From: a virus | Lineage: Duplodnaviria > Heunggongvirae > Uroviricota > Caudoviricetes | Virus record (IMG/VR): IMGVR_UViG_3300032046_000003 | Span: 1 to 64,000 of that record | Strand: one strand, 5' to 3' | DNA: 64,000 nt | Part shown: positions 1 through 64,000 of the stretch, one piece after another | How positions within the stretch are numbered: the first letter of the stretch is position 1 | Layout of the letters: each line of letters starts with the position of its first letter | Notes under the pieces: generated by a model | Seen by the model: only the letters and a program-made list of their open reading frames with translations | The model's database searches: none | Told to the model about the DNA's origin: nothing | Made by a program: the position numbers and the translations under genes

Positions 1-231
1 GCAATAGGCGGAATTCTTGTATTTGTGGGGATAATCGTAGGCCTATACGTTGGAGTTTGGTGGGCTTTTATTGGAGGCATAATTCAAATAATAAATGCCG
101 TTAAAGCAACTCCAGTAGAGGCAATGCCGGTTGTCATAGGCATAGCCAAAATAGTGTTCTCAGGAACATTAGGCTTTATAGCTGGCGCTGTATTATGTAT
201 TCCAGGAATGTTTTTGACACAGTATAAATAG
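1..231 (+). CDS. membrane protein, 5' partial (reading frame open to window start)
   Basis: Hydrophobic 77-aa ORF with no stop upstream in frame; track ORF 25..231. Confidence 0.4.
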   Translation, partial: AIGGILVFVGIIVGLYVGVWWAFIGGIIQIINAVKATPVEAMPVVIGIAKIVFSGTLGFIAGAVLCIPGMFLTQYK

Positions 232-244
232 GAGGTGAAGTAAA

Positions 245-469
245 GTGGGTGAGCTAGCGATATTGAGTTCTAACGGTGATGATAAGTTGATGTGGGACAT
301 TAATAACAAAGATGAAGTTGAAAAAGCTCATAAAGAGTTTGATAAGCTTAAGGATAAAGATTATACTTTCTTTGAAGTATTAAGAAATGGCGATCAAGGC
401 AAAGAAATAAAAAAATTCGATCCTAAAGTAGAGTCTATAATCTGTATTCCTACAACTAGGAAAGGATAA
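245..469 (+). CDS. hypothetical protein
   Basis: GTG start 8 nt after AGGAGGTG SD; 74 aa. Confidence 0.4.
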   Translation: MGELAILSSNGDDKLMWDINNKDEVEKAHKEFDKLKDKDYTFFEVLRNGDQGKEIKKFDPKVESIICIPTTRKG

Positions 470-471
470 AA

Positions 472-630
472 ATGATTTGTCCCAATTGCAAAGAAAAACA
501 ATGGTCTATTATGGACAAGAAATATCTAGAACTTTTTGGTCGTTGCTGGTCCTGTGATAAAAAAGATTGGGAAGCAGGTAAATTAACACTTGAAGAGTTT
601 GAACAAAGAGAAATCGAGGCCTTGAAATGA
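472..630 (+). CDS. small C4 zinc-ribbon protein (52 aa)
   Basis: Own translation MICPNCKEKQW...RCWSCDKKDW; two CxxC pairs; stop overlaps next ATG (ATGA); below track length cutoff. Confidence 0.45.
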   Translation: MICPNCKEKQWSIMDKKYLELFGRCWSCDKKDWEAGKLTLEEFEQREIEALK

Positions 631-1049
631 AAATGTATGAAAATATTTTGATAATGACTGTAGGTTTGCCCAGAAGCGGAAAAAGCACTTGGGCGAAAAA
701 ACAAAATATTCCTATAGTCAATTGTGACAGTATCAGGTTGGCCTTACACGGTCGAGCTTTTATCAAAGAGGCAGAGAAAATGGTATGGACGATAGCTAAA
801 TATATGGTAATAGCTTTATTTTACGCAGGACATAAAAAAGTGATATTAGACGCGACTAATTTTTCACAAGCAAGAAGAGACGAATGGGTTGATGGAAGAT
901 GGTCATGTAAATATATTAATTTTAAAACTTCAAAAAAAGTTTGCTTAAAAAGAGCAGAAGATAATGAAGATTTAAAAGATATTATTGATTGGATGTCAGA
1001 GTTTATAAAATTTCCTACAAAAGATTTATATAATAGGAAAAGAACATGA
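627..1049 (+). CDS. P-loop nucleotide/polynucleotide 5'-kinase-like protein (T4 Pnk kinase-domain-like)
   Basis: Walker A GLPRSGKSTWAKK near N-terminus resembles T4 Pnk kinase domain; no phosphatase domain. Confidence 0.6.
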   Translation: MKMYENILIMTVGLPRSGKSTWAKKQNIPIVNCDSIRLALHGRAFIKEAEKMVWTIAKYMVIALFYAGHKKVILDATNFSQARRDEWVDGRWSCKYINFKTSKKVCLKRAEDNEDLKDIIDWMSEFIKFPTKDLYNRKRT

Positions 1050-1342
1050 TAACTGAAATTTACTGTTCAATTTGTAAAGGCTATAATACAGTCGATATCC
1101 CGGAGCACGTGAATGGTTTACATATTATTATATGTGGCAAATGCAAACATGAGCATTATAGATGCATAAATGACGGGGTTATAACAGATAAAAGATATGA
1201 ATGTGAAGTTTTGGAAAAATTCAAGATAAATTCTTTTAGATATGAAGGAGTATGGAGAGAGAAGCCTTGGGAAAGACCAAAAGAGAGCTTATTTTTAAAT
1301 CAATTATGGGCAAGAGGTGAAGTATATGGTCACGCTAACTAA
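1046..1342 (+). CDS. Cys-rich zinc-finger protein
   Basis: CSICKG...CGKCKHEHYRC motifs. Confidence 0.4.
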   Translation: MITEIYCSICKGYNTVDIPEHVNGLHIIICGKCKHEHYRCINDGVITDKRYECEVLEKFKINSFRYEGVWREKPWERPKESLFLNQLWARGEVYGHAN

Positions 1343-2507
1343 TAATACCCGACTCTATATAGATACTTCAACCACAAATGTTTTTCGTGGTGAAGACGAC
1401 ACTACTGCTCATTGGCAACATGCAGATGCTGGATGGGTGACTTTAGATGGCACTCAAGCTACAGGTGGAACAATAACTAATATATATACTACAGGAACAA
1501 CTTGTTATACATCACCTCAACATCTTCCAGCTAATATAGATATTGATTTAAGAATAAGACGAAATGAAATAGGAATGGCCGAATTGGAAAGTAGAGTTAA
1601 TGTTGAAGGTCTTAAAACTCCATTTTCTAATCATGATTCTATAAGAAGAAGTTATGCTAGTAAAGGTGCTGTGGGATTATCTAATGCTGATTTATATTCT
1701 TTAAAAGAATTATTTGCTGCCCATTTAGTGCAATCAGCTCAACAACACGGTAAAGAAATAGCTAAAGATTTAGCTAAAAATGGATTAAAGTCTTTAGGAA
1801 TTAGTAATAAAAAAGAGGCTATAGATACTGCAATAAAAGAGACGTCAATATCAATTCTTGTTAATGGTGAAATGGTAAAATTACCTCTTTCTCAATTAGT
1901 AAAAAGTAATAAAAATTTCGTTACTGATAGAGACGAATTAGTGTTTGATTTTGACGCAGTTAGATTGGCCATTAGAAAACATAAAAAAGGTATTTATTTA
2001 GATAAGGTAAAAACTATCAATATGAGTAATAATATCGTAAAGGCTCAGATTAAACTAGAAGATGCCTATAAATTCTGGGGCATAAAGACTGCAAAAGACC
2101 TTAAAAACTTCTCTGAAGAGATTATAAATAAAGAATTAAAAGCGTTAACATTATTAAGAAGACTAGTAAGAGATGAAGAGTTTACTAAATATATGATAGA
2201 GAAATTTATAGACGTTCCTGATATTATTAATAATAGGATTTATAGAATACATAGAGATAAAAGAATAGAAGTTATAAATTCAGTTAAAAGAGCAGAAAAT
2301 TGTAAAGAAGGTCAGTCAACTGGAATAGAAGAATATTTATGTATTCATTTAGATAATCCAGGAGGGCCTATAACAGATGAAGTCATAGCTAAGTTAATGT
2401 TTGCTAAAACAAATCCTCAACAATTATTAGATAAAAGTAATAAATATAAAGCAGGACAAAATGAACCATTGCCTCAAGTTGAAGAATTAATAGTCGCAAG
2501 AGCATAA
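1326..2507 (+). CDS. hypothetical protein
   Basis: Long ORF; first ATG at 1326 (track start 1317 is GTG). Confidence 0.5.
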   Translation: MVTLTNNTRLYIDTSTTNVFRGEDDTTAHWQHADAGWVTLDGTQATGGTITNIYTTGTTCYTSPQHLPANIDIDLRIRRNEIGMAELESRVNVEGLKTPFSNHDSIRRSYASKGAVGLSNADLYSLKELFAAHLVQSAQQHGKEIAKDLAKNGLKSLGISNKKEAIDTAIKETSISILVNGEMVKLPLSQLVKSNKNFVTDRDELVFDFDAVRLAIRKHKKGIYLDKVKTINMSNNIVKAQIKLEDAYKFWGIKTAKDLKNFSEEIINKELKALTLLRRLVRDEEFTKYMIEKFIDVPDIINNRIYRIHRDKRIEVINSVKRAENCKEGQSTGIEEYLCIHLDNPGGPITDEVIAKLMFAKTNPQQLLDKSNKYKAGQNEPLPQVEELIVARA

Positions 2508-2569
2508 TTTAACAAGAAGGAGGTTTTTGTTAATTAAGTAAAGTTCAAATAAAGTAAAGGAGTATTAAA

Positions 2570-3499
2570 ATGATAAGTTTTTTAGGATTTTTAGCATTTT
2601 TAGTTTGTATATATTTGGGATATGAGCCGTTCATTAAGGCTGCACGGCATTTGTTCGAGGGTCAAGCACGCGTAACAGTTGCTTATTCATTGCCAAAAGT
2701 GATTATGTTAACTGTTTTAGGAGTATTCGTTTGGTATATGTTCGCTTCAATCATAATAATTCAGGCTGGAGACAGAGCCGTTATATTTAACGCTTTCAAT
2801 GGAGTTCAGAATAAAGTGCTAAATGAAGGTATGCACATAGTACCAAGGTTAGTAAATTCTGTATCACACTATGATGTTTATACTAAAACATGGTCTGATA
2901 TAATTCCTTGTTTATCATCAGACGGACTTCAAATGACTATGGATGTTTCTATTCGATATAGAATCAATGCTCTTAAAGTTGCTGACATAAAAAGGCGAGT
3001 TGGTGAAGATGAAGATATATTGAATAAAATTCTCATCCCGACAGCCAGATCTAAAATGAGAGATGTCACGACAACGTTTACAGCGCAAGAAGGTTACGCT
3101 AGCAAGAGAATGCAATTACAAGAAAGATACAGGGAATTGTTAGAAGAATTCTTCAAAGGGGAGGATTACATCATAGCCGAACAAATTCTTGTAAGACAGG
3201 TTACGCCTCCTCAAGCGGTAACAGATAAGATAACAGAAACTAAGGTTGCCGAACAAGACGTTGTAAAGCAAAAGAACATTTTAGAAGCACAAAAAATGAT
3301 AAAAGAACAAACTATTGTAAAAGCTCAAGCCGAAGCCGAAGCACTAAGGATTAAAGGTAACGCAATAGCACAAAGCCCTAAAATTATTCAACTTGAATGG
3401 ATAAAAGTTTGGGACGGTCACTTACCACAAATCATGACAGGTAGTGGTTCTAACTTATTGCTAAATGTAGGCGACATAAATAAAACTGCCAAGGAATAA
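2570..3499 (+). CDS. SPFH/band-7 (prohibitin/HflC-like) membrane protein
   Basis: N-terminal TM helix then SPFH-like core (AGDRAVIFNAF...DVSIRYRI) and coiled-coil tail. Confidence 0.7.
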   Translation: MISFLGFLAFLVCIYLGYEPFIKAARHLFEGQARVTVAYSLPKVIMLTVLGVFVWYMFASIIIIQAGDRAVIFNAFNGVQNKVLNEGMHIVPRLVNSVSHYDVYTKTWSDIIPCLSSDGLQMTMDVSIRYRINALKVADIKRRVGEDEDILNKILIPTARSKMRDVTTTFTAQEGYASKRMQLQERYRELLEEFFKGEDYIIAEQILVRQVTPPQAVTDKITETKVAEQDVVKQKNILEAQKMIKEQTIVKAQAEAEALRIKGNAIAQSPKIIQLEWIKVWDGHLPQIMTGSGSNLLLNVGDINKTAKE

Positions 3500-3500
3500 A

Positions 3501-3920
3501 ATGAAAAAAATATTATTGTTAACGTTTTTGTTAATTTTGTGTGCAGGCTGCATGAGTTATAAAGACTCAGAAATAAAAGAAGAGACGGCAGAAGTTATAC
3601 AATTGTCCTATATACCAGAGCTTGTTAGCAGTGTCAGTGGAATGTCGATGGGAATGGACGGTAATATAGGTATTGTAGGTGGAACATCCAGACAAGACGA
3701 AGTATGGGCAGTTGTATTAAGATGTACAGCACATAGAAAAACCTTCGCTTTAAAATCTAAAGAGCTATATGACAAAGTAAAAGCCGGGGACATGGTCACA
3801 TTAAAATATTATGAGACTATAAAATACGATAAGGACAATCCGGGCTTAGAAGAGGTCGTAGATGTTCACACAAAGCAAATCATATTTAATGATTACAGCG
3901 TAATAGATAGGAACAGGTAA
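3501..3920 (+). CDS. lipoprotein
   Basis: Signal peptide with lipobox LCAGC; adjacent to SPFH gene (NfeD-like partner position). Confidence 0.55.
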   Translation: MKKILLLTFLLILCAGCMSYKDSEIKEETAEVIQLSYIPELVSSVSGMSMGMDGNIGIVGGTSRQDEVWAVVLRCTAHRKTFALKSKELYDKVKAGDMVTLKYYETIKYDKDNPGLEEVVDVHTKQIIFNDYSVIDRNR

Positions 3921-4139
3921 TGAAAAAAGAAATAAAACCTTGCGAATGTGGCGCAAATAGATGGAAGACAGTAAAAAAGAATAATAAGTATCAAAGAAAA
4001 AAATGTTGAAAACAGCCGAAATGTTTCTGGATGTTATGAACAAAGGAGGGTTGTCAGCTTGAAATCTGTAATATGTTTAAATCAGATTAAAATATTCAAA
4101 ATTAGATCGCCCTTTGAAGGCTAGAGCTGGTACCTGTCC

Positions 4140-4391
4140 ATGAGCAAATCTCTATTTGAGTTTAACGGTCATGTAATAGATTTAAACAAAATGGTCTTAA
4201 TGACTAAAATCATAAGAGACAGACAAGAAAACATTTACGAATTTAATATAGTTTTTGAGGGCGGTTTTAAGCAAGGATTTACACATAGTGACAAAGAAGC
4301 AATTGAAGGAGCATTCGAAATAATTAAAGGCAGTTGGGAGACTTATAAAAAAGACAGGGAAACAGCAGAACTAATAGATGCACCTATATAA
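4140..4391 (+). CDS. hypothetical protein
   Basis: ORF only. Confidence 0.35.
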   Translation: MSKSLFEFNGHVIDLNKMVLMTKIIRDRQENIYEFNIVFEGGFKQGFTHSDKEAIEGAFEIIKGSWETYKKDRETAELIDAPI

Positions 4392-4405
4392 CATTAAGTC
4401 TTCAT

Positions 4406-4434
4406 TTTACATTGTTTAAATTACATGTTATAAT
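4406..4434 (+). promoter_or_regulatory. sigma70-like promoter TTTACA-17nt-TATAAT
   Basis: Hexamers read directly, 17-nt spacer; upstream of ORF 4453. Confidence 0.5.
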
Positions 4435-4452
4435 ATATATAGGAGAGGTATA

Positions 4453-4686
4453 TTGAAACTCTATGAATGCGACAACGGGACTGTAATAGTTTTAGATAAC
4501 GTAGAATTTATAAATGGCGTTAATACGGAAAGATCCAAAACAGGCCATATTTTCTACGCTTTTAAGGTTAGGTTTGTTAGTGGGGAAGAATGTCTAATGA
4601 AAGCAGATTCAAAGAAAGAAGTAGATGAGTTCAGAAAAGACTTTCTTGCAGAATTAAAGAAATATAACATAGATCAATCCATATGA
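4453..4686 (+). CDS. hypothetical small protein (C-term ..IDQSI)
   Basis: TTG start after AGGAGAGG SD; stop overlaps next ATG (ATATGA). Confidence 0.4.
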   Translation: MKLYECDNGTVIVLDNVEFINGVNTERSKTGHIFYAFKVRFVSGEECLMKADSKKEVDEFRKDFLAELKKYNIDQSI

Positions 4687-4922
4687 ACAGATTATATTTT
4701 TTAGAGGATGACAGCTCGTTTATACTATCTGAAGTGCTCGGGGTCAGTGAGATTTATAAGTATAAAGGGATATACAAATATGACATTTATTGCAGAAGTA
4801 AAAGCTTAAATAATTTTCAATTTAATGATACTGAAAAAGAGAACGTAAAGAGATCAAGGGAAAAGTTGATAAAGGCTGTTGACAATTATTTAAGAGATGA
4901 AAAAATAGACCAAAGTATATAA
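4683..4922 (+). CDS. hypothetical small protein (C-term ..IDQSI)
   Basis: ATGA-coupled to previous gene; same C-terminal tetrapeptide. Confidence 0.4.
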   Translation: MNRLYFLEDDSSFILSEVLGVSEIYKYKGIYKYDIYCRSKSLNNFQFNDTEKENVKRSREKLIKAVDNYLRDEKIDQSI

Positions 4923-5001
4923 ACAAATAACAAGCAAAAAGCAGTTATTTCGGGCGGAATCCTGGAGTGACTGTTTTTTTGTTTTTAGAAAGGAGCAAAA
5001 C

Positions 5002-5607
5002 GTGTTAAAGGAAAAATTAAAAGACGAAAATTACTTAAAACAACAGATTAATAGCATTAGAAAAAAATGTGATAATCAAGACTATCAGAAATACAGCAAG
5101 AATGTCACATCTGAATTGGACGCGATATTGAGAAAATGTTACAGGGAAGACCACCCCGAAGAGATAGCCAAAATAGAGGAAGACCTAAAGAAGCAATATA
5201 GGGGCGTTCAATACAATCAAGAGTTCTTGAATAAATTGGTCGATCAAGAAATATTAGCCGATATTCTATTAGAGAGTGAGAGAGCCGCAGGGCAGAATCA
5301 CTCTTCATATGAATGCTTATTAGATAAAATAAACATAGTCACGATGCAGGAATTATCAACTAAATCGAAAGGAGGGGTATTAATGTATGAGTTATTAGAA
5401 GAATTTCTGGATGAACTTTCAATGGAGGACCGAGACCTTATACAAAAAATCTTAGGATTACCCCCATACGATAATCCAATAACTATGGGTGATATAGCAA
5501 CAGAAATGAAGGTAAGCAAAATGACAATATCTAACAAATATAAGCAAATAAAAGACAAATTAAAGCAGAGCTTAATGGAAAAATATGGTAATAAGCCTTG
5601 CCCATAG
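5002..5607 (+). CDS. sigma-70 region-4-like HTH protein (possible transcription factor)
   Basis: GTG start with SD; C-terminal ..DIATEMKVSKMTISNKYKQIKDKLK resembles sigma region 4 HTH. Confidence 0.45.
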   Translation: MLKEKLKDENYLKQQINSIRKKCDNQDYQKYSKNVTSELDAILRKCYREDHPEEIAKIEEDLKKQYRGVQYNQEFLNKLVDQEILADILLESERAAGQNHSSYECLLDKINIVTMQELSTKSKGGVLMYELLEEFLDELSMEDRDLIQKILGLPPYDNPITMGDIATEMKVSKMTISNKYKQIKDKLKQSLMEKYGNKPCP

Positions 5608-5761
5608 TTTTAGTGTAAAGTATGCTTTTTGTTAACATTATAACAAAAATCAATAAAACAGCTTTACAGTCATTACATTAGGATATATATTAGCAGGACA
5701 ATTAAAGTTTTTGTTGCAACGAGTGAAAAAAACATATGAAGCAAAAAGCATATAGAATACA

Positions 5762-6268
5762 ATGGTAAGAATATCTAAGGTAATAGAATTAGGCTTGAGC
5801 GAACAGGTATTAGAAGCGTATAAGAGAACTAATAACTATTCAAAAGTCGCAAAAGAATTCAATTTGGGTGTGAATCATATAAGGAACTTTATATTGAGCA
5901 CTGAAAACAAAACTGATGAACTAATTACACAAGACAAGGTTTCGGCTAAAAAGAATCTCGTTCATTCCAATAATGCTCTTGAAAAGCTAGTAGAAAAACT
6001 AGAGGACATAGAAGGCTTGTTGGTGCAAATGAAGGATGAAGACGGAACCGTGACAGAAGGCAGGATAAGGGAGTACATTGTTGCCTGGAAAGGGGCAACA
6101 GAAACTTTGCAATGGTTTATAGACAAAAAGATCAAACTGCAAGAGACAATCGAGAATCAAGTATTCAGGGACAAGATAATAAAGGCAATCGAGGAGGCGT
6201 CCCCCGAAGTAGCCGCCAAGATAAAAGACGCGATAGAGAAAGAGCGCGACAAGTGGGGACTCGTGTAA
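5762..6268 (+). CDS. HTH domain protein
   Basis: N-terminal YSKVAKEFNLGVNHIRNFI helix-turn-helix, coiled-coil remainder. Confidence 0.4.
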   Translation: MVRISKVIELGLSEQVLEAYKRTNNYSKVAKEFNLGVNHIRNFILSTENKTDELITQDKVSAKKNLVHSNNALEKLVEKLEDIEGLLVQMKDEDGTVTEGRIREYIVAWKGATETLQWFIDKKIKLQETIENQVFRDKIIKAIEEASPEVAAKIKDAIEKERDKWGLV

Positions 6269-6457
6269 ATGGTCATAGACATTGCAATAATACACGATGT
6301 AATTGCAAGTGCAAAGAACAACAACTATTTGGAAGTCAGCGAAGACGTATATACGATATTAGAAAAACACATGAAGAACGGGAAATACCTGGGAATCAAA
6401 GTAGCGCTAAATGCGGCCATGAAAGATGGCTCAGCTAAATTACAACTAGGAGATTAA
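6269..6457 (+). CDS. hypothetical small protein
   Basis: ORF abutting previous stop. Confidence 0.3.
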   Translation: MVIDIAIIHDVIASAKNNNYLEVSEDVYTILEKHMKNGKYLGIKVALNAAMKDGSAKLQLGD

Positions 6458-6458
6458 A

Positions 6459-6905
6459 TTGGCAGACTTAACAAACAGATTCGCCGTATTGTTCGCTAAA
6501 ATAAATCAAGCTCAGCAGCAATTTCAAAATCAGTCTGTTTCTAAATCGGTGCCTGACATGCCCAAGGACGATGCGGAGAACAGAAGAGAGCAGAATCTCT
6601 TATATCCTGAAAAAGTCGGCAAAAAGATACGAGAGAACAAGCTCAAAAAAGAAGCAGAGTATAAGGCATTTGTCAAATCCCTGACCGACGGAGAGATTTC
6701 CAATCTCATGTTGTTAGGTAAAAAAGGCCAGTTGGTTATTTCAAAGGATATGCTTAAATCAATAGGCGAAGACGGAACTGACCTAGAATTAGATAGGTTA
6801 GACGACTACAAATTAATAAAAAGAGAGATTATTCAGGATGACGGGCTGATTCAGTTCAGTCTCACCTCATTAGGTCGCAGAGTATTGGGAGATTTAAATT
6901 TATGA
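6459..6905 (+). CDS. hypothetical protein
   Basis: TTG start after AGGAG. Confidence 0.4.
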   Translation: MADLTNRFAVLFAKINQAQQQFQNQSVSKSVPDMPKDDAENRREQNLLYPEKVGKKIRENKLKKEAEYKAFVKSLTDGEISNLMLLGKKGQLVISKDMLKSIGEDGTDLELDRLDDYKLIKREIIQDDGLIQFSLTSLGRRVLGDLNL

Positions 6906-6983
6906 GCCGTCCAGTAAACAAAGTCATGTTAATGACAAACTATACCGGTTAGGTATAATACAAAGGACGACTCTTTAATAATT

Positions 6984-7613
6984 ATGAAAAATTTATTGCC
7001 AATATTAAAATCTGAAACTATAATCCCCCTTGAGGGTTTCACTCCCGAGCAGTCGGTGAGAATAGAAAAAATACTCGCTAAGGTTCCTAAAAATATTGTA
7101 GCCGGAACTTTCAGCAAGATAGCGATGGATGCCGATATGGGAGACGGCGAAAAGTATAGAGCATATGGACGATATGATTCAAAAACTAAAATCATGATGA
7201 TAAGTCCCAAAGCCTTTAAAACTAATCAAGAATTTGATGATGGCAAAAACAAGATGTCGAAACTTGAGCACGTAATAAGTCATGAAATTGCGCATTATAT
7301 TGATTTAAATCACGGCATATCAGAAGACCCCGAATGGCTAAAGCTCAGCGGATGGTCGCAGAAACCTGAAACTGATGAGCATGTGATGATGGTCATACCA
7401 CAAGAAGGAAAAGATAATTTAAAGAGCGGTTGGTATTACAACAAGAATTCTGATTTTCCGCGTTGGTACGGGAAACGGAGCCCCCGCGATGACTTCGCGG
7501 AGTGCTTTGCTTTTTATGTAGGTGGGCTATATGACAGGTTCAAGGACAAAAACAAATTAAACTATATCAAGAATAAAATGAATAAATTGGGATTAGCGGG
7601 AAATTCAGTATAA
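6984..7613 (+). CDS. HExxH zinc-metallopeptidase-like protein
   Basis: HEIAHYIDLNHG motif. Confidence 0.5.
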   Translation: MKNLLPILKSETIIPLEGFTPEQSVRIEKILAKVPKNIVAGTFSKIAMDADMGDGEKYRAYGRYDSKTKIMMISPKAFKTNQEFDDGKNKMSKLEHVISHEIAHYIDLNHGISEDPEWLKLSGWSQKPETDEHVMMVIPQEGKDNLKSGWYYNKNSDFPRWYGKRSPRDDFAECFAFYVGGLYDRFKDKNKLNYIKNKMNKLGLAGNSV

Positions 7614-7619
7614 AGGAAA

Positions 7620-7829
7620 GTGAAGTTAATGGATCTAGAATCTGCAGAAATTAGTTTTAAATTCAAGATCGCGGTGCTGGTCTTGAATAGGCGGATAACA
7701 GATGGTGATTATATGTTAATGCACGGCCGCATAAAGAGAGAACTGAAAGAATGGGCAGACACCTGCGGCGGCAAGATAATACTACCCAACAGGAAAGTTG
7801 CGGTCGCCAAGTTCGTGGCGAAGAGGTGA
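7620..7829 (+). CDS. hypothetical protein
   Basis: GTG start after AGGAAAGTG; ORF. Confidence 0.3.
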   Translation: MKLMDLESAEISFKFKIAVLVLNRRITDGDYMLMHGRIKRELKEWADTCGGKIILPNRKVAVAKFVAKR

Positions 7830-7838
7830 AAAATAGAT

Positions 7839-8123
7839 ATGTCAAACATACCTGAAGTGCCGTTTATATTCACAGACCGCGGTGATAACGCGGGCAATGG
7901 GATGACACCAGTGGCTATGACAGATAACACGCATAACTCGCAAGAAAAAACATTCATCAATTTCAACATAGAGAAAATACGCAACGGGTTCCTGTTGCAG
8001 CAATCTGATGGTATCAGGAACAAAGTTTACTGTTCTACTATAAGCAATCTTAATAACATCCTCATAGAGGCTATTAAGGCTGCGTTCAGGGAATCTGTTA
8101 TAAAAGAAGGCGAGAGCATATGA
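7839..8123 (+). CDS. small protein, member 1 of coupled array (C-term EGESI)
   Basis: Stop embedded in GAGAGCATATGA junction. Confidence 0.4.
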   Translation: MSNIPEVPFIFTDRGDNAGNGMTPVAMTDNTHNSQEKTFINFNIEKIRNGFLLQQSDGIRNKVYCSTISNLNNILIEAIKAAFRESVIKEGESI

Positions 8124-8533
8124 ACTTGGCAGGTGACTTCGATCCCTGGACAGAACACGAAATGAGACTTGAAAGAGAGCGGGTGACAAACCGAGCGCTG
8201 GACAGGCTGTTGAATGTGCAATTGCCCCAGGAACGTGACAATGATGTAGACAGGTACGGTGCCATAAGGGACGCCATCAGGGGCGGCGCCATGGACAACG
8301 TGCCCTTGAGCCTGGGGAGCAGGCCTTGGCGGACCGAAGAGGCCCTCAAGAAAAGAGACGCCAAAAACAAGACTTTCAACATAGACGCGGAGACGATCAA
8401 GAACGGCTATATCCTGTACTTGGCCGGAGAAAAACTGTTTTGCAGGAGCGTTGACGAGATAATAGCCTGCATAGGCGAGCACATAAGGAAGAGCTACAGC
8501 AACGAGATCGTGAAAGAGGGAGAGTCCCTTTAA
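8120..8533 (+). CDS. small protein of coupled array (C-term EGESL)
   Basis: ATGA overlap upstream, TAATG overlap downstream; GC-rich. Confidence 0.4.
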   Translation: MNLAGDFDPWTEHEMRLERERVTNRALDRLLNVQLPQERDNDVDRYGAIRDAIRGGAMDNVPLSLGSRPWRTEEALKKRDAKNKTFNIDAETIKNGYILYLAGEKLFCRSVDEIIACIGEHIRKSYSNEIVKEGESL

Positions 8534-8757
8534 TGGCATCAAGCGAGAATTTTGCAGTGGAATCACCCGAGGTAGATCCAGACGGCGGAAGGGTGGAAGC
8601 GGCAGACCTTAGGTTTGAAGTCAGGGAGTTCTCAAACGGCTTGAACGTATCAGGTAAAATAGTAATAGGCAGTCTGGACGATTTGATGATAGGCAACAAG
8701 CCTATAATCGAAGCTATAAAAGAAGCCCTATGTAAACCGTTAGACGAGAGCATATGA
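8533..8757 (+). CDS. small protein of coupled array (C-term DESI)
   Basis: Junction GACGAGAGCATATGA. Confidence 0.4.
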   Translation: MASSENFAVESPEVDPDGGRVEAADLRFEVREFSNGLNVSGKIVIGSLDDLMIGNKPIIEAIKEALCKPLDESI

Positions 8758-9143
8758 TAGTCAAAGAGTTCGAAGAGAACAGCTTCGCGCTTGCCGATAT
8801 GTCTAAGATGATAAAAGAGCTCTGGCACTCAGGACTTACCAGAGAAGACATCTATTTTACAATAGGCACCGAAATAGCGAAACATTTAGAATTATTAATA
8901 GGAATGAATTTTTCATATACGTCCAATCCTCATGGTTTATCGCGAGCATTATTGCCCGGCGAGATAGACCGAATCTGGGGGGTCAAGGTGCTGTTGAACT
9001 CATCGCCGGAATTCGCCTGCAGGGTGAAGCTTGACGTCATTTACGACATGCAGAATTTCATTGATGACTTGAATCATGAATTGAAATTCACCGCCTCAAA
9101 GCAGAAAATGAGCGATTGGTGCATCATGGAGGAGAGCCTATGA
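8754..9143 (+). CDS. small protein of coupled array (C-term EESL)
   Basis: Junction GAGGAGAGCCTATGA. Confidence 0.4.
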   Translation: MIVKEFEENSFALADMSKMIKELWHSGLTREDIYFTIGTEIAKHLELLIGMNFSYTSNPHGLSRALLPGEIDRIWGVKVLLNSSPEFACRVKLDVIYDMQNFIDDLNHELKFTASKQKMSDWCIMEESL

Positions 9144-9403
9144 GTTATATGAGTGCTTTGGACGTAGACAGAAGAAACGATGCAGTTTATTCAGACCCTA
9201 TGACTAACGCGATAAAAGACATCGCGATTGACGCTAACGGTTTAATAGAACATAATTTCATCAGGAAAATAGCTCCTATTGAACCATTAAGTAGATATTA
9301 CGCCAAGCCCGTAGAAGAGGTATTATTAGTGATCAGGGCCAAATTGAACGAGATAATCAGGCATGTCAATAAAAACGTAGAGACGCTGGACGAGAGCCTA
9401 TAG
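9116..9403 (+). CDS. small protein of coupled array (C-term DESL)
   Basis: ends GACGAGAGCCTATAG. Confidence 0.4.
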   Translation: MVHHGGEPMSYMSALDVDRRNDAVYSDPMTNAIKDIAIDANGLIEHNFIRKIAPIEPLSRYYAKPVEEVLLVIRAKLNEIIRHVNKNVETLDESL

Positions 9404-9411
9404 GAGGATTT

Positions 9412-9822
9412 ATGAGCACAGCAGACCCAAAAGACACGGAAGCGATAACAGCAAGCATGAGTTTCAGCTCGGCGTCGCCACGCTATCATGCATATACCGA
9501 CACAGGTACAGAGCCTCATACTTATGGGGAATACATAGACAGAAGCAATGCAAATTCCATACAGGACAACAGCAACACAGACTGGACGGTTGCGAGGGAC
9601 AACACGGCAAACCCAAGGGACTACACCATTACGCCCTGGAGACCCGACAGGCAAAGAGAGCAAACAGCCGCAGAAGAGCAATATGCTCCCTATCAAGTCC
9701 CTTATATCGCGCCCAACGTACCGTCGAGAGTGGAAGAGCTGATATTGGAAGAGCTGAAGGCCATAAGGAAATTACTGGGGGAAAGCAAAACCCCGATAAT
9801 CATACGCGATGAGGCTATTTAA
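9412..9822 (+). CDS. small protein of coupled array (C-term DEAI)
   Basis: Next ATG embedded in GATGAGGCT. Confidence 0.4.
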   Translation: MSTADPKDTEAITASMSFSSASPRYHAYTDTGTEPHTYGEYIDRSNANSIQDNSNTDWTVARDNTANPRDYTITPWRPDRQREQTAAEEQYAPYQVPYIAPNVPSRVEELILEELKAIRKLLGESKTPIIIRDEAI

Positions 9823-10129
9823 ATTGCCGAGTGAACAGATAGAACTGAAAAGAGTGCAAGACTCCTTCGAGGGGGAAATGCAGCATCAAGAGTGGATAAG
9901 ACAACAATTAATTGAGCGACAGCAGTCTGCAGAGAGTGAAAGAGAAAAATGGGAACTGAGGCGGGGAATGCAGTTACAGCAAAGATTCTTACCTGAAACA
10001 AGAGAAGAGACGGCTAGACGATTTGAGATAGATTGGAACGCGGCATGGGACGAGGGAAACAAGGCTTTAAATAAGCCCCCTCAAGTAGACAAGCTGAAAG
10101 AGCTGGGTATTGCAGATGAGTCCATCTAA
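9809..10129 (+). CDS. small protein of coupled array (C-term DESI)
   Basis: ends GATGAGTCCATCTAA. Confidence 0.4.
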   Translation: MRLFKLPSEQIELKRVQDSFEGEMQHQEWIRQQLIERQQSAESEREKWELRRGMQLQQRFLPETREETARRFEIDWNAAWDEGNKALNKPPQVDKLKELGIADESI

Positions 10130-10403
10130 TATAGAATCGCTTAAGTGGACGGCCACGGCCTATCAGCCCAATTTGAACGTTTCGCCCGAATTGACAGAGA
10201 CAAACCTGCGAGACGCCTTGGACAACATGAGAGACCAGATGCAGAATCACACGATGACATATGGCGGAGTGCAATTGATAGTGAGTCCCGCCTTAGCAAA
10301 TGAAATAGCTTATTTAATGAATGATAGATCTGTTATTAAAGCAGAGTTCAATAAAAAGGTAGACAATATGACAAAGTATGGAATACAAGATGAGTCAATT
10401 TAG
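10116..10403 (+). CDS. small protein of coupled array (C-term DESI)
   Basis: ATG 10116 embedded in previous DES codons (track start 10110 is TTG). Confidence 0.4.
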   Translation: MSPSNIESLKWTATAYQPNLNVSPELTETNLRDALDNMRDQMQNHTMTYGGVQLIVSPALANEIAYLMNDRSVIKAEFNKKVDNMTKYGIQDESI

Positions 10404-10758
10404 AATAGATTATATTGGTCACAATATGGAAGTTGATTACCATCAAGGCGAACCTGAAACTGAATTAGAGTTTTATAGAGAGCAAGTTGAACTGCTAAGA
10501 CGGGAAAGAGATTCATTAAGTGAAACAGTCGCCAAATTAAGTGTGACTGGCAATGAGGATATTGAAACAGGTAGATTAAGACAAATTGTAAGGATTATGT
10601 ACAAATATCTGTTTCAATACCCCAATCTTATGGACGCGATAAGCAAAGAGATGGAAGAGAGGGAGCTCTTAGTGGACAACAAGTTCAACGTGGGCACGTT
10701 TGACATGTTGAACAAAATGTTCAAGTTAAACATTCTGGCAGAAGACGAAAGCATATGA
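10378..10758 (+). CDS. small protein of coupled array (C-term DESI)
   Basis: Alternative in-frame ATG at 10390 embedded in previous DES codons. Confidence 0.4.
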   Translation: MEYKMSQFRIDYIGHNMEVDYHQGEPETELEFYREQVELLRRERDSLSETVAKLSVTGNEDIETGRLRQIVRIMYKYLFQYPNLMDAISKEMEERELLVDNKFNVGTFDMLNKMFKLNILAEDESI

Positions 10759-11018
10759 CATATCGCACTTTGCCCGACAGACAGGTTGATATGGACTCGA
10801 TACAGAAAGCCTTGGTGCACAGCATAGACGCAGACGCCATAGGGATTATAATCAAGATGAAGGAAAACGCGCCTGAAGGGTATTTAAACATGTTCAGAGA
10901 GTATGTAAACGCCTGTTTCCCGCAGCTCAAGGACAAGATCCTGATAACAGCGGGAGTAGACTACGACATAATACAGATACGCAGCAGGCACCCGCATCTG
11001 TTCGAGGAAAGCCTATGA
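10755..11018 (+). CDS. small protein of coupled array (C-term EESL)
   Basis: Junction GAAAGCATATGA then GAAAGCCTATGA. Confidence 0.4.
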   Translation: MTYRTLPDRQVDMDSIQKALVHSIDADAIGIIIKMKENAPEGYLNMFREYVNACFPQLKDKILITAGVDYDIIQIRSRHPHLFEESL

Positions 11019-11197
11019 CAAAAAGCTTTTATTGCATTGATTGCTTATGTTATTGTGAAATCGAAAGCACAAAAAACGATCTTTCTTATTGTCCCAAATG
11101 CGGAAGCAGCATGATTGAAAAAATAGAAAATAATATTTACAAAGAATACGAAGAAAGTAAATATAGCAGGTATGGTATCGTGCAGGAAAGCCTGTGA
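11015..11197 (+). CDS. small zinc-ribbon protein of coupled array (C-term QESL)
   Basis: CIDC..CYC..CPKCG; junction GAAAGCCTGTGA. Confidence 0.4.
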   Translation: MTKSFYCIDCLCYCEIESTKNDLSYCPKCGSSMIEKIENNIYKEYEESKYSRYGIVQESL

Positions 11198-11388
11198 ACA
11201 AGATAACCCGGTTCCTGCTGGAGAAAGAGATGGAGAAAAACACGGAGGCCATAGAAAAGCTTCAAATTGAACTTGGAGAAGTCACTGTGAACAACCCCAA
11301 ACTAGTCCAAATTGAATCTTTGATAAAATCTAATGAAGCAATGCAGAAAGTCCTAAGCAAAGAGGAGCGGACATGCGAGACACGATAG
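11194..11388 (+). CDS. small coiled-coil protein of array
   Basis: GTG start overlapping previous stop. Confidence 0.35.
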   Translation: MNKITRFLLEKEMEKNTEAIEKLQIELGEVTVNNPKLVQIESLIKSNEAMQKVLSKEERTCETR

Positions 11389-11795
11389 AGCTGATAAGAA
11401 CAAGTAGTGAGAATACTTTTACGGGACACAATACTCAATTAAAGATCAACGGTGTTTTAGTTAGTGGTATAATATCTTTTAATTACGCCTCTAGAGAACA
11501 TGAGTTAGATTCAAGGTATAGCGTTCCTAATGAACCTAGAATAACTTCTTGGGGATTTGATTCAACTGCGCCTATAATATCTCTTGAGGGGGTACATGTT
11601 AATCGTAATGAGAGATTGGAACAATATTTCAAACCTGAGAATATAAAATCTTATAATTACAGGTCAACTGCAGAGAACGTAAATAGAGAATACATAGAAT
11701 TATACGCTAATAGAATAGACATGATATGGTATAAAAACAAAGTTGATATTAAAGAGTATCTTAGGGGCAGTGGCATTCTAGATGAAAGTGTATGA
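11373..11795 (+). CDS. small protein of array (C-term DESV)
   Basis: ends GATGAAAGTGTATGA. Confidence 0.4.
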   Translation: MRDTIELIRTSSENTFTGHNTQLKINGVLVSGIISFNYASREHELDSRYSVPNEPRITSWGFDSTAPIISLEGVHVNRNERLEQYFKPENIKSYNYRSTAENVNREYIELYANRIDMIWYKNKVDIKEYLRGSGILDESV

Positions 11796-11800
11796 TATAG

Positions 11801-11828
11801 GAGGGGGTGCCTAATCACTCCCTCTTTT
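11801..11828 (+). terminator. rho-independent terminator-like hairpin GAGGGGGTG..CACTCCCTC + TTTT
   Basis: GC stem with internal mismatch followed by T tract. Confidence 0.45.
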
Positions 11829-11846
11829 ACCTATTAGGAGGTAAAT

Positions 11847-12221
11847 ATGTTTTGTAAAATATGTGGAATATTTATAAATAAAAATAGTAATAGGCAATTA
11901 TATTGTAAAAAATGTGCTAGATTAAGTCATAATGGAAGTGTGAGAAAATATCGTTATGGTAAATGTGGTCAGGCTTATAATTTAACAGTAGAGCGATATG
12001 AAGAAGCTTTAAGAGCACAAAATAACGAATGTTTAATTTGTGGAATTAATTTTTCAATATTACCAAGCTGTGCTATATGCATAGATCATTGTCATAAAAC
12101 AAATGCAATACGTGGTATTTTATGTAAGAATTGTAATATAGGATTGGGGCTTTTTAAGGATAATATTATAAGTTTACAAAAAGCAGCTGAATATTTAAAA
12201 AAATATGTCCAAATTGGCTAA
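11847..12221 (+). CDS. recombination endonuclease VII (T4 gp49-like Holliday junction resolvase)
   Basis: CxxCG..DHCH..GILCKNCNIGLG signature of Endonuclease_7 family. Confidence 0.75.
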   Translation: MFCKICGIFINKNSNRQLYCKKCARLSHNGSVRKYRYGKCGQAYNLTVERYEEALRAQNNECLICGINFSILPSCAICIDHCHKTNAIRGILCKNCNIGLGLFKDNIISLQKAAEYLKKYVQIG

Positions 12222-12390
12222 GAATAATTGTTTCAAAAAACGATATGATTAGATGCTTTAATCGTATCATAGTACGATTACCCAATCACCTACACTTGTT
12301 GCTAACTGTACATAGTCAGGGAAATCAATATGTTTGAAAAATTCCAGTATTAAACAAGAGAGAGCAAAACAAAGGTGTTATATAAATACG

Positions 12391-12463
12391 CACTAAACTC
12401 CGCTCAGACTCTCTCGAATGCGGTACTGGCAGACTGATTAACTTTATAAAGCGGAGCTTAGTG
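12391..12463 (+). other. structured 5' leader upstream of hsp20 (candidate RNA thermometer / regulatory RNA)
   Basis: CACTAAACTCCGCT pairs with AGCGGAGCTTAGTG (1 mismatch) enclosing about 45 nt with repeated CAGACT. Confidence 0.3.
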
Positions 12464-12472
12464 TAAAAATAG

Positions 12473-12974
12473 CCGCCAGGAGAATACATAAGGAGGCTAA
12501 CATGATTAGAAGTTTAATCCCATTCGGGTCGTTTGACCGAATGGAGAATGAATTTGCAAAAATGGAAAGATTAATAAATGATGTATTCTCAAACGGAAGC
12601 ACGTTCTGGAGTTCAGATTACTCAAACTTCCCTAGAATAAATATAGTGGAAGATGCAAATAGATTCATTATAGAAGCTGGACTAGCAGGATATAATAAAG
12701 AAGATGTAAAGATTACACTGACAAGCAGAGGATTAAAGATTAGTGGAAAGCAGAAAGAGAGCTCAGAGATTAAGAGTGATAATGCAAAATATCACCTTAA
12801 AGAAATGACTTCAAGAGCTTTCGAGAAGCTAATTATAATCCCTGAAACAGTAGAAAAGAAGTTAATTAAATCTAAGCTGAAAGATGGTATCTTAATAATT
12901 GAGCTCCCTAAAAAAGATGCTCAAAATGATACTATAGAGCTTAAGATAGACTAAAGGTAAAAAACTCCTGGCGG
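12473..12974 (+). repeat. perfect 10-bp inverted repeat pair CCGCCAGGAG (12473-12482) / CTCCTGGCGG (12965-12974) flanking hsp20
   Basis: Exact reverse complements read directly; bracket whole Hsp20 ORF plus SD. Confidence 0.55.
12502..12954 (+). CDS. Hsp20/alpha-crystallin family small heat-shock protein
   Basis: ACD core ..VKITLTSRGLKISG..DGILIIELPKK; strong SD AAGGAGG. Confidence 0.8.
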   Translation: MIRSLIPFGSFDRMENEFAKMERLINDVFSNGSTFWSSDYSNFPRINIVEDANRFIIEAGLAGYNKEDVKITLTSRGLKISGKQKESSEIKSDNAKYHLKEMTSRAFEKLIIIPETVEKKLIKSKLKDGILIIELPKKDAQNDTIELKID

Positions 12975-13273
12975 TGACTCATTTTAAAGATACCTTACCT
13001 GAAAGATTGTTGCAAGAACTATTAAATAAATTAGGTATTAAATATAGAAAACATGAACCTATAATCGGGCAACCCGATTTATTCATTGAACCGAATATCT
13101 GTATTTTTGCTGACGGCGATTATTGGCACAATAGACCTGAAGCGATTGAGAGAGATAAGTTGGTTAATAAAGAGTTGATTAATAAAGGATATAAGGTTTT
13201 ACGTTTCTGGGAAAATGAAATAAGGTCGAATATAGATAATTGTGCTAATAGGATTAAGACTGAGGTGAAATAG
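12974..13273 (+). CDS. Vsr-like (DUF559-type) homing endonuclease, nuclease domain only
   Basis: FIEPNICIFADGDYWHNRPE...KVLRFWENEI matches Vsr DGxFWH core; GTG start. Confidence 0.7.
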   Translation: MTHFKDTLPERLLQELLNKLGIKYRKHEPIIGQPDLFIEPNICIFADGDYWHNRPEAIERDKLVNKELINKGYKVLRFWENEIRSNIDNCANRIKTEVK

Positions 13274-13527
13274 TGGCTAAATCGTTGTTTGTAGGTAATC
13301 TTCCGTATTCAGCGACCGAGAATGAGATTAAATCTGCGTTTGAACAACATGTCGAGGTGGTGGCTGTAAGGCTTATTACCGACAAGATGACTGGGAGAGC
13401 GAAAGGATTCGGTTTCGTTGAGGTTGCGGATGGAGATATGGAGAAGGCTGTGACGGCTATGAACGGCATGAAGATAGGGGACAGGGAGATCATTGTGAAT
13501 GAGGCTAGGCCTCGTGTGACCCGCTAA
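13273..13527 (+). CDS. RRM-type RNA-binding protein
   Basis: RNP-2 LFVGNL and RNP-1 KGFGFVEV; GTG start; locally higher GC. Confidence 0.8.
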   Translation: MAKSLFVGNLPYSATENEIKSAFEQHVEVVAVRLITDKMTGRAKGFGFVEVADGDMEKAVTAMNGMKIGDREIIVNEARPRVTR

Positions 13528-13540
13528 GGTAACTTAGAGT

Positions 13541-13568
13541 GAGGGGGTATTAATTTATCCCCTCTTTT
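13541..13568 (+). terminator. rho-independent terminator GAGGGGG-loop-CCCCTC-TTTT
   Basis: 6-bp GC stem, 11-nt loop, T tract. Confidence 0.55.
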
Positions 13569-13571
13569 AAA

Positions 13572-13856
13572 ATGTATAAGGAGAATATGTACGACCTAAA
13601 GAAAAAGATATTGAGGAAAAGACACGACCAAGTAGAGGACGTAATAACACATTACTACCTGATGGAGAGAATGTTCAGTACGGAGTTTACAGTCGAAAAG
13701 CATCCCAATAAGGACAAGCTGATAGAGAGGGCGAAGCTTCACAACAAGATGGGCGAAGGCTTGAAGCAGCACTCTACTTACAGGGTCATAGACAACCTGG
13801 AATACAATCAGATACAAAGAGAGAGAATGGATGAGTTCCTCAAGCAAAAAAAATAG
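13572..13856 (+). CDS. hypothetical protein
   Basis: ORF after SD AAGGAGAAT. Confidence 0.4.
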   Translation: MYKENMYDLKKKILRKRHDQVEDVITHYYLMERMFSTEFTVEKHPNKDKLIERAKLHNKMGEGLKQHSTYRVIDNLEYNQIQRERMDEFLKQKK

Positions 13857-14082
13857 GTTCAAGCAGAAGTTGCTGCCTAGAATTACCCATAAAAAAAGAG
13901 AGGCCGAAAAGCAGGCTCTAAAGACCGTGCTCAACAGCATAAGAACAGATCGTTACGATCAGATAAACAATAAAGAGCTTAAACTCATAATAGAGAACTA
14001 CAGGATAGAAGCTATTGACTTGCTGGAGTGCGTGAGCTTCTTGTTAAGGATAGCCCAAGAATTGGAGAAAATAGGAGGATAA
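13831..14082 (+). CDS. hypothetical protein
   Basis: ORF. Confidence 0.35.
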   Translation: MSSSSKKNRFKQKLLPRITHKKREAEKQALKTVLNSIRTDRYDQINNKELKLIIENYRIEAIDLLECVSFLLRIAQELEKIGG

Positions 14083-14084
14083 AA

Positions 14085-14270
14085 ATGCTATTTCAAAGAG
14101 AAGAGCTGTGGAGAATAAGAGAGGACGCATTAAAAGAGGCCAATGTTCAGGGCTTGAACCTGCAGTGGAAACGTGCTTTTGAAAAATTGGCGGATGCGGC
14201 AGACTATGTAGACGCAATGATAGCGAGGACAGAAGATAAATCGATTACTGAAATAGAGGATATAAAATGA
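14085..14270 (+). CDS. hypothetical protein
   Basis: ATG 14085 after AGGAGGATAAAA; track start 14028 overlaps previous gene. Confidence 0.4.
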   Translation: MLFQREELWRIREDALKEANVQGLNLQWKRAFEKLADAADYVDAMIARTEDKSITEIEDIK

Positions 14271-14467
14271 CATTAAAGAAATTTAGAATTGACGAGAATG
14301 ATAATATAGAGAAGGTAAGAAAAGATACCTATCATTGTTCTAAATGTCAAAAAGAGCATGAATTTAATAGTAAAAAGGGTAGAGAACATTTAGAATATAA
14401 AAATACAAACAAATTTAAAGGTTTTAAGGGAAATCCTAACGCAGATAAACAATATAAGGATAATTAA
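14267..14467 (+). CDS. small zinc-binding protein (MTLKKF.. N-terminus family)
   Basis: ATGA-coupled; HCSKCQKEH. Confidence 0.4.
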   Translation: MTLKKFRIDENDNIEKVRKDTYHCSKCQKEHEFNSKKGREHLEYKNTNKFKGFKGNPNADKQYKDN

Positions 14468-14490
14468 TGAATTTCTGGAAAGATATATAA

Positions 14491-15240
14491 ATGACATCAG
14501 GTAAATATATAAAAACTAAACGGCACATATTAAATCAAATTGCTTCTAGAAGAGAACATGGCTGGAATAAAAACCCTGAAGAGGTTAATAAGAAAATAAG
14601 TAAATCATTAAAAGGGATTAAATCTTCTAAGAAAAGTAAAACTTATGAAGAATTTTATGGTGTGGAAAGATCAAAAGAAATAATAAAAAAACAAAGTGAA
14701 GTTAAATTTATTCCTAGGGAAACTCGAGTTTGCGCGTGTGGATGTGAACAATCATTTAGATGTAAAATTAATTCTATAAAGAGATTTTCTCAAGGTCATT
14801 ATAATAAGGGTAAAACTTATGAACAACTATATGGCATTGAAAAAGCTAAAGAATTAAAATTAAATTATAAAAAGAATAGAGCAATTAGACAATTTCCTTA
14901 TAATGACACAAAGCCAGAATTAGCGTTGGACAAAATTTTACAACAATTAAAATTAAGATATGTTAAACAAAAGTATGAATTAGAGGGCACTCCCGATAGA
15001 TTTATAGAGCCTAATATCTGTATTTTTGTTGACGGTGATTACTGGCATGCTAATCCTAAGTTTTACAAGTCTAAAGATTTAATAGCTAATAATTATACTG
15101 CACGAGAAAAATGGAGCAAAGATAATAAAATAACTAAAGATTTAAAGTCTCAAGGTTTTAAGGTTTTAAGGTTTTGGGAGTATGACATTAAGAATGATAC
15201 AAATAAATGTATTGAGGAGATAAAAAGTTGTTTGACTTAA
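14491..15240 (+). CDS. homing endonuclease: NUMOD3-like repeats + CxCGC zinc motif + Vsr-like nuclease
   Basis: ISKSLKGIK / YGIEKAKEL repeats, RVCACGCEQSFRCKINS..FSQGH, C-term FIEPNICIFVDGDYWH..KVLRFWEYDI. Confidence 0.7.
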   Translation: MTSGKYIKTKRHILNQIASRREHGWNKNPEEVNKKISKSLKGIKSSKKSKTYEEFYGVERSKEIIKKQSEVKFIPRETRVCACGCEQSFRCKINSIKRFSQGHYNKGKTYEQLYGIEKAKELKLNYKKNRAIRQFPYNDTKPELALDKILQQLKLRYVKQKYELEGTPDRFIEPNICIFVDGDYWHANPKFYKSKDLIANNYTAREKWSKDNKITKDLKSQGFKVLRFWEYDIKNDTNKCIEEIKSCLT

Positions 15241-16142
15241 AAAGTATTGCATTAAATGTAGTTAAATGGATAGCAATCGTATTGTTAGCCTTGTTCTTGG
15301 GTTACCAAGGGTGGAGACTCGTGGTTACGTATTACAATCCCTTTACTTTTGTGCAAGAGATACAGAACGCATTGGCCAACAATCATCAGACTGAAGTCGC
15401 CTATGAGAAGCTAAAGGGCGAATTGTCCCAGGCCCAGACTGTTAATACGACCAACAAGAAGTTGTTGACCGAGAAAATCAATCAGATAAGCTTGCTGGTC
15501 AAAGACAAAGAAGCCTTAAAAGCGCAGTTGGACAAGATGAACGCCGAAGGGCAGATTATCAGCGAAGCCGAGACAGGACAAGGAAGCGTCACATTAGAGG
15601 CCTGGCTGGAGAGCAAGATGCCTTTCAAGTTCCATGATGGATGGCAGGACATAGACGTAATAGGACCCAACAAATTACATTATAAATGGCACTTTGATAT
15701 TCATGATATATCGATACAGACCAAGGACGAGAACAACAACGTAACTACCATTTATACTGTGTATCTGCAGAATCGAGACGGAGCCAAACTGTACTTGGAC
15801 TATAAGAAGAGTTTTGTCGATCAAAAACCCGAGTATCATCTGTTGAACTGGTGGGATCCGAAGATAAGAATGACTAATTTTGCTGGAATTAAAGGAGTGG
15901 AGTTCGGAGGAGCTTTATCTTTATGTTCAGTATCACTTTCACAAAAACAAAAAGATTATCTATTAGTTTTTCCAGAAATATCAATGTCATCTAATTTCAG
16001 AGAAGGCATGGATATAGGAATTGGCGGCGGAATAAATATTGCGCACTGGCTCCCACTTTTTGAAAATCTTTGGGTAGACGGTAGACTAGTTTTAACAGAT
16101 TATGATAAAACTTCAGTAATTGGCATAGGAGTTACATTATAA
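15228..16142 (+). CDS. membrane-anchored protein with coiled coil
   Basis: N-terminal TM segment then coiled-coil; function unknown. Confidence 0.45.
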   Translation: MFDLKSIALNVVKWIAIVLLALFLGYQGWRLVVTYYNPFTFVQEIQNALANNHQTEVAYEKLKGELSQAQTVNTTNKKLLTEKINQISLLVKDKEALKAQLDKMNAEGQIISEAETGQGSVTLEAWLESKMPFKFHDGWQDIDVIGPNKLHYKWHFDIHDISIQTKDENNNVTTIYTVYLQNRDGAKLYLDYKKSFVDQKPEYHLLNWWDPKIRMTNFAGIKGVEFGGALSLCSVSLSQKQKDYLLVFPEISMSSNFREGMDIGIGGGINIAHWLPLFENLWVDGRLVLTDYDKTSVIGIGVTL

Positions 16143-16252
16143 ATGCCCCAATGGTGGAACGGGAGACACACTAGCCTTAGAAGCTAGCGCCTTAGCGGGC
16201 ATGCTAGTTCAAATCTAGCTTGGGGTATTGCTTCTAGGCTTGGAGACCTAAT

Positions 16253-16465
16253 TTGAAAAATATCAAAGAACTCTTAGGCCCTATTCTTTTATTTTGTTCG
16301 TTCATATTGCTTATATATATAGTTATATGGGGATTCCGGCTGAAGCAGTGGTATGATTTTAATCAAATGCCCAACGTGTGGCAGATTGATAATGGAAATA
16401 TAATGCAAATTAAACAAGATGGTAAATGGTTAAATAATGGCCCTAAGATTAGTCTAATTAACTAA
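16253..16465 (+). CDS. small membrane protein
   Basis: TM helix ORF. Confidence 0.35.
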   Translation: MKNIKELLGPILLFCSFILLIYIVIWGFRLKQWYDFNQMPNVWQIDNGNIMQIKQDGKWLNNGPKISLIN

Positions 16466-16514
16466 TCGACGGTGCTTGTACACCAAGGGCCTTAATCTAT
16501 ACAAGGAGATTAGC
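16439..16514 (+). repeat. HEG-associated conserved structured element, copy 1
   Basis: ..CTAAGATTAGTCTAATTAACTAATCGACGGTGCTTGTACACCAAGGGCCTTAATCT..AAGGAGATTAGC; outer stem GGCCCT/AGGGCC. Confidence 0.55.
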
Positions 16515-17129
16515 ATGAAATTATGTGAATGTAATTGTGGACAATTAGCTAAAAACAGATTCATTAATGGCCATAATAATAGAGGAAAGCCTTCTACATT
16601 TAAAGGAAGACACCACACAGAAGAAGCAAGAATGAATATAAGTAAAGCTTTAATGGGACATAAATATCCTAAAGAAAGAAACGAAAAAATTAGCAAAACA
16701 ATGAAAGGCAAAAAGAAAGCGCCTTTTACTGAAATACATAAGAATCATATAAGTGAGGCTCGTAAAGGTATTAAATTTTCTAGACAACACACAAGAAAGC
16801 TAAGATTAAAAACTATTGAAAGAATAAATAAAAATTTTGGTATTTGTTTTCCAGCTTATAATAAAAAAGCTTGTGAATTCTTTAAAAGTTATGATAACAT
16901 ACACAACACTCAAGGCCATTATGCAATGTATGGCGGCGGGGAATATCTTATTAAAGAGCTTGGCTATTGGCTAGATTACATCAATTTTGACAAGAAGATA
17001 ATTATAGAGTGGGACGAAATAAAGCATTATAATGAAGGAGGGGAGCTAAAAAGTAAAGATAAAATTAGGCAACAAGAGATTGAGCAAATGTATCCCGATT
17101 TCAAATTTATAAGAATAAGAGAGGTGTAA
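16515..17129 (+). CDS. homing endonuclease-like protein (CxC zinc motif + NUMOD3-like repeats + C-terminal nuclease-like domain)
   Basis: MKLCECNCG..NGHNN; HTEEARMNISKALMG, NEKISKTMKGKK, HISEARKGIKF repeats; ATG 16515 after AAGGAGATTAGC. Confidence 0.6.
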   Translation: MKLCECNCGQLAKNRFINGHNNRGKPSTFKGRHHTEEARMNISKALMGHKYPKERNEKISKTMKGKKKAPFTEIHKNHISEARKGIKFSRQHTRKLRLKTIERINKNFGICFPAYNKKACEFFKSYDNIHNTQGHYAMYGGGEYLIKELGYWLDYINFDKKIIIEWDEIKHYNEGGELKSKDKIRQQEIEQMYPDFKFIRIREV

Positions 17130-17133
17130 TTAA

Positions 17134-17349
17134 ATGGTTATGAGAGACGGAATTTCGATTCAGAGGGACATGAATCTGGTGAACAAGGAATTGGCTAAGC
17201 TGACTGTAGACATGAACAAGTGGAATACAAGAAGGGCGGAGCTTGAATTAGAAGCCGCAGAGATTAGAGAGGTAATGTTTAATCAGCAAGTAGAGGAAAT
17301 GAAGAAAAAGCAGGCCGCAGAAGCTGCTCCTAAGACAGAACAAAAGTAA
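17134..17349 (+). CDS. coiled-coil protein
   Basis: ORF. Confidence 0.35.
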   Translation: MVMRDGISIQRDMNLVNKELAKLTVDMNKWNTRRAELELEAAEIREVMFNQQVEEMKKKQAAEAAPKTEQK

Positions 17350-17364
17350 GGAGTAAAAATAAAA

Positions 17365-17559
17365 ATGTTGAACATAACAGCGTTAAGAGCCGAGCTTCTC
17401 CAGGAGAAAAGAAAGGAGCTCCTTAAAGAGCTCATCAATATGGACATTAAGTCCAGGTTGGACGAATGGATAGACAAAGACTTATATGAGAAGGCCAAGA
17501 AGTCTATAAATGTGATAGAGGACATGCTGCATGACCAGCCCACTCCGCTCGAAAAGTGA
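17365..17559 (+). CDS. hypothetical protein
   Basis: ORF. Confidence 0.35.
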   Translation: MLNITALRAELLQEKRKELLKELINMDIKSRLDEWIDKDLYEKAKKSINVIEDMLHDQPTPLEK

Positions 17560-17725
17560 CTTTGTAAGATACGGAGTTTGCACCGAGTGCGGGAAGCTGT
17601 TCAAGGCCTCTGCGGACAATAAAGAGGCTGAAATAACTATTTTAGACACGATAAGGGAATTCTGGAAGCCCGGCATTTGCGAGACGTGTAAGAAAGAAAA
17701 GGAGGAGTACAGTGGAAGAAGATAA
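17531..17725 (+). CDS. small zinc-ribbon protein
   Basis: CTECGKLF...CETCKK. Confidence 0.35.
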   Translation: MTSPLRSKSDFVRYGVCTECGKLFKASADNKEAEITILDTIREFWKPGICETCKKEKEEYSGRR

Positions 17726-18158
17726 AGCTTTTGATATTGGCGAATTTGTAGTAAGAAATGAGCATTTTGCCGCCACGTATTTTATAGACGCTTTTCTCGA
17801 CCCTACTCTTCTTAAAATAAAGATGAACGATCTGGGACTAAATAAGACCGATTGGACTTTAGATGGTACGCTGTTAGATACAGCAATAAGCGATACGTTA
17901 TATGATATAGACCCTGCTACAATGCTTGATTCTAAATGTAAGATTATCAAGAAAAAAGTGCATAGGGTGATATTAAAGTTTAAAAGATCAGCTAGGGTTA
18001 AGCTCGAGATGTTTAATATTTATTCAATGGGCGACAACGACAAAAAAGAGTACATATTAGAGTCTCTGAAAGAACCTTCAGTTGCTCAAGCAGAAGCCTT
18101 TGTTAAAAAAGTGGTTAATATGTTAATAAAAGAATACGAGGAGTACATAAATGGTTAG
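17712..18158 (+). CDS. hypothetical protein
   Basis: ORF. Confidence 0.4.
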   Translation: MEEDKAFDIGEFVVRNEHFAATYFIDAFLDPTLLKIKMNDLGLNKTDWTLDGTLLDTAISDTLYDIDPATMLDSKCKIIKKKVHRVILKFKRSARVKLEMFNIYSMGDNDKKEYILESLKEPSVAQAEAFVKKVVNMLIKEYEEYING

Positions 18159-18402
18159 GGTTTTAGCATCTATAAGATTCAAAGACGAGGTAATGTTGGA
18201 CAGCGGTAATCCTGCAAGAGACATGAGACAAGCGTATATTGACAAAGCCATATTGACTTTGACAGAGAAAATCATAATTGTCTCGTCTGAGAACAAGGTC
18301 ACCAAGACGGACGTTTATGTGCCTTGGACCAATGTGGTTTCTATGAAGATATACCAGACAATAGAAGGTGATTTGGCTAAATTTCTAGATAATAAGTTAT
18401 AA
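18151..18402 (+). CDS. hypothetical protein
   Basis: ORF. Confidence 0.35.
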   Translation: MVRVLASIRFKDEVMLDSGNPARDMRQAYIDKAILTLTEKIIIVSSENKVTKTDVYVPWTNVVSMKIYQTIEGDLAKFLDNKL

Positions 18403-18407
18403 AATAT

Positions 18408-18704
18408 ATGAGCATTCTCAACATAAAAAACGAAATATCGTCCCTAATATCGACCAAATATGCTGGCAGATTTAATGAGGACATCGAGTCTTCTATCGCG
18501 GCTGACATGACCCAGATATTGGTAAAATATCAGAAAGCGGCGCAGATAAACAATTTTTCAAACGTGACTGTAAAGAAAATGAGCGATATAATAGTCAAGA
18601 GTAGAGTGGTGAAAAGCTATACCAACACGGTTAAAATAAGGGCGGCTATATACCCTTCTTTCGTAGGGTCTATAATCAAGTTTGACTTTGATGTTAGGCT
18701 GTAA
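18408..18704 (+). CDS. hypothetical protein
   Basis: ORF. Confidence 0.35.
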   Translation: MSILNIKNEISSLISTKYAGRFNEDIESSIAADMTQILVKYQKAAQINNFSNVTVKKMSDIIVKSRVVKSYTNTVKIRAAIYPSFVGSIIKFDFDVRL

Positions 18705-18707
18705 TAT

Positions 18708-18736
18708 TTTACAAATAGACAGTTATAAGGTATAAT
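18708..18736 (+). promoter_or_regulatory. sigma70-like promoter TTTACA-17-TATAAT
   Basis: Hexamers and spacing read directly; 20 nt upstream of REC gene. Confidence 0.5.
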
Positions 18737-18756
18737 ATATATATTAGGAGATTATA

Positions 18757-19152
18757 ATGCGAATTTTCATCCTCGAAGACAACAGTGAGAGAGTAAAATC
18801 TTTCAAAAAAATATTCAAAGACCACGAATTGACCATTACAGACAGATCTGACGATGCTATAAAACTCGTCAAAGACAGCAAATACGATTTTATATTCTTG
18901 GACCACGATCTGGGCGGAGAGCAATACGTAGACAGCAAGGAATACGACACGGGCTTTAGAGTGGCCTGCGCGATTCCTTCATCTGTAAATGAGGGCACAG
19001 ACGTTATAATACACTCTTTTAATCCAGTGGGGGCCAAGAACATGCAGAATATCTTGCCTAACGCCAGGTGCATGCCTTTTGGGACATTTAATGAGAACAC
19101 AATACTTGAAATGAAGAAAGACGACTATGAGCAACTGAGGCTGATGATGTGA
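18757..19152 (+). CDS. stand-alone response-regulator receiver (CheY-like REC) domain protein
   Basis: FILEDN..DFIFLDHDL (phospho-acceptor Asp) ..K pattern, 131 aa, no output domain. Confidence 0.7.
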   Translation: MRIFILEDNSERVKSFKKIFKDHELTITDRSDDAIKLVKDSKYDFIFLDHDLGGEQYVDSKEYDTGFRVACAIPSSVNEGTDVIIHSFNPVGAKNMQNILPNARCMPFGTFNENTILEMKKDDYEQLRLMM

Positions 19153-19637
19153 GCAGGTCGGACATAATTCAGCTTATATTTATAGTATTATTCTTAATTA
19201 ATCTCATATGGGCTACCAGAAAAGATTGGTATGCGATGTTTATTATCTGCATGCCTTTTAACGTAGCCAAGTTCATGATGAGGACTCCCGAACTAGTAAG
19301 TTGGGTAATGTCAAAAATACCTTATGCATCTGACAAGACGGTCTATGGCGAGGCGGAGCATTGGGCGACACCACAAGAATTCTGGGATCACAAAAGCGGT
19401 GATTGCGAAGATTATGCAGGATTTGCCATAGGAATACTGAAAGATTACGACTATCAAGGAAATATATACACATACACGGTAGACCCGGTCAAAGGAATAG
19501 GGCACGCTCTCGGCGTGGTCAGCAAGGACTTGAGGAACTGGTATGTGTTTGACCTTAACGAGGTTACGTTAGTTAGGGCAGATAACTGGCAGGCCGCCGG
19601 AGACTGGTATGTCGCGAACGTCTCTAGATTGGTGTAA
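19149..19637 (+). CDS. transglutaminase-like cysteine peptidase with N-terminal TM anchor
   Basis: GDCEDYAGFA (Cys), GIGHALGVV (His), FDLN (Asp) core. Confidence 0.6.
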   Translation: MSRSDIIQLIFIVLFLINLIWATRKDWYAMFIICMPFNVAKFMMRTPELVSWVMSKIPYASDKTVYGEAEHWATPQEFWDHKSGDCEDYAGFAIGILKDYDYQGNIYTYTVDPVKGIGHALGVVSKDLRNWYVFDLNEVTLVRADNWQAAGDWYVANVSRLV

Positions 19638-19771
19638 TGCAAAGCTTCTTAATAGGCGCCTTGTGTTATGCTGTAGGTATAATAATCTATTTATATTTTG
19701 TGCATTTGGCCATTACACAAAAGATCAATAGTGTTATAAAAGATATAAAAAGCAGGTTCAAAAGGAGATAA
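19637..19771 (+). CDS. small single-TM protein (44 aa)
   Basis: Own translation MQSFLIGALCYAVGIIIYLYFVHL..; TAATG overlap with previous stop. Confidence 0.3.
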   Translation: MQSFLIGALCYAVGIIIYLYFVHLAITQKINSVIKDIKSRFKRR

Positions 19772-19773
19772 GT

Positions 19774-19929
19774 ATGAGAAGAGCGAAAGTAAAGCAGCAG
19801 AACAAGAAAAAGTTGTATGAGAAGTGGAAGAAAGAAAGAGGAGAGGCCAGGACAAAGGGTGAGAAGCTGACCGGCATATTAAAGGACTGGGGCGGGTATT
19901 ACTCTAAGAATAAATCAGCAACGAAGTAA
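19774..19929 (+). CDS. small basic protein (51 aa)
   Basis: Own translation MRRAKVKQQNKKKLYEKWKKERGE..; SD AAAGGAGATAAGT. Confidence 0.35.
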   Translation: MRRAKVKQQNKKKLYEKWKKERGEARTKGEKLTGILKDWGGYYSKNKSATK

Positions 19930-20006
19930 AGATAGCGGTAGAGCCTGAATAGCCCCGCTATACACATAAAAAATAGGAGGTGATTTTTTTCTAAGAGGTG
20001 ATATAG

Positions 20007-20189
20007 ATGTCAAATGGTTTTGGTAATAAGAATAGAATGCACTTAAAATTCACTGCTTTCAGATTATGGGGAACTAAAGACGAACGAAAAGAAACCTATC
20101 GTGGTATAAGAAGATATATAAAGCAAACATTGAACAAGATTAAGTTTGATTATAAGGAGAAGCAAAATGAACGACTATACAGAAGGTAA
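20007..20189 (+). CDS. hypothetical small protein
   Basis: ORF. Confidence 0.3.
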   Translation: MSNGFGNKNRMHLKFTAFRLWGTKDERKETYRGIRRYIKQTLNKIKFDYKEKQNERLYRR

Positions 20190-20598
20190 AGATATAGAGG
20201 AAATCGCCGTCCAATTAATAAAGGACAATGAATTATTAAAGAGTAATAAAGCTGATCAATGCAAGATTTATTACTTATTTAAGAACAAGCAAGCGGCCTA
20301 TTTGGGCAAATGCTCGCTGGCGGCAGGCAAGTGGAAGTACCTTACAGGGGCCAACTTCGTCATTGAATTCGTAAAGCCTCAATGGGACGACCTGGATGAC
20401 AATCAGAAAGAAGCCGCCGTATTCCACGAATTGCTGCACATAGGGTTCGATGAGAAAGAAAAAGACGGAAAGCTCGAAATAAAATGGGGAGTCGTAAAGC
20501 ACGACATAGAGGAATTCGGAGCGGTAGTCAAGAAATACGGTGCCTGGCACGATGCTTTACACAGCTTTATAGAAGATGCTAAAAACTCTGATAAGTAA
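20167..20598 (+). CDS. HExxH metallopeptidase-like protein
   Basis: FHELLHIGFDEKE; ATG 20167 after AGGAGAAGC. Confidence 0.45.
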   Translation: MNDYTEGKDIEEIAVQLIKDNELLKSNKADQCKIYYLFKNKQAAYLGKCSLAAGKWKYLTGANFVIEFVKPQWDDLDDNQKEAAVFHELLHIGFDEKEKDGKLEIKWGVVKHDIEEFGAVVKKYGAWHDALHSFIEDAKNSDK

Positions 20599-20875
20599 CA
20601 TATTCTATTTTACATTGCCCCTTATATCCGATAAGGATGTGACAGGGTGGAAAATAAGCCTGGGCAGAATATCGTGGTGGCTGTTGCTCTATACGGCGAC
20701 TAAATACAGCTGGGCATTGTGCAAAGACGCCCCCTCGACGCTGATAGCGGTAATGGGCTTTCTGCTCACGTATATATTCACAGGCAAGGTGCCCGACATG
20801 GCCACTGCGATTAAGGCCAAATTGAATGGCAACGGAAACTCCGCAAAGGGCGTAGACGACAACGCGGCGAAATAA
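20576..20875 (+). CDS. membrane protein
   Basis: Two or three TM helices. Confidence 0.3.
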   Translation: MLKTLISNIFYFTLPLISDKDVTGWKISLGRISWWLLLYTATKYSWALCKDAPSTLIAVMGFLLTYIFTGKVPDMATAIKAKLNGNGNSAKGVDDNAAK

Positions 20876-20876
20876 C

Positions 20877-21044
20877 ATGCTGTATGATTATGAATGCGCT
20901 AAATGCGGCAAGATAGAGATAGACAGAAAACTGGACGAAGAGATCAAAAAGTGCCCTGAATGCGGAAGCAAGATCAAAAGGCTGTACTTCCCGGTATCTG
21001 CCGTTTTCAAAGGCAAGGGGTTTTACAAGACGGACCACAAATGA
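20877..21044 (+). CDS. FmdB-family zinc-ribbon protein (55 aa)
   Basis: Own translation MLYDYECAKCGK...CPECGSKI; below track cutoff. Confidence 0.55.
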   Translation: MLYDYECAKCGKIEIDRKLDEEIKKCPECGSKIKRLYFPVSAVFKGKGFYKTDHK

Positions 21045-21161
21045 AAAAATTATGGGAAAAATTTTTAAACTGGTATTTTTGGAATGTTTTGGTTAAAAGA
21101 GACTTGGAATTTTGGAAAAAAGAAAACAGCCTCCAATGTGAGTTGAGGAAAACAATATAAA

Positions 21162-21467
21162 ATGAGAAGATTAATTTTTATATGTCTGCTGTGTCTGCTG
21201 TCTGTGCCCGCAAGCGGCATGATGTTGACAGGTTGGTATTACACAAGCGAGGCTTCGTATGAAAAAGACTGGCATCCCCAGAATGATTGTAAATATCTCA
21301 TAACTATTTACTGCCACACTAGGGAAGTTCAAGTGTCCAGGTGGCTGCCCGAGAGCAAATTCGAGGTTAAAGATTATAAAGAAAACGGATGCGGCGGCAT
21401 AATATTCTATACGACGAATAATGAGATAATAAATTACAATGGGATTTACACGATAGAAAAAAAATGA
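21162..21467 (+). CDS. secreted protein (signal peptide)
   Basis: MRRLIFICLLCLLSVPASG. Confidence 0.4.
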   Translation: MRRLIFICLLCLLSVPASGMMLTGWYYTSEASYEKDWHPQNDCKYLITIYCHTREVQVSRWLPESKFEVKDYKENGCGGIIFYTTNNEIINYNGIYTIEKK

Positions 21468-21566
21468 ACAAGCAAGAAAAGAAAATGTTTATAGAAGACA
21501 TGAAATGCCTCATTGTGCGAAGAATTTAACGTGATGGATGAAAGCATATAAAGCAAAGGAGACAAT

Positions 21567-21782
21567 ATGAAAGATTTTGATAAATTAGATTTCGGGGATA
21601 TATATATAATAAATGATAGAGGCTTGGGAATGTCTATATACAACAAAAGTGATAATAAAAAATTATGCATTTTCAATGAATTCGGATGTAGAGAATTAAT
21701 GTTATTTTTAACAAGAAAATTTATGCCTATAGGCGCCGAAGAACAGAACGACAAATTTGTATATGATATACACCAAAAATGA
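21567..21782 (+). CDS. hypothetical protein
   Basis: ORF after AAGGAGACAAT. Confidence 0.35.
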   Translation: MKDFDKLDFGDIYIINDRGLGMSIYNKSDNKKLCIFNEFGCRELMLFLTRKFMPIGAEEQNDKFVYDIHQK

Positions 21783-22294
21783 GAGTCACAAGCATTAAAT
21801 ATAACGAACCAGGAGTAAGCAAGTTTTTAATGGCGCTTGCTGAAAATTTCGCTCAAGATAACTTTGTGTATGTTAAGGAGTTCAAAAAACACCTTAAACT
21901 GGGCCCCAAAGATTCGGTAGACGTGATAGTCCTGTTGGAAGATGACAAGAAAATAACGCATCTGTACGACGGCTTGAACTACAAGCTGGGATTTAACGCC
22001 AAAGTGCCTACGTTTTTCAGGGGCAAAGACGGGAAGAGCCTCATGTTCCCGGGCGGATTTAACATATTGTTCGTTAATATAAATCAATTCAGAGCCTTGC
22101 ATCACAGATGGCATATAATCGCCGCAGTCGTAGAGAAAGATTTAATTTCAATAATTAGGGGCCGTATAATAGATGGCTATAAGGAAAGCATGCTGCTGGT
22201 GTTGGACCACAATTCTTATTTTAACGAGGACAAAGAGGTCATAGAGCTGTTCGCAGCCAAGCCCGCGAAAAAGGACTTACGCGAATATCTATGA
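21779..22294 (+). CDS. hypothetical protein
   Basis: ATGA-coupled ORF. Confidence 0.4.
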   Translation: MRVTSIKYNEPGVSKFLMALAENFAQDNFVYVKEFKKHLKLGPKDSVDVIVLLEDDKKITHLYDGLNYKLGFNAKVPTFFRGKDGKSLMFPGGFNILFVNINQFRALHHRWHIIAAVVEKDLISIIRGRIIDGYKESMLLVLDHNSYFNEDKEVIELFAAKPAKKDLREYL

Positions 22295-22497
22295 TAGACT
22301 ATAAAAAACTGAATATAAAGCCGAACACAACGATACACAAGGCGTTCACGGCGATAATCGCGCAATGCGAGCCCGAACTGGACATCAGGGGTATCAACAA
22401 AATATATGAAATAACTTTAAAAGACAGAGAATGCAGAATAGCAATGTTTATGATAGTTATGAAAGCATTAGAAGCAAACAAGGAGGAGCTAAGATGA
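22291..22497 (+). CDS. hypothetical protein
   Basis: ATGA-coupled ORF. Confidence 0.35.
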   Translation: MIDYKKLNIKPNTTIHKAFTAIIAQCEPELDIRGINKIYEITLKDRECRIAMFMIVMKALEANKEELR

Positions 22498-22604
22498 CAT
22501 TAAATAAATATAAAATAGACGTAAATGTCGTTGAAAAATCAACTGAAAACGAAGATAATGAAGAAGAGTCCTCCGTAGAAAAAAGTGAAGAAAATGAAAA
22601 ATAA
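22494..22604 (+). CDS. small acidic protein (MTLNKYKIDVN.. N-terminus family)
   Basis: Own translation; ATGA overlap with previous stop; below track cutoff. Confidence 0.35.
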   Translation: MTLNKYKIDVNVVEKSTENEDNEEESSVEKSEENEK

Positions 22605-22643
22605 TGTAAATCAGTGTATAGAAAAGATAAAGGAGGAAATGTT

Positions 22644-24749
22644 ATGAGCGTTGGACTTGACGTGGGAACTATGTTTGTTTGTTCAGCTAGGAAGACTCAG
22701 GACGGCAGAGTCTCATACAGGAAAGACAGGGATATATTCGTAGAGCTGCCGGCAGATACATCAAATTCTAAACAATTCATGGACATGGCGGGGGCAAAAT
22801 TAGTTACGATAGACAACAAGAATTACGCAGTAGGAGAAGAAGCAGTCAACTTTAGCTCTTTCTTCGGTGAGGATTTTAAGAGACCCTTAAAGAACGGCAT
22901 GATCAACCCCTCAGAAGAAGACTTGGCTATTCAGATATTAGACAACATTATAAGGGGTGTTTTAGGCGCTCCTAAACAGCCTGGAGAATTATGCGTGTTC
23001 TCAGTACCAGCAGAGCCTATAGACGAAAAGAGGAATGTCGTGTATCACCAGAAGACGCTTGAGTATTTAATTAAAAAGCAGGGGTTCACAGCAAAGCCTA
23101 TTAACGAATCTCTAGCCATAGTATACTCGGAACTGGCCAAGAACCAGCTTACGGGATTTGGTATATCATGGGGAGCAGGTTTATGTTTAAGTGGAGATAC
23201 AAAAGTGCCTTTACTTAATGGTCAAATTAAGACAATGAGAGAATTATCTGAAGAATATAAAGATAAAGAGTTTTGGTTATACTCCTGTAAAGAAGACGGG
23301 CAAATTGTTCCAGGGTTAGCTTCTAATCCTCGTAAAGTAAAAGAATCAGAAGTTATTAGAATATGGCTTGATAACAATAAATATTTAGATTGCACTCCAG
23401 ACCATAAAATAATGATGCGCAATGGTGAGTATAGAGAGGCTCAGATGCTAAAAGAAAATGATTCTATAATGCCTTTATATAAAGAAGTTGCGTATAAAGA
23501 AAACAAATATAATAAGGGATATTTGAGAGTAAAAAACAACAAAACAAATAGATTTAATTTTGTTCATAGATTGGTTGCTAGTTTCTTCAATAAAATACCT
23601 AAAAATTATATAGTTCATCATAATGATTTTAATAAACTAAATAATGAACCTAATAATTTATATATTTGTTCTATTATAAAACATGGAAAACTTCACAATG
23701 CCGATCATGTGAGGGGTAGAACATGGGAACAAATACTCGGTAGCGAAGAAAGGTCTGAAGAAAGAAAATTGAAACTTTCAAAATCATTAAAGAAAACATA
23801 TAAAGAGCATCCAGAAATTATAAAGAATGCTGCTGAAAAGAGAACAATAAAAAGAGAAGAAAGAATTTGCTTGTGTAAATGCGGTGAAACATTTATTTGT
23901 AAAGAAAATTCAAAACAAAAATATATACACGGGCATGCTATAAGGTTAAGAGAATATAATGAGAATGCTTATAAAAAGGTGATAGCTACTAGAAGATTGA
24001 AAGATAATTATAAACAATCGGATATCACTAAAAATAAAATAAGCGAAAGTTTAAAAGGCAATATTCCCTGGAATAAGGGCTTAAATGGTAATAATTATTT
24101 ATCTCATTATAAAAATGGAATAAAAAACCAAAACTCTTTATATAATCACAAGATTACCAAGATAGAAAAATTAAATAATAAAATTGAAGTTTATGATTTA
24201 TCAGTAAAAGATTATCATAATTTTGCCATAGACGCTGGAATATTTGTGCATAATTGTAATATAAACTTAAGCTATAAAGGATTTCCAGTGTTTGCTTTCT
24301 CGGTTGCTCGCTCAGGAGACTGGATTGACGAGCAGGTCAAGCAAGCCACTGGCAAGCCCACATCAGAAATTGCCGTTATAAAAGAGAATGAGCTTGACTT
24401 GACTAAAGAAGGAGACAACAGAACATTAAGATATTTGAAGAATTATTATGAGGAGTTGGTAGATTATGTTCTTCGCAACATTGTTAGGAAATTTGAACAG
24501 ACTAAAAGGATTCCTCCTACTTTGGATGCCAAGATGAAGACCGCGGAGGCGATACCGATCGTGCTGGCGGGCGGGACATCTCTTCCGAAAGGGTTCCCCG
24601 AGATGTTCAGGGACAGGTTGGAGAAGATAAACTTCCCGTTCAAGATCAGCGAGATTATAATCGCAAAGGAGCCTCTCTTCACGGTCGCTAAAGGCTGCCT
24701 GATAAGCGCAGAAGCGGAAGAGGGTATAACAGAGGCCAACAAGGTTTAA
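22644..24749 (+). CDS. actin-fold ATPase (ParM/MreB/Alp-like) interrupted by an intein
   Basis: Phosphate-1 GLDVGTMFV, phosphate-2 ISWGAG|..|NINL split by intein, adenosine motif VLAGGTSLP; ATG 22644 after AAGGAGGAAATGTT. Confidence 0.7.
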   Translation: MSVGLDVGTMFVCSARKTQDGRVSYRKDRDIFVELPADTSNSKQFMDMAGAKLVTIDNKNYAVGEEAVNFSSFFGEDFKRPLKNGMINPSEEDLAIQILDNIIRGVLGAPKQPGELCVFSVPAEPIDEKRNVVYHQKTLEYLIKKQGFTAKPINESLAIVYSELAKNQLTGFGISWGAGLCLSGDTKVPLLNGQIKTMRELSEEYKDKEFWLYSCKEDGQIVPGLASNPRKVKESEVIRIWLDNNKYLDCTPDHKIMMRNGEYREAQMLKENDSIMPLYKEVAYKENKYNKGYLRVKNNKTNRFNFVHRLVASFFNKIPKNYIVHHNDFNKLNNEPNNLYICSIIKHGKLHNADHVRGRTWEQILGSEERSEERKLKLSKSLKKTYKEHPEIIKNAAEKRTIKREERICLCKCGETFICKENSKQKYIHGHAIRLREYNENAYKKVIATRRLKDNYKQSDITKNKISESLKGNIPWNKGLNGNNYLSHYKNGIKNQNSLYNHKITKIEKLNNKIEVYDLSVKDYHNFAIDAGIFVHNCNINLSYKGFPVFAFSVARSGDWIDEQVKQATGKPTSEIAVIKENELDLTKEGDNRTLRYLKNYYEELVDYVLRNIVRKFEQTKRIPPTLDAKMKTAEAIPIVLAGGTSLPKGFPEMFRDRLEKINFPFKISEIIIAKEPLFTVAKGCLISAEAEEGITEANKV
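23184..24254 (+). mobile_element. intein (357 aa) with HNH endonuclease and CxCxCG zinc motif
   Basis: Starts CLSGDTKV (block A), ends ..FVHN followed by extein Cys (HN/C junction); internal HHNDFNKLNNEPNNLYICSIIKHGKLH (HNH) and ICLCKCGETFICKENSKQKYIHGH. Confidence 0.7.
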
Positions 24750-24759
24750 GGAGTAATAC

Positions 24760-25047
24760 ATGACAGATAAAATATGCTTTACTAAAGAAGAACTTATAAA
24801 AGAACATAGTAAATTGGTTCATACGCTTAAACAACAGCCTAATAAAACTACTGAATTAAAAGAAGAGGCCGCCGACCAGTCAAAAGAATTAGGTCGTTAT
24901 AAGAGAGGCCAAAAGTCAATTGAAGACCTGCCCTTGTTAAAGTCAGACGGTGGAATGAGTGGATTAAGCACGGCCCAGGGCAGCGGTGGGGCAGTGACGA
25001 CGGTAGGAATGGGAAGCTATCCCCGCAGAAGAAAGAAACGAAAATAA
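24760..25047 (+). CDS. hypothetical protein with basic C-terminal tail (RRRKKRK)
   Basis: ORF after AAGGAGTAATAC. Confidence 0.4.
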   Translation: MTDKICFTKEELIKEHSKLVHTLKQQPNKTTELKEEAADQSKELGRYKRGQKSIEDLPLLKSDGGMSGLSTAQGSGGAVTTVGMGSYPRRRKKRK

Positions 25048-25050
25048 CAG

Positions 25051-25079
25051 TTCAAATCTCCTGAAATATACATTATAGT
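25051..25079 (+). promoter_or_regulatory. sigma70-like promoter (CAGTTCAAATCT family) TTCAAA-17-TATAGT at head of tRNA array
   Basis: Shares extended motif with promoters at 29883, 49143, 51318. Confidence 0.5.
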
Positions 25080-25167
25080 ATATAAAGTATATACTTTGTG
25101 GTGTATAATAATAACGTTGTACAAAATCACAATTACGTGTTATAATATATATGAGGCAACAATTCAT

Positions 25168-25253
25168 CTGGGTGTGGGTCAACTTGGTAGATCACTCGGC
25201 TTGGGACCGAGAGCGTATACGCTTTAATGCAGGTTCAAATCCTGTCACCCAGA
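25168..25253 (+). tRNA. tRNA-Pro(TGG)-like carrying a 12-nt palindromic hairpin (AGCGTATACGCT) in the variable loop
   Basis: Hand-folded cloverleaf: 7-bp acceptor CTGGGTG/CACCCAG, D arm, anticodon loop CTTGGGA, T loop TTCAAAT; removing 25212-25223 restores a 5-nt V loop. Confidence 0.5.
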
Positions 25254-25264
25254 TAAATTAGTAA

Positions 25265-25343
25265 AAGTCGGCTTAGTGTAACGGTAGCATCCAGAATGCT
25301 CGCAAGAGCCAACTGGAGAGTGGTTCGATTCCACAGCCGAAAC
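25265..25343 (+). tRNA. tRNA-like sequence, aberrant fold (possible pseudo-tRNA)
   Basis: T arm GTGG-TTCGATT-CCAC and GCTCGCAAGAGC GNRA hairpin, but no clean acceptor/anticodon arms by hand. Confidence 0.3.
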
Positions 25344-25351
25344 GAATTTAT

Positions 25352-25423
25352 CGCAGGGTGGAGCAGTGGCAGCTCGCTGGGCTCATACCCCGGAGGTCGC
25401 GGGTCCGATTCCCGTCCCTGCTA
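25352..25423 (+). tRNA. tRNA-fMet-like (CAT), initiator features
   Basis: C1:T72 mismatch, three GC pairs in anticodon stem, loop CTCATAC, T loop TCCGATT. Confidence 0.7.
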
Positions 25424-25437
25424 TAAATTAAATATAC

Positions 25438-25505
25438 GGCAGAAGACGTAAGGTGGGATTCCTTACAGCGGCAATAGCTGCTTAGTTTAGTATAGAACGT
25501 CTGCC
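25438..25505 (+). other. structured intergenic RNA candidate (three-helix element)
   Basis: GGCAGA..TCTGCC outer stem enclosing GTAAGG-TGGGATT-CCTTAC and CAGC..GCTG hairpins. Confidence 0.3.
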
Positions 25506-25528
25506 ATTGAATTGAAAAGGAGATTGAA

Positions 25529-25603
25529 ATGAACTCGAACGATTGTTGTAGATTGACCTGGTGGCTGAATGGCCTAGGCGACGATCTGCAAAATCGTATA
25601 TGA
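25529..25603 (+). CDS. leader-peptide-like ORF MNSNDCCRLTWW.. (tandem Cys and Trp codons) preceding/overlapping tRNA-Cys
   Basis: SD AAAAGGAG 6 nt before ATG; TGT TGT at 25544-25549, 5 nt before tRNA-Cys 5' end. Confidence 0.5.
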   Translation: MNSNDCCRLTWWLNGLGDDLQNRI

Positions 25604-25626
25604 GAGTTCGATTCTCTTCCAGGTCT
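25555..25626 (+). tRNA. tRNA-Cys(GCA)
   Basis: Acceptor GACCTGG/CCAGGTC, anticodon stem ACGAT/ATCGT, loop CTGCAAA, T loop TTCGATT. Confidence 0.75.
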
Positions 25627-25639
25627 CAAAAAATAAATT

Positions 25640-25728
25640 AACTAGGTGTGAGGCCGACGGTAATGCGGCAGGGGTAGTTGAAGGCTACATAAGTGATGCT
25701 TCACATCAACCTTTTGTGACACCTAGTT
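25640..25728 (+). other. structured intergenic element bounded by perfect 10-bp inverted repeat AACTAGGTGT / ACACCTAGTT
   Basis: Exact IR read directly; internal GCCG..CGGC and TGATG..CATCA hairpins; not tRNA-like. Confidence 0.35.
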
Positions 25729-25750
25729 TAAAATAAGGAGTAATATAAAA

Positions 25751-25801
25751 ATGTTTTACAAGGGTTACACGACGACAACAACTACGGGGACCAGCAACTA
25801 A
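25751..25801 (+). CDS. leader-peptide-like ORF MFYKGYTTTTTTGTSN (six consecutive Thr codons) preceding tRNA-Thr
   Basis: SD AAGGAG upstream; ACG ACG ACA ACA ACT ACG at 25769-25786. Confidence 0.55.
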   Translation: MFYKGYTTTTTTGTSN

Positions 25802-25821
25802 GCTGGCGTAGTCGACTGCGT

Positions 25822-25902
25822 GCCGGTGTAGCTCAAAATAAAAGGCAGAGCAACGGTTTTGTAAACCGAAGGTTGGGGGTTCAAGTCCTCTCGCCGGCCC
25901 CA
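25822..25902 (+). tRNA. tRNA-Thr(TGT) with encoded CCA
   Basis: Acceptor GCCGGTG/CGCCGGC, anticodon loop TTTGTAA, T loop TTCAAGT, long D loop; CCA at 25900-25902. Confidence 0.6.
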
Positions 25903-25922
25903 AATTTAAAGGAGATTACAAA

Positions 25923-25979
25923 ATGAATTCGACGGATTATCATCATAGCACACTTGCCATCATGGTGAGCGTAGCTTAG
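25923..25979 (+). CDS. leader-peptide-like ORF MNSTDYHHSTLAIMVSVA (His-His) preceding/overlapping tRNA-His
   Basis: SD AAAGGAGATT; CAT CAT at 25941-25946; N-terminus and SD near-identical to the Cys leader. Confidence 0.5.
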   Translation: MNSTDYHHSTLAIMVSVA

Positions 25980-26036
25980 TGGTAAAGCGCCTGCCTGTGA
26001 AACAGGAGAGGTGAGTTCGATTCTCGCCGTTCACAT
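25964..26036 (+). tRNA. tRNA-His(GTG) with G-1
   Basis: Extra 5' G before GTGAGCG, anticodon loop CTGTGAA, T loop TTCGATT. Confidence 0.8.
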
Positions 26037-26041
26037 AAAAT

Positions 26042-26494
26042 ATGAATAAGAAAAAAGATATGGTAATTGTTTCTGGAATTGATGCTTTAAGCCCTTTACT
26101 TGAACAATATAATAAGCGGTTTAAAATTTATAGAGACAGATACTATAAGTTATCTAAGCAGAAAAAAGAAATGATTGATGTACATACAAGTGAAATTATA
26201 GGTATATATAGCCTTAAAAAAGAGTTTAAAAAAATTGGTTTTGTGGTTGAGGATATGAAAAAAACATTAGAGGATGACACTCTAAAACATATTCCTAAAC
26301 TTCGTAAATCTTTAATGAAAGATTTTAGCAAAGATATAATATTTAAGTTAAAACTCGACGAATTAGATAATTGTTTCGGGAAATCTAAAGTAATTTTAAC
26401 ATCGACATTTGAAACATATATTAGTGATGAAGCAGTAAAAAAAGATTTTATTTTAGTGGTGATATTAAAATTAACTGAATGGGTGAAAAAATAA
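26042..26494 (+). CDS. hypothetical protein embedded in tRNA array
   Basis: 150-aa ORF. Confidence 0.45.
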   Translation: MNKKKDMVIVSGIDALSPLLEQYNKRFKIYRDRYYKLSKQKKEMIDVHTSEIIGIYSLKKEFKKIGFVVEDMKKTLEDDTLKHIPKLRKSLMKDFSKDIIFKLKLDELDNCFGKSKVILTSTFETYISDEAVKKDFILVVILKLTEWVKK

Positions 26495-26508
26495 AGGAGA
26501 GTAGTAAA

Positions 26509-26622
26509 ATGAGTATCGAACCATATTATACTGAGGGTAGTTGGCAGAGTGGTCAATTGCAGCTGCCTGTAGAGCAGCCGGCTTTACGCCTTCAGAGGTT
26601 CGAATCCTTTACTACCCAATAA
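26509..26622 (+). CDS. leader-peptide-like ORF MSIEPYYTEGSW.. (Tyr-Tyr) reading into tRNA-Tyr
   Basis: SD AAAGGAGAG; TAT TAT at 26524-26529, 5 nt before tRNA-Tyr. Confidence 0.5.
   Translation: MSIEPYYTEGSWQSGQLQLPVEQPALRLQRFESFTTQ
26535..26618 (+). tRNA. tRNA-Tyr(GTA), class II (long variable arm)
   Basis: Acceptor GGGTAGT/ACTACCC, anticodon stem GCTGC/GCAGC loop CTGTAGA, T loop TTCGAAT. Confidence 0.8.
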
Positions 26623-26634
26623 ACATAGGAGAAC

Positions 26635-26730
26635 ATGATAATGGACACAGACGATAATAATCGAATTAGTAGCAACTCATTCCTGAGTAGAACAATGGTA
26701 GTTCAATGCACTGTTAATGCATCTATGTAG
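26635..26730 (+). CDS. leader-peptide-like ORF MIMDTDDNNRISS.. (Asp x3, Asn x2) preceding tRNA-Asn and tRNA-Asp
   Basis: SD TAGGAGAAC; GAC ACA GAC GAT AAT AAT at 26644-26661. Confidence 0.5.
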   Translation: MIMDTDDNNRISSNSFLSRTMVVQCTVNASM

Positions 26731-26751
26731 GTTCAATTCCTGCCTCAGGAG
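26681..26751 (+). tRNA. tRNA-Asn(GTT)
   Basis: Acceptor TCCTGAG/CTCAGGA, anticodon stem ATGCA/TGCAT loop CTGTTAA, T loop TTCAATT. Confidence 0.8.
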
Positions 26752-26764
26752 TTGGTCGTTACCT

Positions 26765-26836
26765 GGGGTCATGGTATAACGGTTATTACGACTGATTGTC
26801 GATCAGTAAATCGGAGTTCAATTCTCCGTGGCCCCG
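26765..26836 (+). tRNA. tRNA-Asp(GTC)
   Basis: Acceptor GGGGTCA/TGGCCCC, anticodon stem ACTGA/TCAGT loop TTGTCGA, T loop TTCAATT. Confidence 0.8.
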
Positions 26837-26908
26837 TTAAAGCGTTGTTTTAATCTAGTTGATAGGGTAAAAAATTAAAGCTTATATAAGAGTATCAACA
26901 CAATACAT

Positions 26909-26980
26909 TCTCGAGTAGTTCAGCGGGAGAATAACTCCCCTACAAGGAGAAGGTCGCTGGTTCGATCCCAGCCTCGAGAA
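26909..26980 (+). tRNA. tRNA, anticodon TAC (Val?) with unusual C33
   Basis: Acceptor TCTCGAG/CTCGAGA, T loop TTCGATC; anticodon loop read as CCTACAA. Confidence 0.5.
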
Positions 26981-26985
26981 TTTAT

Positions 26986-27056
26986 GGGCCAATAGTTCAG
27001 TGGTAGAACACTCGGCTCATAACCGAAATAGCTTGGTCCGATTCCAGGTTGGCCCA
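26986..27056 (+). tRNA. tRNA(CAT), Ile2(LAU)-like (or elongator Met)
   Basis: Acceptor GGGCCAA/TTGGCCC with C4:G69, C5:G68 and anticodon-stem C29:G41 (TilS-type identity set); loop CTCATAA. Confidence 0.7.
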
Positions 27057-27080
27057 GTTAAATTAAAGGAGATGGTAAAA

Positions 27081-27152
27081 ATGATAGACATAGGAAACAT
27101 AAATATATATAACATTATTGCCGTATCCTGGTCGAGCTCAAGTAGTAATTAA
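27081..27152 (+). CDS. leader-peptide-like ORF MIDIGNINIYNIIAVSWSSSSSN (Ile x7 incl. 4 ATA, Ser x5, Trp) between tRNA-CAT and tRNA-Trp
   Basis: SD AAAGGAGATGG; own translation. Confidence 0.4.
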   Translation: MIDIGNINIYNIIAVSWSSSSSN

Positions 27153-27160
27153 TTACTTTT

Positions 27161-27231
27161 GGGTTCGTAGTTTAATGGAAAAATCATCGTCTCCAAAACG
27201 ATAGTTGTAGGTTCGATTCCTACCGAGCCCG
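27161..27231 (+). tRNA. tRNA-Trp(CCA)
   Basis: Acceptor GGGTTCG/CGAGCCC, anticodon loop CTCCAAA, T arm GTAGG-TTCGATT-CCTAC. Confidence 0.8.
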
Positions 27232-27245
27232 TAATATTTGGAGAG

Positions 27246-27848
27246 ATGGCAGAATGGCTATTGCGCTAACTAAGGAGTAATATGGCTAAAAAGGGTTGCA
27301 TTCCCTGGAATAAAAATTTAACCAAAGAAACAGACGAGAGAGTTAAGAAAAACGGAGAAAATGTTAGTAAAGCAATGACTGGTAGAAAATGGAAACCAAA
27401 AACTTCAGAATCGGCTTTATTACGAATTGAAAGAATTAAAAACGCTGCTAAGAAATATGGAAGAATGGGCGGATATAGAGAAAGAAGTGGTAGGGGTAAA
27501 CAAGGCAGATATAAAGGATATTGGTGTCAAAGTAGTTGGGAATTAGCTTATGTTATTTATAATTTAGAACATGCAATAAAATTCGAAAGGAATAAAGAAG
27601 GGTTTGAATATATTTTTGAAGGCAAAAAACATCTTTATTTCCCAGATTATATAGAAAATAGTTTTTACGTAGAGATTAAAGGTTATTTAACTAAACAAAT
27701 GCAAGTAAAAATAGCTAGTTTTAATAAACCATTAAGAGTTTTGCGAGAGGAAGATATACGGTCTATTTTAAATTATGTGACTCAAAAATATGGTAATGAT
27801 TTTATAAGACTATATGAGCCGTAGGTTCGAATCCTTCTCTCTCCGCCA
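27246..27848 (+). tRNA. class-II (Ser-like) tRNA gene interrupted by a 0.56-kb insertion carrying a homing-endonuclease ORF; 5' part 27246-c.27283, 3' part c.27806-27848 (GCCA end)
   Basis: 5' GGAGAGA-TG-GCAGAATGGCTATTGC and 3' GTAGG-TTCGAAT-CCTTC-TCTCTCC-G-CCA; acceptor halves perfectly complementary; closely resembles neighbouring tRNA-Ser(GCT). Confidence 0.45.
27282..27824 (+). CDS. homing endonuclease-like protein (NUMOD-like N-terminus + PD-(D/E)xK-like nuclease) inserted in tRNA gene
   Basis: GCIPWNKNL motif; FPDYIENSFYVEIKG (PD..ExK); SD AAGGAG. Confidence 0.6.
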   Translation: MAKKGCIPWNKNLTKETDERVKKNGENVSKAMTGRKWKPKTSESALLRIERIKNAAKKYGRMGGYRERSGRGKQGRYKGYWCQSSWELAYVIYNLEHAIKFERNKEGFEYIFEGKKHLYFPDYIENSFYVEIKGYLTKQMQVKIASFNKPLRVLREEDIRSILNYVTQKYGNDFIRLYEP

Positions 27849-27851
27849 ATT

Positions 27852-27936
27852 GGAGAGGTGGCCGAGCGGTTTAAGGCGCTTGTTTGCTAAACAAGTATAT
27901 CGAAAGGTATCATAGGTTCAAATCCTATTCTCTCCG
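27852..27936 (+). tRNA. tRNA-Ser(GCT), class II
   Basis: Acceptor GGAGAGG/TCTCTCC, D loop GCCGAGCGGTTTAAGGC, anticodon loop TTGCTAA, long V arm, T loop TTCAAAT. Confidence 0.8.
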
Positions 27937-27954
27937 TTTTTTTAAAGGAGTAAT

Positions 27955-28734
27955 ATGCCTGGTACTTCAAATGGTAATTATGGAAGAAGTATGTATTCCG
28001 ATCCAAAATGGAGAAGAAAAATAGCAGTAGGACATGTATATAAGAGAATAAATATTAAGAAAATATGTTCTAAATGCAATAATATATTTATAATTGAAAG
28101 AAAAATAGATAAAAATGGTAATGAAGTAGTTTATAATAAAGAAAAGAAATATTGTTTTAGGAAGTGTGCCAATTCTCACGTTCAAACAAAAGAAATAAAT
28201 GATAAAAGAGCAATAAAATTAAGAAAAAAACAGCATAAAATACACTATATAGAGTGTAAATTTTGTCATAAAATTTTTATAGGTAAACTTAAAAGTAGAT
28301 TTTGTAGCAGAAAATGTGTTAACTTAATGCGTAGAATTGAACTTGATGAATATAATAAATACAAAGCAAATTGTCAGTTTAAATTTTCTTTAAATGAATA
28401 TAAAAATAGATTTAATTTTTTATTAATTGAAAAGTTTGGTTGGTATAAGGCTAAAAATAGAGGTAATAATTTAAAAGGTATTTCAAGAGATCATATTATT
28501 TCTATAAATTATGGATTTGAAAATAATATTTCTCCTGAAATTATTTCTCATCCGGCTAATTGTCAACTATTAAGACATAACGAGAATATTTCTAAGGGTA
28601 AAAAATGTGGCTTAACACTAGATCAGCTATTGGACAAAATAGCAAAATGGGATTGTGGTGTAAATGGGAACACTTCTGACTTGCAATCAGAGGATCCGAG
28701 TTCGAGCCTCGGCTATTCCAATAATAGCGTATGA
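27955..28734 (+). CDS. HNH homing endonuclease with Cys-rich zinc fingers; ORF reads through tRNA-Ala at its 3' end
   Basis: CSKCNN..CFRKCANSH zinc motifs; GISRDHIISINYG..NCQLLRHNENISKG HNH; true stop may be earlier than track. Confidence 0.6.
   Translation: MPGTSNGNYGRSMYSDPKWRRKIAVGHVYKRINIKKICSKCNNIFIIERKIDKNGNEVVYNKEKKYCFRKCANSHVQTKEINDKRAIKLRKKQHKIHYIECKFCHKIFIGKLKSRFCSRKCVNLMRRIELDEYNKYKANCQFKFSLNEYKNRFNFLLIEKFGWYKAKNRGNNLKGISRDHIISINYGFENNISPEIISHPANCQLLRHNENISKGKKCGLTLDQLLDKIAKWDCGVNGNTSDLQSEDPSSSLGYSNNSV
28649..28720 (+). tRNA. tRNA-Ala(TGC) (G3:U70 present; one acceptor mismatch)
   Basis: Acceptor GGGATTG/CTATTCC, D stem GTGT/ACAC, anticodon stem TCTGA/TCAGA loop CTTGCAA, T arm CCGAG-TTCGAGC-CTCGG. 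Confidence 0.6.
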
Positions 28735-28754
28735 AATTAAAAAAGAGAATTAAA

Positions 28755-28883
28755 ATGAGAGTATGGGGATTGCCTTGCACAAGGAAAGTTGGTACTCAAG
28801 TCATAGAATCTAAGAAGAATAAACTTAATACGCGTAGAGCACTTAAGAGGAAACTTCAAAAAGAAATTGCGGGTATAGTATAA
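28755..28883 (+). CDS. small basic ORF (42 aa) ending inside tRNA-Gly
   Basis: Own translation MRVWGLPCTRKVGTQ..; weak SD. Confidence 0.25.
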   Translation: MRVWGLPCTRKVGTQVIESKKNKLNTRRALKRKLQKEIAGIV

Positions 28884-28940
28884 TTGGAAGTATACTTGCC
28901 TTCCAAGCAGGTGGAGCAGGTTCGAAACCTGTTACCCGCT
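28870..28940 (+). tRNA. tRNA-Gly(TCC)
   Basis: Acceptor GCGGGTA/TACCCGC, anticodon loop CTTCCAA, T loop TTCGAAA. Confidence 0.8.
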
Positions 28941-28946
28941 TAAAAT

Positions 28947-29017
28947 GCGGATGTAATTTAATGGTAGAATTCCTGGTTGCCAACTAGGATATACGGGTTC
29001 GAGTCCCGTCAACCGCT
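28947..29017 (+). tRNA. tRNA-Gly(GCC)
   Basis: Acceptor GCGGATG/CAACCGC (1 mismatch), anticodon loop TTGCCAA, T loop TTCGAGT. Confidence 0.7.
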
Positions 29018-29043
29018 CAAATAAAGTAGAAGGGGGTGTTAAA

Positions 29044-29136
29044 ATGGTAGACGCTGCCCCAGAAGATTACAAGTTGGCTGAGGAACAGATGAACGAAGAG
29101 TTATTAAATTTAGCAGAAGTAGAAATAATAGAATAA
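29044..29136 (+). CDS. leader-peptide-like ORF MVDAAPEDYKLAEEQMNEELLNLAEVEIIE (Glu x8)
   Basis: Own translation; no Glu tRNA seen downstream in window. Confidence 0.35.
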   Translation: MVDAAPEDYKLAEEQMNEELLNLAEVEIIE

Positions 29137-29145
29137 GGAGATAAA

Positions 29146-29202
29146 ATGTTCCAATTAGTTATAAAGCGAAAACGCAGGAGATGCGCTCGAAAGAGCGCAT
29201 AA
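29146..29202 (+). CDS. leader-peptide-like ORF MFQLVIKRKRRRCARKSA (Arg x5 incl AGG AGA, Lys x3) preceding tRNA-Arg(TCT) and tRNA-Lys(TTT)
   Basis: SD AAGGAGATAAA; 3' end folds as TGCGCTC-GAAA-GAGCGCA hairpin. Confidence 0.5.
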   Translation: MFQLVIKRKRRRCARKSA

Positions 29203-29210
29203 TGCGTCAC

Positions 29211-29283
29211 GCCCATATAGCTCAATTGGATAGAGTATCGGATTTCTAATCCGAAAATGTAAGTTCAAGTCTTACTATGGGCA
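29211..29283 (+). tRNA. tRNA-Arg(TCT)
   Basis: Acceptor GCCCATA/TATGGGC, anticodon loop TTTCTAA, T loop TTCAAGT. Confidence 0.8.
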
Positions 29284-29291
29284 TACTTTTT

Positions 29292-29362
29292 GTGCCTATA
29301 ACTTAATGGTAAAGTAGGTGGCTTTTAACCATCAAATGAAAGTTCGATTCTTTCTAGGCACA
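29292..29362 (+). tRNA. tRNA-Lys(TTT)
   Basis: Acceptor GTGCCTA/TAGGCAC, anticodon loop CTTTTAA, T loop TTCGATT. Confidence 0.8.
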
Positions 29363-29370
29363 TAAAAAAT

Positions 29371-29877
29371 ATGAAATTTAAATACATAGATCAATACATA
29401 TCTAAAAATAGAGAAGATAGAAGAAAACATTTAAATCTTAAAGAAAAGTGCATTGAAATAGGCGGAAATTCTACGAAATTTCAAGCTTTATTGGCTTACT
29501 TTCTTAAAACGACTATTCCTATTAACAAGAAAATTAACTTATGCCATGCATGTAATAACGGTAAATGTTCAAATGTTAAACATTTATATTGGGGCACCTC
29601 ACAAGACAATGTTCAAGATATAAAAGAAAGTGGTAAATGGAGCTCTTTATATTCAAGAACTGTTAAAAAATATGGTATAAATTATATGAAAGATATTTGT
29701 AGGAAAAACGGCCAAAATAATAAAGGCAAAAGATTATTGAAAAAAGATGAAATAAATAGAAGATTAAATTTAATAGAAAAAATTAATTTAAATGAATGGG
29801 GTTCTACAAATAAAGTAGCAGAAGTATTAAATATTAGTCACACTCAAGCCAGAAGATTTATTAATAAATATATATAA
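29371..29877 (+). CDS. HNH-type homing endonuclease with C-terminal HTH
   Basis: LCHACNNGKCSNVKHLYWGTSQDN; C-terminal WGSTNKVAEVLNISHTQARRF. Confidence 0.6.
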   Translation: MKFKYIDQYISKNREDRRKHLNLKEKCIEIGGNSTKFQALLAYFLKTTIPINKKINLCHACNNGKCSNVKHLYWGTSQDNVQDIKESGKWSSLYSRTVKKYGINYMKDICRKNGQNNKGKRLLKKDEINRRLNLIEKINLNEWGSTNKVAEVLNISHTQARRFINKYI

Positions 29878-29882
29878 ATCAG

Positions 29883-29911
29883 TTCAAATCTTCCAATATA
29901 TGCATTATAAT
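29883..29911 (+). promoter_or_regulatory. sigma70-like promoter TTCAAA-17-TATAAT; predicted start at or next to the ATG (leaderless)
   Basis: -10 ends 7 nt before ATG 29918. Confidence 0.5.
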
Positions 29912-29917
29912 ATATAT

Positions 29918-31096
29918 ATGGAAAACAAACTAAGTAAATTTATAATCGAAAGACATAAGAAGGATGGGACAGAAATTGCCCCAGTCAAGGTTAAGAAAGG
30001 CTATTGGATAGAGCTTCATAAAGAGAAGCAAGAAGGATTCATTTATTATCCTGGAACATTGGTACCCCACATACACTTCATGGAATGCAAAAAACACGAC
30101 AAGTATAACCAGCTCAAAGGCGGACCGATGCCTTGGACCAATCCCGAGACTATTGAGATAAACAAAGAGCTTTTGGCCACGCCTAATATATATGAAAAGA
30201 TGCTGAAAGCACAGAAAGATAACGACACTAAAACAATCGAATTCCTTTCAAAGCCTCTGGTGACCTGGGTATGCCCTCAAACATTAGGTAAAAAATCAAT
30301 ATATGCAGCTGATGTCACAGTGCATAATCGAAACGCCAAGAGTGAATATGTATTCGATCAAATAGATAGATTCGAAGAAGGCATAAAGAGGCTTGAAGGC
30401 ATATACAATAAAGAACGAGTAAAGACAACTCGAGGAATTGCCGCATTGGTCAACTTGCTATCAGCCAAATTCTGCTTCAGGGTCGGGAACAACACAGACA
30501 AAAAGACCTCCGGCATAGGAGTCACGACATTCAGGCCGCACAACATAAAGGTGGATAAGCGTAGCATAATACACTTTGTATTCAGAGGCAAGAAGAAAGT
30601 CAAGTGGCACAAGGTGCTGAGGCCTCATACAGACCTCGAGAATAAAATGTATGATGATTTAGTAGCCCTTAAGAACAGAGACAAAGAGTTCCTATTCACG
30701 AATGGTGAAAGAGTAGATAGTGGAGTAGCAAACGAACTGTTCAGAGAGGCAATGGATGTCAAAGAAGACGAAAGAGACTTCTTGTCATTCCACAGTTGGA
30801 GGCATTGGAACGCCTCTAAAGCCATCACTGAACAGGTCGCCAAATTGAGACTCAACAGGAAGCTTAATAAGATAATGAGAAGCAAACGTTCAGGCAACAA
30901 GGACCTCTCCAAGGCGCGATTAATAAATAAGAGTATAAATACATTATTCAAGAAGGTTGCAAAGATTCTGAATGATACGCCGGGAGTTGTTAAGTCGACC
31001 TACGGTGGAGCTCAACCGATCAGGAAATTATATGAGGACAATGGAATAAAATACGACGAGAAACGCAGATCGTTTGACAAGGAGATAATAAAATGA
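29918..31096 (+). CDS. type IB DNA topoisomerase (poxvirus/bacterial type)
   Basis: Blocks VHNRNAKSEY, ..FCFRVG, GVTTFRPHNIKV..FVFRGKKKV, EFLFTNG, HSWRHW, VKSTYGG align with vaccinia TopIB conserved blocks (recalled from memory). Confidence 0.65.
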   Translation: MENKLSKFIIERHKKDGTEIAPVKVKKGYWIELHKEKQEGFIYYPGTLVPHIHFMECKKHDKYNQLKGGPMPWTNPETIEINKELLATPNIYEKMLKAQKDNDTKTIEFLSKPLVTWVCPQTLGKKSIYAADVTVHNRNAKSEYVFDQIDRFEEGIKRLEGIYNKERVKTTRGIAALVNLLSAKFCFRVGNNTDKKTSGIGVTTFRPHNIKVDKRSIIHFVFRGKKKVKWHKVLRPHTDLENKMYDDLVALKNRDKEFLFTNGERVDSGVANELFREAMDVKEDERDFLSFHSWRHWNASKAITEQVAKLRLNRKLNKIMRSKRSGNKDLSKARLINKSINTLFKKVAKILNDTPGVVKSTYGGAQPIRKLYEDNGIKYDEKRRSFDKEIIK

Positions 31097-31698
31097 CACT
31101 TAAAAAATATACGATTAATATAAATTCAGCGGAAAAGTCTCAAAAGCAGCATATCAGAGTGTCCTCAACAGGAAAGCCATTTAGTGCCGGTAAAGGATCA
31201 AGTAAAATTATTGGGACTACTAGAGATGGTAGAACCAATGTTATAGCTAATACTTCTCGTGTTTCATATGATGAATTTATAGCATCATCACAGAAAAAAA
31301 ATGAATATAATGATACTAAATCTTTTATAAAAGACCCTATAATGGAAGCAATTGATGAAGCTATTATGGCAAAAGAAGACTGGAAGAGTTTAGTAGACAA
31401 TTTGGACTATGATATAGTTGAACAAATAATGACTGAAAACGAAGTACCAGAAAAGACTGCTCAAAATATCGTTGATGAAGCTAAAAAAGAATTGATTGAA
31501 TATGGTAATGAAAGAATGAATGCTAAAATAATTAAATTTGACGACCTTATGGATTCAGTTAAATATGTGGCTAAACCAATGAGAAGCGGTGAAGAACCTT
31601 TCTATATGTTTAGATTAGGTGGCAAAAGCTATAGGGTTCAGGACACTGCAGAAGTGCCTAAGATTGCTAAAAAAATGGGCTATAAGATAATATACTAG
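31093..31698 (+). CDS. protein of KQHIRVSSTGKPFSAGKG family (MTLKKY N-terminus)
   Basis: ATGA-coupled; shares 25-aa module with ORFs at 34641, 50316, 52520. Confidence 0.5.
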   Translation: MTLKKYTININSAEKSQKQHIRVSSTGKPFSAGKGSSKIIGTTRDGRTNVIANTSRVSYDEFIASSQKKNEYNDTKSFIKDPIMEAIDEAIMAKEDWKSLVDNLDYDIVEQIMTENEVPEKTAQNIVDEAKKELIEYGNERMNAKIIKFDDLMDSVKYVAKPMRSGEEPFYMFRLGGKSYRVQDTAEVPKIAKKMGYKIIY

Positions 31699-31744
31699 TC
31701 CCCTGCAAACGTTCAACCGGAGTGACCCCAGAGGCATCTAATAA

Positions 31745-31942
31745 ATGATTAAATCAGACATATACCTTATTGATATAGCCAGGACCTCAAAAAGACATCA
31801 TGACATTATAGACAGATATTTCAATCCTAATCATGCTTGTTTTGGATGTTTGCCTTTAGCGTACGCGACCTTAAAGAACGCATGCGAGATTAGAGGATAT
31901 AATATAGAAGAGATACTAAAGGAGCTCAATAATGACTCTTAA
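31745..31942 (+). CDS. hypothetical small protein
   Basis: ORF. Confidence 0.3.
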   Translation: MIKSDIYLIDIARTSKRHHDIIDRYFNPNHACFGCLPLAYATLKNACEIRGYNIEEILKELNNDS

Positions 31943-32153
31943 AAAGTTTAAATTTGATGAAAATTCAACCAAAATAGAAAAATCTAAAACTTATTTTTGC
32001 AATTCTTGTCAAGAGAATCACGAAATTGATAGCGCAATTGGTAAGAAACACGCTAACAAAATTAAAAACAAAATGAAACCAAAATTAGAAAGTAAAGAAT
32101 TTAGAGCTGGTTATATGAAAGAAAAATTAGAGGACACAGTTAATGAAAGATAA
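31932..32153 (+). CDS. small zinc-binding protein (MTLKKFKFDEN N-terminus)
   Basis: Paralog of 14267 ORF (FCNSCQENH). Confidence 0.4.
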   Translation: MTLKKFKFDENSTKIEKSKTYFCNSCQENHEIDSAIGKKHANKIKNKMKPKLESKEFRAGYMKEKLEDTVNER

Positions 32154-32457
32154 ATTGCTTATACTTAAATCATCTCAAAGAATGCATAGACGTGTCAGTA
32201 AAAACGGCAAGGTGTTCTATGCAGGTACGGATGCAAACGAGGAATACGAGGAAGAGAAGCTTAAGCATCCTGTAAATTATAAAGTTAAACCTTTATCGGG
32301 TTTTGATAAGGGTGATAAAGTAGTTGTTGATGGTAAAAAAGGCGAAATACAGCACAAAAGTACTTCATTATTAGGTTATTCAGAATATGCTGTAGACTTT
32401 GAAGACGGAACTAGAAGATGGGTTAAAGAGGAAAAGTTGCGTTCAGAAGGAAAGTGA
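32143..32457 (+). CDS. hypothetical protein
   Basis: ORF. Confidence 0.4.
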   Translation: MKDKLLILKSSQRMHRRVSKNGKVFYAGTDANEEYEEEKLKHPVNYKVKPLSGFDKGDKVVVDGKKGEIQHKSTSLLGYSEYAVDFEDGTRRWVKEEKLRSEGK

Positions 32458-32696
32458 TTAACGTGGATAACAAAGAACATTGCTTCGCGTGCCCGTTTTG
32501 TAGATGCTCTAAAGATATGAATAAATTTAAAGGCATTCCCGGCATAGCAGAACTTGGATGTTATACGTGTCCTAATAAAACATGTTCATATTTATGGGGT
32601 GAAGACGCCTTGAAAAAACATTTAAAAAATGTGCATAATATTCATGAACCTCATCATATGAGAATAGATGGCCAGATTCACACTATAGACGATTAA
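32454..32696 (+). CDS. zinc-ribbon protein
   Basis: CFACPFCRCS..CYTCPNKTCS; GTG start. Confidence 0.4.
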   Translation: MINVDNKEHCFACPFCRCSKDMNKFKGIPGIAELGCYTCPNKTCSYLWGEDALKKHLKNVHNIHEPHHMRIDGQIHTIDD

Positions 32697-32706
32697 AGGA
32701 TAAATT

Positions 32707-33348
32707 ATGACAGAGAACATATTGACACTATTTGGATTATGGACCGGCAACTTGATTCCTGAACTATTGAAAGGATTGGGTTTCGGTCTCATAACATTAA
32801 TACCTCTTTATATTGTAGGCGGATTAATAGGCAAAATCACCTATACAATAGGAGCTCTTAAAGATTGGATTGATGGTTTAATTTTAACTGCCAGTGGATT
32901 GCTGACAGCAATAGGGGAAGAAGTAATATTCAGAGGCGTTGTAATGCACCTACTGTTCTATATTCTAGGGGTAATGCTTGTAATATCAAATATAGATTCA
33001 GGAATAGCGGTTGATGTTTCGATATTTATAACGGCTTTGTTATTCGCATGGGCGCATTTCACCTTGGGCATGTACAAGGACGAAAATGCACTAAGTCCTA
33101 AAGGATTAGGCCTGACAATTCTAGGAATAGTATTAGGATGCTCGGTCGCGATAACAGGAAACATATGGACAGGTGTGGGAATACATTGGGGATGGATAAC
33201 AGTTGTTTCAATAATGCCTAATTGGTTTTGCGCAAAAGTTGACAAAGGCTGGACAGAGTGGTTCAATGAAACTCATCCAGTTGTAGGAACTATAGGCGGA
33301 ATATTGGCCGCTGTTATTGCCTGGGTAACTCTTCGAGACTCCATCTAA
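32707..33348 (+). CDS. CPBP (CAAX protease/Abi) family intramembrane metalloprotease
   Basis: EEVIFRG, FAWAHF, IHWGW motifs across multiple TM helices. Confidence 0.65.
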   Translation: MTENILTLFGLWTGNLIPELLKGLGFGLITLIPLYIVGGLIGKITYTIGALKDWIDGLILTASGLLTAIGEEVIFRGVVMHLLFYILGVMLVISNIDSGIAVDVSIFITALLFAWAHFTLGMYKDENALSPKGLGLTILGIVLGCSVAITGNIWTGVGIHWGWITVVSIMPNWFCAKVDKGWTEWFNETHPVVGTIGGILAAVIAWVTLRDSI

Positions 33349-33431
33349 ACTAATAAGTGTAGGTTAATAGACTGCACAAATCGACAGTTGTAAAACCGTC
33401 ACACCAAGCTTTCTTTAGAAAGCCCTCAGCT

Positions 33432-33482
33432 CAACTGTATTGTAAACTATTGTAAACTTCATATCAACTGTATTGTAAACTA
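33432..33482 (+). promoter_or_regulatory. direct repeats CAACTGTATTGTAAACTA x2 plus TTGTAAACT (operator/promoter-like)
   Basis: Repeats read directly; further GTTGTAAAAC copy at 33388. Confidence 0.4.
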
Positions 33483-33504
33483 ACTAGTAAAGAGGGGAGT
33501 AACT

Positions 33505-34644
33505 TTGAATTATAATGTATTGATGTGGAAGGCAGATTTAGCGGGATGCGGTTGGGCACGCATAGAGATGATAGCCAAGTACTTGAACAAGTACTGTAGT
33601 GGCGACATCAAGGCCACATCTTCAATGGTAATGGACCCTGCTAGTTGGGTCGTAACAGACAATAAGGGCCAGGTTGTAAAGAGAAATTACGATCTAACGG
33701 TTCATCAAAGGCAATATGGGGACAACAACTTAAGGAATTTTAACTTTTTAAAAAACACTTTAAAGATACCCTGCATATACGAGATAGACGATTATCTGCA
33801 CGGTGTCAGCAAAGAGAGCACGGCTTATTTCGCTTATAATCCCAATAGGAATCCGGAGAGATTCGCAAACATAGAGGCCTATCTGAGGCAGGCGGACCTC
33901 GTTACCGTTACGACGGAATATTTGAAAAAACTGTATTCGTTGTACAGCAAAAACATAGTCGTTCTTCCCAACTGCATTGATTTCGAGGATGTGTTCACCG
34001 AAGAGGCGACCAAAAAGACTGATCACGGGGACGAAATATGGCTGGGCTGGGCCGGAAGCAACACCCACCTGCCGGACATAAAACTGATAAATGACGTTAT
34101 AAAGCAGATTCTAGATGACTATCCCAACGTGAAATTGGCCCTGGGCGGTTGGGACGGCAAGATGAGGGACAAGGAAGGCAAGTTCGTTTTAGAGAATCTT
34201 TATCCTTGGAAAGACATACCCGACAGCAGGATAGTTAACATACCATGGGCCAAAGAGATGAAAGACTACCCCAAGATGATAGCCCAGTTTGATATAGGTA
34301 TCGCTCCACTAGAAGACACTGATTTCAATAGAGCTAAATCTAATATTAAGTTCTTGGAATACGCCTCGTGCGGGGTTGCGGTGGTGGCCTCAGATGTCGA
34401 GCCTTATACTGCAACTATAATAAATGGTGAAACTGGTTATTTGTGCAAAACCAGGGGGGCGCTATTTGCAGACTGGTATAAAAAGCTCAAGAAACTAATA
34501 GAGAGCAAGGAATTAAGATTGACAATGGGCGCTAATGCCAAAAAATATGTTAAAGAGAATTTTGACATTAAAAACAATATTTATAAGTGGAAGGACTGCT
34601 ATACAGAATTAATAGAGAAATTTCGCAAGGAGAATAACTTATGA
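33505..34644 (+). CDS. GT-B fold (GT1/GT4-like) glycosyltransferase
   Basis: C-terminal FLEYASCGVAVVASDVEPYTATIINGETGYL typical of GT4 nucleotide-sugar site; TTG start. Confidence 0.6.
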   Translation: MNYNVLMWKADLAGCGWARIEMIAKYLNKYCSGDIKATSSMVMDPASWVVTDNKGQVVKRNYDLTVHQRQYGDNNLRNFNFLKNTLKIPCIYEIDDYLHGVSKESTAYFAYNPNRNPERFANIEAYLRQADLVTVTTEYLKKLYSLYSKNIVVLPNCIDFEDVFTEEATKKTDHGDEIWLGWAGSNTHLPDIKLINDVIKQILDDYPNVKLALGGWDGKMRDKEGKFVLENLYPWKDIPDSRIVNIPWAKEMKDYPKMIAQFDIGIAPLEDTDFNRAKSNIKFLEYASCGVAVVASDVEPYTATIINGETGYLCKTRGALFADWYKKLKKLIESKELRLTMGANAKKYVKENFDIKNNIYKWKDCYTELIEKFRKENNL

Positions 34645-35708
34645 CAGTAAAAACTTACAGATCACGTGAATTCAGCGCTTATCAAGATAACAGGGGCATA
34701 GAAAAGTCCAGCGGTATTTCCACGGACGCCAGGGAGCTGAAACTGGGTGCTGATTCTGACAGACCAAAAAATATATTAGAAAGTTTACTGAACGCATATA
34801 GAGGGCAGTCGCAAGGCGCGAACCTGAAAATGAGGGCTTTTGAGATAGCCACTTCGGCCTTTAACGATCCTGGGCTGAGGGACGAACTGTACAAAAAGTG
34901 GGGGACCGCGGACAAAGTTAAAGTTATTGACAGTTTAGCTCAGCTCATATATGATGTGTTCTTTGAAAGTAAACCCGAAGCGCCTGGAGTAGTTGTTCAA
35001 CCTGAGATGGTCATGCCCAAATTGAATATTGATATAACCGTCAGGCAGGAGCCCACCGAGAAGGCCCAAAAGAGGCATATAAGAGTGTCATCCACAGGTA
35101 AACCTTTCAGCGCTGGCAAAGGCGCGAGTAAAATCAAATTCAATTGGACTGAAACAGATGTAATACCAGTTAGAGGACTATCGAACAAAGAAGATAAAAA
35201 AGAACCATTAGTTCACCCAGCAAAAAAACAATCTGGTAATGGACCTCTTCCTAAAAATGCTTTGCAATATAAAGATGTACCATTAGATCGTTTACCTTTT
35301 GATAAATGGTTAGAGAAAATCGACTCCACTCCTGAAACAGGATTGAGAGAATATTTCAAACAACATGGTATGGAATACATAGACACTCCCGGTAATTATC
35401 ACGAAGAGAAAGATCAATATGAAAGTATACAAGAGTTCATGGAACAAGGAATGGGAACAGAGGAATTTAATAAATTGAAAGATGCTTATAATAAGATACG
35501 AGAAAAATCAATTGATGATTTAGATGTAGAAAAAGTATATTCAAAGAAACAAGCCAGATTATTTGGTGCAATTGCCGGTGGAGTAAAAGTTCCTGGAGTT
35601 GATATATCTCCCTCTAAAGCAAGAGACGAATTGAGAGATGTTAAAGTAAGTAAGCTGCCTGAAACATCACATAAGAAAAAATCATTGCCAGTGTTAAAAG
35701 GAAATTAA
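34641..35708 (+). CDS. protein with internal KQHIRVSSTGKPFSAGKG-like module
   Basis: EKAQKRHIRVSSTGKPFSAGKGASK at mid-protein. Confidence 0.5.
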   Translation: MTVKTYRSREFSAYQDNRGIEKSSGISTDARELKLGADSDRPKNILESLLNAYRGQSQGANLKMRAFEIATSAFNDPGLRDELYKKWGTADKVKVIDSLAQLIYDVFFESKPEAPGVVVQPEMVMPKLNIDITVRQEPTEKAQKRHIRVSSTGKPFSAGKGASKIKFNWTETDVIPVRGLSNKEDKKEPLVHPAKKQSGNGPLPKNALQYKDVPLDRLPFDKWLEKIDSTPETGLREYFKQHGMEYIDTPGNYHEEKDQYESIQEFMEQGMGTEEFNKLKDAYNKIREKSIDDLDVEKVYSKKQARLFGAIAGGVKVPGVDISPSKARDELRDVKVSKLPETSHKKKSLPVLKGN

Positions 35709-35709
35709 T

Positions 35710-35883
35710 ATGACACTTAAAAAACAAATATCTACATATTGGAACAGCTCATTTGAGAAGGCACGCGGGGTAGAGATGAAGAAATATGGAGATAAAATCA
35801 AAATAGAAGGTTATCCCAATTATACTTTCCCTGATGTTAAATCAGCAAAGGAATTTTTAGACAAAGCAAGCAAGATTAAGTAA
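35710..35883 (+). CDS. small protein (MTLKKQ N-terminus), 57 aa
   Basis: Own translation; ATGA-coupled. Confidence 0.35.
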   Translation: MTLKKQISTYWNSSFEKARGVEMKKYGDKIKIEGYPNYTFPDVKSAKEFLDKASKIK

Positions 35884-35978
35884 AGAGGAGTGAATGATTT
35901 ATCGAATACACGTTCAACGATGCAATTAACGATATTGGAGTTGTATTAAGAAAGAAGTCCTCTTTTAGTCAAGAAACA

Positions 35979-37442
35979 ATGCCTATAGATTTAGAGACTT
36001 TCTTATACGCCGAAGATTATCTTCATATGCCTAAATTATCTGCAGAACAGTTCAGGGTTCTCAGGGAACTGGACGATGATAATCCTGACACCAACAAGAT
36101 ACTAGAGGCTGTTTTGGTATGGGGTAAAGGTGGCGGTAAGGACTGGATTTCTGCTATATTCATATCGCGCAGAGTGTATAAGTTATTATGTAGAGCCAAT
36201 CCTCAAGCTTTTTACGGGCTGCCGCAAGGCGAGCCTATAGACATTTTGAATGTTGCTGTTTCAGCAGAACAAGCAAATTCCGTATTCTTTACGAAATTAA
36301 CCAACATAATAAAACACGCAGGTAAAAAGACATTCATTGAGTTTGGTTTCGATCCTATTAAAGACATCAAGGCCAATAAGATAGTTTTCCCGAAAGAAAT
36401 AAGAGTCTTCTCAGGTCACTCAGAACAAGAGTCAATGGAAGGTAAAAACTTATTTGCCGCAATAATGGACGAAGCGGCTGCTTTCAAAACAGAATCTGAA
36501 CTGAAAGGCAAAGGCCCTAGAGCTAAAAGAAGCGCTAAAGCTCTATATGATTCTTTGTCTTCCTCTATCAGGTCTCGTTTTCCTAAAGTTGGCAAACTAG
36601 TAATAATCTCATATCCTAGGTTTACTAATGACTTCATACTACAAAGATATGATGCCTGTAAAAACAAGCCTGATGCTTTAATTAGTTTTGGAGCTACATG
36701 GGACATTAATCCTCTTGTTAAAAGAGAAGATTTTACTAAAGATTACAGAGACAATCCCGAACAGTCTAAATCAATGTATGAGTGCGTTCCCCCTAAGGCT
36801 AAAGAGCCGTTCATACGAGAGCAAGAGAAAGTAGACTTAATAATAGACAGGACGGTAAGAACGCCTTACGATATGTGGGGGCAATACTTTCCTGAGTTCA
36901 GAGGCAAGCCATTCTCTTATTCAATAGGGATAGATTTATCATTAACGGGCGACTCTACCGGATTCGCTCTATTGCATAAAGAGAAAAGACAGGACAAAGA
37001 CATTGTTGTTATCGACCTGTTAAAGAAATGGACTGCCGAGCCCGGCAGAGAAATAGACTTGGAAGAGATCAAAAGGGAAATTGTATTTTTAAGGTCCAGG
37101 GGGTTCAATATAGCCTCTATATTATTCGATCAATTTCAATCTGCTCACATGATCCAGGAACTCAAGAAACAAGGTTTCAACGTAGACACCCAGTCTATAG
37201 AGAGAAACTTGGACATATGGAATTCGGTCAAGGCCTTGATTTATAACGGTGAACTGAAAATATACGACAGCGAAATTTCTTACGAGCTAATCGAGGAACT
37301 GAAAGGGCTCAGCCTGATAGCCGGCAATAGAGTAGACCACATAGGGGATTTTAGTGCTAAGGATTTATCTGATGCAGTTGTAAGAGCAGTTCACGGATTG
37401 GTTCAAACGCAAGGCAACGATTTTTCATGGAAAGTTATGTGA
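35979..37442 (+). CDS. terL: terminase large subunit
   Basis: Walker A-like WGKGGGKD, Walker B IMDEAAAF, nuclease domain IGIDLSLTGDSTGFALL. Confidence 0.8.
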   Translation: MPIDLETFLYAEDYLHMPKLSAEQFRVLRELDDDNPDTNKILEAVLVWGKGGGKDWISAIFISRRVYKLLCRANPQAFYGLPQGEPIDILNVAVSAEQANSVFFTKLTNIIKHAGKKTFIEFGFDPIKDIKANKIVFPKEIRVFSGHSEQESMEGKNLFAAIMDEAAAFKTESELKGKGPRAKRSAKALYDSLSSSIRSRFPKVGKLVIISYPRFTNDFILQRYDACKNKPDALISFGATWDINPLVKREDFTKDYRDNPEQSKSMYECVPPKAKEPFIREQEKVDLIIDRTVRTPYDMWGQYFPEFRGKPFSYSIGIDLSLTGDSTGFALLHKEKRQDKDIVVIDLLKKWTAEPGREIDLEEIKREIVFLRSRGFNIASILFDQFQSAHMIQELKKQGFNVDTQSIERNLDIWNSVKALIYNGELKIYDSEISYELIEELKGLSLIAGNRVDHIGDFSAKDLSDAVVRAVHGLVQTQGNDFSWKVM

Positions 37443-37451
37443 GGAGTTAAA

Positions 37452-38558
37452 ATGGAGCAAATAAATCTTTTTAAAGTGTTCATGGCCGAATCCGTTATAG
37501 ACGAGTTAAAGCAGGTTTTATACTCTGGATTCATAGGCGAAGGCAAGAAAGTAATTGAATTTGAAAAACAAATATCCGAAAAATTCAATACTCCTTATGC
37601 TTTGGCGGTTAACAGCGGCACATCAGCCTTACATTTAGCGTATCAGATTATAGCCGATTATGATGAAGACTCGGAGTTTATAGTAAGTCCTCAAACATGC
37701 TCAGCCACTCTTACGCCTATTATTGCCAATAGATGCAAGATTGTTTGGGCGGATATTGACCCTATTTCTGGTAATATAGACCCTATGGATATTGAAAGAA
37801 AAATCACTCCGAAGACCAAGGCAATCATAATGGTGCACTGGGGCGGCAATCCTTGCAATATAAAAAAAATAAATGAAATAGCCAAAAAATATAACATTAA
37901 AACAGTGGAAGACGCGGCTCACTCATTAGGTACTAAATATGATGGACAGTATTTGGGTAAGTTCTCTGATTTTACAATGTTTTCTTTACAGGCCATAAAG
38001 CATATTACAAGCGTAGACGGCGGAATATTGTGCTGTAAGGATAAAGATAATTATGACAGAACTAAATTATTGCGTTGGTATGGAATTGATAGGTCAGAAA
38101 ATAGACAGGTCAAAGACTTAAGATGCGAATTGGACCTAAAAGAATGCGGCCACAAATTCCATATGAATGACGTAAACGCGACTATAGGCATAGAGAATTT
38201 AAAGCATTTAGACACAACGGTCGCGGCCCACAAAGCTAACGCTGAATTTTATAATGAAGCATTTAAAGACAAGATTCAATATGCTAAGCCAGAAGAAAAC
38301 GTAGAGTGTTCTTATTGGCTTTACACTATTCATGTTAACAACAGAGATGAGCTGATGGAGAAACTAAAAGAGAACAACATAATGTCTTCTAAGGTTCACG
38401 CCAGAAACGATGTTCACAGCTGCTTTAGCCGATTCAACAAGATACTGCCAAACGTAGATTTATTCAACAAAACTCATCTATGCATTCCGGTTCACTGGGG
38501 AATAACCCACGAACAAAGAGAATATGTGGCAGAACAAGTCTTAAAATATGCGAGATGA
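37452..38558 (+). CDS. DegT/DnrJ/EryC1-family PLP-dependent sugar aminotransferase
   Basis: Fold-type I aminotransferase blocks (..SGTSALHLA.., ..VDGG lysine region). Confidence 0.8.
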   Translation: MEQINLFKVFMAESVIDELKQVLYSGFIGEGKKVIEFEKQISEKFNTPYALAVNSGTSALHLAYQIIADYDEDSEFIVSPQTCSATLTPIIANRCKIVWADIDPISGNIDPMDIERKITPKTKAIIMVHWGGNPCNIKKINEIAKKYNIKTVEDAAHSLGTKYDGQYLGKFSDFTMFSLQAIKHITSVDGGILCCKDKDNYDRTKLLRWYGIDRSENRQVKDLRCELDLKECGHKFHMNDVNATIGIENLKHLDTTVAAHKANAEFYNEAFKDKIQYAKPEENVECSYWLYTIHVNNRDELMEKLKENNIMSSKVHARNDVHSCFSRFNKILPNVDLFNKTHLCIPVHWGITHEQREYVAEQVLKYAR

Positions 38559-39286
38559 GCATGAAGATAAACTATTTTTGTAAAGTATACAACGAAGAAA
38601 GAATCTTACCGTATGTATTTAGGCATTATGACCAATTTGTAGATCACTACTTTATTTGGAATCACGCGTCAACGGATAAGACTAGAGAACTATTAGCTAA
38701 AAATCCAAAAGTTACCATAATCGATCTGTCTGCAGGACTATTTGACGACACAGAAAATATGAATATAAAGAATAGCGGCTGGCAGCAATATGCCAAAGAT
38801 TGCGACTGGGTCATCATTTGCGATTTTGACGAGTTTTTATATCACCCAGATTTGCTCAATATACTAGAAAAATACAAAACTGAAGGAATCACTTTTCCTT
38901 ATATAGACGGTTATCAAATGTTCGCCGAAGAGTTCCCCAAAACAGACAAGCAGATTTATGATGTCGTTAAGACTGGTAAAAAGGCTTCAAACTATTGCAA
39001 ACATATGATATTCAATCCTAGCGTATCTCCTAACTATTATTACGGAGCGCACCAAGCTTTTCCAACGGGGCTTAATGTAAAATACAGTGCCAGCGCCGAA
39101 TTGAAGCTTTTGCATTATAAAATTTTTGGAGAAAGCTTTGTTAATGAAATGATGCAGAGAAATGATAGATTAAGCCCAAAGAACAAGTCTCTAGGACAAG
39201 GGGCATACAGTTTAAATCCCGGTTGTTTGTTTAATCCAAAAACTGAATATGAATTGTTAAAAAAAGAGGCAGTGCAGATAATATGA
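38555..39286 (+). CDS. GT-A glycosyltransferase, GT92/DUF23-like (DxDEF motif)
   Basis: RHYDQFV.. and DWVIICDFDEFLYHP blocks; ATGA overlap with DegT stop. Confidence 0.55.
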   Translation: MSMKINYFCKVYNEERILPYVFRHYDQFVDHYFIWNHASTDKTRELLAKNPKVTIIDLSAGLFDDTENMNIKNSGWQQYAKDCDWVIICDFDEFLYHPDLLNILEKYKTEGITFPYIDGYQMFAEEFPKTDKQIYDVVKTGKKASNYCKHMIFNPSVSPNYYYGAHQAFPTGLNVKYSASAELKLLHYKIFGESFVNEMMQRNDRLSPKNKSLGQGAYSLNPGCLFNPKTEYELLKKEAVQII

Positions 39287-41112
39287 AAATTGTTTCAAAG
39301 ATAAAGTTACTGTTGAATTGGAAACACCCTAAAAAAACCTATTCATTTTTACCCAACCTAGAATACGATCTATCAGAAGATATAGTCAATTATTTGTTAT
39401 GTGCATATAAAGATAAATTTGTAAAGACTATTGAAATAAAACAAAAAAAAGAAGAATCACTTTTTCTTAGAAAAAACTACGTAAAGCCTACGATAAACAA
39501 CAAAGAGATTTTATGGACAGTAGGAATAGTCAACTACAAAAGTCTAGATTTTATAAAGCACCAATTGAAGATTTTGCACAACTTTAATTCTTTGCCGTTT
39601 AAATTGATTATTGTAGATAATTCCATTCCTTCAGAGAAAAAGCAGCTAATGGAAATGTGCAGCGAGTATAACGATGTTACAGTTGTAACAAACAAACCCA
39701 AGCAAAATGAGACCAGCAATCAACATTCTGAGGGCTTAGAGATAATTTTAAGCCTTACAAACACCAAGTACTTATTAGTAAACGACCCAGATTTTTTCTG
39801 GGTTCAAAAAGAATATTTATACACTCTTCAAAAATTGCTAGAAGAGGGATATGTTTGCGTCGGGGCTCCTTTTTACAGAGCAACGTTCACTAAAAATGAC
39901 ACGCCTGCTGTTTGGGGATGCGCTTATCAAACAAGAATTTTAGAAAAAGGCATTTTTGAAACTTTTAAGGGTTGTTCACATGATGATATTCATAGACTGT
40001 TAACAGAAGGCAAAGATACGGCCTGGAGATTAAGAGAAAAATATCTAAACGAGAATCTAAGAACATTTTCATTTGAGGATCATTTAGGCATCACACTTGA
40101 TAATGACTTTTCTGCGAATATAAAACATTTTTCAGACGCCACTGTAAAAGACATTCACGAGTACAGATATAATGGAAAAATAATAGCTTATCATTTATAT
40201 CACGCCTGTCATGACGACCCAGACCCATGGCCGTCTAAATCCAAAAGAAGAAAAACAATAGTGCCTGCAGAATGGCAGGACATAAGAAAGCAGTATTCAA
40301 ATTTTTTTTATAACGTTATTTGTAAAGAAGTAGAGATAAAGCCACTTAGAATACACTTGCATTTTCTTTGCAAAAATGAAGAAGACGTGCTGCCTTTCTT
40401 TTTTAGGCATTATGACCAATTTGTAACGCAATATTTTTGCCACTTCAATATTCACTCTACTGATAAAAGCTTAGAAATATTAAAAAACAAAAAGAGCTTA
40501 AAGATTATAGAATACAATAATAAGCTAATTGACGACAGGCTTTATTTAAACATCAAGAACTACATATGGAAGGAATATTCAACAAGAGATAACTGCGACT
40601 GGGTTATTATATGCGACGCAGATGAATTTCTATACCATCCAAATATATTGAATTTACTAAACAGATATGATAACGCGGGAGTGGATATTCCTAAAATTAG
40701 GGGTTATCAAATGTTCGCCGAAGAGTTCCCGATTGACGATAAACAAAGTCAGATTTATAAATTAGTCAACAAAGGAGTTTATGCTCCAAGCTATAACAAA
40801 TACATTTTGATGAAACCGCATATATTTCCAGAATACGCGTACGGATGTCATTCTCTTTCTCCTTGTTCCATCAAACTAATAAAATTTAGCGATGATTACC
40901 ATATTGATAATACAGAAAAAGCGGAATTAAAATTATTTCATTATGCTGTTTTTGGAGAAAAATTTGTGAAAGACATGATGAACAGAAATAATAAATTGAG
41001 CGAATTAAATAAAGCAATAGGATTAGGTGTTTATTCTTTAGAACCTGGTACGAAATTTAATCCACAAAAGATATATGAAGATGTAAAAAAGAATTGTGCA
41101 GTAGTAGTATAA
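39283..41112 (+). CDS. two-domain glycosyltransferase (N-terminal GT2-like + C-terminal GT92-like paralog)
   Basis: N-term IVNYKS..IIVDNSIP; C-term FFRHYDQFV, DWVIICDADEFLYHP, GYQMFAEEFP. Confidence 0.6.
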   Translation: MKIVSKIKLLLNWKHPKKTYSFLPNLEYDLSEDIVNYLLCAYKDKFVKTIEIKQKKEESLFLRKNYVKPTINNKEILWTVGIVNYKSLDFIKHQLKILHNFNSLPFKLIIVDNSIPSEKKQLMEMCSEYNDVTVVTNKPKQNETSNQHSEGLEIILSLTNTKYLLVNDPDFFWVQKEYLYTLQKLLEEGYVCVGAPFYRATFTKNDTPAVWGCAYQTRILEKGIFETFKGCSHDDIHRLLTEGKDTAWRLREKYLNENLRTFSFEDHLGITLDNDFSANIKHFSDATVKDIHEYRYNGKIIAYHLYHACHDDPDPWPSKSKRRKTIVPAEWQDIRKQYSNFFYNVICKEVEIKPLRIHLHFLCKNEEDVLPFFFRHYDQFVTQYFCHFNIHSTDKSLEILKNKKSLKIIEYNNKLIDDRLYLNIKNYIWKEYSTRDNCDWVIICDADEFLYHPNILNLLNRYDNAGVDIPKIRGYQMFAEEFPIDDKQSQIYKLVNKGVYAPSYNKYILMKPHIFPEYAYGCHSLSPCSIKLIKFSDDYHIDNTEKAELKLFHYAVFGEKFVKDMMNRNNKLSELNKAIGLGVYSLEPGTKFNPQKIYEDVKKNCAVVV

Positions 41113-41870
41113 TGACATTAGAAGAAAAAATAAAAAATAAAGCTTTACAGTTTAAATTAGAAAGAAACGATGAAGTAGATCATTGGTGGAATTATAGAAA
41201 TCATTTTTTGAATAATATTCAAACAAAAGATCTAACAAATTTTTTAAATTGGGAAGAATGCATAAATGCATTTGTAGTTACATACGAATCAACAATGAAA
41301 GTTGAATTTGATTCATTAGATGAAAATTATTGGAAAGAAATTATAAAAGAATCGAATACGGGAAATCCAGTATTAGCTTCTTTTGCTCCATATACGAGTC
41401 CGAACATGATTCATTATGCATATCATGTAGATGTTTTTCAAAAAAAATATGATAAAAAAATAATAGATTATAACACTATTATTGAATTTGGTGGTGGATA
41501 TGGAGGAATGTGTCGTTTAATTAGAAAGATGGGATTCAAAGGCAAATATATTCTTTATGATTTGCCTGAATTAAATTTATTACAAGAGTATTATTTAATA
41601 AAAGAAAATTGTATGGAAAATACTGTTATTACAAATAATTTTTCTATTTTTAATGATAAATATGATTTATTAATTGCAACATGGAGTTTAAGTGAAATAC
41701 CCCTTTCGATAAGAGAAAAAGTAGCACAGAGCGCCAAAAATTTTATAATGGCCTCTCAATTTGAATTTGCTGGAATAGATAATATAAAATACTTTAATTC
41801 ATTGAAACTAGATGTGTTTAATATTGAGCATTTGCTTGGTAATTTTTACATTATGGGAGTAAATAAATGA
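41112..41870 (+). CDS. class I SAM-dependent methyltransferase (MTLEEK N-terminus)
   Basis: EFGGGYGGM glycine-rich motif; ATG 41112 overlaps previous stop. Confidence 0.5.
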   Translation: MTLEEKIKNKALQFKLERNDEVDHWWNYRNHFLNNIQTKDLTNFLNWEECINAFVVTYESTMKVEFDSLDENYWKEIIKESNTGNPVLASFAPYTSPNMIHYAYHVDVFQKKYDKKIIDYNTIIEFGGGYGGMCRLIRKMGFKGKYILYDLPELNLLQEYYLIKENCMENTVITNNFSIFNDKYDLLIATWSLSEIPLSIREKVAQSAKNFIMASQFEFAGIDNIKYFNSLKLDVFNIEHLLGNFYIMGVNK

Positions 41871-42649
41871 GAGTGCACGTGCATTCGGTTATTAGAAACG
41901 AGGAAGTAATGCTTCCATATTTTTTAAGACACTATGAAACATTCTGCGAAAAGATTTTTTTAAGAATACAACCATCTACAGACAATACTTTAAATATCGC
42001 TAAAGCTCATCCAAAAGTAATTATTATTGACTATAAAACCGAGTTTTCAGGCACTGAAGACATGTATCACATTATGGACATGATGGAAGTAAGAAATAAT
42101 GATTGGAAGAAATATTCAACTTCAAAGAATTGTGATTGGATTATAAATGCTGATTGCGATGAGTTTTTGTATCATCCAAACATTCTTGATATATTAAAAA
42201 TATATACAGACAAAGGAATTACTTTTCCTAAAATAAATGGATTCCAAATGTATTCAGAAAAACCGCCAACTACAAATAAACAAATATATGATGAAATTAA
42301 AACAGGCTTTCCTTTATATGAATATTGTAAAAGAGCCATAATTCATCCTGATATTGATCCAAATTATTCTCCAGGAAGTCATGATTGCACCCCTAAAGGA
42401 AACATCGTTGAAAGTAGTGTAGCTGATTTAAAGTTTTTGCATTATTCAAAACAAATTTTTGGTAAAGATGCTTTAATAAATTTTTGGAAGTTCCGCTTAA
42501 GACATAGCGGAAAATTTAAAGAAGAGAATATGAGCAGCGACTTGCTTGATGGGGTTTATTATCTATATGAATTAACTATGAAGAGTTTTATGAGGTACGC
42601 AAATACAGGTAAGGTTGATTATAAACAAAAGTTTTTGGAAGTTATATAG
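41867..42649 (+). CDS. GT92/DUF23-like glycosyltransferase paralog
   Basis: MLPYFLRHYETF, DWIINADCDEFLYHP. Confidence 0.55.
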   Translation: MRVHVHSVIRNEEVMLPYFLRHYETFCEKIFLRIQPSTDNTLNIAKAHPKVIIIDYKTEFSGTEDMYHIMDMMEVRNNDWKKYSTSKNCDWIINADCDEFLYHPNILDILKIYTDKGITFPKINGFQMYSEKPPTTNKQIYDEIKTGFPLYEYCKRAIIHPDIDPNYSPGSHDCTPKGNIVESSVADLKFLHYSKQIFGKDALINFWKFRLRHSGKFKEENMSSDLLDGVYYLYELTMKSFMRYANTGKVDYKQKFLEVI

Positions 42650-43401
42650 TGATCGTAAGTAAAGTTTATGGTGGGATCGGCAATCAACTGTTTATGTACG
42701 CCTTCGGACTCTCACAAGCAAGAAGATTAAATACTGAACTTAAATTAGATATAGATATTTTGTTATACAATCCTTATCATTATACTCCATATAATTTTGA
42801 ATTAGTAAATTTCACTGGAGTTGTAGAACAACTAGCAAGCAATGTTAAAGGATTAATTTCAGTAGAAGAAAGCAAGATGGGGACTAATGAAATTAAAAAT
42901 AACTCTATCTTAGACGGATATTGGCAAGATGAGAATCTTTTTGATAATATAAAAGCTGAGTTAAGAAATAAGTTGATATTTAAACAGAAGCCTATATTAA
43001 ATATAAACTCAAATTCAGTCTCTATACACGCCAGAAGAGGCGACTATTTAAATGGTGATTATTTCGTAGACTTGGCTAAAACAGATTATTATAAGAAAGC
43101 GATTGAATACGTTTTAAGTAAAGCTGAAAATCCAACATTTTATATCTTTTCTAATGATATTAATTGGGCTAAAGAATATTTTAGTTTTATAAAACAAAAC
43201 AAAGTATTTTTAAACAATAATACTATAGAAGATTTGTATTTGATGAGTTTATGTAAACATAACATAACAGCAAATAGTACTTATAGTTGGTGGGCAGCTT
43301 GGCTTAACAGTAATCCTGATAAAATTGTTATACAGCCGCATAAGTGGTATGAAACAAAGAATATAGAAAAATTAAAGCAAAGAGGAAGTGTTATAATATG
43401 A
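42649..43401 (+). CDS. GT11 alpha-1,2-fucosyltransferase
   Basis: N-terminal GGIGNQLFMYAFG motif; HARRGDY block. Confidence 0.75.
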   Translation: MIVSKVYGGIGNQLFMYAFGLSQARRLNTELKLDIDILLYNPYHYTPYNFELVNFTGVVEQLASNVKGLISVEESKMGTNEIKNNSILDGYWQDENLFDNIKAELRNKLIFKQKPILNINSNSVSIHARRGDYLNGDYFVDLAKTDYYKKAIEYVLSKAENPTFYIFSNDINWAKEYFSFIKQNKVFLNNNTIEDLYLMSLCKHNITANSTYSWWAAWLNSNPDKIVIQPHKWYETKNIEKLKQRGSVII

Positions 43402-44084
43402 AAAAAAATGCTGCTTTAAAAGTCGTCATTTGTAAAAAATGTAACATAACTTTTCAGGTAAAAGATACAAAGAGAAATATTAACAGACAATTTTGTTCAT
43501 CATTTTGTGCTAAATCTTCAAATGGTAAATTAAATAAGGGTAGAAAGCACTCAAATAGAGTAACTCCGCTTATTACAATAATATGCTTACAATGTAAAAA
43601 TAATTTTGAAGTTAAATATAAACAAAGAAATAGAAAATTTTGTTGTAGAAATTGTTCAGATAAGTTTTATTCTGGTGATAAAAATCCTTCTAAAAGACCT
43701 GAAGTAAGAGAGAAGATTGGTAAAAGAGTGTCAGAAACGCATTGGGATTCATCAGGAAAAAATAATCCTATGTTTAATAAAGGTTATAAATTAAGGGGAA
43801 ACAAAAATGGTGCATGGAAAGGCGGAATAAGTTTTGGAGAATATGGTGAAAATTTTTCAAAAGAATTAAAAACACAAATTAGAAAAAGAGATAATTTTGT
43901 TTGTAAAATATGTGGTAAAAATGGATTCATTATCCATCACATTGACTATGATAAGAAAAATAATGAAGAAAATAATTTGATTAATTTATGTAGATCTTGC
44001 CACGCTAAAACAGGATTTAATAGAAAATATTGGGTAAATTATTTAAAAGGAAAAGAATTATGTCAAAGTCAAAAACTTGTTTAA
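43398..44084 (+). CDS. HNH homing endonuclease with zinc fingers, inserted in glycan island
   Basis: CKKCN..CSSFC, CLQCKN..CCRNC; RDNFVCKICGKNGFIIHHIDYDKKNNEENNLINLCRSCH. Confidence 0.65.
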   Translation: MKKNAALKVVICKKCNITFQVKDTKRNINRQFCSSFCAKSSNGKLNKGRKHSNRVTPLITIICLQCKNNFEVKYKQRNRKFCCRNCSDKFYSGDKNPSKRPEVREKIGKRVSETHWDSSGKNNPMFNKGYKLRGNKNGAWKGGISFGEYGENFSKELKTQIRKRDNFVCKICGKNGFIIHHIDYDKKNNEENNLINLCRSCHAKTGFNRKYWVNYLKGKELCQSQKLV

Positions 44085-45070
44085 TAACCGGGGTGACAGG
44101 CCAAGATGGAAGTTATCTTACTGAATTACTTCTTGACAAAGGATATGAAGTCTGGGGAGTGAAAAGAAGATCAAGCTCTTTTAACACCGCCAGAATAAAT
44201 CATATTTTTGATAAAATACAATTATTATACGGCGATTTAACCGATTCAAGCATAGTTTCTATTATTCAAGACGTAATGCCTGATGAGATTTACAATCTAG
44301 CGGCTCAAAGTCACGTTAAGGTCAGTTTTGATATTCCTGAATATACAGTGAACTCTATAGCTCTTGGAACCTTAAGAATTTTAGAGACTATTAGGTCTAT
44401 TAAAGACAAACAAATAAAAATGTACCAGGCTTCAAGCAGTGAAATGTTCGGCTCAAGTCTTCCGCCCCAAAACGAAAATACTCTTTTCAATCCACAGAGT
44501 CCGTATGCCTGTGCAAAAGTCTTTTCATATAACCTTACAAGAAACTACAGGAAAGCTTATAACGTGTTTGTTTCTAACGGTATTTTATTTAATCATGAAA
44601 GTCCAAGAAGAGGAGAGACTTTTGTTACCAAAAAAATAACAAGAGGGTTGGCAAGAGTCGCAGCGGGATTAGAAGATAAAATAACTTTAGGAAACTTGGA
44701 TGCCAAAAGAGATTGGGGGCATTCTAAAGATTACTGCGAGGCGATGTATTTAATGTTGCAGCAAGATACGCCAGATGATTTCGTTGTAGCTACTGGTGAA
44801 AGTCATTCAGTTAGAGAGTTTTTAATAAAGTGTCTAGAGTGGATAGGCACAGATTACGAGTTTGTAGGAACCGGACTGCAGGAGAAAGTGGTAGACAAAA
44901 AGACCGGACAGGTAATCGTAGATATAGACGAGAAATTTTTTAGGCCGTCTGAGGTTAATTATTTATGCGGTGATTCAAGCAAAGCGAGAAAATTGTTAGG
45001 CTGGAATCCAAAAGTAACTTTTGACGAATTGGTCAGCTCAATGATGGAAGAAGACTTTAAAAATGTTTGA
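44060..45070 (+). CDS. gmd: GDP-mannose 4,6-dehydratase
   Basis: LITGVTGQDGSYL Rossmann motif; SDR YxxxK region; overall Gmd-like. Confidence 0.85.
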   Translation: MSKSKTCLITGVTGQDGSYLTELLLDKGYEVWGVKRRSSSFNTARINHIFDKIQLLYGDLTDSSIVSIIQDVMPDEIYNLAAQSHVKVSFDIPEYTVNSIALGTLRILETIRSIKDKQIKMYQASSSEMFGSSLPPQNENTLFNPQSPYACAKVFSYNLTRNYRKAYNVFVSNGILFNHESPRRGETFVTKKITRGLARVAAGLEDKITLGNLDAKRDWGHSKDYCEAMYLMLQQDTPDDFVVATGESHSVREFLIKCLEWIGTDYEFVGTGLQEKVVDKKTGQVIVDIDEKFFRPSEVNYLCGDSSKARKLLGWNPKVTFDELVSSMMEEDFKNV

Positions 45071-45989
45071 ACAGACTAAAAAAACGCTCATTACGGGCGC
45101 TCACGGAATGGTGGGGAACTGCCTAACCGAAAAGCTAAAAGAGTTCGGGTACAATGATTTGCTAACTCCAACAAGACATGATTTAGATTTAACCGATTCA
45201 AAGCAAGTAGATAATTACATATATGAAACTAGACCGAAATACGTTTTTCATCTGGCAGCGGTTGTCGGAGGCATTCAATTTAACATTGACAATCCTGTTA
45301 AAATGCTAAAAGATAACTTAAAAATAAATATAAACGTGTTTGAATCCTGTAATAAATACAAGATTGAAAAAATGTTATATTTGGGTTCATCTTGCACATA
45401 TCCCGCCGAATGCAAACAACCTATGAAGGAAGAATACTTGCTGACAGGCAAATTAGAACCCACTAATGAGGGATATGCCTTGGCAAAGATTATAGGTTTA
45501 AAATTGGCAGAATATTATAAAAAACAAAACGGTTTGAATGTTGTATGCTTAATACCCCCCAATTTATATCACGAGAATAAAATAGCAGATTCAAAATCTC
45601 ATGTTCTTGAAGCTTTAGTAAAAAAAATATGTGAAGCAAAGATCAACAGTTTTTCAAACGTAATTGTATGGGGAGATGGAGAATCACGCAGAGAATTAAT
45701 GCACGCAGATGATATAGCAGATGCAATGTTATATTTCATAGATAAGAATCCCGGTTTAATAAACGTTGGAACTGGTTTAGACTGCTCAATAAAAGAATTA
45801 ACGCAAATGATCGCCGAAGAGACTGAATACGCCGGTGAGATTACCTGGGATAAAACGAAGCCAAACGGAATGCGCAAGAAGCTAATGAATGTAGACAAAA
45901 TGAAGAGTTTTGGATTCAAACCAAAAATTAGTATTCGCGAGGGTATTAAAAGAAGCATTAAAAAATATATGGAGTTGAGCAAAGTATGA
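45063..45989 (+). CDS. fcl: GDP-L-fucose synthase (GDP-4-keto-6-deoxymannose 3,5-epimerase/4-reductase)
   Basis: LITGAHGMVG; immediately downstream of gmd. Confidence 0.8.
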   Translation: MFEQTKKTLITGAHGMVGNCLTEKLKEFGYNDLLTPTRHDLDLTDSKQVDNYIYETRPKYVFHLAAVVGGIQFNIDNPVKMLKDNLKININVFESCNKYKIEKMLYLGSSCTYPAECKQPMKEEYLLTGKLEPTNEGYALAKIIGLKLAEYYKKQNGLNVVCLIPPNLYHENKIADSKSHVLEALVKKICEAKINSFSNVIVWGDGESRRELMHADDIADAMLYFIDKNPGLINVGTGLDCSIKELTQMIAEETEYAGEITWDKTKPNGMRKKLMNVDKMKSFGFKPKISIREGIKRSIKKYMELSKV

Positions 45990-47152
45990 TACCATTAATG
46001 AAAAATGCTTTTAGCAATGAAGTAGACACCTGCCAAAAACTTTCGCAGTTTATTGCATCTGTCCCCAAATTATCTATGGGTGATAAATGCGAACAATTTG
46101 AGCAAGAATTCGCCAAGTATCAAGAAAGAAAATATTGTATATTAGTTAACAGCGGTGGAAGCGCCAATCTTCTTTTAATACAAACGCTAAAGAATATGGG
46201 CAAAATAAAGAAACACGCAAAAGTTGGATTTTCTTCTTTAACCTGGTCTACAAACGTGATGCCTATAATACAACAGGGATTAATTCCAATTCCCATAGAC
46301 TGCTCAATAAAAACCTTGAATGTGATGTCGGATGAATTAGAAAAGACAATAAAAAATCATCATATAGACGTGTTCTTTTCTACGAATGTTCTAGGCTTTA
46401 TGGGTGATTTATATGCGATTAAGAGGATATGCGAAGAAAACAATGTATTATATATTGAAGATAACTGCGAAGCATTAGGTTCGGAATCTAATGCAATTAA
46501 AGCCGGCAATTTTGGCTTGGCCTCTACATTCAGCTTTTTCGTAGCGCACCACCAAAGCTCTATAGAAGGTGGTATAATTGCTACTGACGATGAAGAGCTG
46601 GCCATGAATTTAACATTAAGCAGAGCTAATGGGTGGGATCGTAATTTGCCGGCTGATAAGCAAGAATTGCTTAGAAAAAACAATAACATCAAATCTGAAT
46701 TTCACTCAAAATATATATTTTATGATTTGGGCTTCAATTTTCGTCCTACAGAAATTACAGGCTTTCTCGGATTAAATCAATTAGTATATTTAAAGTCTAA
46801 CTTAAAAATACGTGAAAATAATTATAAAGAGATAGATGCCGTTATTAAAAACAACGACGAACTGGCGTCTATTAATACAAATTATTACGATTTTATTCCT
46901 GCATTCTCTACTCCAATTGTTGCTAAAACTAAAGAATTAAGAGACAAGTACTTTGAGCGATTTAAAGATAACGTAGAAATAAGGCCTATTATTGCGGGTA
47001 ATATAACCAATCAGCCATTTTGGAATAAATATGTCAATGCCAATTACGATTTGCCTGGCACAGATTTTATTGATCAAAATGGGTTTTACTTCACTAACGA
47101 CCCGGCGCTTAAGCGAAAAGAAATAGATTTAATAAAAGATTTATTGAGGTAA
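45986..47152 (+). CDS. DegT-like PLP-dependent aminotransferase (second copy)
   Basis: ..VNSGGSANLL..; DegT-like length and block order. Confidence 0.65.
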   Translation: MIPLMKNAFSNEVDTCQKLSQFIASVPKLSMGDKCEQFEQEFAKYQERKYCILVNSGGSANLLLIQTLKNMGKIKKHAKVGFSSLTWSTNVMPIIQQGLIPIPIDCSIKTLNVMSDELEKTIKNHHIDVFFSTNVLGFMGDLYAIKRICEENNVLYIEDNCEALGSESNAIKAGNFGLASTFSFFVAHHQSSIEGGIIATDDEELAMNLTLSRANGWDRNLPADKQELLRKNNNIKSEFHSKYIFYDLGFNFRPTEITGFLGLNQLVYLKSNLKIRENNYKEIDAVIKNNDELASINTNYYDFIPAFSTPIVAKTKELRDKYFERFKDNVEIRPIIAGNITNQPFWNKYVNANYDLPGTDFIDQNGFYFTNDPALKRKEIDLIKDLLR

Positions 47153-47160
47153 AGCTGGCA

Positions 47161-48000
47161 ATGGCACCACTGTGGACTATTGGAACGGTTAATTATAAAA
47201 CAGAATCCTATTTGCCTTGGAAGCTCAAAATGATGTATGAAAACGAAGACAGCTCCAAGTTTGAATATGTAATTGTAGACAACTCCCCGGTACACAATGA
47301 ACAATTCTTTAGTTTCTTAAAGCAAAAATATCCTCTGATAAAAGTTATTCCATTCGTTCCAAAAGACGTTAACAGAACTTCAGGAGAACATGGCGAAGGA
47401 TTAAACGTAATATTAGACGAAGCGAGAAAAAACGGTTCTACATATTTAATGGTATACGACCCAGACTTCTTTTGGGTACAAAAATATCTATTAGATTATT
47501 TCGAAAGAGCAATCAAGATTGAAAATTACGTTGCGATAGGCGCTCCGTATACTATTCATATAGGACACGGTAATCCTTTATTTCCTGTAGCATTTGGGTG
47601 TGTTTATCCTGTGAAAGCTTTGGACGGGCTAGATTTTTCAACCTCTAAAGACCCACATGAATTGCTGATTGGTGGTAAGGATGTCGGCTGGAAAATAAGA
47701 GTCAATTTATCTGACAAAAAGTTTTTAACATTTATTCAATCAGATGTTCCAGCTAATGAAAGAATGCCAGGACAATATAGCTTCGAATGTATTCTTAGAC
47801 AATATTTTTTATACGGAAAAAGAATAGCATATCATTTACATAGGGGCTCGTTTGATGATGGTTTGGCAAAATTTCAAGCAGAAAATTGGCGTTCGGATAG
47901 AAATAAAGATTTACACGAACCTCCAACAAATTGGATTGCATTAAGAGAGGCCTATTGCCAAAAATATTATGAGGAGTTAACCAAAAGTGCAAGATTTTAA
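47161..48000 (+). CDS. GT2-like glycosyltransferase
   Basis: WTIGTVNYK..YVIVDNSP; paralog of N-domain of 39283 ORF. Confidence 0.55.
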   Translation: MAPLWTIGTVNYKTESYLPWKLKMMYENEDSSKFEYVIVDNSPVHNEQFFSFLKQKYPLIKVIPFVPKDVNRTSGEHGEGLNVILDEARKNGSTYLMVYDPDFFWVQKYLLDYFERAIKIENYVAIGAPYTIHIGHGNPLFPVAFGCVYPVKALDGLDFSTSKDPHELLIGGKDVGWKIRVNLSDKKFLTFIQSDVPANERMPGQYSFECILRQYFLYGKRIAYHLHRGSFDDGLAKFQAENWRSDRNKDLHEPPTNWIALREAYCQKYYEELTKSARF

Positions 48001-48505
48001 AATTAGATTAATTGAAAGAGAAGACTTAGATTTTATAAGAGAAATTAGAAGTAACCCGGAAACTACAAAATATCTTGGTACATTTGAATTATTAAGCAAA
48101 GAAAAACAAGAAAAATGGTTTGAAGGTTTGTTGAATGACAATAGCAGAATGTATTTTATATTCGAGCTTAATAAAAAAAGAATAGGCTACCTTAGAATAA
48201 CAGCTATTGATTATATAAATCGTTCAATGTGCGTCGGGGGAGATATACACAAGAAGTTTAGAGGCAAGGGCTACAGCAAGAAAATGTTTGACTTGATATT
48301 CGATCTTGGATTTTATAAAATGAATTTTAATAAGATGTGGCTTTATGTGCTTGAATCAAACGCAAGAGCCCGACACATTTATAAAAAACTCGGATTCAAA
48401 GAAAATGGAATATCCCGCGAAGCTGTATATAAAGATGGTAAGTATTTGGACTATATCTATATGGATATTCTTTGTAAGGAAATGCAAATAGAAAAGGAGA
48501 GATAA
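47987..48505 (+). CDS. GNAT family N-acetyltransferase
   Basis: GNAT-like motif A region (..VGGDIHKKFRGKGYSKKM..); GTG start. Confidence 0.6.
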   Translation: MQDFKIRLIEREDLDFIREIRSNPETTKYLGTFELLSKEKQEKWFEGLLNDNSRMYFIFELNKKRIGYLRITAIDYINRSMCVGGDIHKKFRGKGYSKKMFDLIFDLGFYKMNFNKMWLYVLESNARARHIYKKLGFKENGISREAVYKDGKYLDYIYMDILCKEMQIEKER

Positions 48506-48507
48506 AA

Positions 48508-48759
48508 ATGGAAGAACAAAAGATAGAAAAGAAAGAGGTAAAGATTGAGTCTAAAGAGGACGCAATAAAAATCCTGGAGAATCTGCACATTACTATATAT
48601 TCAAGAATGAAGGGCAAAGGATTGGGACTTATAGAAAAAATAATGGGAGAAAGTGACGAGGCATTAGAGGCCAACAAGACGCTATATACTTCTTATGTAA
48701 GCTCGGTGGCTAACGACGTGTCTAAGACCATAAAGAAAGCTCTCGAGTTCTTAAAATAG
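48508..48759 (+). CDS. hypothetical protein
   Basis: ORF after SD GGAGAGATAAAA. Confidence 0.4.
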   Translation: MEEQKIEKKEVKIESKEDAIKILENLHITIYSRMKGKGLGLIEKIMGESDEALEANKTLYTSYVSSVANDVSKTIKKALEFLK

Positions 48760-48760
48760 C

Positions 48761-49147
48761 ATGCCGCTAAATAGATTCAATAATTTTGATAATGCCGGAG
48801 AACACAAGCTCTCAGAACTTTTTGATATACAAAAAAGAGACGGAGAAGGTCCATCTCAGTATAGACAAAGATTAAGAGGAGTCGCAGACCATTACCAAGC
48901 GACATACGAGGTGAAAGCAATGCCAATGATCGAGCAAATTCAAGACGTAGAATACGAGGTTACCGGGCACGATACCCATTTGTCGGAATATATTAGGAAA
49001 AGGGGCATAACTTTAAAGTCGGTTACGATAGGCACGAGAAGACCTGCCGAAAAGGTTTTAACCAGTCAATTGGCTAAAGAGAATAAGCCTCGAATGTTTA
49101 TAGACGCTTTCGGGAACATATGGGAGGCTAGAAAAAAGTTAGTTTAA
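48761..49147 (+). CDS. hypothetical protein
   Basis: ORF. Confidence 0.4.
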   Translation: MPLNRFNNFDNAGEHKLSELFDIQKRDGEGPSQYRQRLRGVADHYQATYEVKAMPMIEQIQDVEYEVTGHDTHLSEYIRKRGITLKSVTIGTRRPAEKVLTSQLAKENKPRMFIDAFGNIWEARKKLV

Positions 49148-49171
49148 ATCTTCAAACAAGTGCATTATAAT
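49143..49171 (+). promoter_or_regulatory. sigma70-like promoter TTTAAA-17-TATAAT (CAGTTTAAATCT family)
   Basis: Conserved extended motif. Confidence 0.5.
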
Positions 49172-49205
49172 AGTAATATAAGCAAAGTAAAGGAAGGTGG
49201 ATAAA

Positions 49206-49520
49206 ATGAACAAAGGCGTAAAAGAGTTGAAGTCGGAGTTGAAAAAATATTTTCCTGAACATAAATTCAGTTTGAAATATGATAAATATGCCGGCGGCTC
49301 AAATATTGCTGTTTTTGTAGATCCCCCTTTTATGTATAATAATGGAGAAAGTGATGATAAAAAAATAGATAGAGTAGAAGCGATATGTAAGCAATATCAA
49401 GCGTATAAAGATACTAATGCTGAAGACGATTCTATAATTTATGCTACTGAAAATGAGCGTCCTAAAAAATGTGCAACTTATGTTACTTTTCATAATTTCA
49501 CTAAGAGTGTATGTATATGA
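49206..49520 (+). CDS. hypothetical protein
   Basis: ATG 49206 after AAGGAAGGTGG. Confidence 0.4.
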   Translation: MNKGVKELKSELKKYFPEHKFSLKYDKYAGGSNIAVFVDPPFMYNNGESDDKKIDRVEAICKQYQAYKDTNAEDDSIIYATENERPKKCATYVTFHNFTKSVCI

Positions 49521-49708
49521 TAAATTGCAGTAAAAAGAAAAAGTTAAGTGGCGGATTATTTTGCATGAAAAGACTAGAAAGAACAATCGAGGAAGATTGC
49601 GCTAAATGTGAATTAGCCGATGGCGGAAAATATAAAGAAAAGAAAGCTCATAGGCGAAGAAAGATTGGTAGAGAATACTCCCTAGGTGGAAAAGTTATAA
49701 AAGTATAA
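49511..49708 (+). CDS. small basic protein
   Basis: ORF. Confidence 0.3.
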   Translation: MYMINCSKKKKLSGGLFCMKRLERTIEEDCAKCELADGGKYKEKKAHRRRKIGREYSLGGKVIKV

Positions 49709-49723
49709 AGGAGTTGAAGTAAA

Positions 49724-50314
49724 GTGGCTATAAGAGACGGATCGAATTTAATGAATAGAAGCTGGAACTGCAGGAATTGTAGTAGAGAACCAAACTGGGG
49801 AAAAAGAAATTGTAAAAAATGTGCTAACTATTATACTTCAGAATTTAAAGACGCATCTAAAATAAGAGCAATAAAAGATCGAAGAGAAAAACGAGAAGCT
49901 AGAATAAATTCACCTAAAGAGCTTATAGATGCGTATAATTATATAAGAGATGCTTTAAATTTACAAGGTTATCTGCCTGTTGCTGAATCGATAACATTTA
50001 GGTGGAATAGCAAAAGAGCAACCACGGGATTAGGAACATGTTGGAAAGATAAGAAGCTTATTGCGGTAACGTGGAAATACAGAGATTTTGCAGATAGAAT
50101 GGAAACATACAATAGACAGAATTTACTTGAGACAATGTTGCACGAGGCGCTTCATTTAAGAATGCCTCATCACAAGAAATCATTTAAGAGAAAAGAGCAA
50201 GAACTAATAATCAAATTGAGAAAAATAACCGGGCATACGGGACATATCGAATTCAAAACAGAAAACAATGAAGTACTAGAACAACTAGAACAAATCGTAC
50301 AAGGAGCAAACTAA
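49724..50314 (+). CDS. zinc-ribbon + HExxH metallopeptidase-like protein
   Basis: CRNCSREPNWGKRNCKKC; MLHEALHLRMPHH; GTG start after AAGGAGTTGAAGTAAA (same start context as ORF 245). Confidence 0.5.
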   Translation: MAIRDGSNLMNRSWNCRNCSREPNWGKRNCKKCANYYTSEFKDASKIRAIKDRREKREARINSPKELIDAYNYIRDALNLQGYLPVAESITFRWNSKRATTGLGTCWKDKKLIAVTWKYRDFADRMETYNRQNLLETMLHEALHLRMPHHKKSFKRKEQELIIKLRKITGHTGHIEFKTENNEVLEQLEQIVQGAN

Positions 50315-50315
50315 A

Positions 50316-51314
50316 ATGGCATTAAGTAAATATACAACTAGCGATAATACATTTGAAGATTACGTTGCAAAGTCGGGTATAAACTTGGAGAAATCTAAAG
50401 GTCCTTGGAAAAAGGGAAAGAAGTATATAGATTCAGATAGAATATCTAGTGATGAAGATAGAAAGGCAGATAGATTATTTGTAAAAGAACATGAAAAAGA
50501 ATTTAATAAGATTCCAGAACGTAAATTTAGACAACAACAGGAAAAATGGGTTAAGGAGCATTTTCAAAAAGAGTCGGGTGAGACATTGGAAGTAGAGAAA
50601 GCTCAACAAGAGGCGCATATTAGAGTCTCCTCAGCTGGTAAACCTTTTTCTGCTGGTAAAGGAGCTAAAAAAGTAGAAGTTCCTATTAAATTCAAAAAGT
50701 TGGTTGATGATGTAATATTAACAGAATTTTCCGGACATCATATCATAAAAGAAAAGTTACAAGAAACCCACGCTAAAATAGGTAATTACTCTTTGAGAAG
50801 TTATGATAATAGTCAATATTTAGTTAGAAGTTTAAAAAATGCAGGTTTTCCAGATTTGAATAAAATAAATGCCTCTCTTGAGAAAAAAGGTTATACACTA
50901 GATGAAGGCTGGCAAGATGACAAAGGCAGGATTAACGAAGAGCAGTTTAACAATCTGTTTTGGGATGACGTAAGAATAACCGCCGAAGAACTAGAACAGA
51001 AATATCCCGGATTTGCAGTAGTTGGTAGAACAGGCGGATGGTGGGGAATTAATGCCGATGAAATAGAATCTTATGTAGACATATTTGTCAATTACAATAA
51101 AATACTTAAACAAATGGGCCCTAATGCAACTTATGATGATATATATGAATATGTTCAAGGCCATCAAGATAACGTGTTAGGAAACATTACTTTACAAGAA
51201 GGCGCAAAACTCAAAGCCTTAGATTTAGACCTAAATTCAATGGTAAAGCATTTTGAATCAACTGACCGATGGGTAGAACAGCTTATAGAAAACAATTACG
51301 CAACAAAAAATTAA
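50316..51314 (+). CDS. protein with internal KQHIRVSS-like module (AHIRVSSAGKPFSAGKGAKK)
   Basis: Own alignment to 31093/34641/52520 ORFs. Confidence 0.5.
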   Translation: MALSKYTTSDNTFEDYVAKSGINLEKSKGPWKKGKKYIDSDRISSDEDRKADRLFVKEHEKEFNKIPERKFRQQQEKWVKEHFQKESGETLEVEKAQQEAHIRVSSAGKPFSAGKGAKKVEVPIKFKKLVDDVILTEFSGHHIIKEKLQETHAKIGNYSLRSYDNSQYLVRSLKNAGFPDLNKINASLEKKGYTLDEGWQDDKGRINEEQFNNLFWDDVRITAEELEQKYPGFAVVGRTGGWWGINADEIESYVDIFVNYNKILKQMGPNATYDDIYEYVQGHQDNVLGNITLQEGAKLKALDLDLNSMVKHFESTDRWVEQLIENNYATKN

Positions 51315-51317
51315 CAG

Positions 51318-51346
51318 TTTAAATCTTGCAATAAGTGCATTATAAT
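51318..51346 (+). promoter_or_regulatory. sigma70-like promoter TTTAAA-17-TATAAT (CAGTTTAAATCT family)
   Basis: Conserved extended motif. Confidence 0.5.
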
Positions 51347-51387
51347 TAATATAGATTATAATGTTGACCCAAAAGGAGAGAATAAAA

Positions 51388-52518
51388 ATGGTATTAAATG
51401 TAAACAGATCGAGAGAGGCGAACATACATCAAGAGAATGAGTTAAGTATTGAGAAATCAGCTAGGACACAGACTATAGAGAAGGCAAGTAAGTATGGAGA
51501 GGGCAAAAAAGAGGTTTCAGTTACAGTTCATCCATCAGAAGGTTTACCATTCCAAAGGAAGCAAAAGGTTGGTAGAGCTAATTCAAAGCATCAAGATAAT
51601 TACGAATCAAGAGTAGATGATGCTAATAAAAAAATGGCTAAAGAATATTTAAAGAAAAACTATCCTAATACATATTTATCAGATAAAAAAATAATGTCAA
51701 TAGCACAATTATCTATGAAAGTTCCTCCTAAACCACAATATGAAGGCGATACTGTTTTATTAAAACATGAAACTGCAACAAAAGAAACTCGTTTAGCTGC
51801 AACAATGACTAATTTTATCTCAGTGCTTACACATGCAAATAATGAATTGGCTGAAAATGGCATTATAACAGCTATATATGATGAACTTGGAATTAAGCAT
51901 AAAGAAGGCTGGAGTGGAAAGCCAGATATGGACACAGAAGAAAATTATAAAGACAACGAGCCAAATACAAATAAATGGTATAGTCCTAAAAAACTAGTTA
52001 CAGTTACAGATATTCAAACTAAATATAATGGATTACCTTTCGAAAAGGTAGAAGATAATTATAATTATAGACAACATGTTGAATATTTTACTAAACAAAA
52101 AGCTAGAGACGAAATGGTTGATATGAAGAAAATAAAGAATCCAAAGTATTATAATAGATTATCTGGGTCAATACCTAAATTAAACAGATTAGTTTCAAAT
52201 GCTTTAGGAATGGATATTAAATTTGAAATGTTTGATGCTGAAGAAGATAGACGCGGTGGTTTAAGTGGTTATTTAAAAAGCAAAACATTTGCAGGTAAAG
52301 AATCATTAGGAATAATGTCTCATTCATTATCAAAAGTAGAATTTAATGTTCGCTTTGAAAGAACTAACGAGCATAATAAAGTATGGTGTCCTTTGCACAT
52401 GAGTTGGGAACATCATGATCGTGGTTCAAACGGTTCAGATGCATATACAACAGATGGCAAAAGATTAACCGCATATTACGATCAAATAGCTAATACATGG
52501 ACTTTGGAGGGAGAATAA
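51388..52518 (+). CDS. hypothetical protein (376 aa; possible virion protein)
   Basis: ATG 51388 after AAAAGGAGAGAATAAAA; first gene after promoter. Confidence 0.5.
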   Translation: MVLNVNRSREANIHQENELSIEKSARTQTIEKASKYGEGKKEVSVTVHPSEGLPFQRKQKVGRANSKHQDNYESRVDDANKKMAKEYLKKNYPNTYLSDKKIMSIAQLSMKVPPKPQYEGDTVLLKHETATKETRLAATMTNFISVLTHANNELAENGIITAIYDELGIKHKEGWSGKPDMDTEENYKDNEPNTNKWYSPKKLVTVTDIQTKYNGLPFEKVEDNYNYRQHVEYFTKQKARDEMVDMKKIKNPKYYNRLSGSIPKLNRLVSNALGMDIKFEMFDAEEDRRGGLSGYLKSKTFAGKESLGIMSHSLSKVEFNVRFERTNEHNKVWCPLHMSWEHHDRGSNGSDAYTTDGKRLTAYYDQIANTWTLEGE

Positions 52519-52519
52519 G

Positions 52520-53071
52520 ATGACACTTAAAAAATATAAAACTGACGATAATATTTCAATTGAGAAAACTCAAAAGCAGCATGTAAGGGTTTCATCTACA
52601 GGTAAACCATTCTCGGCCGGCAAAGGAGCTTCTAAGACTCAAGATAAATTAGAGAAAGAATTTACTAATAAAGAAGCTCACAGAACGTCTGGTACATTAT
52701 ATTGGCCAGGAGATAAGACAGTAGTACCTGATACTAGAGAACTTTTTAATGATAAGATGGATAGAAAAGAAGAGTTTGAAGATACTAATGAAAGATCGTA
52801 TAAATTGCATGAATTTACCTCTGAACAAATTGAAGCATTAAGACATATATACAAACACAGATTGCTATTAGTTGGTGAAAAAACTTCAGCATTTGATAAT
52901 ATATTTGTTGAAGACACTTCCGATCCAAAGAATCCTCATGTTAAAAGTCTTGAATGGATTATAAATCATCCTGCAAAAGGATATTTCTATGTTGATAATG
53001 AAGGTTATAAATATTCAAGATATTCTATTCCTTTAAGTAAAGAAGTAATTGATGAAATAAGCAAGGTTTAG
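52520..53071 (+). CDS. protein of KQHIRVSSTGKPFSAGKG family (MTLKKY N-terminus)
   Basis: N-terminal 40 aa nearly identical to 31093 ORF. Confidence 0.5.
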   Translation: MTLKKYKTDDNISIEKTQKQHVRVSSTGKPFSAGKGASKTQDKLEKEFTNKEAHRTSGTLYWPGDKTVVPDTRELFNDKMDRKEEFEDTNERSYKLHEFTSEQIEALRHIYKHRLLLVGEKTSAFDNIFVEDTSDPKNPHVKSLEWIINHPAKGYFYVDNEGYKYSRYSIPLSKEVIDEISKV

Positions 53072-53075
53072 TTTC

Positions 53076-53489
53076 ATGTATTATGTCTGCGCCGGCAAGG
53101 TGAACTATTACTCCACAACAAGCAAGCCGCTTTACAATTTCGGCAACCTGCAGGGATTCAAGGGAAAGTTCATAGACTACAAGGACGATATGGCGGGCTA
53201 CAAGAAAACTCCCCAAGAATTAAATGCGGTCCAACCATATCCCGGTTCTATTACTGATGGCGATGGAAGACTTTGGATAAAACAAGACGGAGAATTAAAC
53301 TCTAGAAGCAATATACAGTTCAATTATGTCGGCAGACAAGGCCCGTTCAACAGGGTGGGCTCGCACGGAGACACTTTTATCCCAAGAACCAGGGTGAAGC
53401 TTAATCAGGACGACGATCCTTTTCCTGATACTTTTAACTTTAGTAATACAATTGCTAATCTAAAAAGACGAGGATTATTAAAAAAATAA
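53076..53489 (+). CDS. hypothetical protein
   Basis: ORF. Confidence 0.4.
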   Translation: MYYVCAGKVNYYSTTSKPLYNFGNLQGFKGKFIDYKDDMAGYKKTPQELNAVQPYPGSITDGDGRLWIKQDGELNSRSNIQFNYVGRQGPFNRVGSHGDTFIPRTRVKLNQDDDPFPDTFNFSNTIANLKRRGLLKK

Positions 53490-53670
53490 AAAGATCATCT
53501 TTTTAATCTTTTGCAGACCTTCCATTTTTCACACCAGCTTCATCCAATATCACAGGATTAGCTTAAAAAATCTCATAAAATCATCCAGGTCACTCCAGGA
53601 GCATCTTTAATTAAAAACAATATATGTCTACATACTTCAATAAAAACATAACCGGGGTCATTTAATAATT

Positions 53671-54351
53671 ATGAAAAAATCAATAGTTTATGACAATTAC
53701 GGAATCATGTTAGGACGAATAGAAGTTCGCGGAAGCGAAACTTTTGTATATGATAAGAATGGAGTTTATCAAGGAATGACAAGCAATGGAAATACTTATA
53801 ACGAAAATGGAGTTTTAGTAACAATAGGCGAAGCACCTGGAATTTTATTAAAATCTAATAAGGAGGAAAGGAACATGTTAGTAAACGAATTGCCGATCGA
53901 AAAATCTAAAAAGCCAACTAGATCAGCGGAAAAGAAAGCCGGCAGATATATAGGGTTTCAAAAGTTGGTGTCTAAATTAAAAAATAAAAAAGGTATACAA
54001 GAACAATCACTAGAAAAATCTATAAATGATCTGACTGTTGATGACTTTATGCAAGTTATGTTTGAAGAGAATTATGACGGAGTTATAATGAATGCTCCAG
54101 AACAAATATCAGAATTTGGAAAGGCTCAAGTGAAAGATCCTGCAGCTTTGGCAGCTTATATTGGCAGAAAGAAATACGGCAAAGAAAAATACACAAAAAT
54201 GTCAGCTGAAGGTAAAAAGAAAAGTATTGAACCAAATCCAGAGTCAGACACCGCGGACATAAAAGATATGACAGCTAAACCTGTAACAAATGCTGACCTA
54301 GTCGAAACCGCCAAAAAAGTTCCTGTAAAAGACCCAAAGATGACGGAATAG
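53671..54351 (+). CDS. hypothetical protein
   Basis: ORF. Confidence 0.45.
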   Translation: MKKSIVYDNYGIMLGRIEVRGSETFVYDKNGVYQGMTSNGNTYNENGVLVTIGEAPGILLKSNKEERNMLVNELPIEKSKKPTRSAEKKAGRYIGFQKLVSKLKNKKGIQEQSLEKSINDLTVDDFMQVMFEENYDGVIMNAPEQISEFGKAQVKDPAALAAYIGRKKYGKEKYTKMSAEGKKKSIEPNPESDTADIKDMTAKPVTNADLVETAKKVPVKDPKMTE

Positions 54352-54353
54352 TC

Positions 54354-54755
54354 GTGCCTTACATGGATGGGAGAGCACCAATAACACCCATTCAATCTTA
54401 TGGGAAACCTAGATTAGATACTTCAGATTTTTTATTTGATAAGTGGGTTCAGCACGGACCCCATTCTCCAGATAGATTGAAAATGGGTGTGACATATGAT
54501 AATGTGAAACAAGTTAATCCTATAGTTCATGACCAAACGAGATTCGATTTGGGACAATCTTCCAGCATTCAAGGTTATGAAAAAAGAGGTTTTCCTATAG
54601 GTGATTTGAACGGACCGCCTACTGCGCACGAAATAAATCCACAACTTTCAAAATTTGATTTTTATAAACCAAGATTTGCTCCCCCGGCCGCAGCAGTAGG
54701 AGATTTACACGGATCGAGATTAGATGAAATGAAAAAACGAGGCCTTATAAAATGA
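54354..54755 (+). CDS. hypothetical protein
   Basis: ORF. Confidence 0.4.
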   Translation: MPYMDGRAPITPIQSYGKPRLDTSDFLFDKWVQHGPHSPDRLKMGVTYDNVKQVNPIVHDQTRFDLGQSSSIQGYEKRGFPIGDLNGPPTAHEINPQLSKFDFYKPRFAPPAAAVGDLHGSRLDEMKKRGLIK

Positions 54756-55177
54756 CTTTGGCAAAATTCAAAATAGATTTAAATATAGAAAAAGGAAAGC
54801 CTTGGATATTACAATTAAGAAAACCTGGTAAAGGTAAAGGTAAATTAGGTAGTGAGCGAGAACAAAAGAAAATTTCAAGATATTTAAGAAAAGAACATAA
54901 TCTTTTAGAAAAAAAATATCAAAGGTGGAGAGGATCTTGGGAAGTAGAAAATATGCCAGTTTCAATTTATGAAAGTTATGTTAAAGATTTAAAAAGGCAC
55001 TATTTAGATACTGTAAAATTATTAGGAGAATTTCGTACTGAGATAATTAATAATAGATTCACTAAGGTTGATGAACATTTTTACAAAGGGCATACTACAA
55101 CTGCTATGGGATTATTAGAAAGTATCATAATGGATATACACGAAAAAATAAGAAAACACTATTTGGAGATTAATTAA
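54752..55177 (+). CDS. hypothetical protein (MTLAKFKIDLN N-terminus)
   Basis: ATGA-coupled. Confidence 0.4.
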   Translation: MTLAKFKIDLNIEKGKPWILQLRKPGKGKGKLGSEREQKKISRYLRKEHNLLEKKYQRWRGSWEVENMPVSIYESYVKDLKRHYLDTVKLLGEFRTEIINNRFTKVDEHFYKGHTTTAMGLLESIIMDIHEKIRKHYLEIN

Positions 55178-55579
55178 ATGACACTACGACAATGGACACG
55201 CGATATGTTTTCAATAGTAACCGATAAAGTAGGAGTCAAAACTCCGACGTTCGATCCTGCTCCAGACTATTATAAAAGAAAAAACATAATAGACAAAGTA
55301 ATCTATTTAAGAGACACGTCTAGAGACAGGGGGTCAATATATGGCTACAATATAACATTTAATGAATTACAGAATTTCGCGATTCCCCTATCAGATATAA
55401 AAATGAATTTAGAATCTCATATTGCCGCAGCGAAAATTAAAGAAAAAGAGGCTAGAGCGACAAGAGGAATGGATGACGCACTTTATTACCAAAATTCCAT
55501 AAAAGCCCTAGACAACATTTTAAAGTTTGTGGAAGACAACATGATGGGAGAAGAAAAACGTTTGTATTCCAAAGGATGA
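55178..55579 (+). CDS. hypothetical protein (MTLRQW N-terminus)
   Basis: ORF. Confidence 0.4.
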   Translation: MTLRQWTRDMFSIVTDKVGVKTPTFDPAPDYYKRKNIIDKVIYLRDTSRDRGSIYGYNITFNELQNFAIPLSDIKMNLESHIAAAKIKEKEARATRGMDDALYYQNSIKALDNILKFVEDNMMGEEKRLYSKG

Positions 55580-55583
55580 GAAT

Positions 55584-56309
55584 ATGCCAAAAATAGGATA
55601 TAAACAAACTGAAAATCATAGAAAAATACACTTGGGTGAAAAGCAATCACAGGAAACTATCCAAAAAAAAGCTAATAAACTTAGAGGACAAATAAGAGTA
55701 AAAAGAGAAATAAGAACTTGTATTTGTGGTTGTAAAGAGATATTTGAATGCAGAAAAACATCTAAGCAAAAATATAAAAATTCAAATCATTATAATCACA
55801 AAACAATGTTGGGAAAAATCTTCACCAAACAACATTGTAAAAATATAGCAAAAGAAACTAAAGGTAAACATTTTGATAGAAATAATAAAACTTATGAACA
55901 AATAGTAGAAATAGAAATAGCTAATCAATGGAAAAGAAAACAAAGTGAAGTTCATAAAGGTATAAAATTCACTGAAGAACATCATAAAAATTTAAGTAAA
56001 TCTAAAAAACTACAAAATCATCCTAATTGGCTAGGCGGAAAATCTTTTGAATTATATGGTTTAGAATTTAACAATAACTTAAAAAAACAAGTTAAAGAAC
56101 GTGACGATTATACTTGTCAAATATGTAAATTGAATGAAAAACAATTAAAATTTTTATTTAAAAGAAATAAGCAAATTTTTCACGCACATCACATAGACTA
56201 TAACAAGAAAAACAATAATGAAAATAATTTACTTACTCTTTGCTATTCTTGTCATCCAAAGACTAATTCTAATAGAGAATATTGGATTAGTACTTTAAAA
56301 AGGAGATAA
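55584..56309 (+). CDS. HNH homing endonuclease with CxCGC zinc motif
   Basis: RTCICGCKEIFECRKTSKQKYKNSNH; YTCQICKLNE..FHAHHIDYNKKNNNENNLLTLCYSCH. Confidence 0.65.
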   Translation: MPKIGYKQTENHRKIHLGEKQSQETIQKKANKLRGQIRVKREIRTCICGCKEIFECRKTSKQKYKNSNHYNHKTMLGKIFTKQHCKNIAKETKGKHFDRNNKTYEQIVEIEIANQWKRKQSEVHKGIKFTEEHHKNLSKSKKLQNHPNWLGGKSFELYGLEFNNNLKKQVKERDDYTCQICKLNEKQLKFLFKRNKQIFHAHHIDYNKKNNNENNLLTLCYSCHPKTNSNREYWISTLKRR

Positions 56310-56312
56310 TTC

Positions 56313-57008
56313 ATGACATTACAGTCTTACGTTTTACACGAAAATTTTCTATCAAAATGTGATGGAACCGAAACAAAAACTTTAGACGTTTCTATGTGGC
56401 TTCCTCCAAAAATGTTAGGAATTCAATATAGTCCTGATGACGTAGTTGAAACGCCAGGCGCGCCTTTAGACGCAATTGAATTAAAACAAAGGCAATTAGA
56501 TCAAACTGCAAAAAAACTAGACGAGCCTAAAGAGCATATAGACGAAGTATCTAATAAACTTCCTTACGCTAAAGACGATTCAAGAGTTCTTTTAGAAAAC
56601 AAGTTTCCAACCTCATTAGAATTAGAAGATCAAAATGAAATTAGATCAAAATTTATAACTCTAATAACTGAAGCAGCCAACGATACGGAAAGAAACAAAA
56701 TGCAAGCTTATAATGATAAACGAAAAATAGCTTATGTCCTGGGCGTAAAAGAAGCTTTATTATCCGCGCAAAAAGATATGCAGGAGGGATTTAATTTATA
56801 TACTCTGGTTAATAAATACGCTGAGTTGTCTGGTAAATTTAAAAACGTGTTAGATAGCGAGCAAGACAGCGAGGAATTAAACTACCCTCAATCCAGGCAC
56901 AAAGGTTCTGCAAGCGCTTATTTAAACTTAAGTAATATATTGAGAGATAAATTAGCTGAATATGAACTAATGAAATTTAAGCAAAATATAAAGCCGTCAG
57001 TTCGATAA
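56313..57008 (+). CDS. hypothetical protein (MTLQSY N-terminus)
   Basis: ORF. Confidence 0.4.
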   Translation: MTLQSYVLHENFLSKCDGTETKTLDVSMWLPPKMLGIQYSPDDVVETPGAPLDAIELKQRQLDQTAKKLDEPKEHIDEVSNKLPYAKDDSRVLLENKFPTSLELEDQNEIRSKFITLITEAANDTERNKMQAYNDKRKIAYVLGVKEALLSAQKDMQEGFNLYTLVNKYAELSGKFKNVLDSEQDSEELNYPQSRHKGSASAYLNLSNILRDKLAEYELMKFKQNIKPSVR

Positions 57009-57011
57009 TTT

Positions 57012-57089
57012 GGGGCTAAGATTGAATTAATTACTCAATCGACGGTGCCTTTAACACCCAGCCCCGTAATCTTTAAAGGAGATTAAAAT
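57012..57089 (+). repeat. HEG-associated conserved structured element, copy 2
   Basis: GGGGCTAAGATTGAATTAATTACTCAATCGACGGTGCCTTTAACACCCAGCCCCGTAATCTTTAAAGGAGATTAAA. Confidence 0.55.
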
Positions 57090-57761
57090 ATGATTAAAAC
57101 AACTAGAAAAGGTAAGACTTATGAGGATATTTACGGTGTAGAAAAAGCCAAAGAAATAAGAAAAAGCTTAAGTAAATCTATGAAATCGAATCCTAAAATT
57201 ATTGGTAAAAATAATAGCTTTTATGGAAAGCATCACACTAAAATAGTTTGTAAAGCTATAAGTGAAGCTCATAAAAATAAATTTGGTTCAGAAAGTTCTC
57301 ATTGGGTATCTAGAGAGATTAGAATTTGCAAATGCGGTTGTAAACAAACATTTGAATGCAGAATAAATTCTAATCAAAAATTTATACACGGACATCATAG
57401 AAAAGATAAGTGTCATACAAAAGAAACAATAAGAAAACAAAGACTTGCTGCTATTAAACGTATAGAACAAAATAACGGTCAATGTTGGCCCAATTATAAT
57501 TTAAAAGCCTGTGAATTTTTTAAGAGTTACGACGAGAAATATAATACAAAAGGATTTTACGCCATTTACGGTGGCGGAGAATACTATATAAAAGAGTTAG
57601 GTTACTGGCCGGATTATATTAACTTTGACAAGAAAATTATAATTGAATATGATGAAAATCATCATAATAAACTAAAAGATAAAGACGTTAAAAGACAGCA
57701 AGAAATCCAAGATTTATATCCTGACTTTAAATTTATAAGAATAAAGGAAAATGAATATTAA
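57090..57761 (+). CDS. homing endonuclease-like protein, paralog of 16515 ORF
   Basis: RICKCGCKQTFECRINSNQKFIHGHH; C-terminal block near-identical to 16515 ORF. Confidence 0.6.
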   Translation: MIKTTRKGKTYEDIYGVEKAKEIRKSLSKSMKSNPKIIGKNNSFYGKHHTKIVCKAISEAHKNKFGSESSHWVSREIRICKCGCKQTFECRINSNQKFIHGHHRKDKCHTKETIRKQRLAAIKRIEQNNGQCWPNYNLKACEFFKSYDEKYNTKGFYAIYGGGEYYIKELGYWPDYINFDKKIIIEYDENHHNKLKDKDVKRQQEIQDLYPDFKFIRIKENEY

Positions 57762-57788
57762 ACCGAGTGTAAAATAGGAGGTAAAATC

Positions 57789-58094
57789 ATGTCAATGACA
57801 AATTCTAGTATTACGGCAACCCAAGTTACAAGGCCTACCCAAAGGCTAAAAAGTACAGACGAGAAGATAGAAGAATTAAAACAGCATTTTGCAGAAAATG
57901 CTATAAAAATGGACTTTATGAGGAAGTCAGATGGCTATTTCTATGTTTTAGGACGTATTGGATTAACAGAAAACGATTCTGATTGGCGCATATGGAAAAC
58001 AATTGACGCATCTAAACAAAAAAATGTAGAATATTTATTTAAAAGTAATAATAAAGAAGATGCAAATAATAAATTTAATGAAATAATTAAGTAA
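57789..58094 (+). CDS. hypothetical protein
   Basis: ORF after AGGAGGTAAAATC. Confidence 0.4.
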   Translation: MSMTNSSITATQVTRPTQRLKSTDEKIEELKQHFAENAIKMDFMRKSDGYFYVLGRIGLTENDSDWRIWKTIDASKQKNVEYLFKSNNKEDANNKFNEIIK

Positions 58095-58173
58095 GGGGCT
58101 AAGTTTAAATTGGCTATTTAAACGATGGTGCCTCTAACACCCAGCCCCCAAATCTTTAGAGGAGATAAATAAG
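58095..58173 (+). repeat. HEG-associated conserved structured element, copy 3
   Basis: GGGGCTAAGTTTAAATTGGCTATTTAAACGATGGTGCCTCTAACACCCAGCCCCCAAATCTTTAGAGGAGATAAATAAG. Confidence 0.55.
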
Positions 58174-58863
58174 ATGCCAAAATTAGGATATAAGCGATGC
58201 GTAGAACATCAAATAAAATTAAACCAATCGCACACTTTACCTAGAGAGTCTAGATTTTGTGAGTGTAAATGTGGTAAAACTTTTATATGTCGAGTAAATT
58301 CCACACAAAGATTTATTAGTGGGCATAATACTAAACTTAGGACAAAAGAAGAATATATAAAAATAGGTAAAAAAGTAAGTAAATCTAAAATTGGACATGT
58401 TGTAATTTTAGAAACAAGAGAAAGAATAAAATTAAAACTCAAAGGACATATTTCTCTTAGAAAAGGTTTAACTAATGTAGAATATTATGGCTTAGAAAAA
58501 GCTGAATCAATAAGTACAAAAATTAGAGAAAAGCGAGTTAAACAAAAATTTCCTTTTACTAATACTAGTATTGAGGTTGCTTTACAGAAACAACTTAAAA
58601 TAAAAGATATAGATTTTATTACTAATTATTATAAATTAAAAGGAACTCCAGATATATTTATAGAATCAAATAATGTCAACTATAAAGGAGTTTGTATTTT
58701 TGCTGACGGCGATTATTGGCATAGTAGACATGGGGCGCAGCAATATGATAAACAGATAAATGAATATTTATTTTGTAAAGGATATAAGGTTTTAAGGTTC
58801 TGGGAAAAAGACATAAAACAAGATATAAATAAGTGTATAAACATAATAGAAATAAATTTATAA
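58174..58863 (+). CDS. homing endonuclease: CxCxCG zinc motif + Vsr-like nuclease
   Basis: RFCECKCGKTFICRVNSTQRFISGHN; C-term FIESNNVNYKGVCIFADGDYWHSRHG..KVLRFWEKDI. Confidence 0.7.
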   Translation: MPKLGYKRCVEHQIKLNQSHTLPRESRFCECKCGKTFICRVNSTQRFISGHNTKLRTKEEYIKIGKKVSKSKIGHVVILETRERIKLKLKGHISLRKGLTNVEYYGLEKAESISTKIREKRVKQKFPFTNTSIEVALQKQLKIKDIDFITNYYKLKGTPDIFIESNNVNYKGVCIFADGDYWHSRHGAQQYDKQINEYLFCKGYKVLRFWEKDIKQDINKCINIIEINL

Positions 58864-58882
58864 GAATAAAGGAGGAGTATAA

Positions 58883-59290
58883 ATGCGAATATACAGAGCG
58901 ATAGAGAATGGTAGTGGCACTACAATCCAACAGCAAGATGGAGTATTTGGTCCTAGGACAGAAAAGAGCATTGAAAAATTATCAGGTGATGGGGAGTGGG
59001 TGCATTTACACGGTGTTAAATTAATGGTAGACCCATCTGGTATAATAATTAAGGGGCCAGATGTATTCATAGGCAGAAAATTTGAAGACGTGAAAAGACT
59101 CAACTATTCAGATACGTTCGGAGTTATGAGATCGGTTGCAAGAGCCACCATGCAGACCAACAAAGCTTATGAAGATGATATAGACAAACTGGCGAGACAA
59201 GGCGCATGGAAAGAAGCCCATGATCTTTTGGATTCCATGATTAAGGCGCATAAAGAAGCTGCAGAAAAATTTGAGAATTACAAAAAATAA
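58883..59290 (+). CDS. hypothetical protein
   Basis: ORF after AAGGAGGAGTATAA. Confidence 0.4.
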   Translation: MRIYRAIENGSGTTIQQQDGVFGPRTEKSIEKLSGDGEWVHLHGVKLMVDPSGIIIKGPDVFIGRKFEDVKRLNYSDTFGVMRSVARATMQTNKAYEDDIDKLARQGAWKEAHDLLDSMIKAHKEAAEKFENYKK

Positions 59291-59300
59291 GGGGTGTAAT

Positions 59301-59759
59301 ATGAGTAAAGAAAAGTTTAAGTGTTTGATATGCGGTACATTTTTCTATAAAACCAAGGAAGAATGGAATAAATACAACACAGAATTAGCCAAGGTTGACG
59401 ACCCCGATAAGATAACAAACAAGATAATGTGTCCTAATGAAACATGCAAAAGTACAAAGCTTCAACATTTAATAGCAGTGCCTAAGAACTATATTGATCA
59501 AATTGTGTTAAAGCCGGCATTTAAGATATGGGATTATATTACAGATGTTTTAGGTATGGTGTCTGCAGAAATAGTAATAATAATTAGATTTTTATGGGAT
59601 AAAACAATTGCCGAATCAATAATAAATATAGTCACGTTTTTTGCGTTTATCATAGCGATAAAAATTGTAAAGAATTACCTTTCGTTAGATACTCTATATA
59701 GCTGCGGTCTAGTTCTGATTTTCTACTTATTTAAAGTTCTATTAAAGTTTAGGCGATAA
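59301..59759 (+). CDS. zinc-ribbon protein with C-terminal TM helices
   Basis: CLICG..CPNETC; ATG 59301 after AAGGGGTGTAAT. Confidence 0.4.
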   Translation: MSKEKFKCLICGTFFYKTKEEWNKYNTELAKVDDPDKITNKIMCPNETCKSTKLQHLIAVPKNYIDQIVLKPAFKIWDYITDVLGMVSAEIVIIIRFLWDKTIAESIINIVTFFAFIIAIKIVKNYLSLDTLYSCGLVLIFYLFKVLLKFRR

Positions 59760-59771
59760 GGATAAAATAAC

Positions 59772-61454
59772 ATGGCATTTAATAAATCATTTAACAAAAA
59801 TATCAATAAATCATCAGCTTCTAGCAGTCCTATAAGTATTGACAAGTCTTATGAACCTAGTATGGCTAAGTCCATGACTGCGTATCTGCCCACGTACAAG
59901 GCAGAAAATTTATATGGTCAGAGTCAGGAAGCTGGATTTGAGTATAAATTACCATCATCTATGCTTAGAAAAATGTACGAAAGAAACGTTGTTGTTAGGG
60001 CCGCTATCGATACAATTATAAACGAAGTTGTGTCCGCGAATTGGGTTATAAAGCCTGTTAAAGAAGACGTTGAGCTGGATGAGGGCAAGAAGAAAGAACA
60101 ACAAGAGGCTATAGACAAAATAACAAATTTCTTACATCATCCGAACGAGAACAGGGAGAGTTTTAGGTATGTTCTTGAAAAAATGATGTGGGACCTTCTA
60201 ATATATGACGCCGGCGTGTTGGAAAAAGTAAGGAATATGGGCGGAGACAAGCTGAAAGAGCTATATGCTATTCCCGGAGACACAATAAAAATAAAGGTTG
60301 ACGAGCACGGCAAACTATTGGGATATTGGCAGGTTATTCCCGGCAGCAAATGGCAACCCAAGTTCTTTGGTCCTGATGATTTAACATATATCATAATGAA
60401 TCCGCGTTCACATACTCCTTATGGATTCTCACCTCTTCATACTTTAGAAAATATGGTAACTGCGTTCCTTTATAGCGAACACTACAATATTAAATATTTT
60501 GAAAATAACGCTACACCTCGAGGAATACTCGAAGTTGGCACAATGAATGAAACTCAGCTGGATAGGTTCAGAGAATATTGGAGACAAGAGCACATTCAGC
60601 AGCCTCACAGGGTTATGGTATTAAGTAATCCATACGCGCATGAGGGCAAGGGCGGAGTTAAGTGGGTTCCATTAGCAATGTCGTCTAAAGATATGGAATT
60701 AATGCAATATCTCAATTGGTTAATGAAAATGATATTGATGGTATTTGGCGTAACTCCCTCTGAAGTTGGTTGGACTGAAGACACTGCAAGGGCGCCAGGC
60801 ATGGGTCAAATGCTTCAATCACAGGCCTTTAAAAATAAAGCCATATACCCTATGATGCAAAGAATATCAACGTTTTTAACCGAAGAAGTTATACTAGAGG
60901 AGTTCGACAGAAAAGACCTTAAGTTTGAATTCGTAGAGGAACAATCTGCGCAAGACAAATTAATCAAGGCCCAGCTGGACACGCTATTAGTAAATGCAGG
61001 AATAATGACGGTTGATGAAATAAGAAAAGAAAGAGGATTAAAGCCCCAACAAGAAATGGGCGGAATGGGTGGACCTGGTGGGGGCGGTCTTGATGATATA
61101 TTGAGAGGCTTGCAAGGTAAAGGGCCTGAAGAAGATTTTGGAACCGAATCAGCCTTAAATATTGAAAACACTTCTAAAGAGCCTAACGTAGTCGATTTAG
61201 CGTTTAATCAAATAAAGACGGCGGTTTACGATCATCTTGGATTAAATGACGAGGCTGCGAAAAATCCAAAATTTCAAGACGCGATGACAAATGCCTATAA
61301 TGAATTGAAAAACTCCATAATGGATTATGTTGGCAAGAACAAAAAGGGCGAAACTGGTTCATTAATAAAAAATGCATTTAATAATTTAGTTAAAGAAATA
61401 AAACTGCTCACGTCTATGAAAACAATAGATAATATATTGGGAGGTGGCCAATGA
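59772..61454 (+). CDS. phage portal protein
   Basis: 560 aa; portal-like central blocks (..PRGILEVG.., ..VKWVPLAMSSKDMELMQY..) and Gly-rich C-terminal region. Confidence 0.7.
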   Translation: MAFNKSFNKNINKSSASSSPISIDKSYEPSMAKSMTAYLPTYKAENLYGQSQEAGFEYKLPSSMLRKMYERNVVVRAAIDTIINEVVSANWVIKPVKEDVELDEGKKKEQQEAIDKITNFLHHPNENRESFRYVLEKMMWDLLIYDAGVLEKVRNMGGDKLKELYAIPGDTIKIKVDEHGKLLGYWQVIPGSKWQPKFFGPDDLTYIIMNPRSHTPYGFSPLHTLENMVTAFLYSEHYNIKYFENNATPRGILEVGTMNETQLDRFREYWRQEHIQQPHRVMVLSNPYAHEGKGGVKWVPLAMSSKDMELMQYLNWLMKMILMVFGVTPSEVGWTEDTARAPGMGQMLQSQAFKNKAIYPMMQRISTFLTEEVILEEFDRKDLKFEFVEEQSAQDKLIKAQLDTLLVNAGIMTVDEIRKERGLKPQQEMGGMGGPGGGGLDDILRGLQGKGPEEDFGTESALNIENTSKEPNVVDLAFNQIKTAVYDHLGLNDEAAKNPKFQDAMTNAYNELKNSIMDYVGKNKKGETGSLIKNAFNNLVKEIKLLTSMKTIDNILGGGQ

Positions 61455-61783
61455 ATTTAGATATTGGATATACCAATTTATCGTGGTTTTTAATTAATAA
61501 AAACACAGCCATAGGACTTGGAGATTTTACAGGTTTAGTAGCCCACAAAGATGAAGTGCGCAAATTTTTTAAAGCGCAATTTGATGCAGAAAAACAAAAT
61601 TATGTAGGCTGCAAAACAGTGAACAAAGAACAGATAATGAGTGCCGTGAGAGTTTGCATTGATCAAAGCGTTAAAGCGCTAGACAATGCAGGAATAGACG
61701 CAGAAGAATTTATAGAGGAGTTATTGCACGATGAAACAGTCGGAAAAAATAACACCAGAAATAAAAAACATAAAACTACATGA
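61451..61783 (+). CDS. hypothetical protein
   Basis: ATGA-coupled to portal. Confidence 0.4.
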   Translation: MNLDIGYTNLSWFLINKNTAIGLGDFTGLVAHKDEVRKFFKAQFDAEKQNYVGCKTVNKEQIMSAVRVCIDQSVKALDNAGIDAEEFIEELLHDETVGKNNTRNKKHKTT

Positions 61784-61933
61784 AGATATAAAGTCAACCT
61801 ATTCTTCTTTCAATCAGTCTAAAGAAAGAGAACGAGTTGACGCCCCTCTGCAAAAATTAGAATCTTATTATTATAAATTATTATTAAGTAGCAAAGAAAA
61901 AATTAAGAAAGAGTTTAACAAATACATAAATAA

Positions 61934-62761
61934 ATGATAAAATTTCAATTCAATGACGCAATATTTTTAGCCAGCTTGTTTCTTCTTATGATGGATGATT
62001 TAATGGCAGAAACGCTAGATTTGCCCGAAAAGTCTTTTTTATTGGGGGCCCAGATTCTTCAAGAGCAAATTGAACCTAATTCTAAAATTGATATAGGCGA
62101 AATGAAAAAAAAGTATGAACCTGTGGTTGAACAGCTTAAATTAAAGCATTATTGGAATGTTCAAAATTTAACAGATTCTTCTCGTGATAAATTGATGAAG
62201 ATTTTAACACAAAGCAAAGAGAACAATTTAACTCCTAGTGAAATATCTAAACAACTTAATACAGAAGTTTTTGGTAAATATGATGCAAAGGCTTTATTAA
62301 TAGCCAGAACATTTGTTACAGAAGCCGAAACTTTAGGCAGAATATCTAACGCAGAGATTATGGCTGAAAAAAGAGGATTAAAAGAAGCCTATTTACAAGC
62401 CAACTCGGCACCTGATTGTTGCTTTTTATGTAAAACTTATTTAAATTATGTTGATGGAAATGGGAAAATAATAGAGGGTAAGATATTTCCTGTAAGTTTT
62501 TTAAAGAATCAAGATAGTAATTTAGGAAAAAATCCTAAAGAAATGAAATCCAATATTCCTCAGCATTTTAATTGTAGATGCGTTTTTAAACTGTCTACTG
62601 AAAGTGAATATAAAAAACAACAAGAACGCCTAAAGAATGGAGAATTAAAGAAGAGAAACTTAGAAGAAGTTACTTCAATATTAAAATCTTATGATATAGA
62701 CTTTATGAAATCTTTTGAAAATATAGTTCTAGAGAAAGCATTTGAGATAAGTAGTAAGTAA
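61934..62761 (+). CDS. head morphogenesis protein (SPP1 gp7 / Mu gpF family)
   Basis: C-terminal ..PQHFNCRCVF matches the NCRC motif of the gp7/F family; position just after portal. Confidence 0.6.
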   Translation: MIKFQFNDAIFLASLFLLMMDDLMAETLDLPEKSFLLGAQILQEQIEPNSKIDIGEMKKKYEPVVEQLKLKHYWNVQNLTDSSRDKLMKILTQSKENNLTPSEISKQLNTEVFGKYDAKALLIARTFVTEAETLGRISNAEIMAEKRGLKEAYLQANSAPDCCFLCKTYLNYVDGNGKIIEGKIFPVSFLKNQDSNLGKNPKEMKSNIPQHFNCRCVFKLSTESEYKKQQERLKNGELKKRNLEEVTSILKSYDIDFMKSFENIVLEKAFEISSK

Positions 62762-62780
62762 TAATAAACGAGGTAAATAA

Positions 62781-64000
62781 ATGAATAACGATTTAGAAAT
62801 AGCTTACAACGAAATAATGCAACAATTTTTCCCTGAAACTTTACATAGAATACCTATTGTAAAATCAATGCCTGTGCTCAAGGCTAAACAGGGAGTTCCT
62901 TTAACCGAGGTTCATAAGAGACACATAAGCGAGGCCCTTAAAAATAAATACGGAGTGGAATCTTATAATGATGTATATAAGAATTTTATAGAAGAACACT
63001 CAGGAATGATTAATAAAATAGTTAACAAATACGCGGGACTTGTTAAAGACAAACAAGATTTAATGCAAGAAGCATTAGTTAGAGTTTACGAAAACCTACA
63101 CAGATATAAACCCGAACTGGGGGCCCCGACCACTTGGTTGAATAAGGTCGTAGGCCTTCATTTACATAGCTATGTATTGCCCGAAACATTGAGAAAAAGA
63201 TCGGCATATGTCGCTTTATTAAAGCTTAGAAGAGCGGCAGAGGATTATAAAAAGAAAACGGGTAAAGAGCCCACATTGGAAGATTTATCTAAATTAAGTG
63301 GTATTCCTCTAGAAAAAGTAATAAATATAAAAACTATAGCTGGGGGTATGTTGAGTTTAAATGAGCCAACAAAATTCAAAGACGATGAGGGTTCATTATT
63401 GGGAGATTTTGTTGCTGACGAGAAGACTAGCACTCCTGAGCAGTTATATGAACATCTAGAATTAAAAGAAATGATTGATAGCGGATTGAACAAATTAGAT
63501 GAAAGAGAACAACATATTATAAAAGAAGAATTTGGAATGAATGATGGTGTTCCTAAAAATGATTCTCAAATTGCTAGAGAAATGAAAATAACAAGTACGT
63601 ATGTTGCTAAATTGAGAAAAAAAGCTTTTCAGCAATTAAGAAAATTTTATGAATCTGCGAATTATGTTTCTAAATCTGAAGATGAGATGAGGGTCGATGA
63701 CAGAATGATTCAAATATATTTAAAATATCTGAGTGATATAGAAAGAGATCTGGATAAAATGAATGAAACAGAAAATGTAAAGAATATGATAAAGACTCTA
63801 ATGAAAGCGATAGGCCCTCAATCAATGACAAGACCTGTAAATATATATGATACAAAAAAGAGACTTGACAGATTTAAAAAATTAACAGAGCCATATGGAG
63901 AAATACCTAAATCATATGACTCAATTAGAATACGACAAAGAGACCCGCAAATATTTGATAGAAAAACAATGAGAACAATAGAGCTGTCCAAATCCCTATC
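62781..64000 (+). CDS. sigma-70 family RNA polymerase sigma factor, 3' partial (runs off window)
   Basis: Own translation, no stop to window end; region 2-like ..QDLMQEALVRVYENL.. and region 4 ..EREQHIIKEEFGMNDG..IAREMKITSTYVAKLRKKAFQQLRK. Confidence 0.65.
   Translation, partial: MNNDLEIAYNEIMQQFFPETLHRIPIVKSMPVLKAKQGVPLTEVHKRHISEALKNKYGVESYNDVYKNFIEEHSGMINKIVNKYAGLVKDKQDLMQEALVRVYENLHRYKPELGAPTTWLNKVVGLHLHSYVLPETLRKRSAYVALLKLRRAAEDYKKKTGKEPTLEDLSKLSGIPLEKVINIKTIAGGMLSLNEPTKFKDDEGSLLGDFVADEKTSTPEQLYEHLELKEMIDSGLNKLDEREQHIIKEEFGMNDGVPKNDSQIAREMKITSTYVAKLRKKAFQQLRKFYESANYVSKSEDEMRVDDRMIQIYLKYLSDIERDLDKMNETENVKNMIKTLMKAIGPQSMTRPVNIYDTKKRLDRFKKLTEPYGEIPKSYDSIRIRQRDPQIFDRKTMRTIELSKSL

Follow-up and report, generated by a model that had tools for sequence, protein, structure and literature searches.

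A phage tRNA-Ser(UGA) gene very probably destroyed by a free-standing homing-endonuclease gene

The stretch of DNA analysed here (the window; 64,000 nt, positions 1 to 64,000 of the IMG/VR record IMGVR_UViG_3300032046_000003 from a virus of the Caudoviricetes) contains a tRNA array in which an open reading frame (ORF) resembling a homing-endonuclease gene (HEG) is embedded on the same strand, between two orphan pieces of a tRNA gene (Table 1). The 5' piece, GGAGAGA-TG-GCAGAATGGCTATTGC-G-CTA, corresponds to tRNA positions 1-29, i.e., the acceptor strand GGAGAGA, U8 and G9, the D-arm, G26, and the first 3 nt of the anticodon stem; it starts at 27240, 6 nt away from the start at 27246 given in a preliminary description of the locus. 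The 3' piece, GGTTCGAATCCTTC-TCTCTCC-G-CCA, corresponds to positions of about 52-76 plus CCA. It holds the last 2 nt of the T-stem 5' strand, the T-loop TTCGAAT, and the T-stem 3' strand CCTTC, followed by the acceptor strand TCTCTCC, the discriminator G, and an encoded CCA with its last base at 27848. This end and the limits of the ORF were described correctly before, as was the perfect complementarity of the acceptor strands GGAGAGA/TCTCTCC (7/7 pairs). Base 27824 is shared, being both the final base of the TAG stop codon and the first base of the 3' piece. The T-stem strand GTAGG of the preliminary description therefore has to be corrected: only GG is derived from the tRNA (the intact allele introduced below has GAGGG), and the apparent T-stem contains a T-T mismatch because GTA comes from the last codons and stop of the ORF. 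The inserted segment, 27269-27823, measures 555 nt, of which the ORF takes 543.

Table 1. Features at and around the split tRNA gene (window coordinates; L022, contig of the sister strain)
Feature	Position	Strand	Basis
tRNA-Trp(CCA), intact upstream neighbour in both alleles	27160..27232	+	ARAGORN; Rfam 64.1 bits; same in L022 207-279
Orphan 5' piece of tRNA-Ser(UGA)	27240..27268	+	Collinear with L022 287-315, the 5' end of the intact tRNA-Ser(UGA)
Insertion leader, 13 nt	27269..27281	+	Missing from L022
Homing-endonuclease-like ORF, 180 aa	27282..27824	+	ORF listing, homologues, alignments, profiles
Orphan 3' piece of tRNA-Ser(UGA)	27824..27848	+	L022 homology restarts at 27824 (L022 353)
tRNA-Ser(GCU), intact neighbour in both alleles	27851..27937	+	ARAGORN; Rfam 59.3 bits; same in L022 380-466

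Neither ARAGORN nor Rfam called a tRNA from the split pieces at 27240-27848. The locus thus consists of tRNA-derived sequence that forms no complete cloverleaf and is passed over by tRNA finders, which is what characterises a tRNA pseudogene. The neighbouring tRNA-Ser(GCU) is context and lies outside the insertion. Given the metagenomic source and the repetitive nature of tRNA arrays, an assembly artefact, or a chance complementarity of unrelated tRNA fragments, could be suspected. Such an origin is highly improbable, as the locus is the same in two independent assemblies (ENA ERZ27247683 and Logan SRR9617926) over 8.6-12.5 kb, and both fragments map to a single intact gene in another strain.

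This intact, HEG-less allele was seen in one 3.5-kb contig (L022) of a strain about 99% identical to the window phage, from a sister sample. Between the same tRNA-Trp and tRNA-Ser(GCU), L022 contains a 91-nt tRNA-Ser(tga) gene (287-377, ARAGORN; Rfam tRNA 55 bits) with a cloverleaf fold, and the two orphan pieces of the window are its two ends. They come from one gene rather than from unrelated remnants, and the earlier view that a homing-endonuclease insertion splits a tRNA gene of the Ser type is borne out in all three of its elements. The likeness to tRNA-Ser(GCU) that had been noted holds mainly in the acceptor stem, and the gene is in fact the UGA isoacceptor. Flanking identity is complete over 301 nt (window 26954-27254) and 1120 nt (27824-28943); the sole flank differences fall in the orphan D-loop at 27255-27259 (TGGCT versus ATGGC, 4 changed positions). 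Between these flanks the insertion replaces L022 316-352, i.e., 37 nt comprising anticodon-stem positions 30-31, the anticodon loop, the anticodon-stem 3' strand, the long variable arm, and most of the T-stem 5' strand. The alignment shows a minimal cassette, consisting of a Shine-Dalgarno leader and a 180-aa T7-endonuclease-I-like ORF in place of 37 nt of tRNA. Presence and absence of the gene at one site in two strains is the polymorphism expected of a free-standing HEG, and the HEG-bearing allele, lacking 37 nt of the intact one, has the disrupted site that goes with self-immunity. These two strains also differ in the presence of a second HEG (29371-29877), which shows that HEG turnover is ongoing here.

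Relatives of the window phage were obtained solely through a protein database. More distant ones (L023-L027) have no tRNA array at the corresponding position and are uninformative. Exact-pattern scans of IMG/VR for the 5' piece, a degenerate pattern for both alleles in JGI metagenome contigs, and a search of IMG/VR with the TopoIB anchor protein found no further copy or relative. In blastn searches of the region against phage genomes, tRNA-Ser(UGA) was seen immediately 5' of tRNA-Ser(GCU) in Bacillus phage FADO; the matches were otherwise generic tRNA matches only.

Two readings had been offered for the locus, namely a tRNA pseudogene created by HEG invasion and a novel ORF-containing tRNA intron. 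The former is upheld by the intact allele in the nearly identical strain and by the loss of 37 nt including the anticodon, and the latter is refuted, because neither an anticodon segment nor a ribozyme core is present. The anticodon-stem complement that could not be found before is truly absent: CTTGAAA or an anticodon segment occurs neither in the insert nor in the rest of the window. That the 0.56-kb insertion is an intron (group I, bulge-helix-bulge, or a new kind) whose splicing yields a functional tRNA might be suggested by the complementary acceptor halves and the encoded CCA, and also by a relative, L028, in which 15 nt separate a homologue of the window ORF from a downstream tRNA-Ser(UGA) gene with an ORF-less group I intron in its anticodon loop, after U34. 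It is nevertheless next to impossible, since the whole anticodon loop is missing, the ORF fills nearly the entire insert, and no intron model matches. A narrow Rfam scan of 27225-27860 (636 nt, E up to 10) gave no intron or ribozyme family, in line with the earlier remark that there is no group I core. The same kind of narrow scan detected the group I intron of L028, the positive control (RF00028, 63 bits); the first, wide scans had missed this real intron, for which reason the window was rescanned on the 636 nt only. ARAGORN, allowing introns up to 700 nt at its default threshold, also called no complete tRNA at the split locus. The locus lacks the features of a group I intron, i.e., a ribozyme core (P3-P9) and two exons giving a complete tRNA, and those of archaeal bulge-helix-bulge or split tRNAs, as halves with a 37-nt deletion reconstitute no full cloverleaf. 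These comparisons show two remaining tRNA ends that are non-functional and from which RNA splicing could not rebuild a tRNA. All in all, it is very probable that a phage tRNA-Ser(UGA) gene was destroyed by a free-standing, intron-less HEG.

Two further lines of analysis were set aside. Brute-force splicing of all junction pairs followed by ARAGORN gave 525 weak 'tRNAs' with random anticodons, none of them Ser, and was discarded either way as non-discriminating. A 9-nt sequence, CTAAAAAGG, is shared by the ORF start and the intact tRNA's variable arm; it was rejected as a microhomology junction, as the window lacks the tRNA sequence required in front of it.

The encoded protein combines a WNK-type NUMOD3-like N-terminus with a T7-endonuclease-I-like PD-(D/E)xK nuclease domain, so that the NUMOD-like plus PD-(D/E)xK assignment made earlier is supported at the family level by alignments, the T7 endonuclease I profile, and Pfam matches in relatives. 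The profile of the family matches T7 endonuclease I (1m0d) with an E of 1.8e-5 over the catalytic PD...E-x-K segment (about 50 residues). Pfam Phage_endo_I (PF05367) was found in 14/24 relatives at E 0.01, and the window protein alone reaches an E of 0.068, which is under the Pfam cutoff; NUMOD3 (PF07460) was found in 6 of the 24 and gave no match for the window protein by itself. In PHROGs, the window protein matches endonuclease families. Its AF2 model (pLDDT 86) gave weak Foldseek matches in the PDB to restriction-endonuclease-like folds (E >= 0.012), and T7 endonuclease I was not recovered. The conserved motif PWNKGLTKETD appears as PWNKNLTKETD. The residues invariant across the family (E87, P121-D122, E131, and K133) are all kept, as befits a free-standing HEG, with the caveat that position 83 is Q in the window protein and D in about 92% of 119 family members. 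Moreover, the N-terminal zinc finger of most homologues is missing, and the ORF starts at the conserved AKKGCIPWN motif, which sits 40-60 residues inside the homologues. Judging from Q83 and the missing zinc finger, the window protein may be inactive. Its closest relative among 370 homologues is just 55% identical, so that no donor is apparent among them. Stop-codon recoding, considered in view of in-frame TAG in some relatives (Lak megaphage, L029), was rejected for the window, whose long ORFs are intact under the standard code.

A Shine-Dalgarno sequence (AAGGAG, 27272-27277) lies 5 nt ahead of the ATG, and the 13-mer spanning it, the spacer, and the start codon, AAGGAGTAATATG (27272-27284), matches the one before the next HEG ORF at 27945. 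No convincing promoter or terminator of its own was found for the ORF, which would presumably be expressed via the read-through transcript of the tRNA array and its own strong Shine-Dalgarno. This arrangement, together with the intact 7-bp acceptor pairing and the encoded CCA, might suggest that the tRNA remnants are kept for a function, e.g., as RNase P/RNase Z signals or as a tRNA-like clamp by which the endonuclease mRNA is freed from the tRNA-array transcript or stabilised. That is quite improbable: the remnants are leftovers of the insertion, identical to the intact allele outside the D-loop, and the D-loop change, the only one in the flanks, fits relaxed constraint. In addition, no structure sequestering the ribosome-binding site is predicted for the leader region, which is no more structured than shuffled sequence, and processing at the neighbouring intact tRNAs would free the mRNA anyway.

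Members of this family (T7-endonuclease-I-like, some with NUMOD3 and most with a zinc finger) are spread over dozens of phages, uncultured as well as cultured, with Kuttervirus PhaxI among them. In a survey of 64 non-redundant loci, 60 were situated in tRNA arrays, and half (32/64) had a tRNA 5' end within -25 to +12 nt of the ORF stop codon, tRNA-Ser accounting for 17 of these 32. The split-tRNA anatomy of the window recurs in L010, L039, L091, and L101, where the acceptor strand of an orphan 5' piece can pair with a 7-mer that lies downstream and has GCCA after it; other viral contigs contain an intact tRNA-Ser(UGA) whose ends are identical to the orphan ends of L101. The anticodon loop is where the orphan 5' half stops in several relatives. 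In many, a tRNA 5' part or a whole tRNA follows right after the HEG stop, rebuilding or replacing the split resident gene, and an orphan half remains upstream; this full architecture is present in L010, L039, L091, L101, L087, L114, and PhaxI. The tRNAs that overlap an HEG are unusual, with A8 in place of U8 and mini D-arms. The window copy differs from these relatives in lacking a late-promoter-like leader, the N-terminal zinc finger, and a rebuilt or replacement tRNA downstream, and is an ordinary outcome, a pseudogene, within a recurrent architecture. Limited literature searches gave no description of HEG-split tRNA-Ser genes or of this architecture. Tentatively, at somewhat less than even confidence, the window ORF may be regarded as a degenerate member of a widespread, apparently undescribed group of intron-less homing elements that are specialised on phage tRNA genes, above all tRNA-Ser, land in the anticodon stem or loop, and carry a compensating tRNA.

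Under the proposed mechanism, such elements would land in a resident tRNA gene, within its anticodon stem or loop, and leave the orphan 5' half upstream, sometimes with an orphan T-arm and acceptor piece downstream. A compensating duplicate of the 5' part, or a complete and presumably cleavage-resistant tRNA, would overlap or abut the stop codon of the element, making it a natural 'cleave and replace' drive. In the window lineage, the nuclease would cut HEG-less tRNA-Ser(UGA) alleles somewhere within the segment lost from the window allele, probably in the anticodon loop region, as this is where the orphan 5' half ends in several relatives. We infer that the recognition site lies within the deleted 37 nt; the window allele, having lost the target segment, would therefore be immune. 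During mixed infection, double-strand-break repair would copy the cassette into intact alleles, with the identical flanks as homology arms. The loss of the tRNA would be tolerated because the phage-borne tRNA-Ser(UGA) is presumably dispensable. The window may represent the outcome when the rescue part is missing, and the group I intron in the tRNA-Ser(UGA) of L028 could be an alternative protection of the same site.

The same end state could also have been reached in a different way, in that the window locus is a deletion derivative of a fuller cassette (an orphan 5' half reaching to about position 36, a late-promoter leader, a full-length zinc-finger HEG, and a rebuilt or replacement tRNA) and did not arise by one-step insertion of a minimal ORF. 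Two later deletions would then account for what is missing, one for the leader and N-terminus and the other, on the opposite side, for the replacement tRNA. The full architecture of the seven relatives named above and the start of the ORF exactly at AKKGCIPWN are consistent with such a history, and the 4 D-loop changes fit an older, diverged HEG-bearing allele moved by homing, or pseudogene decay equally well. It is rather unlikely, however, as it requires two extra deletions with tidy ends, with a perfect Shine-Dalgarno and ATG at the left end and, at the right end, a stop fused to the T-loop; the lineage of the window phage yielded no intermediate form, and flanks 100% identical to the HEG-less strain equally fit a recent one-step event.

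Several known systems share part of this arrangement. In Aeromonas phage Aeh1, the mobE insertion reportedly splits nrdA, and the NrdA pieces are said to be functional as separate polypeptides (attributed to Friedrich et al. 2007). The window resembles it in having a free-standing HEG inside a gene, with no intron or intein and two flanking gene pieces; in contrast to the functional pieces of nrdA, the middle of the window tRNA is lost and the gene is dead. 'Collaborative homing' has reportedly been proposed by Zeng, Bonocora and Shub (2009; cited in PMC3037559) for the free-standing F-CphI beside the intron-containing psbA. In gene arrangement, L028, not the window, matches this system, with its homologue beside an intron-bearing tRNA-Ser(UGA). 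HEG-containing group I introns occur in the anticodon loops of bacterial tRNAs; one of them, in a cyanobacterial tRNA-fMet, encodes the PD-(D/E)xK enzyme I-Ssp6803I. As in that intron, a PD-(D/E)xK-type HEG interrupts the window tRNA gene in or near the anticodon arm, but the ribozyme core and complete exons of such introns are both lacking. Integrative elements such as prophages and ICEs use tRNA genes as insertion sites and restore the interrupted gene by bringing along a copy of the displaced part, and their integrases duplicate the tRNA 3' part via site-specific recombination. Many relatives of the window cassette likewise carry a rebuilding or replacing tRNA part after the HEG stop, but it is the 5' part or the whole gene that is duplicated in this family, and movement would rely on break repair. 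Unlike integrative elements and many of its relatives, the window copy has no tRNA rescue. T7 endonuclease I (PDB 1m0d, 1fzr, 2pfj) is similar in the catalytic segment to which the family profile aligns; it is a structure-specific junction resolvase and, unlike the window family, has no NUMOD or zinc-finger DNA-binding parts.

A parallel in setting is found in phage T4, whose tRNA gene cluster harbours the free-standing homing endonuclease SegB (PMC2330249; Table 1 of PMC2988022, where Aeh1 mobE is also mentioned). Part of the site recognised by SegB is a motif conserved in tRNA genes, the T-psi-C stem-loop, and SegB shows presence/absence polymorphism among related phages and co-conversion of neighbouring tRNA genes (PMC2330249, PMC2988022). 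The window ORF, too, is an intron-less HEG in a phage tRNA array with presence/absence polymorphism; unlike SegB, which is a GIY-YIG enzyme located between tRNA genes, it is T7-endonuclease-I-like and lies inside a tRNA gene that it destroyed. Neither Pfam nor PHROGs gave a GIY-YIG match for the window protein. By analogy, the window ORF probably works like SegB and is not a member of the GIY-YIG Seg endonucleases.

These results indicate that the window very likely holds no new class of tRNA intron, and that what it holds is a phage tRNA gene that a selfish nuclease gene has killed, captured as a polymorphism between two strains that occur together. In annotations, no functional tRNA-Ser(UGA) should be assigned to this phage, and the two ends of the tRNA should be labelled as pseudogene. 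The wider pattern is worth more, as one nuclease family is tied to tRNA 5' ends and repeatedly leaves orphan tRNA halves. If its members do cut the anticodon arm and bring their own replacement, this would help explain the rapid turnover, the duplication, and the debris in phage tRNA arrays; it would also provide a natural example of a cleave-and-rescue drive, and nucleases with tRNA-gene specificity would be on offer. Lastly, the situation in L028, where a tRNA-Ser(UGA) with a group I intron has a free-standing homologue beside it, bears on the origin of mobile introns.

The tRNA-Ser(UGA) gene of the window phage exists in two natural allelic states, one intact and without an ORF, and one in which an ORF replaces the central 37 nt. 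Close relatives of the locus were found in none of the phage, IMG/VR, or JGI collections, and the topoisomerase-IB-like gene 2 kb downstream was therefore used as an anchor for the search. A 98% identical homologue of this anchor lies on L022, a 3.5-kb contig of a ~99% identical strain from a sister sample. This contig is collinear with the window (L022 1-315 = window 26954-27268; L022 353-1548 = window 27824-29018) and carries, between tRNA-Trp and tRNA-Ser(GCU), an ordinary 91-nt tRNA-Ser(UGA), GGAGAGATGGCAGAAATGGCATTGCGCTAGTCTTGAAAACTAGTTGACAACTAAAAAGGTCTTGAGGGTTCGAATCCTTCTCTCTCCGCCA, backed by ARAGORN, Rfam (55 bits), and a cloverleaf minimum-free-energy fold. Base-by-base comparison gave 100% identity at window 26954-27254 and 27824-28943. 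Alignment with this uninterrupted homologue, a check proposed in the preliminary description, placed the insertion at L022 316-352 (GTCTTGAAAACTAGTTGACAACTAAAAAGGTCTTGAG, 37 nt), which is replaced in the window by 27269-27823 (555 nt); the flanks differ otherwise only at 27255-27259, in the D-loop of the 5' piece (TGGCT in the window and ATGGC in L022). Of the anticodon arm, the 37-nt loss has taken the loop, all of the 3' stem strand, and the final two bases of the 5' stem strand; the entire variable arm is also gone, as are three of the five bases that form the 5' side of the T-stem. This deletion explains why no anticodon-stem complement had been found initially. The 5' piece had been recognised correctly but with a start at 27246, 6 nt later than the actual 27240, and the apparent T-stem strand GTAGG is mismatched because only its final GG is tRNA sequence.

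Features of the split locus and orphan tRNA halves at related nuclease loci (L handles and PhaxI; a slash marks the end of the tRNA half)
Feature	Position	Sequence or remark
5' tRNA piece, window	27240-27268	GGAGAGA-TG-GCAGAATGGCTATTGC-G-CTA
Between 5' tRNA piece and ORF ATG		ACTAAGGAGTAAT
Homing endonuclease gene (HEG) ORF	27282-27824	ATG start, 180 aa, TAG stop
3' tRNA piece, window	ends 27848	GTTCGAATCCTTC-TCTCTCC-G-CCA, directly joined to ORF TAG
Intact tRNA-Ser(GCU)	27851-27937	three bases past 3' piece
Orphan 5' half, L010	2808-2846	...GGCACTAGTCTTGA/TTTATAG
Orphan 5' half, L087		...CGCACTGTCTTGA/TTTGCATAAATA
Orphan 5' half, L097		...GGCTCTAGTCTTGA/TTTTCT
Orphan 5' half, L114		...GGCAGCGTCTTGA/TGTATTCGCATAAATA
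Orphan halves, L039 (sequence: 5' half, Ser(CGA))	1021-1059 and ~1826-1853	...CTGCATTCGA/TTATTTTGTATAAATA
Orphan halves, L101	1023-1048 and ~1790-1819	
Orphan half, L042		Phe
Orphan half, L038		Ile
Orphan half, PhaxI (L117)	625-653	GGCCCCGTAGCTCAGTGGTTAGAGCAGAC/

The acceptor strands of the two window pieces are 7/7 paired, and neither ARAGORN nor Rfam called a tRNA across or within 27240-27848. An assembly accident as the origin of the locus was ruled out, because a 178-kb ENA contig and a 31-kb Logan contig, assembled independently, both contain the same sequence without one difference over 8.6-12.5 kb. The G+C content is 30% in the insert, 35% in the window, and 40% in the neighbouring topoisomerase gene.

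The locus belongs to a one-strand tRNA array of at least 18 genes at 25167-29363, with one more at 16144; ARAGORN called 17 tRNA genes in the window and Rfam one more, at 25822-25899 (52.4 bits, long D-loop). Small AT-rich ORFs are scattered among the array tRNAs. The tRNA at 25167-25254 (Rfam tRNA, 54.6 bits) has a proline anticodon (UGG), yet a 14-nt long variable arm, i.e., the type-II shape normally confined to Leu, Ser, Tyr, and Sec. At 26908-26981, ARAGORN reported tRNA-Cys(ACA), the loop of which (CCUACAA) is equally readable as Val(UAC) with C33, and is unusual under either reading. Between tRNA(UGG) and tRNA-Met, a tRNA-like stretch (25268-25340) with T-loop GGTTCGATTCC and complementary ends (TCGGCT/AGCCGA), uncalled by both ARAGORN and Rfam, may be another tRNA remnant. 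Elsewhere, an actin-like gene (Pfam Volactin, 22614-24749) is split by an intein with HNH/NUMOD3 parts; groundwater relatives (L024-L027) carry an uninterrupted 336-aa actin-like gene adjoining the TopoIB gene, with no tRNA array between.

The preliminary description had offered two readings of the split gene, namely, a pseudogene created by HEG invasion or a novel ORF-containing tRNA intron. ARAGORN prediction with introns up to 700 nt yielded nothing at the normal threshold, and a brute-force trial of all junction pairs gave weak calls only, with arbitrary anticodons. The insert does not contain the motif CTTGAAA, and a 23-mer taken from the deleted segment matches nowhere in the window, even with up to 3 mismatches allowed; any conceivable splice would leave an RNA without an anticodon arm. 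Since the genuine group I intron of the related locus L028 escaped a wide Rfam scan and was detected by a narrow one, the window was rescanned on 27225-27860 only, under permissive settings, without any match to an intron or ribozyme family. Of the 555 inserted bases, 543 are ORF. The lost anticodon arm, the negative scans, and the ORF-filled insert refute the intron, and together with the intact L022 allele, in which the replaced 37 nt are still present, they establish with high confidence that the gene is a pseudogene created through HEG invasion.

The nuclease encoded by the ORF belongs to a family tied to phage tRNA genes. Pfam, applied to the window protein alone, gave sub-threshold matches only (Phage_endo_I, E 0.068), and PHROGs endonuclease families match it at E 1.4e-7; more than 370 homologues were found at E <= 1e-10, the best non-self one being 55% identical. 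Among 24 sampled relatives, Pfam detected Phage_endo_I in 14, NUMOD3 in six, and various C2H2/C2HC zinc fingers in a few. The family profile matches T7 endonuclease I (1m0d, E 1.8e-5) over the catalytic Y-x-PD-F ... V-E-x-K-G segment, and the residues invariant in family alignments (E87, P121-D122, E131, and K133) are kept in the window protein. Its AlphaFold model (pLDDT 86) gave weak Foldseek matches, all to restriction-endonuclease-like nucleases (Bax1, PvuRts1I, Exo5, BglII/BstYI). The reading frame is intact and preceded by a strong Shine-Dalgarno sequence. However, the ORF starts right at the conserved AKKGCIPWN motif, so that the N-terminal zinc-finger part that most relatives have (40-100 residues) is missing, and in the motif C-D-S-S-W-E-L the protein has Q where 110 of 119 relatives have D; for these two reasons, the nuclease may be weakened or inactive. 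The 13-nt translation-initiation sequence AAGGAGTAATATG (Shine-Dalgarno, spacer, start codon) is identical at 27272-27284 and at 27945-27957, where it precedes a neighbouring HNH ORF, and a one-mismatch copy (ATA for ATG) lies in another tRNA-array spacer (25735-25747). About 0.2 matches are expected by chance; because AAGGAG-type sites are common in this phage, the sequence common to the two HEG ORFs is regarded as a curiosity only. In-frame TAG codons at conserved positions in the homologues of L004 (Prevotella phage Lak-B5, 2432-2857) and L029 (336-878) fit TAG reassignment in those phages; the window phage gave no sign of recoding.

The genomic contexts of family members that were inspected were all phage tRNA arrays. 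At 60 of 64 non-redundant nuclease loci, tRNA genes lie within about 1.2 kb, and at 32 of the 64 a same-strand tRNA starts at -25 to +12 nt from the nuclease stop codon. Seventeen of these 32 are tRNA-Ser (11 UGA, 5 GGA, 1 GCU), and the others are Phe, Leu, Ile, Gln, Asn, Glu, and Pro; in the RefSeq Kuttervirus PhaxI, the 'endonuclease' CDS overlaps tRNA-Met by 10 nt. At many loci, the nuclease gene is closely preceded by an orphan tRNA 5' half that breaks off within the anticodon stem or loop, after which an AT-rich leader follows. The leader contains (T/G/C)ATAAATA in 25 of 66 loci, a sequence that resembles the T4 late-promoter consensus; in 13 loci, a TCTTGAT or ACTTGAT heptamer occurs at most 140 nt ahead of the start codon. 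In L010, L039, L091, and L101, the upstream orphan has a 7-nt acceptor strand whose exact complement lies downstream of the cassette, as a 7-mer followed by GCCA; a resident tRNA has thus been split there, and its two ends flank the cassette just as in the window. Both orphan ends of L101, 26 nt and 28 nt long, match without difference the ends of an intact tRNA-Ser(UGA) in three other viral contigs (L122, L123, L125), which makes L101 a second, independent case of a tRNA gene with an intact and a split form.

Unlike the window, these four loci carry a tRNA between the nuclease stop codon and the 3' orphan. In L039, L101, and L091 it is a full additional tRNA-Ser-like gene that encodes its own CCA. 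In L010 its 5' part overlaps the nuclease stop codon and its 3' acceptor strand pairs better with the upstream orphan than with its own 5' strand, which makes it a chimeric, rebuilt gene. Some of the predicted HEG-overlapping tRNAs are atypical and low-scoring (L010, 31 bits; L017, 46 bits). In L028 (Logan ERR7626283 contig), 15 nt separate the homologue from a downstream tRNA-Ser(UGA) carrying an ORF-less group I intron after U34 (2582-2790; RF00028, 63 bits, E 6e-16); group I introns are not otherwise known to occur in tRNA-Ser.

Breakpoints lie at about positions 35-36 in several relatives and at 26-29 in the window, L101, and PhaxI; the intron of L028 interrupts its tRNA at 34/35. On these grounds, the nuclease would recognise and cut HEG-less tRNA genes in the anticodon-arm region. 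Repair of the broken allele from a HEG-bearing genome would copy the cassette, with the identical flanks in the window phage as probable homology arms, and the HEG-bearing allele would be immune because its site is interrupted or deleted. The family would normally soften the damage through a rebuilt or spare tRNA. The window copy is without one, so that the phage has lost tRNA-Ser(UGA), a loss that would be tolerable because the host supplies this tRNA. The window form may have arisen in one step, when a minimal RBS-plus-ORF unit was inserted illegitimately, or may be what two deletions left of a fuller cassette; the closest potential donor of the ORF has 55% identity. A second HEG also differs between the strains: an HNH ORF (168 aa, window 29371-29877) is absent from L022, the tRNA beside it is Arg(TCT) in the window and Arg(ACG) in L022, and its flanks (28944-30080) are diverged (about 77-95% identity versus 99-100% elsewhere), which looks like a co-conversion tract. 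This second presence/absence difference indicates that HEG traffic in the array is ongoing.

T4 SegB is a free-standing HEG in a tRNA cluster; the conserved T-loop motif forms part of its 27-bp site, and its activity drives inheritance of the tRNA genes around it (PMC2330249; PMC2988022). It is the closest functional analogue; however, SegB is GIY-YIG and intergenic, and the window ORF is therefore not a member, although it would work in a SegB-like manner. Aeh1 mobE in nrdA is reportedly likewise a HEG inside a (protein) gene without an intron, but both nrdA pieces are said to stay functional, which those of the window do not share. I-Ssp6803I, a PD-(D/E)xK enzyme of a HEG-bearing group I intron in a tRNA anticodon loop, has the same target type, whereas its splicing vehicle is absent from the window. 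L028 has a parallel in F-CphI, which lies beside the psbA intron. The rebuilt tRNA of relatives resembles integrase action at tRNA attachment sites, although it concerns the 5' side and comes about by another route. A limited literature search, which is no proof of novelty, returned no description of HEG-split tRNA-Ser genes, of this cassette architecture, or of the family-wide variant of intron-less homing, a pattern of nuclease genes set against the 5' ends of tRNAs, with orphan halves that break off in the anticodon arm and with tRNAs that are rebuilt or spare. Taken alone, the window locus is a HEG-made tRNA pseudogene, a mundane outcome; the wider interest lies in the family-wide pattern.

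Follow-up and report, generated by a model that had tools for sequence, protein, structure and literature searches.

Capsid targeting sequences are known in phage T4, and shared N-terminal propeptides in SPN3US (PMC5694885). In T4 and in phiKZ/SPN3US, a short N-terminal peptide is common to unrelated head-internal proteins and ends at a prohead-protease motif, at which the major capsid protein and the portal protein are also processed; the protease trims itself at the C-terminus as well (PMC5694885). In HK97, the prohead protease cuts gp5 between K103 and S104, and beside this site, inside the procapsid, a short scaffold strand (K92-G97) is docked onto the beta-sheet of the capsid P-domain (PMC10275583). 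In phage P1, the first 30 aa of DarB are enough to bring a heterologous protein into the head (PMC9024508). Polyvalent proteins are multi-domain proteins with ParB-like domains, which are packaged, proteolytically processed and encoded next to head genes (Iyer et al. 2017, PMC5512222); that work puts their processing down to metallopeptidase domains of the zincin-like kind rather than to an S78 site (PMC5512222).

We analysed a window of 64,000 nucleotides (positions 1 to 64,000 of the IMG/VR record IMGVR_UViG_3300032046_000003, Caudoviricetes), in which a first-pass annotation had noticed a 25-aa module in four proteins. The copies are there, but they are not a single unit: the module is a composite of a leader, a tetrapeptide of the form hydrophobic-E-K↓(S/A/T), hereafter the EK site (broad form, hydrophobic-E-K↓(S/A/T/G)), and a basic box located 4-6 residues downstream (Table 1). 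The leader takes the form MTLKK[YF]xxDxN in this virus (type A) and M[KY]KLPIEK in relatives. The box (16-20 aa) has the consensus Q-x-x-H-x-R-(T/V)-S-(K/S)-x-G-K-x-F-x-A-G-(K/S)-G. Judged from sequence, we give about even chances to the proposal that this composite is an N-terminal sorting-and-processing tag on packaged or ejected accessory proteins in an uncultured clade of large tailed phages. Tags of this kind are already known (capsid-targeting propeptides), while the box peptide itself is undescribed.

Table 1. Genes of the window that carry the box, a leader or an EK site, with the head genes named in the text (arrow, putative cut)
Feature	Coordinates	Strand	Elements	Score or basis
Zinc-ribbon-like small protein, no box	14267..14467	+	type-A leader and EK site (MTLKKFRIDENDNIEK↓V...)	leader 31.5 bits
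Short ORF, no box	22494..22604	+	leader and two EK sites (MTLNKYKIDVNVVEK↓S ... SSVEK↓S)	
ORF of 201 aa, full N-terminal module	31093..31698	+	type-A leader MTLKKYTININS; site AEK↓S 31129-31137; box HIRVSSTGKPFSAGKG 31150-31197	box HMM 41.7 bits, leader 31.7 bits
ORF, no box	31932..32153	+	type-A leader and EK site (MTLKKFKFDENSTKIEK↓S)	leader 31.6 bits
ORF of 104 aa, divergent box	32143..32457	+	short leader MKDKLLILK↓SS before box; box HRRVSKNGKVFYAGTD 32185-32232	box HMM 32.7 bits
ORF of 355 aa, internal box	34641..35708	+	type-A leader MTVKTY..GIEK↓SS, site 34698-34706; second site PTEK↓A 35055-35063; box 35076-35123	box HMM 41.0 bits, leader 18.7 bits
ORF, no box	35710..35883	+	leader MTLKKQ..SSFEK↓A	leader 8.8 bits, weak
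Terminase large subunit	35979..37442	+		PHROG 2, E = 5.6e-19
ORF of 332 aa, internal box	50316..51314	+	leader MALSKY..NLEK↓S (50385-50393); basic box SKGPWKKGKK; ~69-aa cassette; second site VEK↓A (50592-50600); box HIRVSSAGKPFSAGKG 50616-50663	six-frame scan and box HMM
ORF with degenerate box relative	51388..52518	+	two EK sites (SIEK↓S, TIEK↓A), then VSVTVHPSEGLPFQRKQKVGR	
ORF of 183 aa, full N-terminal module	52520..53071	+	leader MTLKKYKTDDNIS; site IEK↓T 52559-52567; box HVRVSSTGKPFSAGKG 52580-52627	box HMM 41.7 bits, leader 30.7 bits
ORF with internal type-B leader-like site	53671..54351	+	LPIEK↓SKKPTRS 53896-53904	
ORF with alternative basic box	54752..55177	+	type-A leader, site NIEK↓G, then GKPWILQLRKPGKGKGK	leader 20.1 bits
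Portal protein	59772..61454	+		Pfam Phage_portal
MuF-like head morphogenesis candidate	61934..62761	+		HFNCRC motif read directly; no Pfam match

A fuzzy six-frame scan of the window recovered the box, as H[IV]RVSS[TA]GKPFSAGKG, in all four ORFs named by the annotation, each on the + strand: the copy of ORF 31093 recurs exactly in ORF 34641 and with one mismatch in ORFs 50316 (T to A) and 52520 (I to V). As had been described, it is N-terminal in ORFs 31093 and 52520 (box His at residues 20 and 21) and internal in ORFs 34641 and 50316 (residues 146 and 101). A fifth, divergent box in ORF 32143 had been missed. Nothing beyond these five copies was found in the scan with up to 8 mismatches, and a box profile HMM built on 87 unrelated instances gave no score above 7 bits in the rest of the window. 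The carrier proteins do differ otherwise, as was claimed, since all-against-all BLASTP with the module masked gave a best E of 0.25, the 11-aa N-terminal leader excepted. The near identity of the four strong copies as protein would be expected if they were a functionless by-product of recent duplication, gene conversion or low-complexity composition. However, 10-13 of 48 nucleotides differ between pairs of copies, with 7-11 of the 16 codons changed synonymously and 0-2 non-synonymously. Because synonymous changes far exceed non-synonymous ones, the box peptide is under purifying selection and does not stem from a recent duplication. Nor is the box simple in composition, and it is kept in 87 clusters whose viruses differ widely in GC content. 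Neither chance nor recent duplication can account for the copies, and the by-product explanation, low complexity included, is refuted and keeps a negligible probability.

Leader and box are also found apart in the window, as leaders without a box occur in ORFs 14267, 22494, 31932, 35710 and 54752. The degenerate element of ORF 51388 reads VLVTR.GK.FMRKQKVGR in relatives and TVTSKTGKTF in L006; with the box HMM, the L006 form is intermediate (9.7 bits) and the window copy is not significant. The orthologue of ORF 53671 in L012 (6047-6397) begins directly with MKKLPILK↓AKKKPTRS, and the alternative basic box type of ORF 54752 is present in L012, L013 and L017 as well. The five box proteins of the window are all small and display no recognised effector domain, and no domain of any kind was recognised in the cargo of ORF 31093. 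In orthologues, cargo segments are swapped or deleted and the module is kept. The orthologue of ORF 31093 (P0004) retains the module and the last 42 aa, the middle ~120 aa being replaced by a Gly-rich linker. In the orthologue of ORF 50316 (P0015/L005), which is ~100% identical over the remainder, what is deleted is precisely the stretch between the two EK sites, so that the box directly follows the first one. Homologues of the C-terminal domain of ORF 52520 (P0002, P0029 and P0057) also bear the box.

An exhaustive profile search, as the annotation had advised, detected the box in 87 cluster representatives (E <= 1e-3), all metagenomic. The statement that no such family was known holds, as no match to the motif was obtained in Pfam, PHROGs, PDB sequences, 50,697 phage records, 185,579 species genomes or full-text string searches, and none came from a cultured phage. 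The box His is at residue 40 or earlier in 78 of 90 instances (median position 16). The box is portable onto known domains, the internal boxes being placed between the domains of multi-domain proteins (ParB-like, SAM-lyase or DUF3846 domains). For example, P0013 has boxes between ParB-like domains, and P0016 has boxes at 150 and 407, on both sides of a SAM lyase domain (265-365). The pattern [ILVFMPA][EQ]K[SATG] stands at most 12 residues before 45 of the 90 boxes (63 with a relaxed pattern), against a background of 0.013 per 12-aa window elsewhere in the same proteins, and the spacing to the box is 4-6 residues in 40 of these 45. About 14 distant members and all eight box genes of L022 have neither leader nor EK site, so that box and cleavage are coupled in certain lineages only. 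In L012, L013, L015 and L017, leader and EK site are followed by other basic boxes in place of this one, so the box is dispensable for the role of the leader. A virus-encoded receptor shared by the boxes of one genome would have been suggested had these been more alike than boxes of different genomes; the difference was not significant (p about 0.095).

The EK tetrapeptide is shared with head proteins. The N-terminal ~30 aa of the window portal protein end with SIDK↓S and SMAK↓S, right before a conserved M.AYLPTY, and the propeptide segment of its orthologues ends with SMEK↓S, SLQK↓S, TMEK↓S or SIEK↓S; the type-A leader PSSM did not match the portal N-terminus. In relatives, the major capsid protein begins with MASLEK↓A, MGLEK↓A or MSFEK↓A, and the C-terminus of the protease-scaffold fusion contains ..IEK↓S followed by a conserved ~25-aa tail. 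The protease belongs to Peptidase_S78 (5.8e-9; L002:12284-14254), and a Peptidase_S78 protease-scaffold fusion is encoded just past the window end, together with a sigma70-like gene and the major capsid protein. In addition, ORFs with an N-terminal EK site are over-represented towards the head genes of the window (12/46 vs. 3/70 ORFs on the other side; Fisher p = 0.001). The tetrapeptide thus recurs at the N-terminus of the capsid protein, where the portal propeptide ends and where the protease-scaffold tail begins, and in HK97, the founding system of this protease family, the cut falls between Lys and Ser; the tetrapeptide is therefore most likely a prohead-protease site, cut by the Peptidase_S78 enzyme of the virus. 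The initial suggestion of a prohead-protease signal is thus retained for the module, with the likely site moved from the 16-mer to the tetrapeptide 4-6 residues upstream.

These data also bear on a reading in which the module would be a processing cassette only: leader, EK site and box would form a site-plus-exosite at which the viral protease trims or splits precursors, the box having no role after cleavage or being itself a second site cut after Lys (TSK↓TGK). Boxes between domains (P0013, P0016, P0023 and P0030), the tight spacing between EK site and box and the cutting after Lys by the HK97-type protease would all fit, and a zincin-like ORF (HEALH, 49724-50314) that adjoins ORF 50316 could encode a dedicated peptidase. 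We nevertheless hold this reading to be doubtful. Because the major capsid protein and the portal have the EK site without a box, the box is unnecessary for cleavage; the same holds for the protease-scaffold, and the box HMM detected nothing box-like in scaffold, protease, portal or major capsid protein. Moreover, many proteins with leader and EK site bear other boxes, leaderless members have the box without an EK site, the would-be P1 residue of TSK↓T is S, not K, in the four strong window copies, and the zincin assignment is not significant (E = 0.71, few homologues).

The box is a beta-hairpin in two independent AlphaFold2 models, with the best or near-best local confidence. In the first, that of ORF 52520, overall confidence is low (mean pLDDT 48) and the box is predicted better than any other block (mean pLDDT 75; strands 22-24 and 30-32). 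In that of ORF 32143, the hairpin (strands 16-18 and 24-26) has a pLDDT of about 70, and the C-terminal part forms an SH3/KOW/Tudor-like beta-barrel (59-95, pLDDT 80-93; best Foldseek E-value 0.03, eIF5A/eS4/Tudor class). Box and downstream flank carry a strong positive charge (net +4 to +6), and KK-rich stretches often come next. A role of the box as a nucleic-acid-binding arm is possible, though unlikely: a basic beta-hairpin with a Lys-rich stretch would be borne by small DNA or RNA binders that have no part in virion incorporation, and the EK tetrapeptide would merely belong to a conserved N-terminus. This charge and fold would suit such an arm, and several cargos are SH3/KOW/Tudor-like barrels or zinc ribbons, typical of nucleic-acid binders. 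By eye, the box is also like HU, in the RNPxTGK arm tip and the FxAGK motif, and like ribosomal protein bL34, in TKNGRQVL. Yet a profile-profile comparison showed no relationship with either (probability 0.24% for HU and 0.14% for bL34). Furthermore, generic DNA binding explains neither the invariant H, F and A-G, nor the strict placement close to the N-terminus or behind a site shared with capsid and portal, nor the fusion to enzymes such as SAM lyase. An arm of this type would be compatible with a packaging tag if the docking partner in the head were DNA.

Under the tag proposal, the short leader would begin the tag, the HK97-type (Peptidase_S78) prohead protease of the virus would cut after EK, and the predicted beta-hairpin would be left at the new N-terminus. 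The box might then act as a docking element that keeps the protein within the procapsid or the filled head, either with its strands extending a sheet in a shell or portal protein or with the box clamped on the packaged DNA. It may thereby mark unrelated cargo, anti-defence-type enzymes included, for packaging and delivery with the genome. Because a second EK site directly precedes the internal box in ORFs 34641 and 50316, processing would release a C-terminal fragment beginning with the box; for ORF 34641, at least two fragments are predicted to result. The sequences themselves show how the module is built, that it is under purifying selection, where it occurs, which tetrapeptide it has in common with head proteins, the family of the protease and the portability of the box onto known domains. 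The cleavage at the EK site, the packaging and the nature of the binding partner are what we infer here. The tagged proteins are probably internal or ejected, and the five otherwise unrelated window proteins are probably marked for packaging into the virus head. Capsid targeting, which the annotation had also raised, would fit the near-N-terminal position of the box, its portability and the types of cargo.

At the sequence level, leader and EK site behave like the T4 targeting sequence and the SPN3US propeptides. In contrast, the P1 residue is Glu for the proteases of T4 and phiKZ (L/I-x-E, A/S-x-E), whereas here it is Lys and the protease is a Peptidase_S78, the family of HK97 gp4. The T4 sequence is removed whole, while the box, which is the best-conserved part of the present module, follows the site and would remain on the mature protein. 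The targeting sequences reviewed (T4, SPN3US, P1) each belong to a single phage, whereas the box is conserved over very divergent viruses. The window module has no sequence similarity to the T4 sequence or the phiKZ-SPN3US propeptides, and none was found to P1 DarB or the polyvalent proteins. The HK97 strand offers a structural precedent, as a Gly/Lys/Phe-containing strand that docks onto the shell beside a K↓S site. However, it belongs to the scaffold domain of the capsid protein itself and precedes the site, while the hairpin follows the site and is carried by a separate cargo; the HK97 docking segment scored -1.3 bits with the box HMM. To our knowledge, no internal cargo proteins are known in HK97. 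P0013, P0061 and P0087 (ParB-like) and P0016 (SAM lyase, beside a MuF gene) resemble polyvalent proteins, unlike the five box proteins of the window, which are small and without a recognised effector domain. By analogy, the tag would recall the cargo-loading peptides of encapsulins, which are short and portable, with a flexible linker, and bring unrelated cargo to the inner face of an HK97-fold shell. These peptides are usually C-terminal, with a different consensus, and the likeness is by analogy only, encapsulins being bacterial compartments without a protease step. An EncFtn-like match in P0030 is weak (3e-4).

In the window, box genes lie on both sides of the terminase gene and upstream of the portal gene, and they are likewise located around the terminase gene, upstream of the portal gene, in L001, L006, L007 and L008. 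In L023, the box proteins come after the portal and Pfam Phage_Mu_F genes, and in L022 eight tandem genes begin with the box just upstream of tail-fibre-like genes. Less in keeping with a packaging tag, some leader or box genes are distant from head genes (window ORFs 14267 and 22494, P0013 in L010 and P0061 in L024). ORF 34641 begins within a GT1-family glycosyltransferase gene (33505-34644), a gene of this family is conserved beside the terminase gene in L006 and L008, and the window contains a large sugar-nucleotide and glycosyltransferase island (37452-48505). Together with the invariant Ser of the box and its Ser/Thr/Lys neighbours, these genes would suit a short linear motif for a modifying enzyme or a host factor, e.g. 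an O-glycosylation sequon for the glycosyltransferase that neighbours the terminase gene, or a peptide that binds a host protein after injection. We find this quite improbable, as sequons rarely require 16 conserved residues, boxes occur in L022 and L023 with no glycosyltransferase in the stretch of these contigs that was read, and the rule of position, N-terminal and after an EK site, would be left unexplained.

Finally, patterns reminiscent of the box were seen elsewhere. Two hypothetical proteins of the cultured Bacteroides phage BS162P1 (OP172706) carry an N-terminal MKKEK.(I/V)K(T/S)YQRRTK(T/S)GK.VTV(R/K)AH, and a variant HQRQLKSGK(V/T)V.VKG is found in the two L023 genes that separate the MuF gene from the box-bearing P0016. 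The box HMM gave these variants 2.5 to -10.8 bits, i.e. no statistical support, and the second strand in BS162P1 reads V-x-V-x-x-H, against F-x-A-G-K-G in the box. The BS162P1 variant proteins are unannotated. The BS162P1 pattern [H/Y]-x-R-x-x-K-x-G-K-x-(V/F) is N-terminal in small neighbouring genes that immediately precede the terminase gene, and a gene for topoisomerase IB is close by, as it is in the window.

A fuzzy six-frame scan of the window recovered the peptide on the four otherwise different proteins in which the first-pass annotation had seen it, as a basic 16-residue box (SQKQHIRVSSTGKPFSAGKGASK in peptide form), with two exact copies and two copies bearing one mismatch (see the table; ORFs are named by their start coordinate). 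The sole further match within 8 mismatches is a fifth, divergent copy in ORF 32143. With a profile built from 87 unrelated instances, the five boxes score 26.6-41.7 bits, the rest of the window reaching at most 7 bits. The DNA of the box copies differs at 10-13 of 48 positions, and between copies 7-11 codons are synonymously different and 0-2 non-synonymously. Moreover, when the module that contains the box is masked, the five proteins present no mutual similarity (best E = 0.25). The box repeats are therefore explained neither by chance nor by recent duplication, and low complexity is likewise refuted by the scan and the codon analysis. Strong purifying selection maintains the box peptide on proteins that are otherwise unrelated, so that the reported recurrence is confirmed and now extends to a fifth copy, a composite structure and 87 related clusters.

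Features of the window and of the adjoining part of the same virus's contig (L002)
Feature	Position	Strand	Remarks
Small ORFs with acidic C-terminal tail	7839-11795	+	about ten, consecutive
tRNA genes	16144-16228 and 25167-29363		mostly one cluster
Actin-family gene	22614-24749		Pfam Volactin, 5e-76; split by intein with HNH and NUMOD3 motifs
Topoisomerase IB gene	29900-31096	+	Pfam Topoisom_I, 1.1e-14; eukaryotic-type; directly upstream of first box gene
Box in ORF 31093	31150-31197	+	HIRVSSTGKPFSAGKG, exact
Box in ORF 32143	32185-32232	+	HRRVSKNGKVFYAGTD, divergent
GT1 glycosyltransferase gene	33505-34644	+	Pfam check of ORF 33505
Box in ORF 34641	35076-35123	+	HIRVSSTGKPFSAGKG, exact
Terminase large subunit gene	35979-37442	+	
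Sugar and glycosyltransferase island	37452-48505	+	
ORF 49724	49724-50314		HEALH zincin motif; directly upstream of box ORF 50316
Alternative Gly/Lys-rich boxes	50385-50420 and 54785-54860		
Box in ORF 50316	50616-50663	+	one mismatch
Box in ORF 52520	52580-52627	+	one mismatch
Portal gene	59772-61454	+	
MuF-like gene	61934-62761	+	
sigma70-like gene	62781-64000, continues past window end; L002 10848-12284	+	
Major capsid protein gene	L002 about 14380-17103, just past window end		interrupted by endonuclease-bearing insertions
Protease-scaffold fusion gene	L002 12284-14254, just beyond window end		656 aa; Peptidase_S78 at residues 19-170, E = 5.8e-9

The window is a 64-kb part of a contig of about 178 kb from an uncultured tailed phage, with about 33% GC, all genes on the + strand and 17 tRNA genes, the latter interspersed with HNH/Vsr-like endonuclease-type ORFs. 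The GT1 glycosyltransferase gene adjoins the terminase gene and is kept in two syntenic relatives (L006 and L008). The 11-kb island separates the terminase gene from the head accessory genes; its apparent content, read from translations, comprises GDP-mannose dehydratase-like, epimerase/reductase, aminotransferase, acetyltransferase and methyltransferase genes and several glycosyltransferase genes.

Word-indexed searches returned few homologues of the box. An exhaustive profile search of 1.84 billion representatives gave 87 clusters at E <= 1e-3. The ten clusters that we looked up are all metagenomic and unnamed, with one or two members each. The consensus of the box is Q-x-x-H-x-R-(T/V)-S-(K/S)-x-G-K-x-(F/Y)-x-A-G-(K/S)-G, and its His lies within the first 40 residues in 78 out of 90 instances (median position 16), the other instances being located between domains of larger proteins. 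Thus, P0013 (951 aa) has three ParB-like stretches separated by three or four boxes, P0016 carries a SAM-lyase domain (residues 265-365; 38.5 bits, above the Pfam cut-off) between boxes at 150 and 407, a ParB-like domain and a box occur together in P0061 and P0087, and P0065 contains a DUF3846. In P0030 (292 aa), a weak EncFtn-like/ferritin-like segment (residues 139-192, E = 3e-4) stands between two boxes; encapsulated ferritins are classic cargo of HK97-fold encapsulin shells. The significant Pfam and PHROG matches of box proteins fall in cargo domains and none over the box. The first-pass annotation knew of no such family. We also found none: Pfam and PHROGs queried with the window proteins and 40+ distant members, the PDB searched with a profile and the literature searched for literal strings gave no match over the box. 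The module is a sequence member of no described family.

Among the compared contigs, box genes number two or three in each of the syntenic relatives L001, L006, L007, L008 and L009, where they lie between terminase and portal. In a quite different virus (L023), the order is terminase, portal, scaffold-like gene, Phage_Mu_F, a 169-aa gene, an 847-aa gene, P0016 and then a further box protein. A high-GC sediment virus (L022) displays eight tandem genes, each beginning M-x(4-8)-H-x-R-x-S-K-x-G-K-x-F-x-A-G, just upstream of tail-fibre-like genes. The box was found in no prophage or cellular genome among 185,579 species, and tblastn with three box variants, a GGxGSGR variant and the L023 variant gave no real match among 50,697 deposited phage records; no cultured member carrying the box was found. 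In the cultured Bacteroides phage BS162P1 (L025), two hypothetical proteins encoded directly upstream of the terminase gene show the pattern [H/Y]-x-R-x-x-K-x-G-K-x-V-x-V at their N-terminus; it is also present in MuF-adjacent genes of L023. The box HMM gives no support for homology to this pattern, the resemblance being at pattern level only. The gene order of BS162P1 (topoisomerase IB at L025 26-790, N-terminally tagged small genes, terminase, portal) is that found around the box genes of the window, which hints at a distant relationship and perhaps at a Bacteroidota-type host. The terminase genes of BS162P1 and of L001 and L006 look interrupted by intein-like insertions on sequence reading. 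Homogenisation of the box within genomes, which would have hinted at one receptor encoded by the virus, was not significant (p about 0.095), and L003 carries both variants.

Reading the N-termini of all window ORFs revealed the three elements of the module: a leader (MTLKK[YF]xxDxN in the window; shorter, M[KY]KLPIEK, in L001 and L006-L009), a tetrapeptide with hydrophobic-E-K in its first three positions and S, A, T or G in the fourth (hereafter the EK site, its predicted cut marked ↓), and the box, which starts 4-6 residues further on. A PSSM built from the leaders of the relatives only, with a background of -15 +/- 9.7 over 501 ATG starts, picks seven window ORFs (17.8-31.7 bits): ORFs 31093, 31932, 14267 and 52520 at about 31 bits each, and ORFs 54752, 34641 and 50316 at 18-20 bits. 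Some of these ORFs are box-less, hence the leader is also found without the box. A short N-terminal peptide common to several unrelated proteins of one phage is also what characterises the T4-type capsid targeting sequence (CTS). The portal N-terminus, tried as a type-A leader copy, was discarded on its negative PSSM scores. ORFs 34641 and 50316, whose box is internal, have an ordinary leader and EK site at the N-terminus and a second EK site (PTEK↓A or VEK↓A) directly ahead of the box. In P0015, the orthologue of ORF 50316 in L005, the stretch of ~69 residues from one EK site to the other is precisely what is missing, and the remainder is ~100% identical. P0004, orthologous to ORF 31093, retains the module and its 42 C-terminal residues around a replaced middle. 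The module is therefore a stable handle on exchangeable cargo. The pair formed by ORF 50316 and the zincin-motif ORF 49724 also occurs in L005. We rejected the idea that ORF 49724 encodes a SprT/WLM-like peptidase dedicated to the leader: its alignment to the WLM/SprT-type protease Wss1p is weak (E = 0.71), it has three homologues only, none with a Pfam domain or a name, and it is dissimilar to the L012 gene at the same position.

The EK site recurs in three unrelated head proteins, in the window virus and in its portal-anchored relatives L012-L018. The major capsid protein begins with MASLEK↓ALSSISGQGG (MGLEK↓A or MSFEK↓A in relatives). The portal propeptide ends, just ahead of the conserved M.AYLPTY, with SMAK↓S, SIDK↓S lying 8 aa upstream (SMEK↓S, SLQK↓S, TMEK↓S or SIEK↓S in relatives), and in the protease-scaffold fusion ..SIEK↓S (..IEK↓S or ..VEK↓S in relatives) precedes a conserved tail of ~25 residues. 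In this fusion, the region joined to the S78 domain is acidic and scaffold-like and contains a zinc ribbon. Upstream of the box, the tetrapeptide is present in 45 of 90 instances (63 of 90 with a relaxed pattern), i.e. about 40-fold enriched over a background of 0.013 per 12-residue window, and the spacing to the box is 4-6 residues in 40 of the 45. In addition, EK sites within the first 45 residues are found in 12 out of 46 ORFs on the head-gene side vs. 3 out of 70 elsewhere in the window (p = 0.001). The head module combines an S78 protease gene with candidate sites of the K↓S type (..EK↓S/A/T), as for HK97-type substrates; the system on which this protease family was founded, HK97, has its cut at K103/S104 (PMC10275583), and we verified the sequence there. 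Together with this HK97 site, the presence of the tetrapeptide in head proteins and its enrichment make it likely that hydrophobic-E-K↓(S/A/T/G) is the maturation cleavage site. It would parallel the cleavage motifs common to head proteins, and the C-terminal auto-trimming of the protease, in T4, phiKZ and SPN3US (PMC5694885). Cleavage by T4 gp21-type proteases occurs after Glu, whereas P1 would here be Lys and the protease is of the Peptidase_S78 (HK97 gp4) family.

Two genes of the head region call for comment. The sigma70-like protein, with regions 2, 3 and 4 above the Pfam cut-offs, is encoded between the MuF-like and S78 protease-scaffold genes; close to the N-terminus of this protein and of its orthologues, a conserved IPI(V/Y/I)K(S/T/G) resembles the LPIEK↓S leader. 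It might be a sigma factor that is processed and delivered with the virion. As for the major capsid protein, its gene is broken into three pieces (four in L012, 16117-18998), each insertion having an HNH/Vsr-like endonuclease ORF; a check for group I introns in the split gene matched no Rfam intron family at E <= 0.01.

The major capsid protein and the portal have an EK site and no box, and the box HMM detected no box-like element above 7 bits in scaffold, protease, major capsid protein or portal; the eight L022 genes have boxes with neither leader nor EK site. The box is thus not needed for the presumed cleavage. Some EK sites without a box and some boxes without an EK site also weaken the idea that the box is purely a processing cassette, acting as an exosite or a second cleavage site, the more so as S, not K, occupies the would-be P1 in the four strong window copies. 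The earlier proposal of a capsid-targeting or prohead-protease signal is partly supported: targeting is plausible, but the protease would probably cut at the EK tetrapeptide and not at the 16-mer. The box could instead serve the adjacent GT1 glycosyltransferase as a modification sequon, but this would explain little. The box acts at or near an N-terminus. In L012, L013, L015 and L017, leader and EK site are followed by other Gly/Lys-rich boxes, which look like alternatives to the one studied here: GG.GSGR(K/R/H)K (in at least 7 genes of L013 and 5 of L001), (S)KGPWKKGKK and GKPW..Q.R..G.G.G.KGKK. Such alternative boxes were also seen in the window and in L001, L009, L012, L013 and L017.

Two independent AF2 models fold the box as a beta-hairpin (strand H-x-R-V, turn S-x-x-G-K, strand x-F-x). 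In the model of ORF 52520, the overall pLDDT is 48 and that of the box block 75; in that of ORF 32143, a disordered linker connects the box (pLDDT about 70) to an SH3/KOW/Tudor-like barrel predicted with confidence (best Foldseek E-value for the model 0.03). A basic hairpin, often followed by Lys-rich stretches and carried by several cargos that look like nucleic-acid binders, could be a nucleic-acid-binding arm, and this is the main alternative for the box. It leaves the positional rule of the box unexplained, and the resemblances to HU and bL34 are not significant: the similarity to the HU/IHF arm and C-terminal FxAGK has an hhalign probability of 0.24% over 1 aligned column, and that to ribosomal bL34 (SKxGKvF vs. 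TKNGRQVL) 0.14% over 8 aligned columns, with no match to Pfam Ribosomal_L34 at E <= 1. This alternative overlaps with a packaging role if DNA is the anchor inside the head.

From sequence and by analogy, we give about even chances to the module being a sorting-and-processing tag of packaged accessory proteins, in which the box would act as a docking tag keeping cargo inside the head, with shell, portal, scaffold or DNA as candidate partners. A docking tag is suggested because the box is portable onto enzyme families normally without it (SAM lyase, ParB-like, DUF3846), because box genes adjoin terminase, portal and MuF genes in three virus types, and because precedents exist in the T4 CTS, P1 DarB and packaged ParB-type polyvalent proteins. 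For DarB, the N-terminal 30 residues provide the packaging precedent (PMC9024508), and ParB-type polyvalent proteins are packaged and processed (PMC5512222). Polyvalent proteins combine two to fifteen effector domains near head/MuF genes (Iyer et al. 2017), whereas the five window proteins are without a recognised domain; the distant members P0013, P0061 and P0016, the last with its SAM lyase beside a MuF gene, do resemble them. In function, the closest systems are the capsid-targeting propeptides of T4/phiKZ type and the HK97-type maturation system. In contrast to T4 and phiKZ, the presumed P1 is Lys. The most conserved part of the module is downstream of the presumed cut and is kept across very divergent viruses. 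In HK97, a short scaffold strand beside the K↓S site joins the P-domain sheet of the major capsid protein (PMC10275583), a structural precedent, without sequence similarity to the box, for a hairpin docking beside a cut site. Homology of the box to this delta-domain docking strand was rejected (-1.3 bits), and the strand is retained as a mechanistic precedent only. It appears rather improbable that the box is a general cargo-loading peptide of tailed-phage heads, its hairpin fitting a conserved HK97-fold inner-shell or portal site from 33%-GC to high-GC lineages. If so, box presence alone would identify packaged and injected proteins, including anti-defence SAM lyase and ParB-like nucleases, and arbitrary proteins could be brought into capsids by grafting the box onto them.

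With the proteins that it packages and injects, a phage makes its first move against host defences. Recognising such proteins in sequence data is very difficult, since the known signals (T4, P1, phiKZ-like) were each defined experimentally in one phage and have no common sequence. Here, one short peptide is kept in 87 clusters of uncultured viruses, N-terminal or right after a site common to the major capsid protein and the portal. If the tag directs packaging, the injected proteome of a whole environmental phage group could be listed from sequence only, the cleavage specificity hydrophobic-E-K↓S of an HK97-type protease would be defined, and foreign proteins could be loaded into capsids by means of a compact tag. 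If it binds nucleic acid instead, it would be a new small DNA/RNA-binding hairpin.

Finally, the small ORFs at the left of the window end in an acidic tail ..(D/E)ES(I/L/V), e.g. KEGESI, KEGESL, LDESL, ADESI, QDESI, EDESI, FEESL and LDESV. Their region has a GC content of 0.40-0.46, vs. about 0.33 for the rest of the window. This tail is a second recurrent terminal motif, unrelated to the box.
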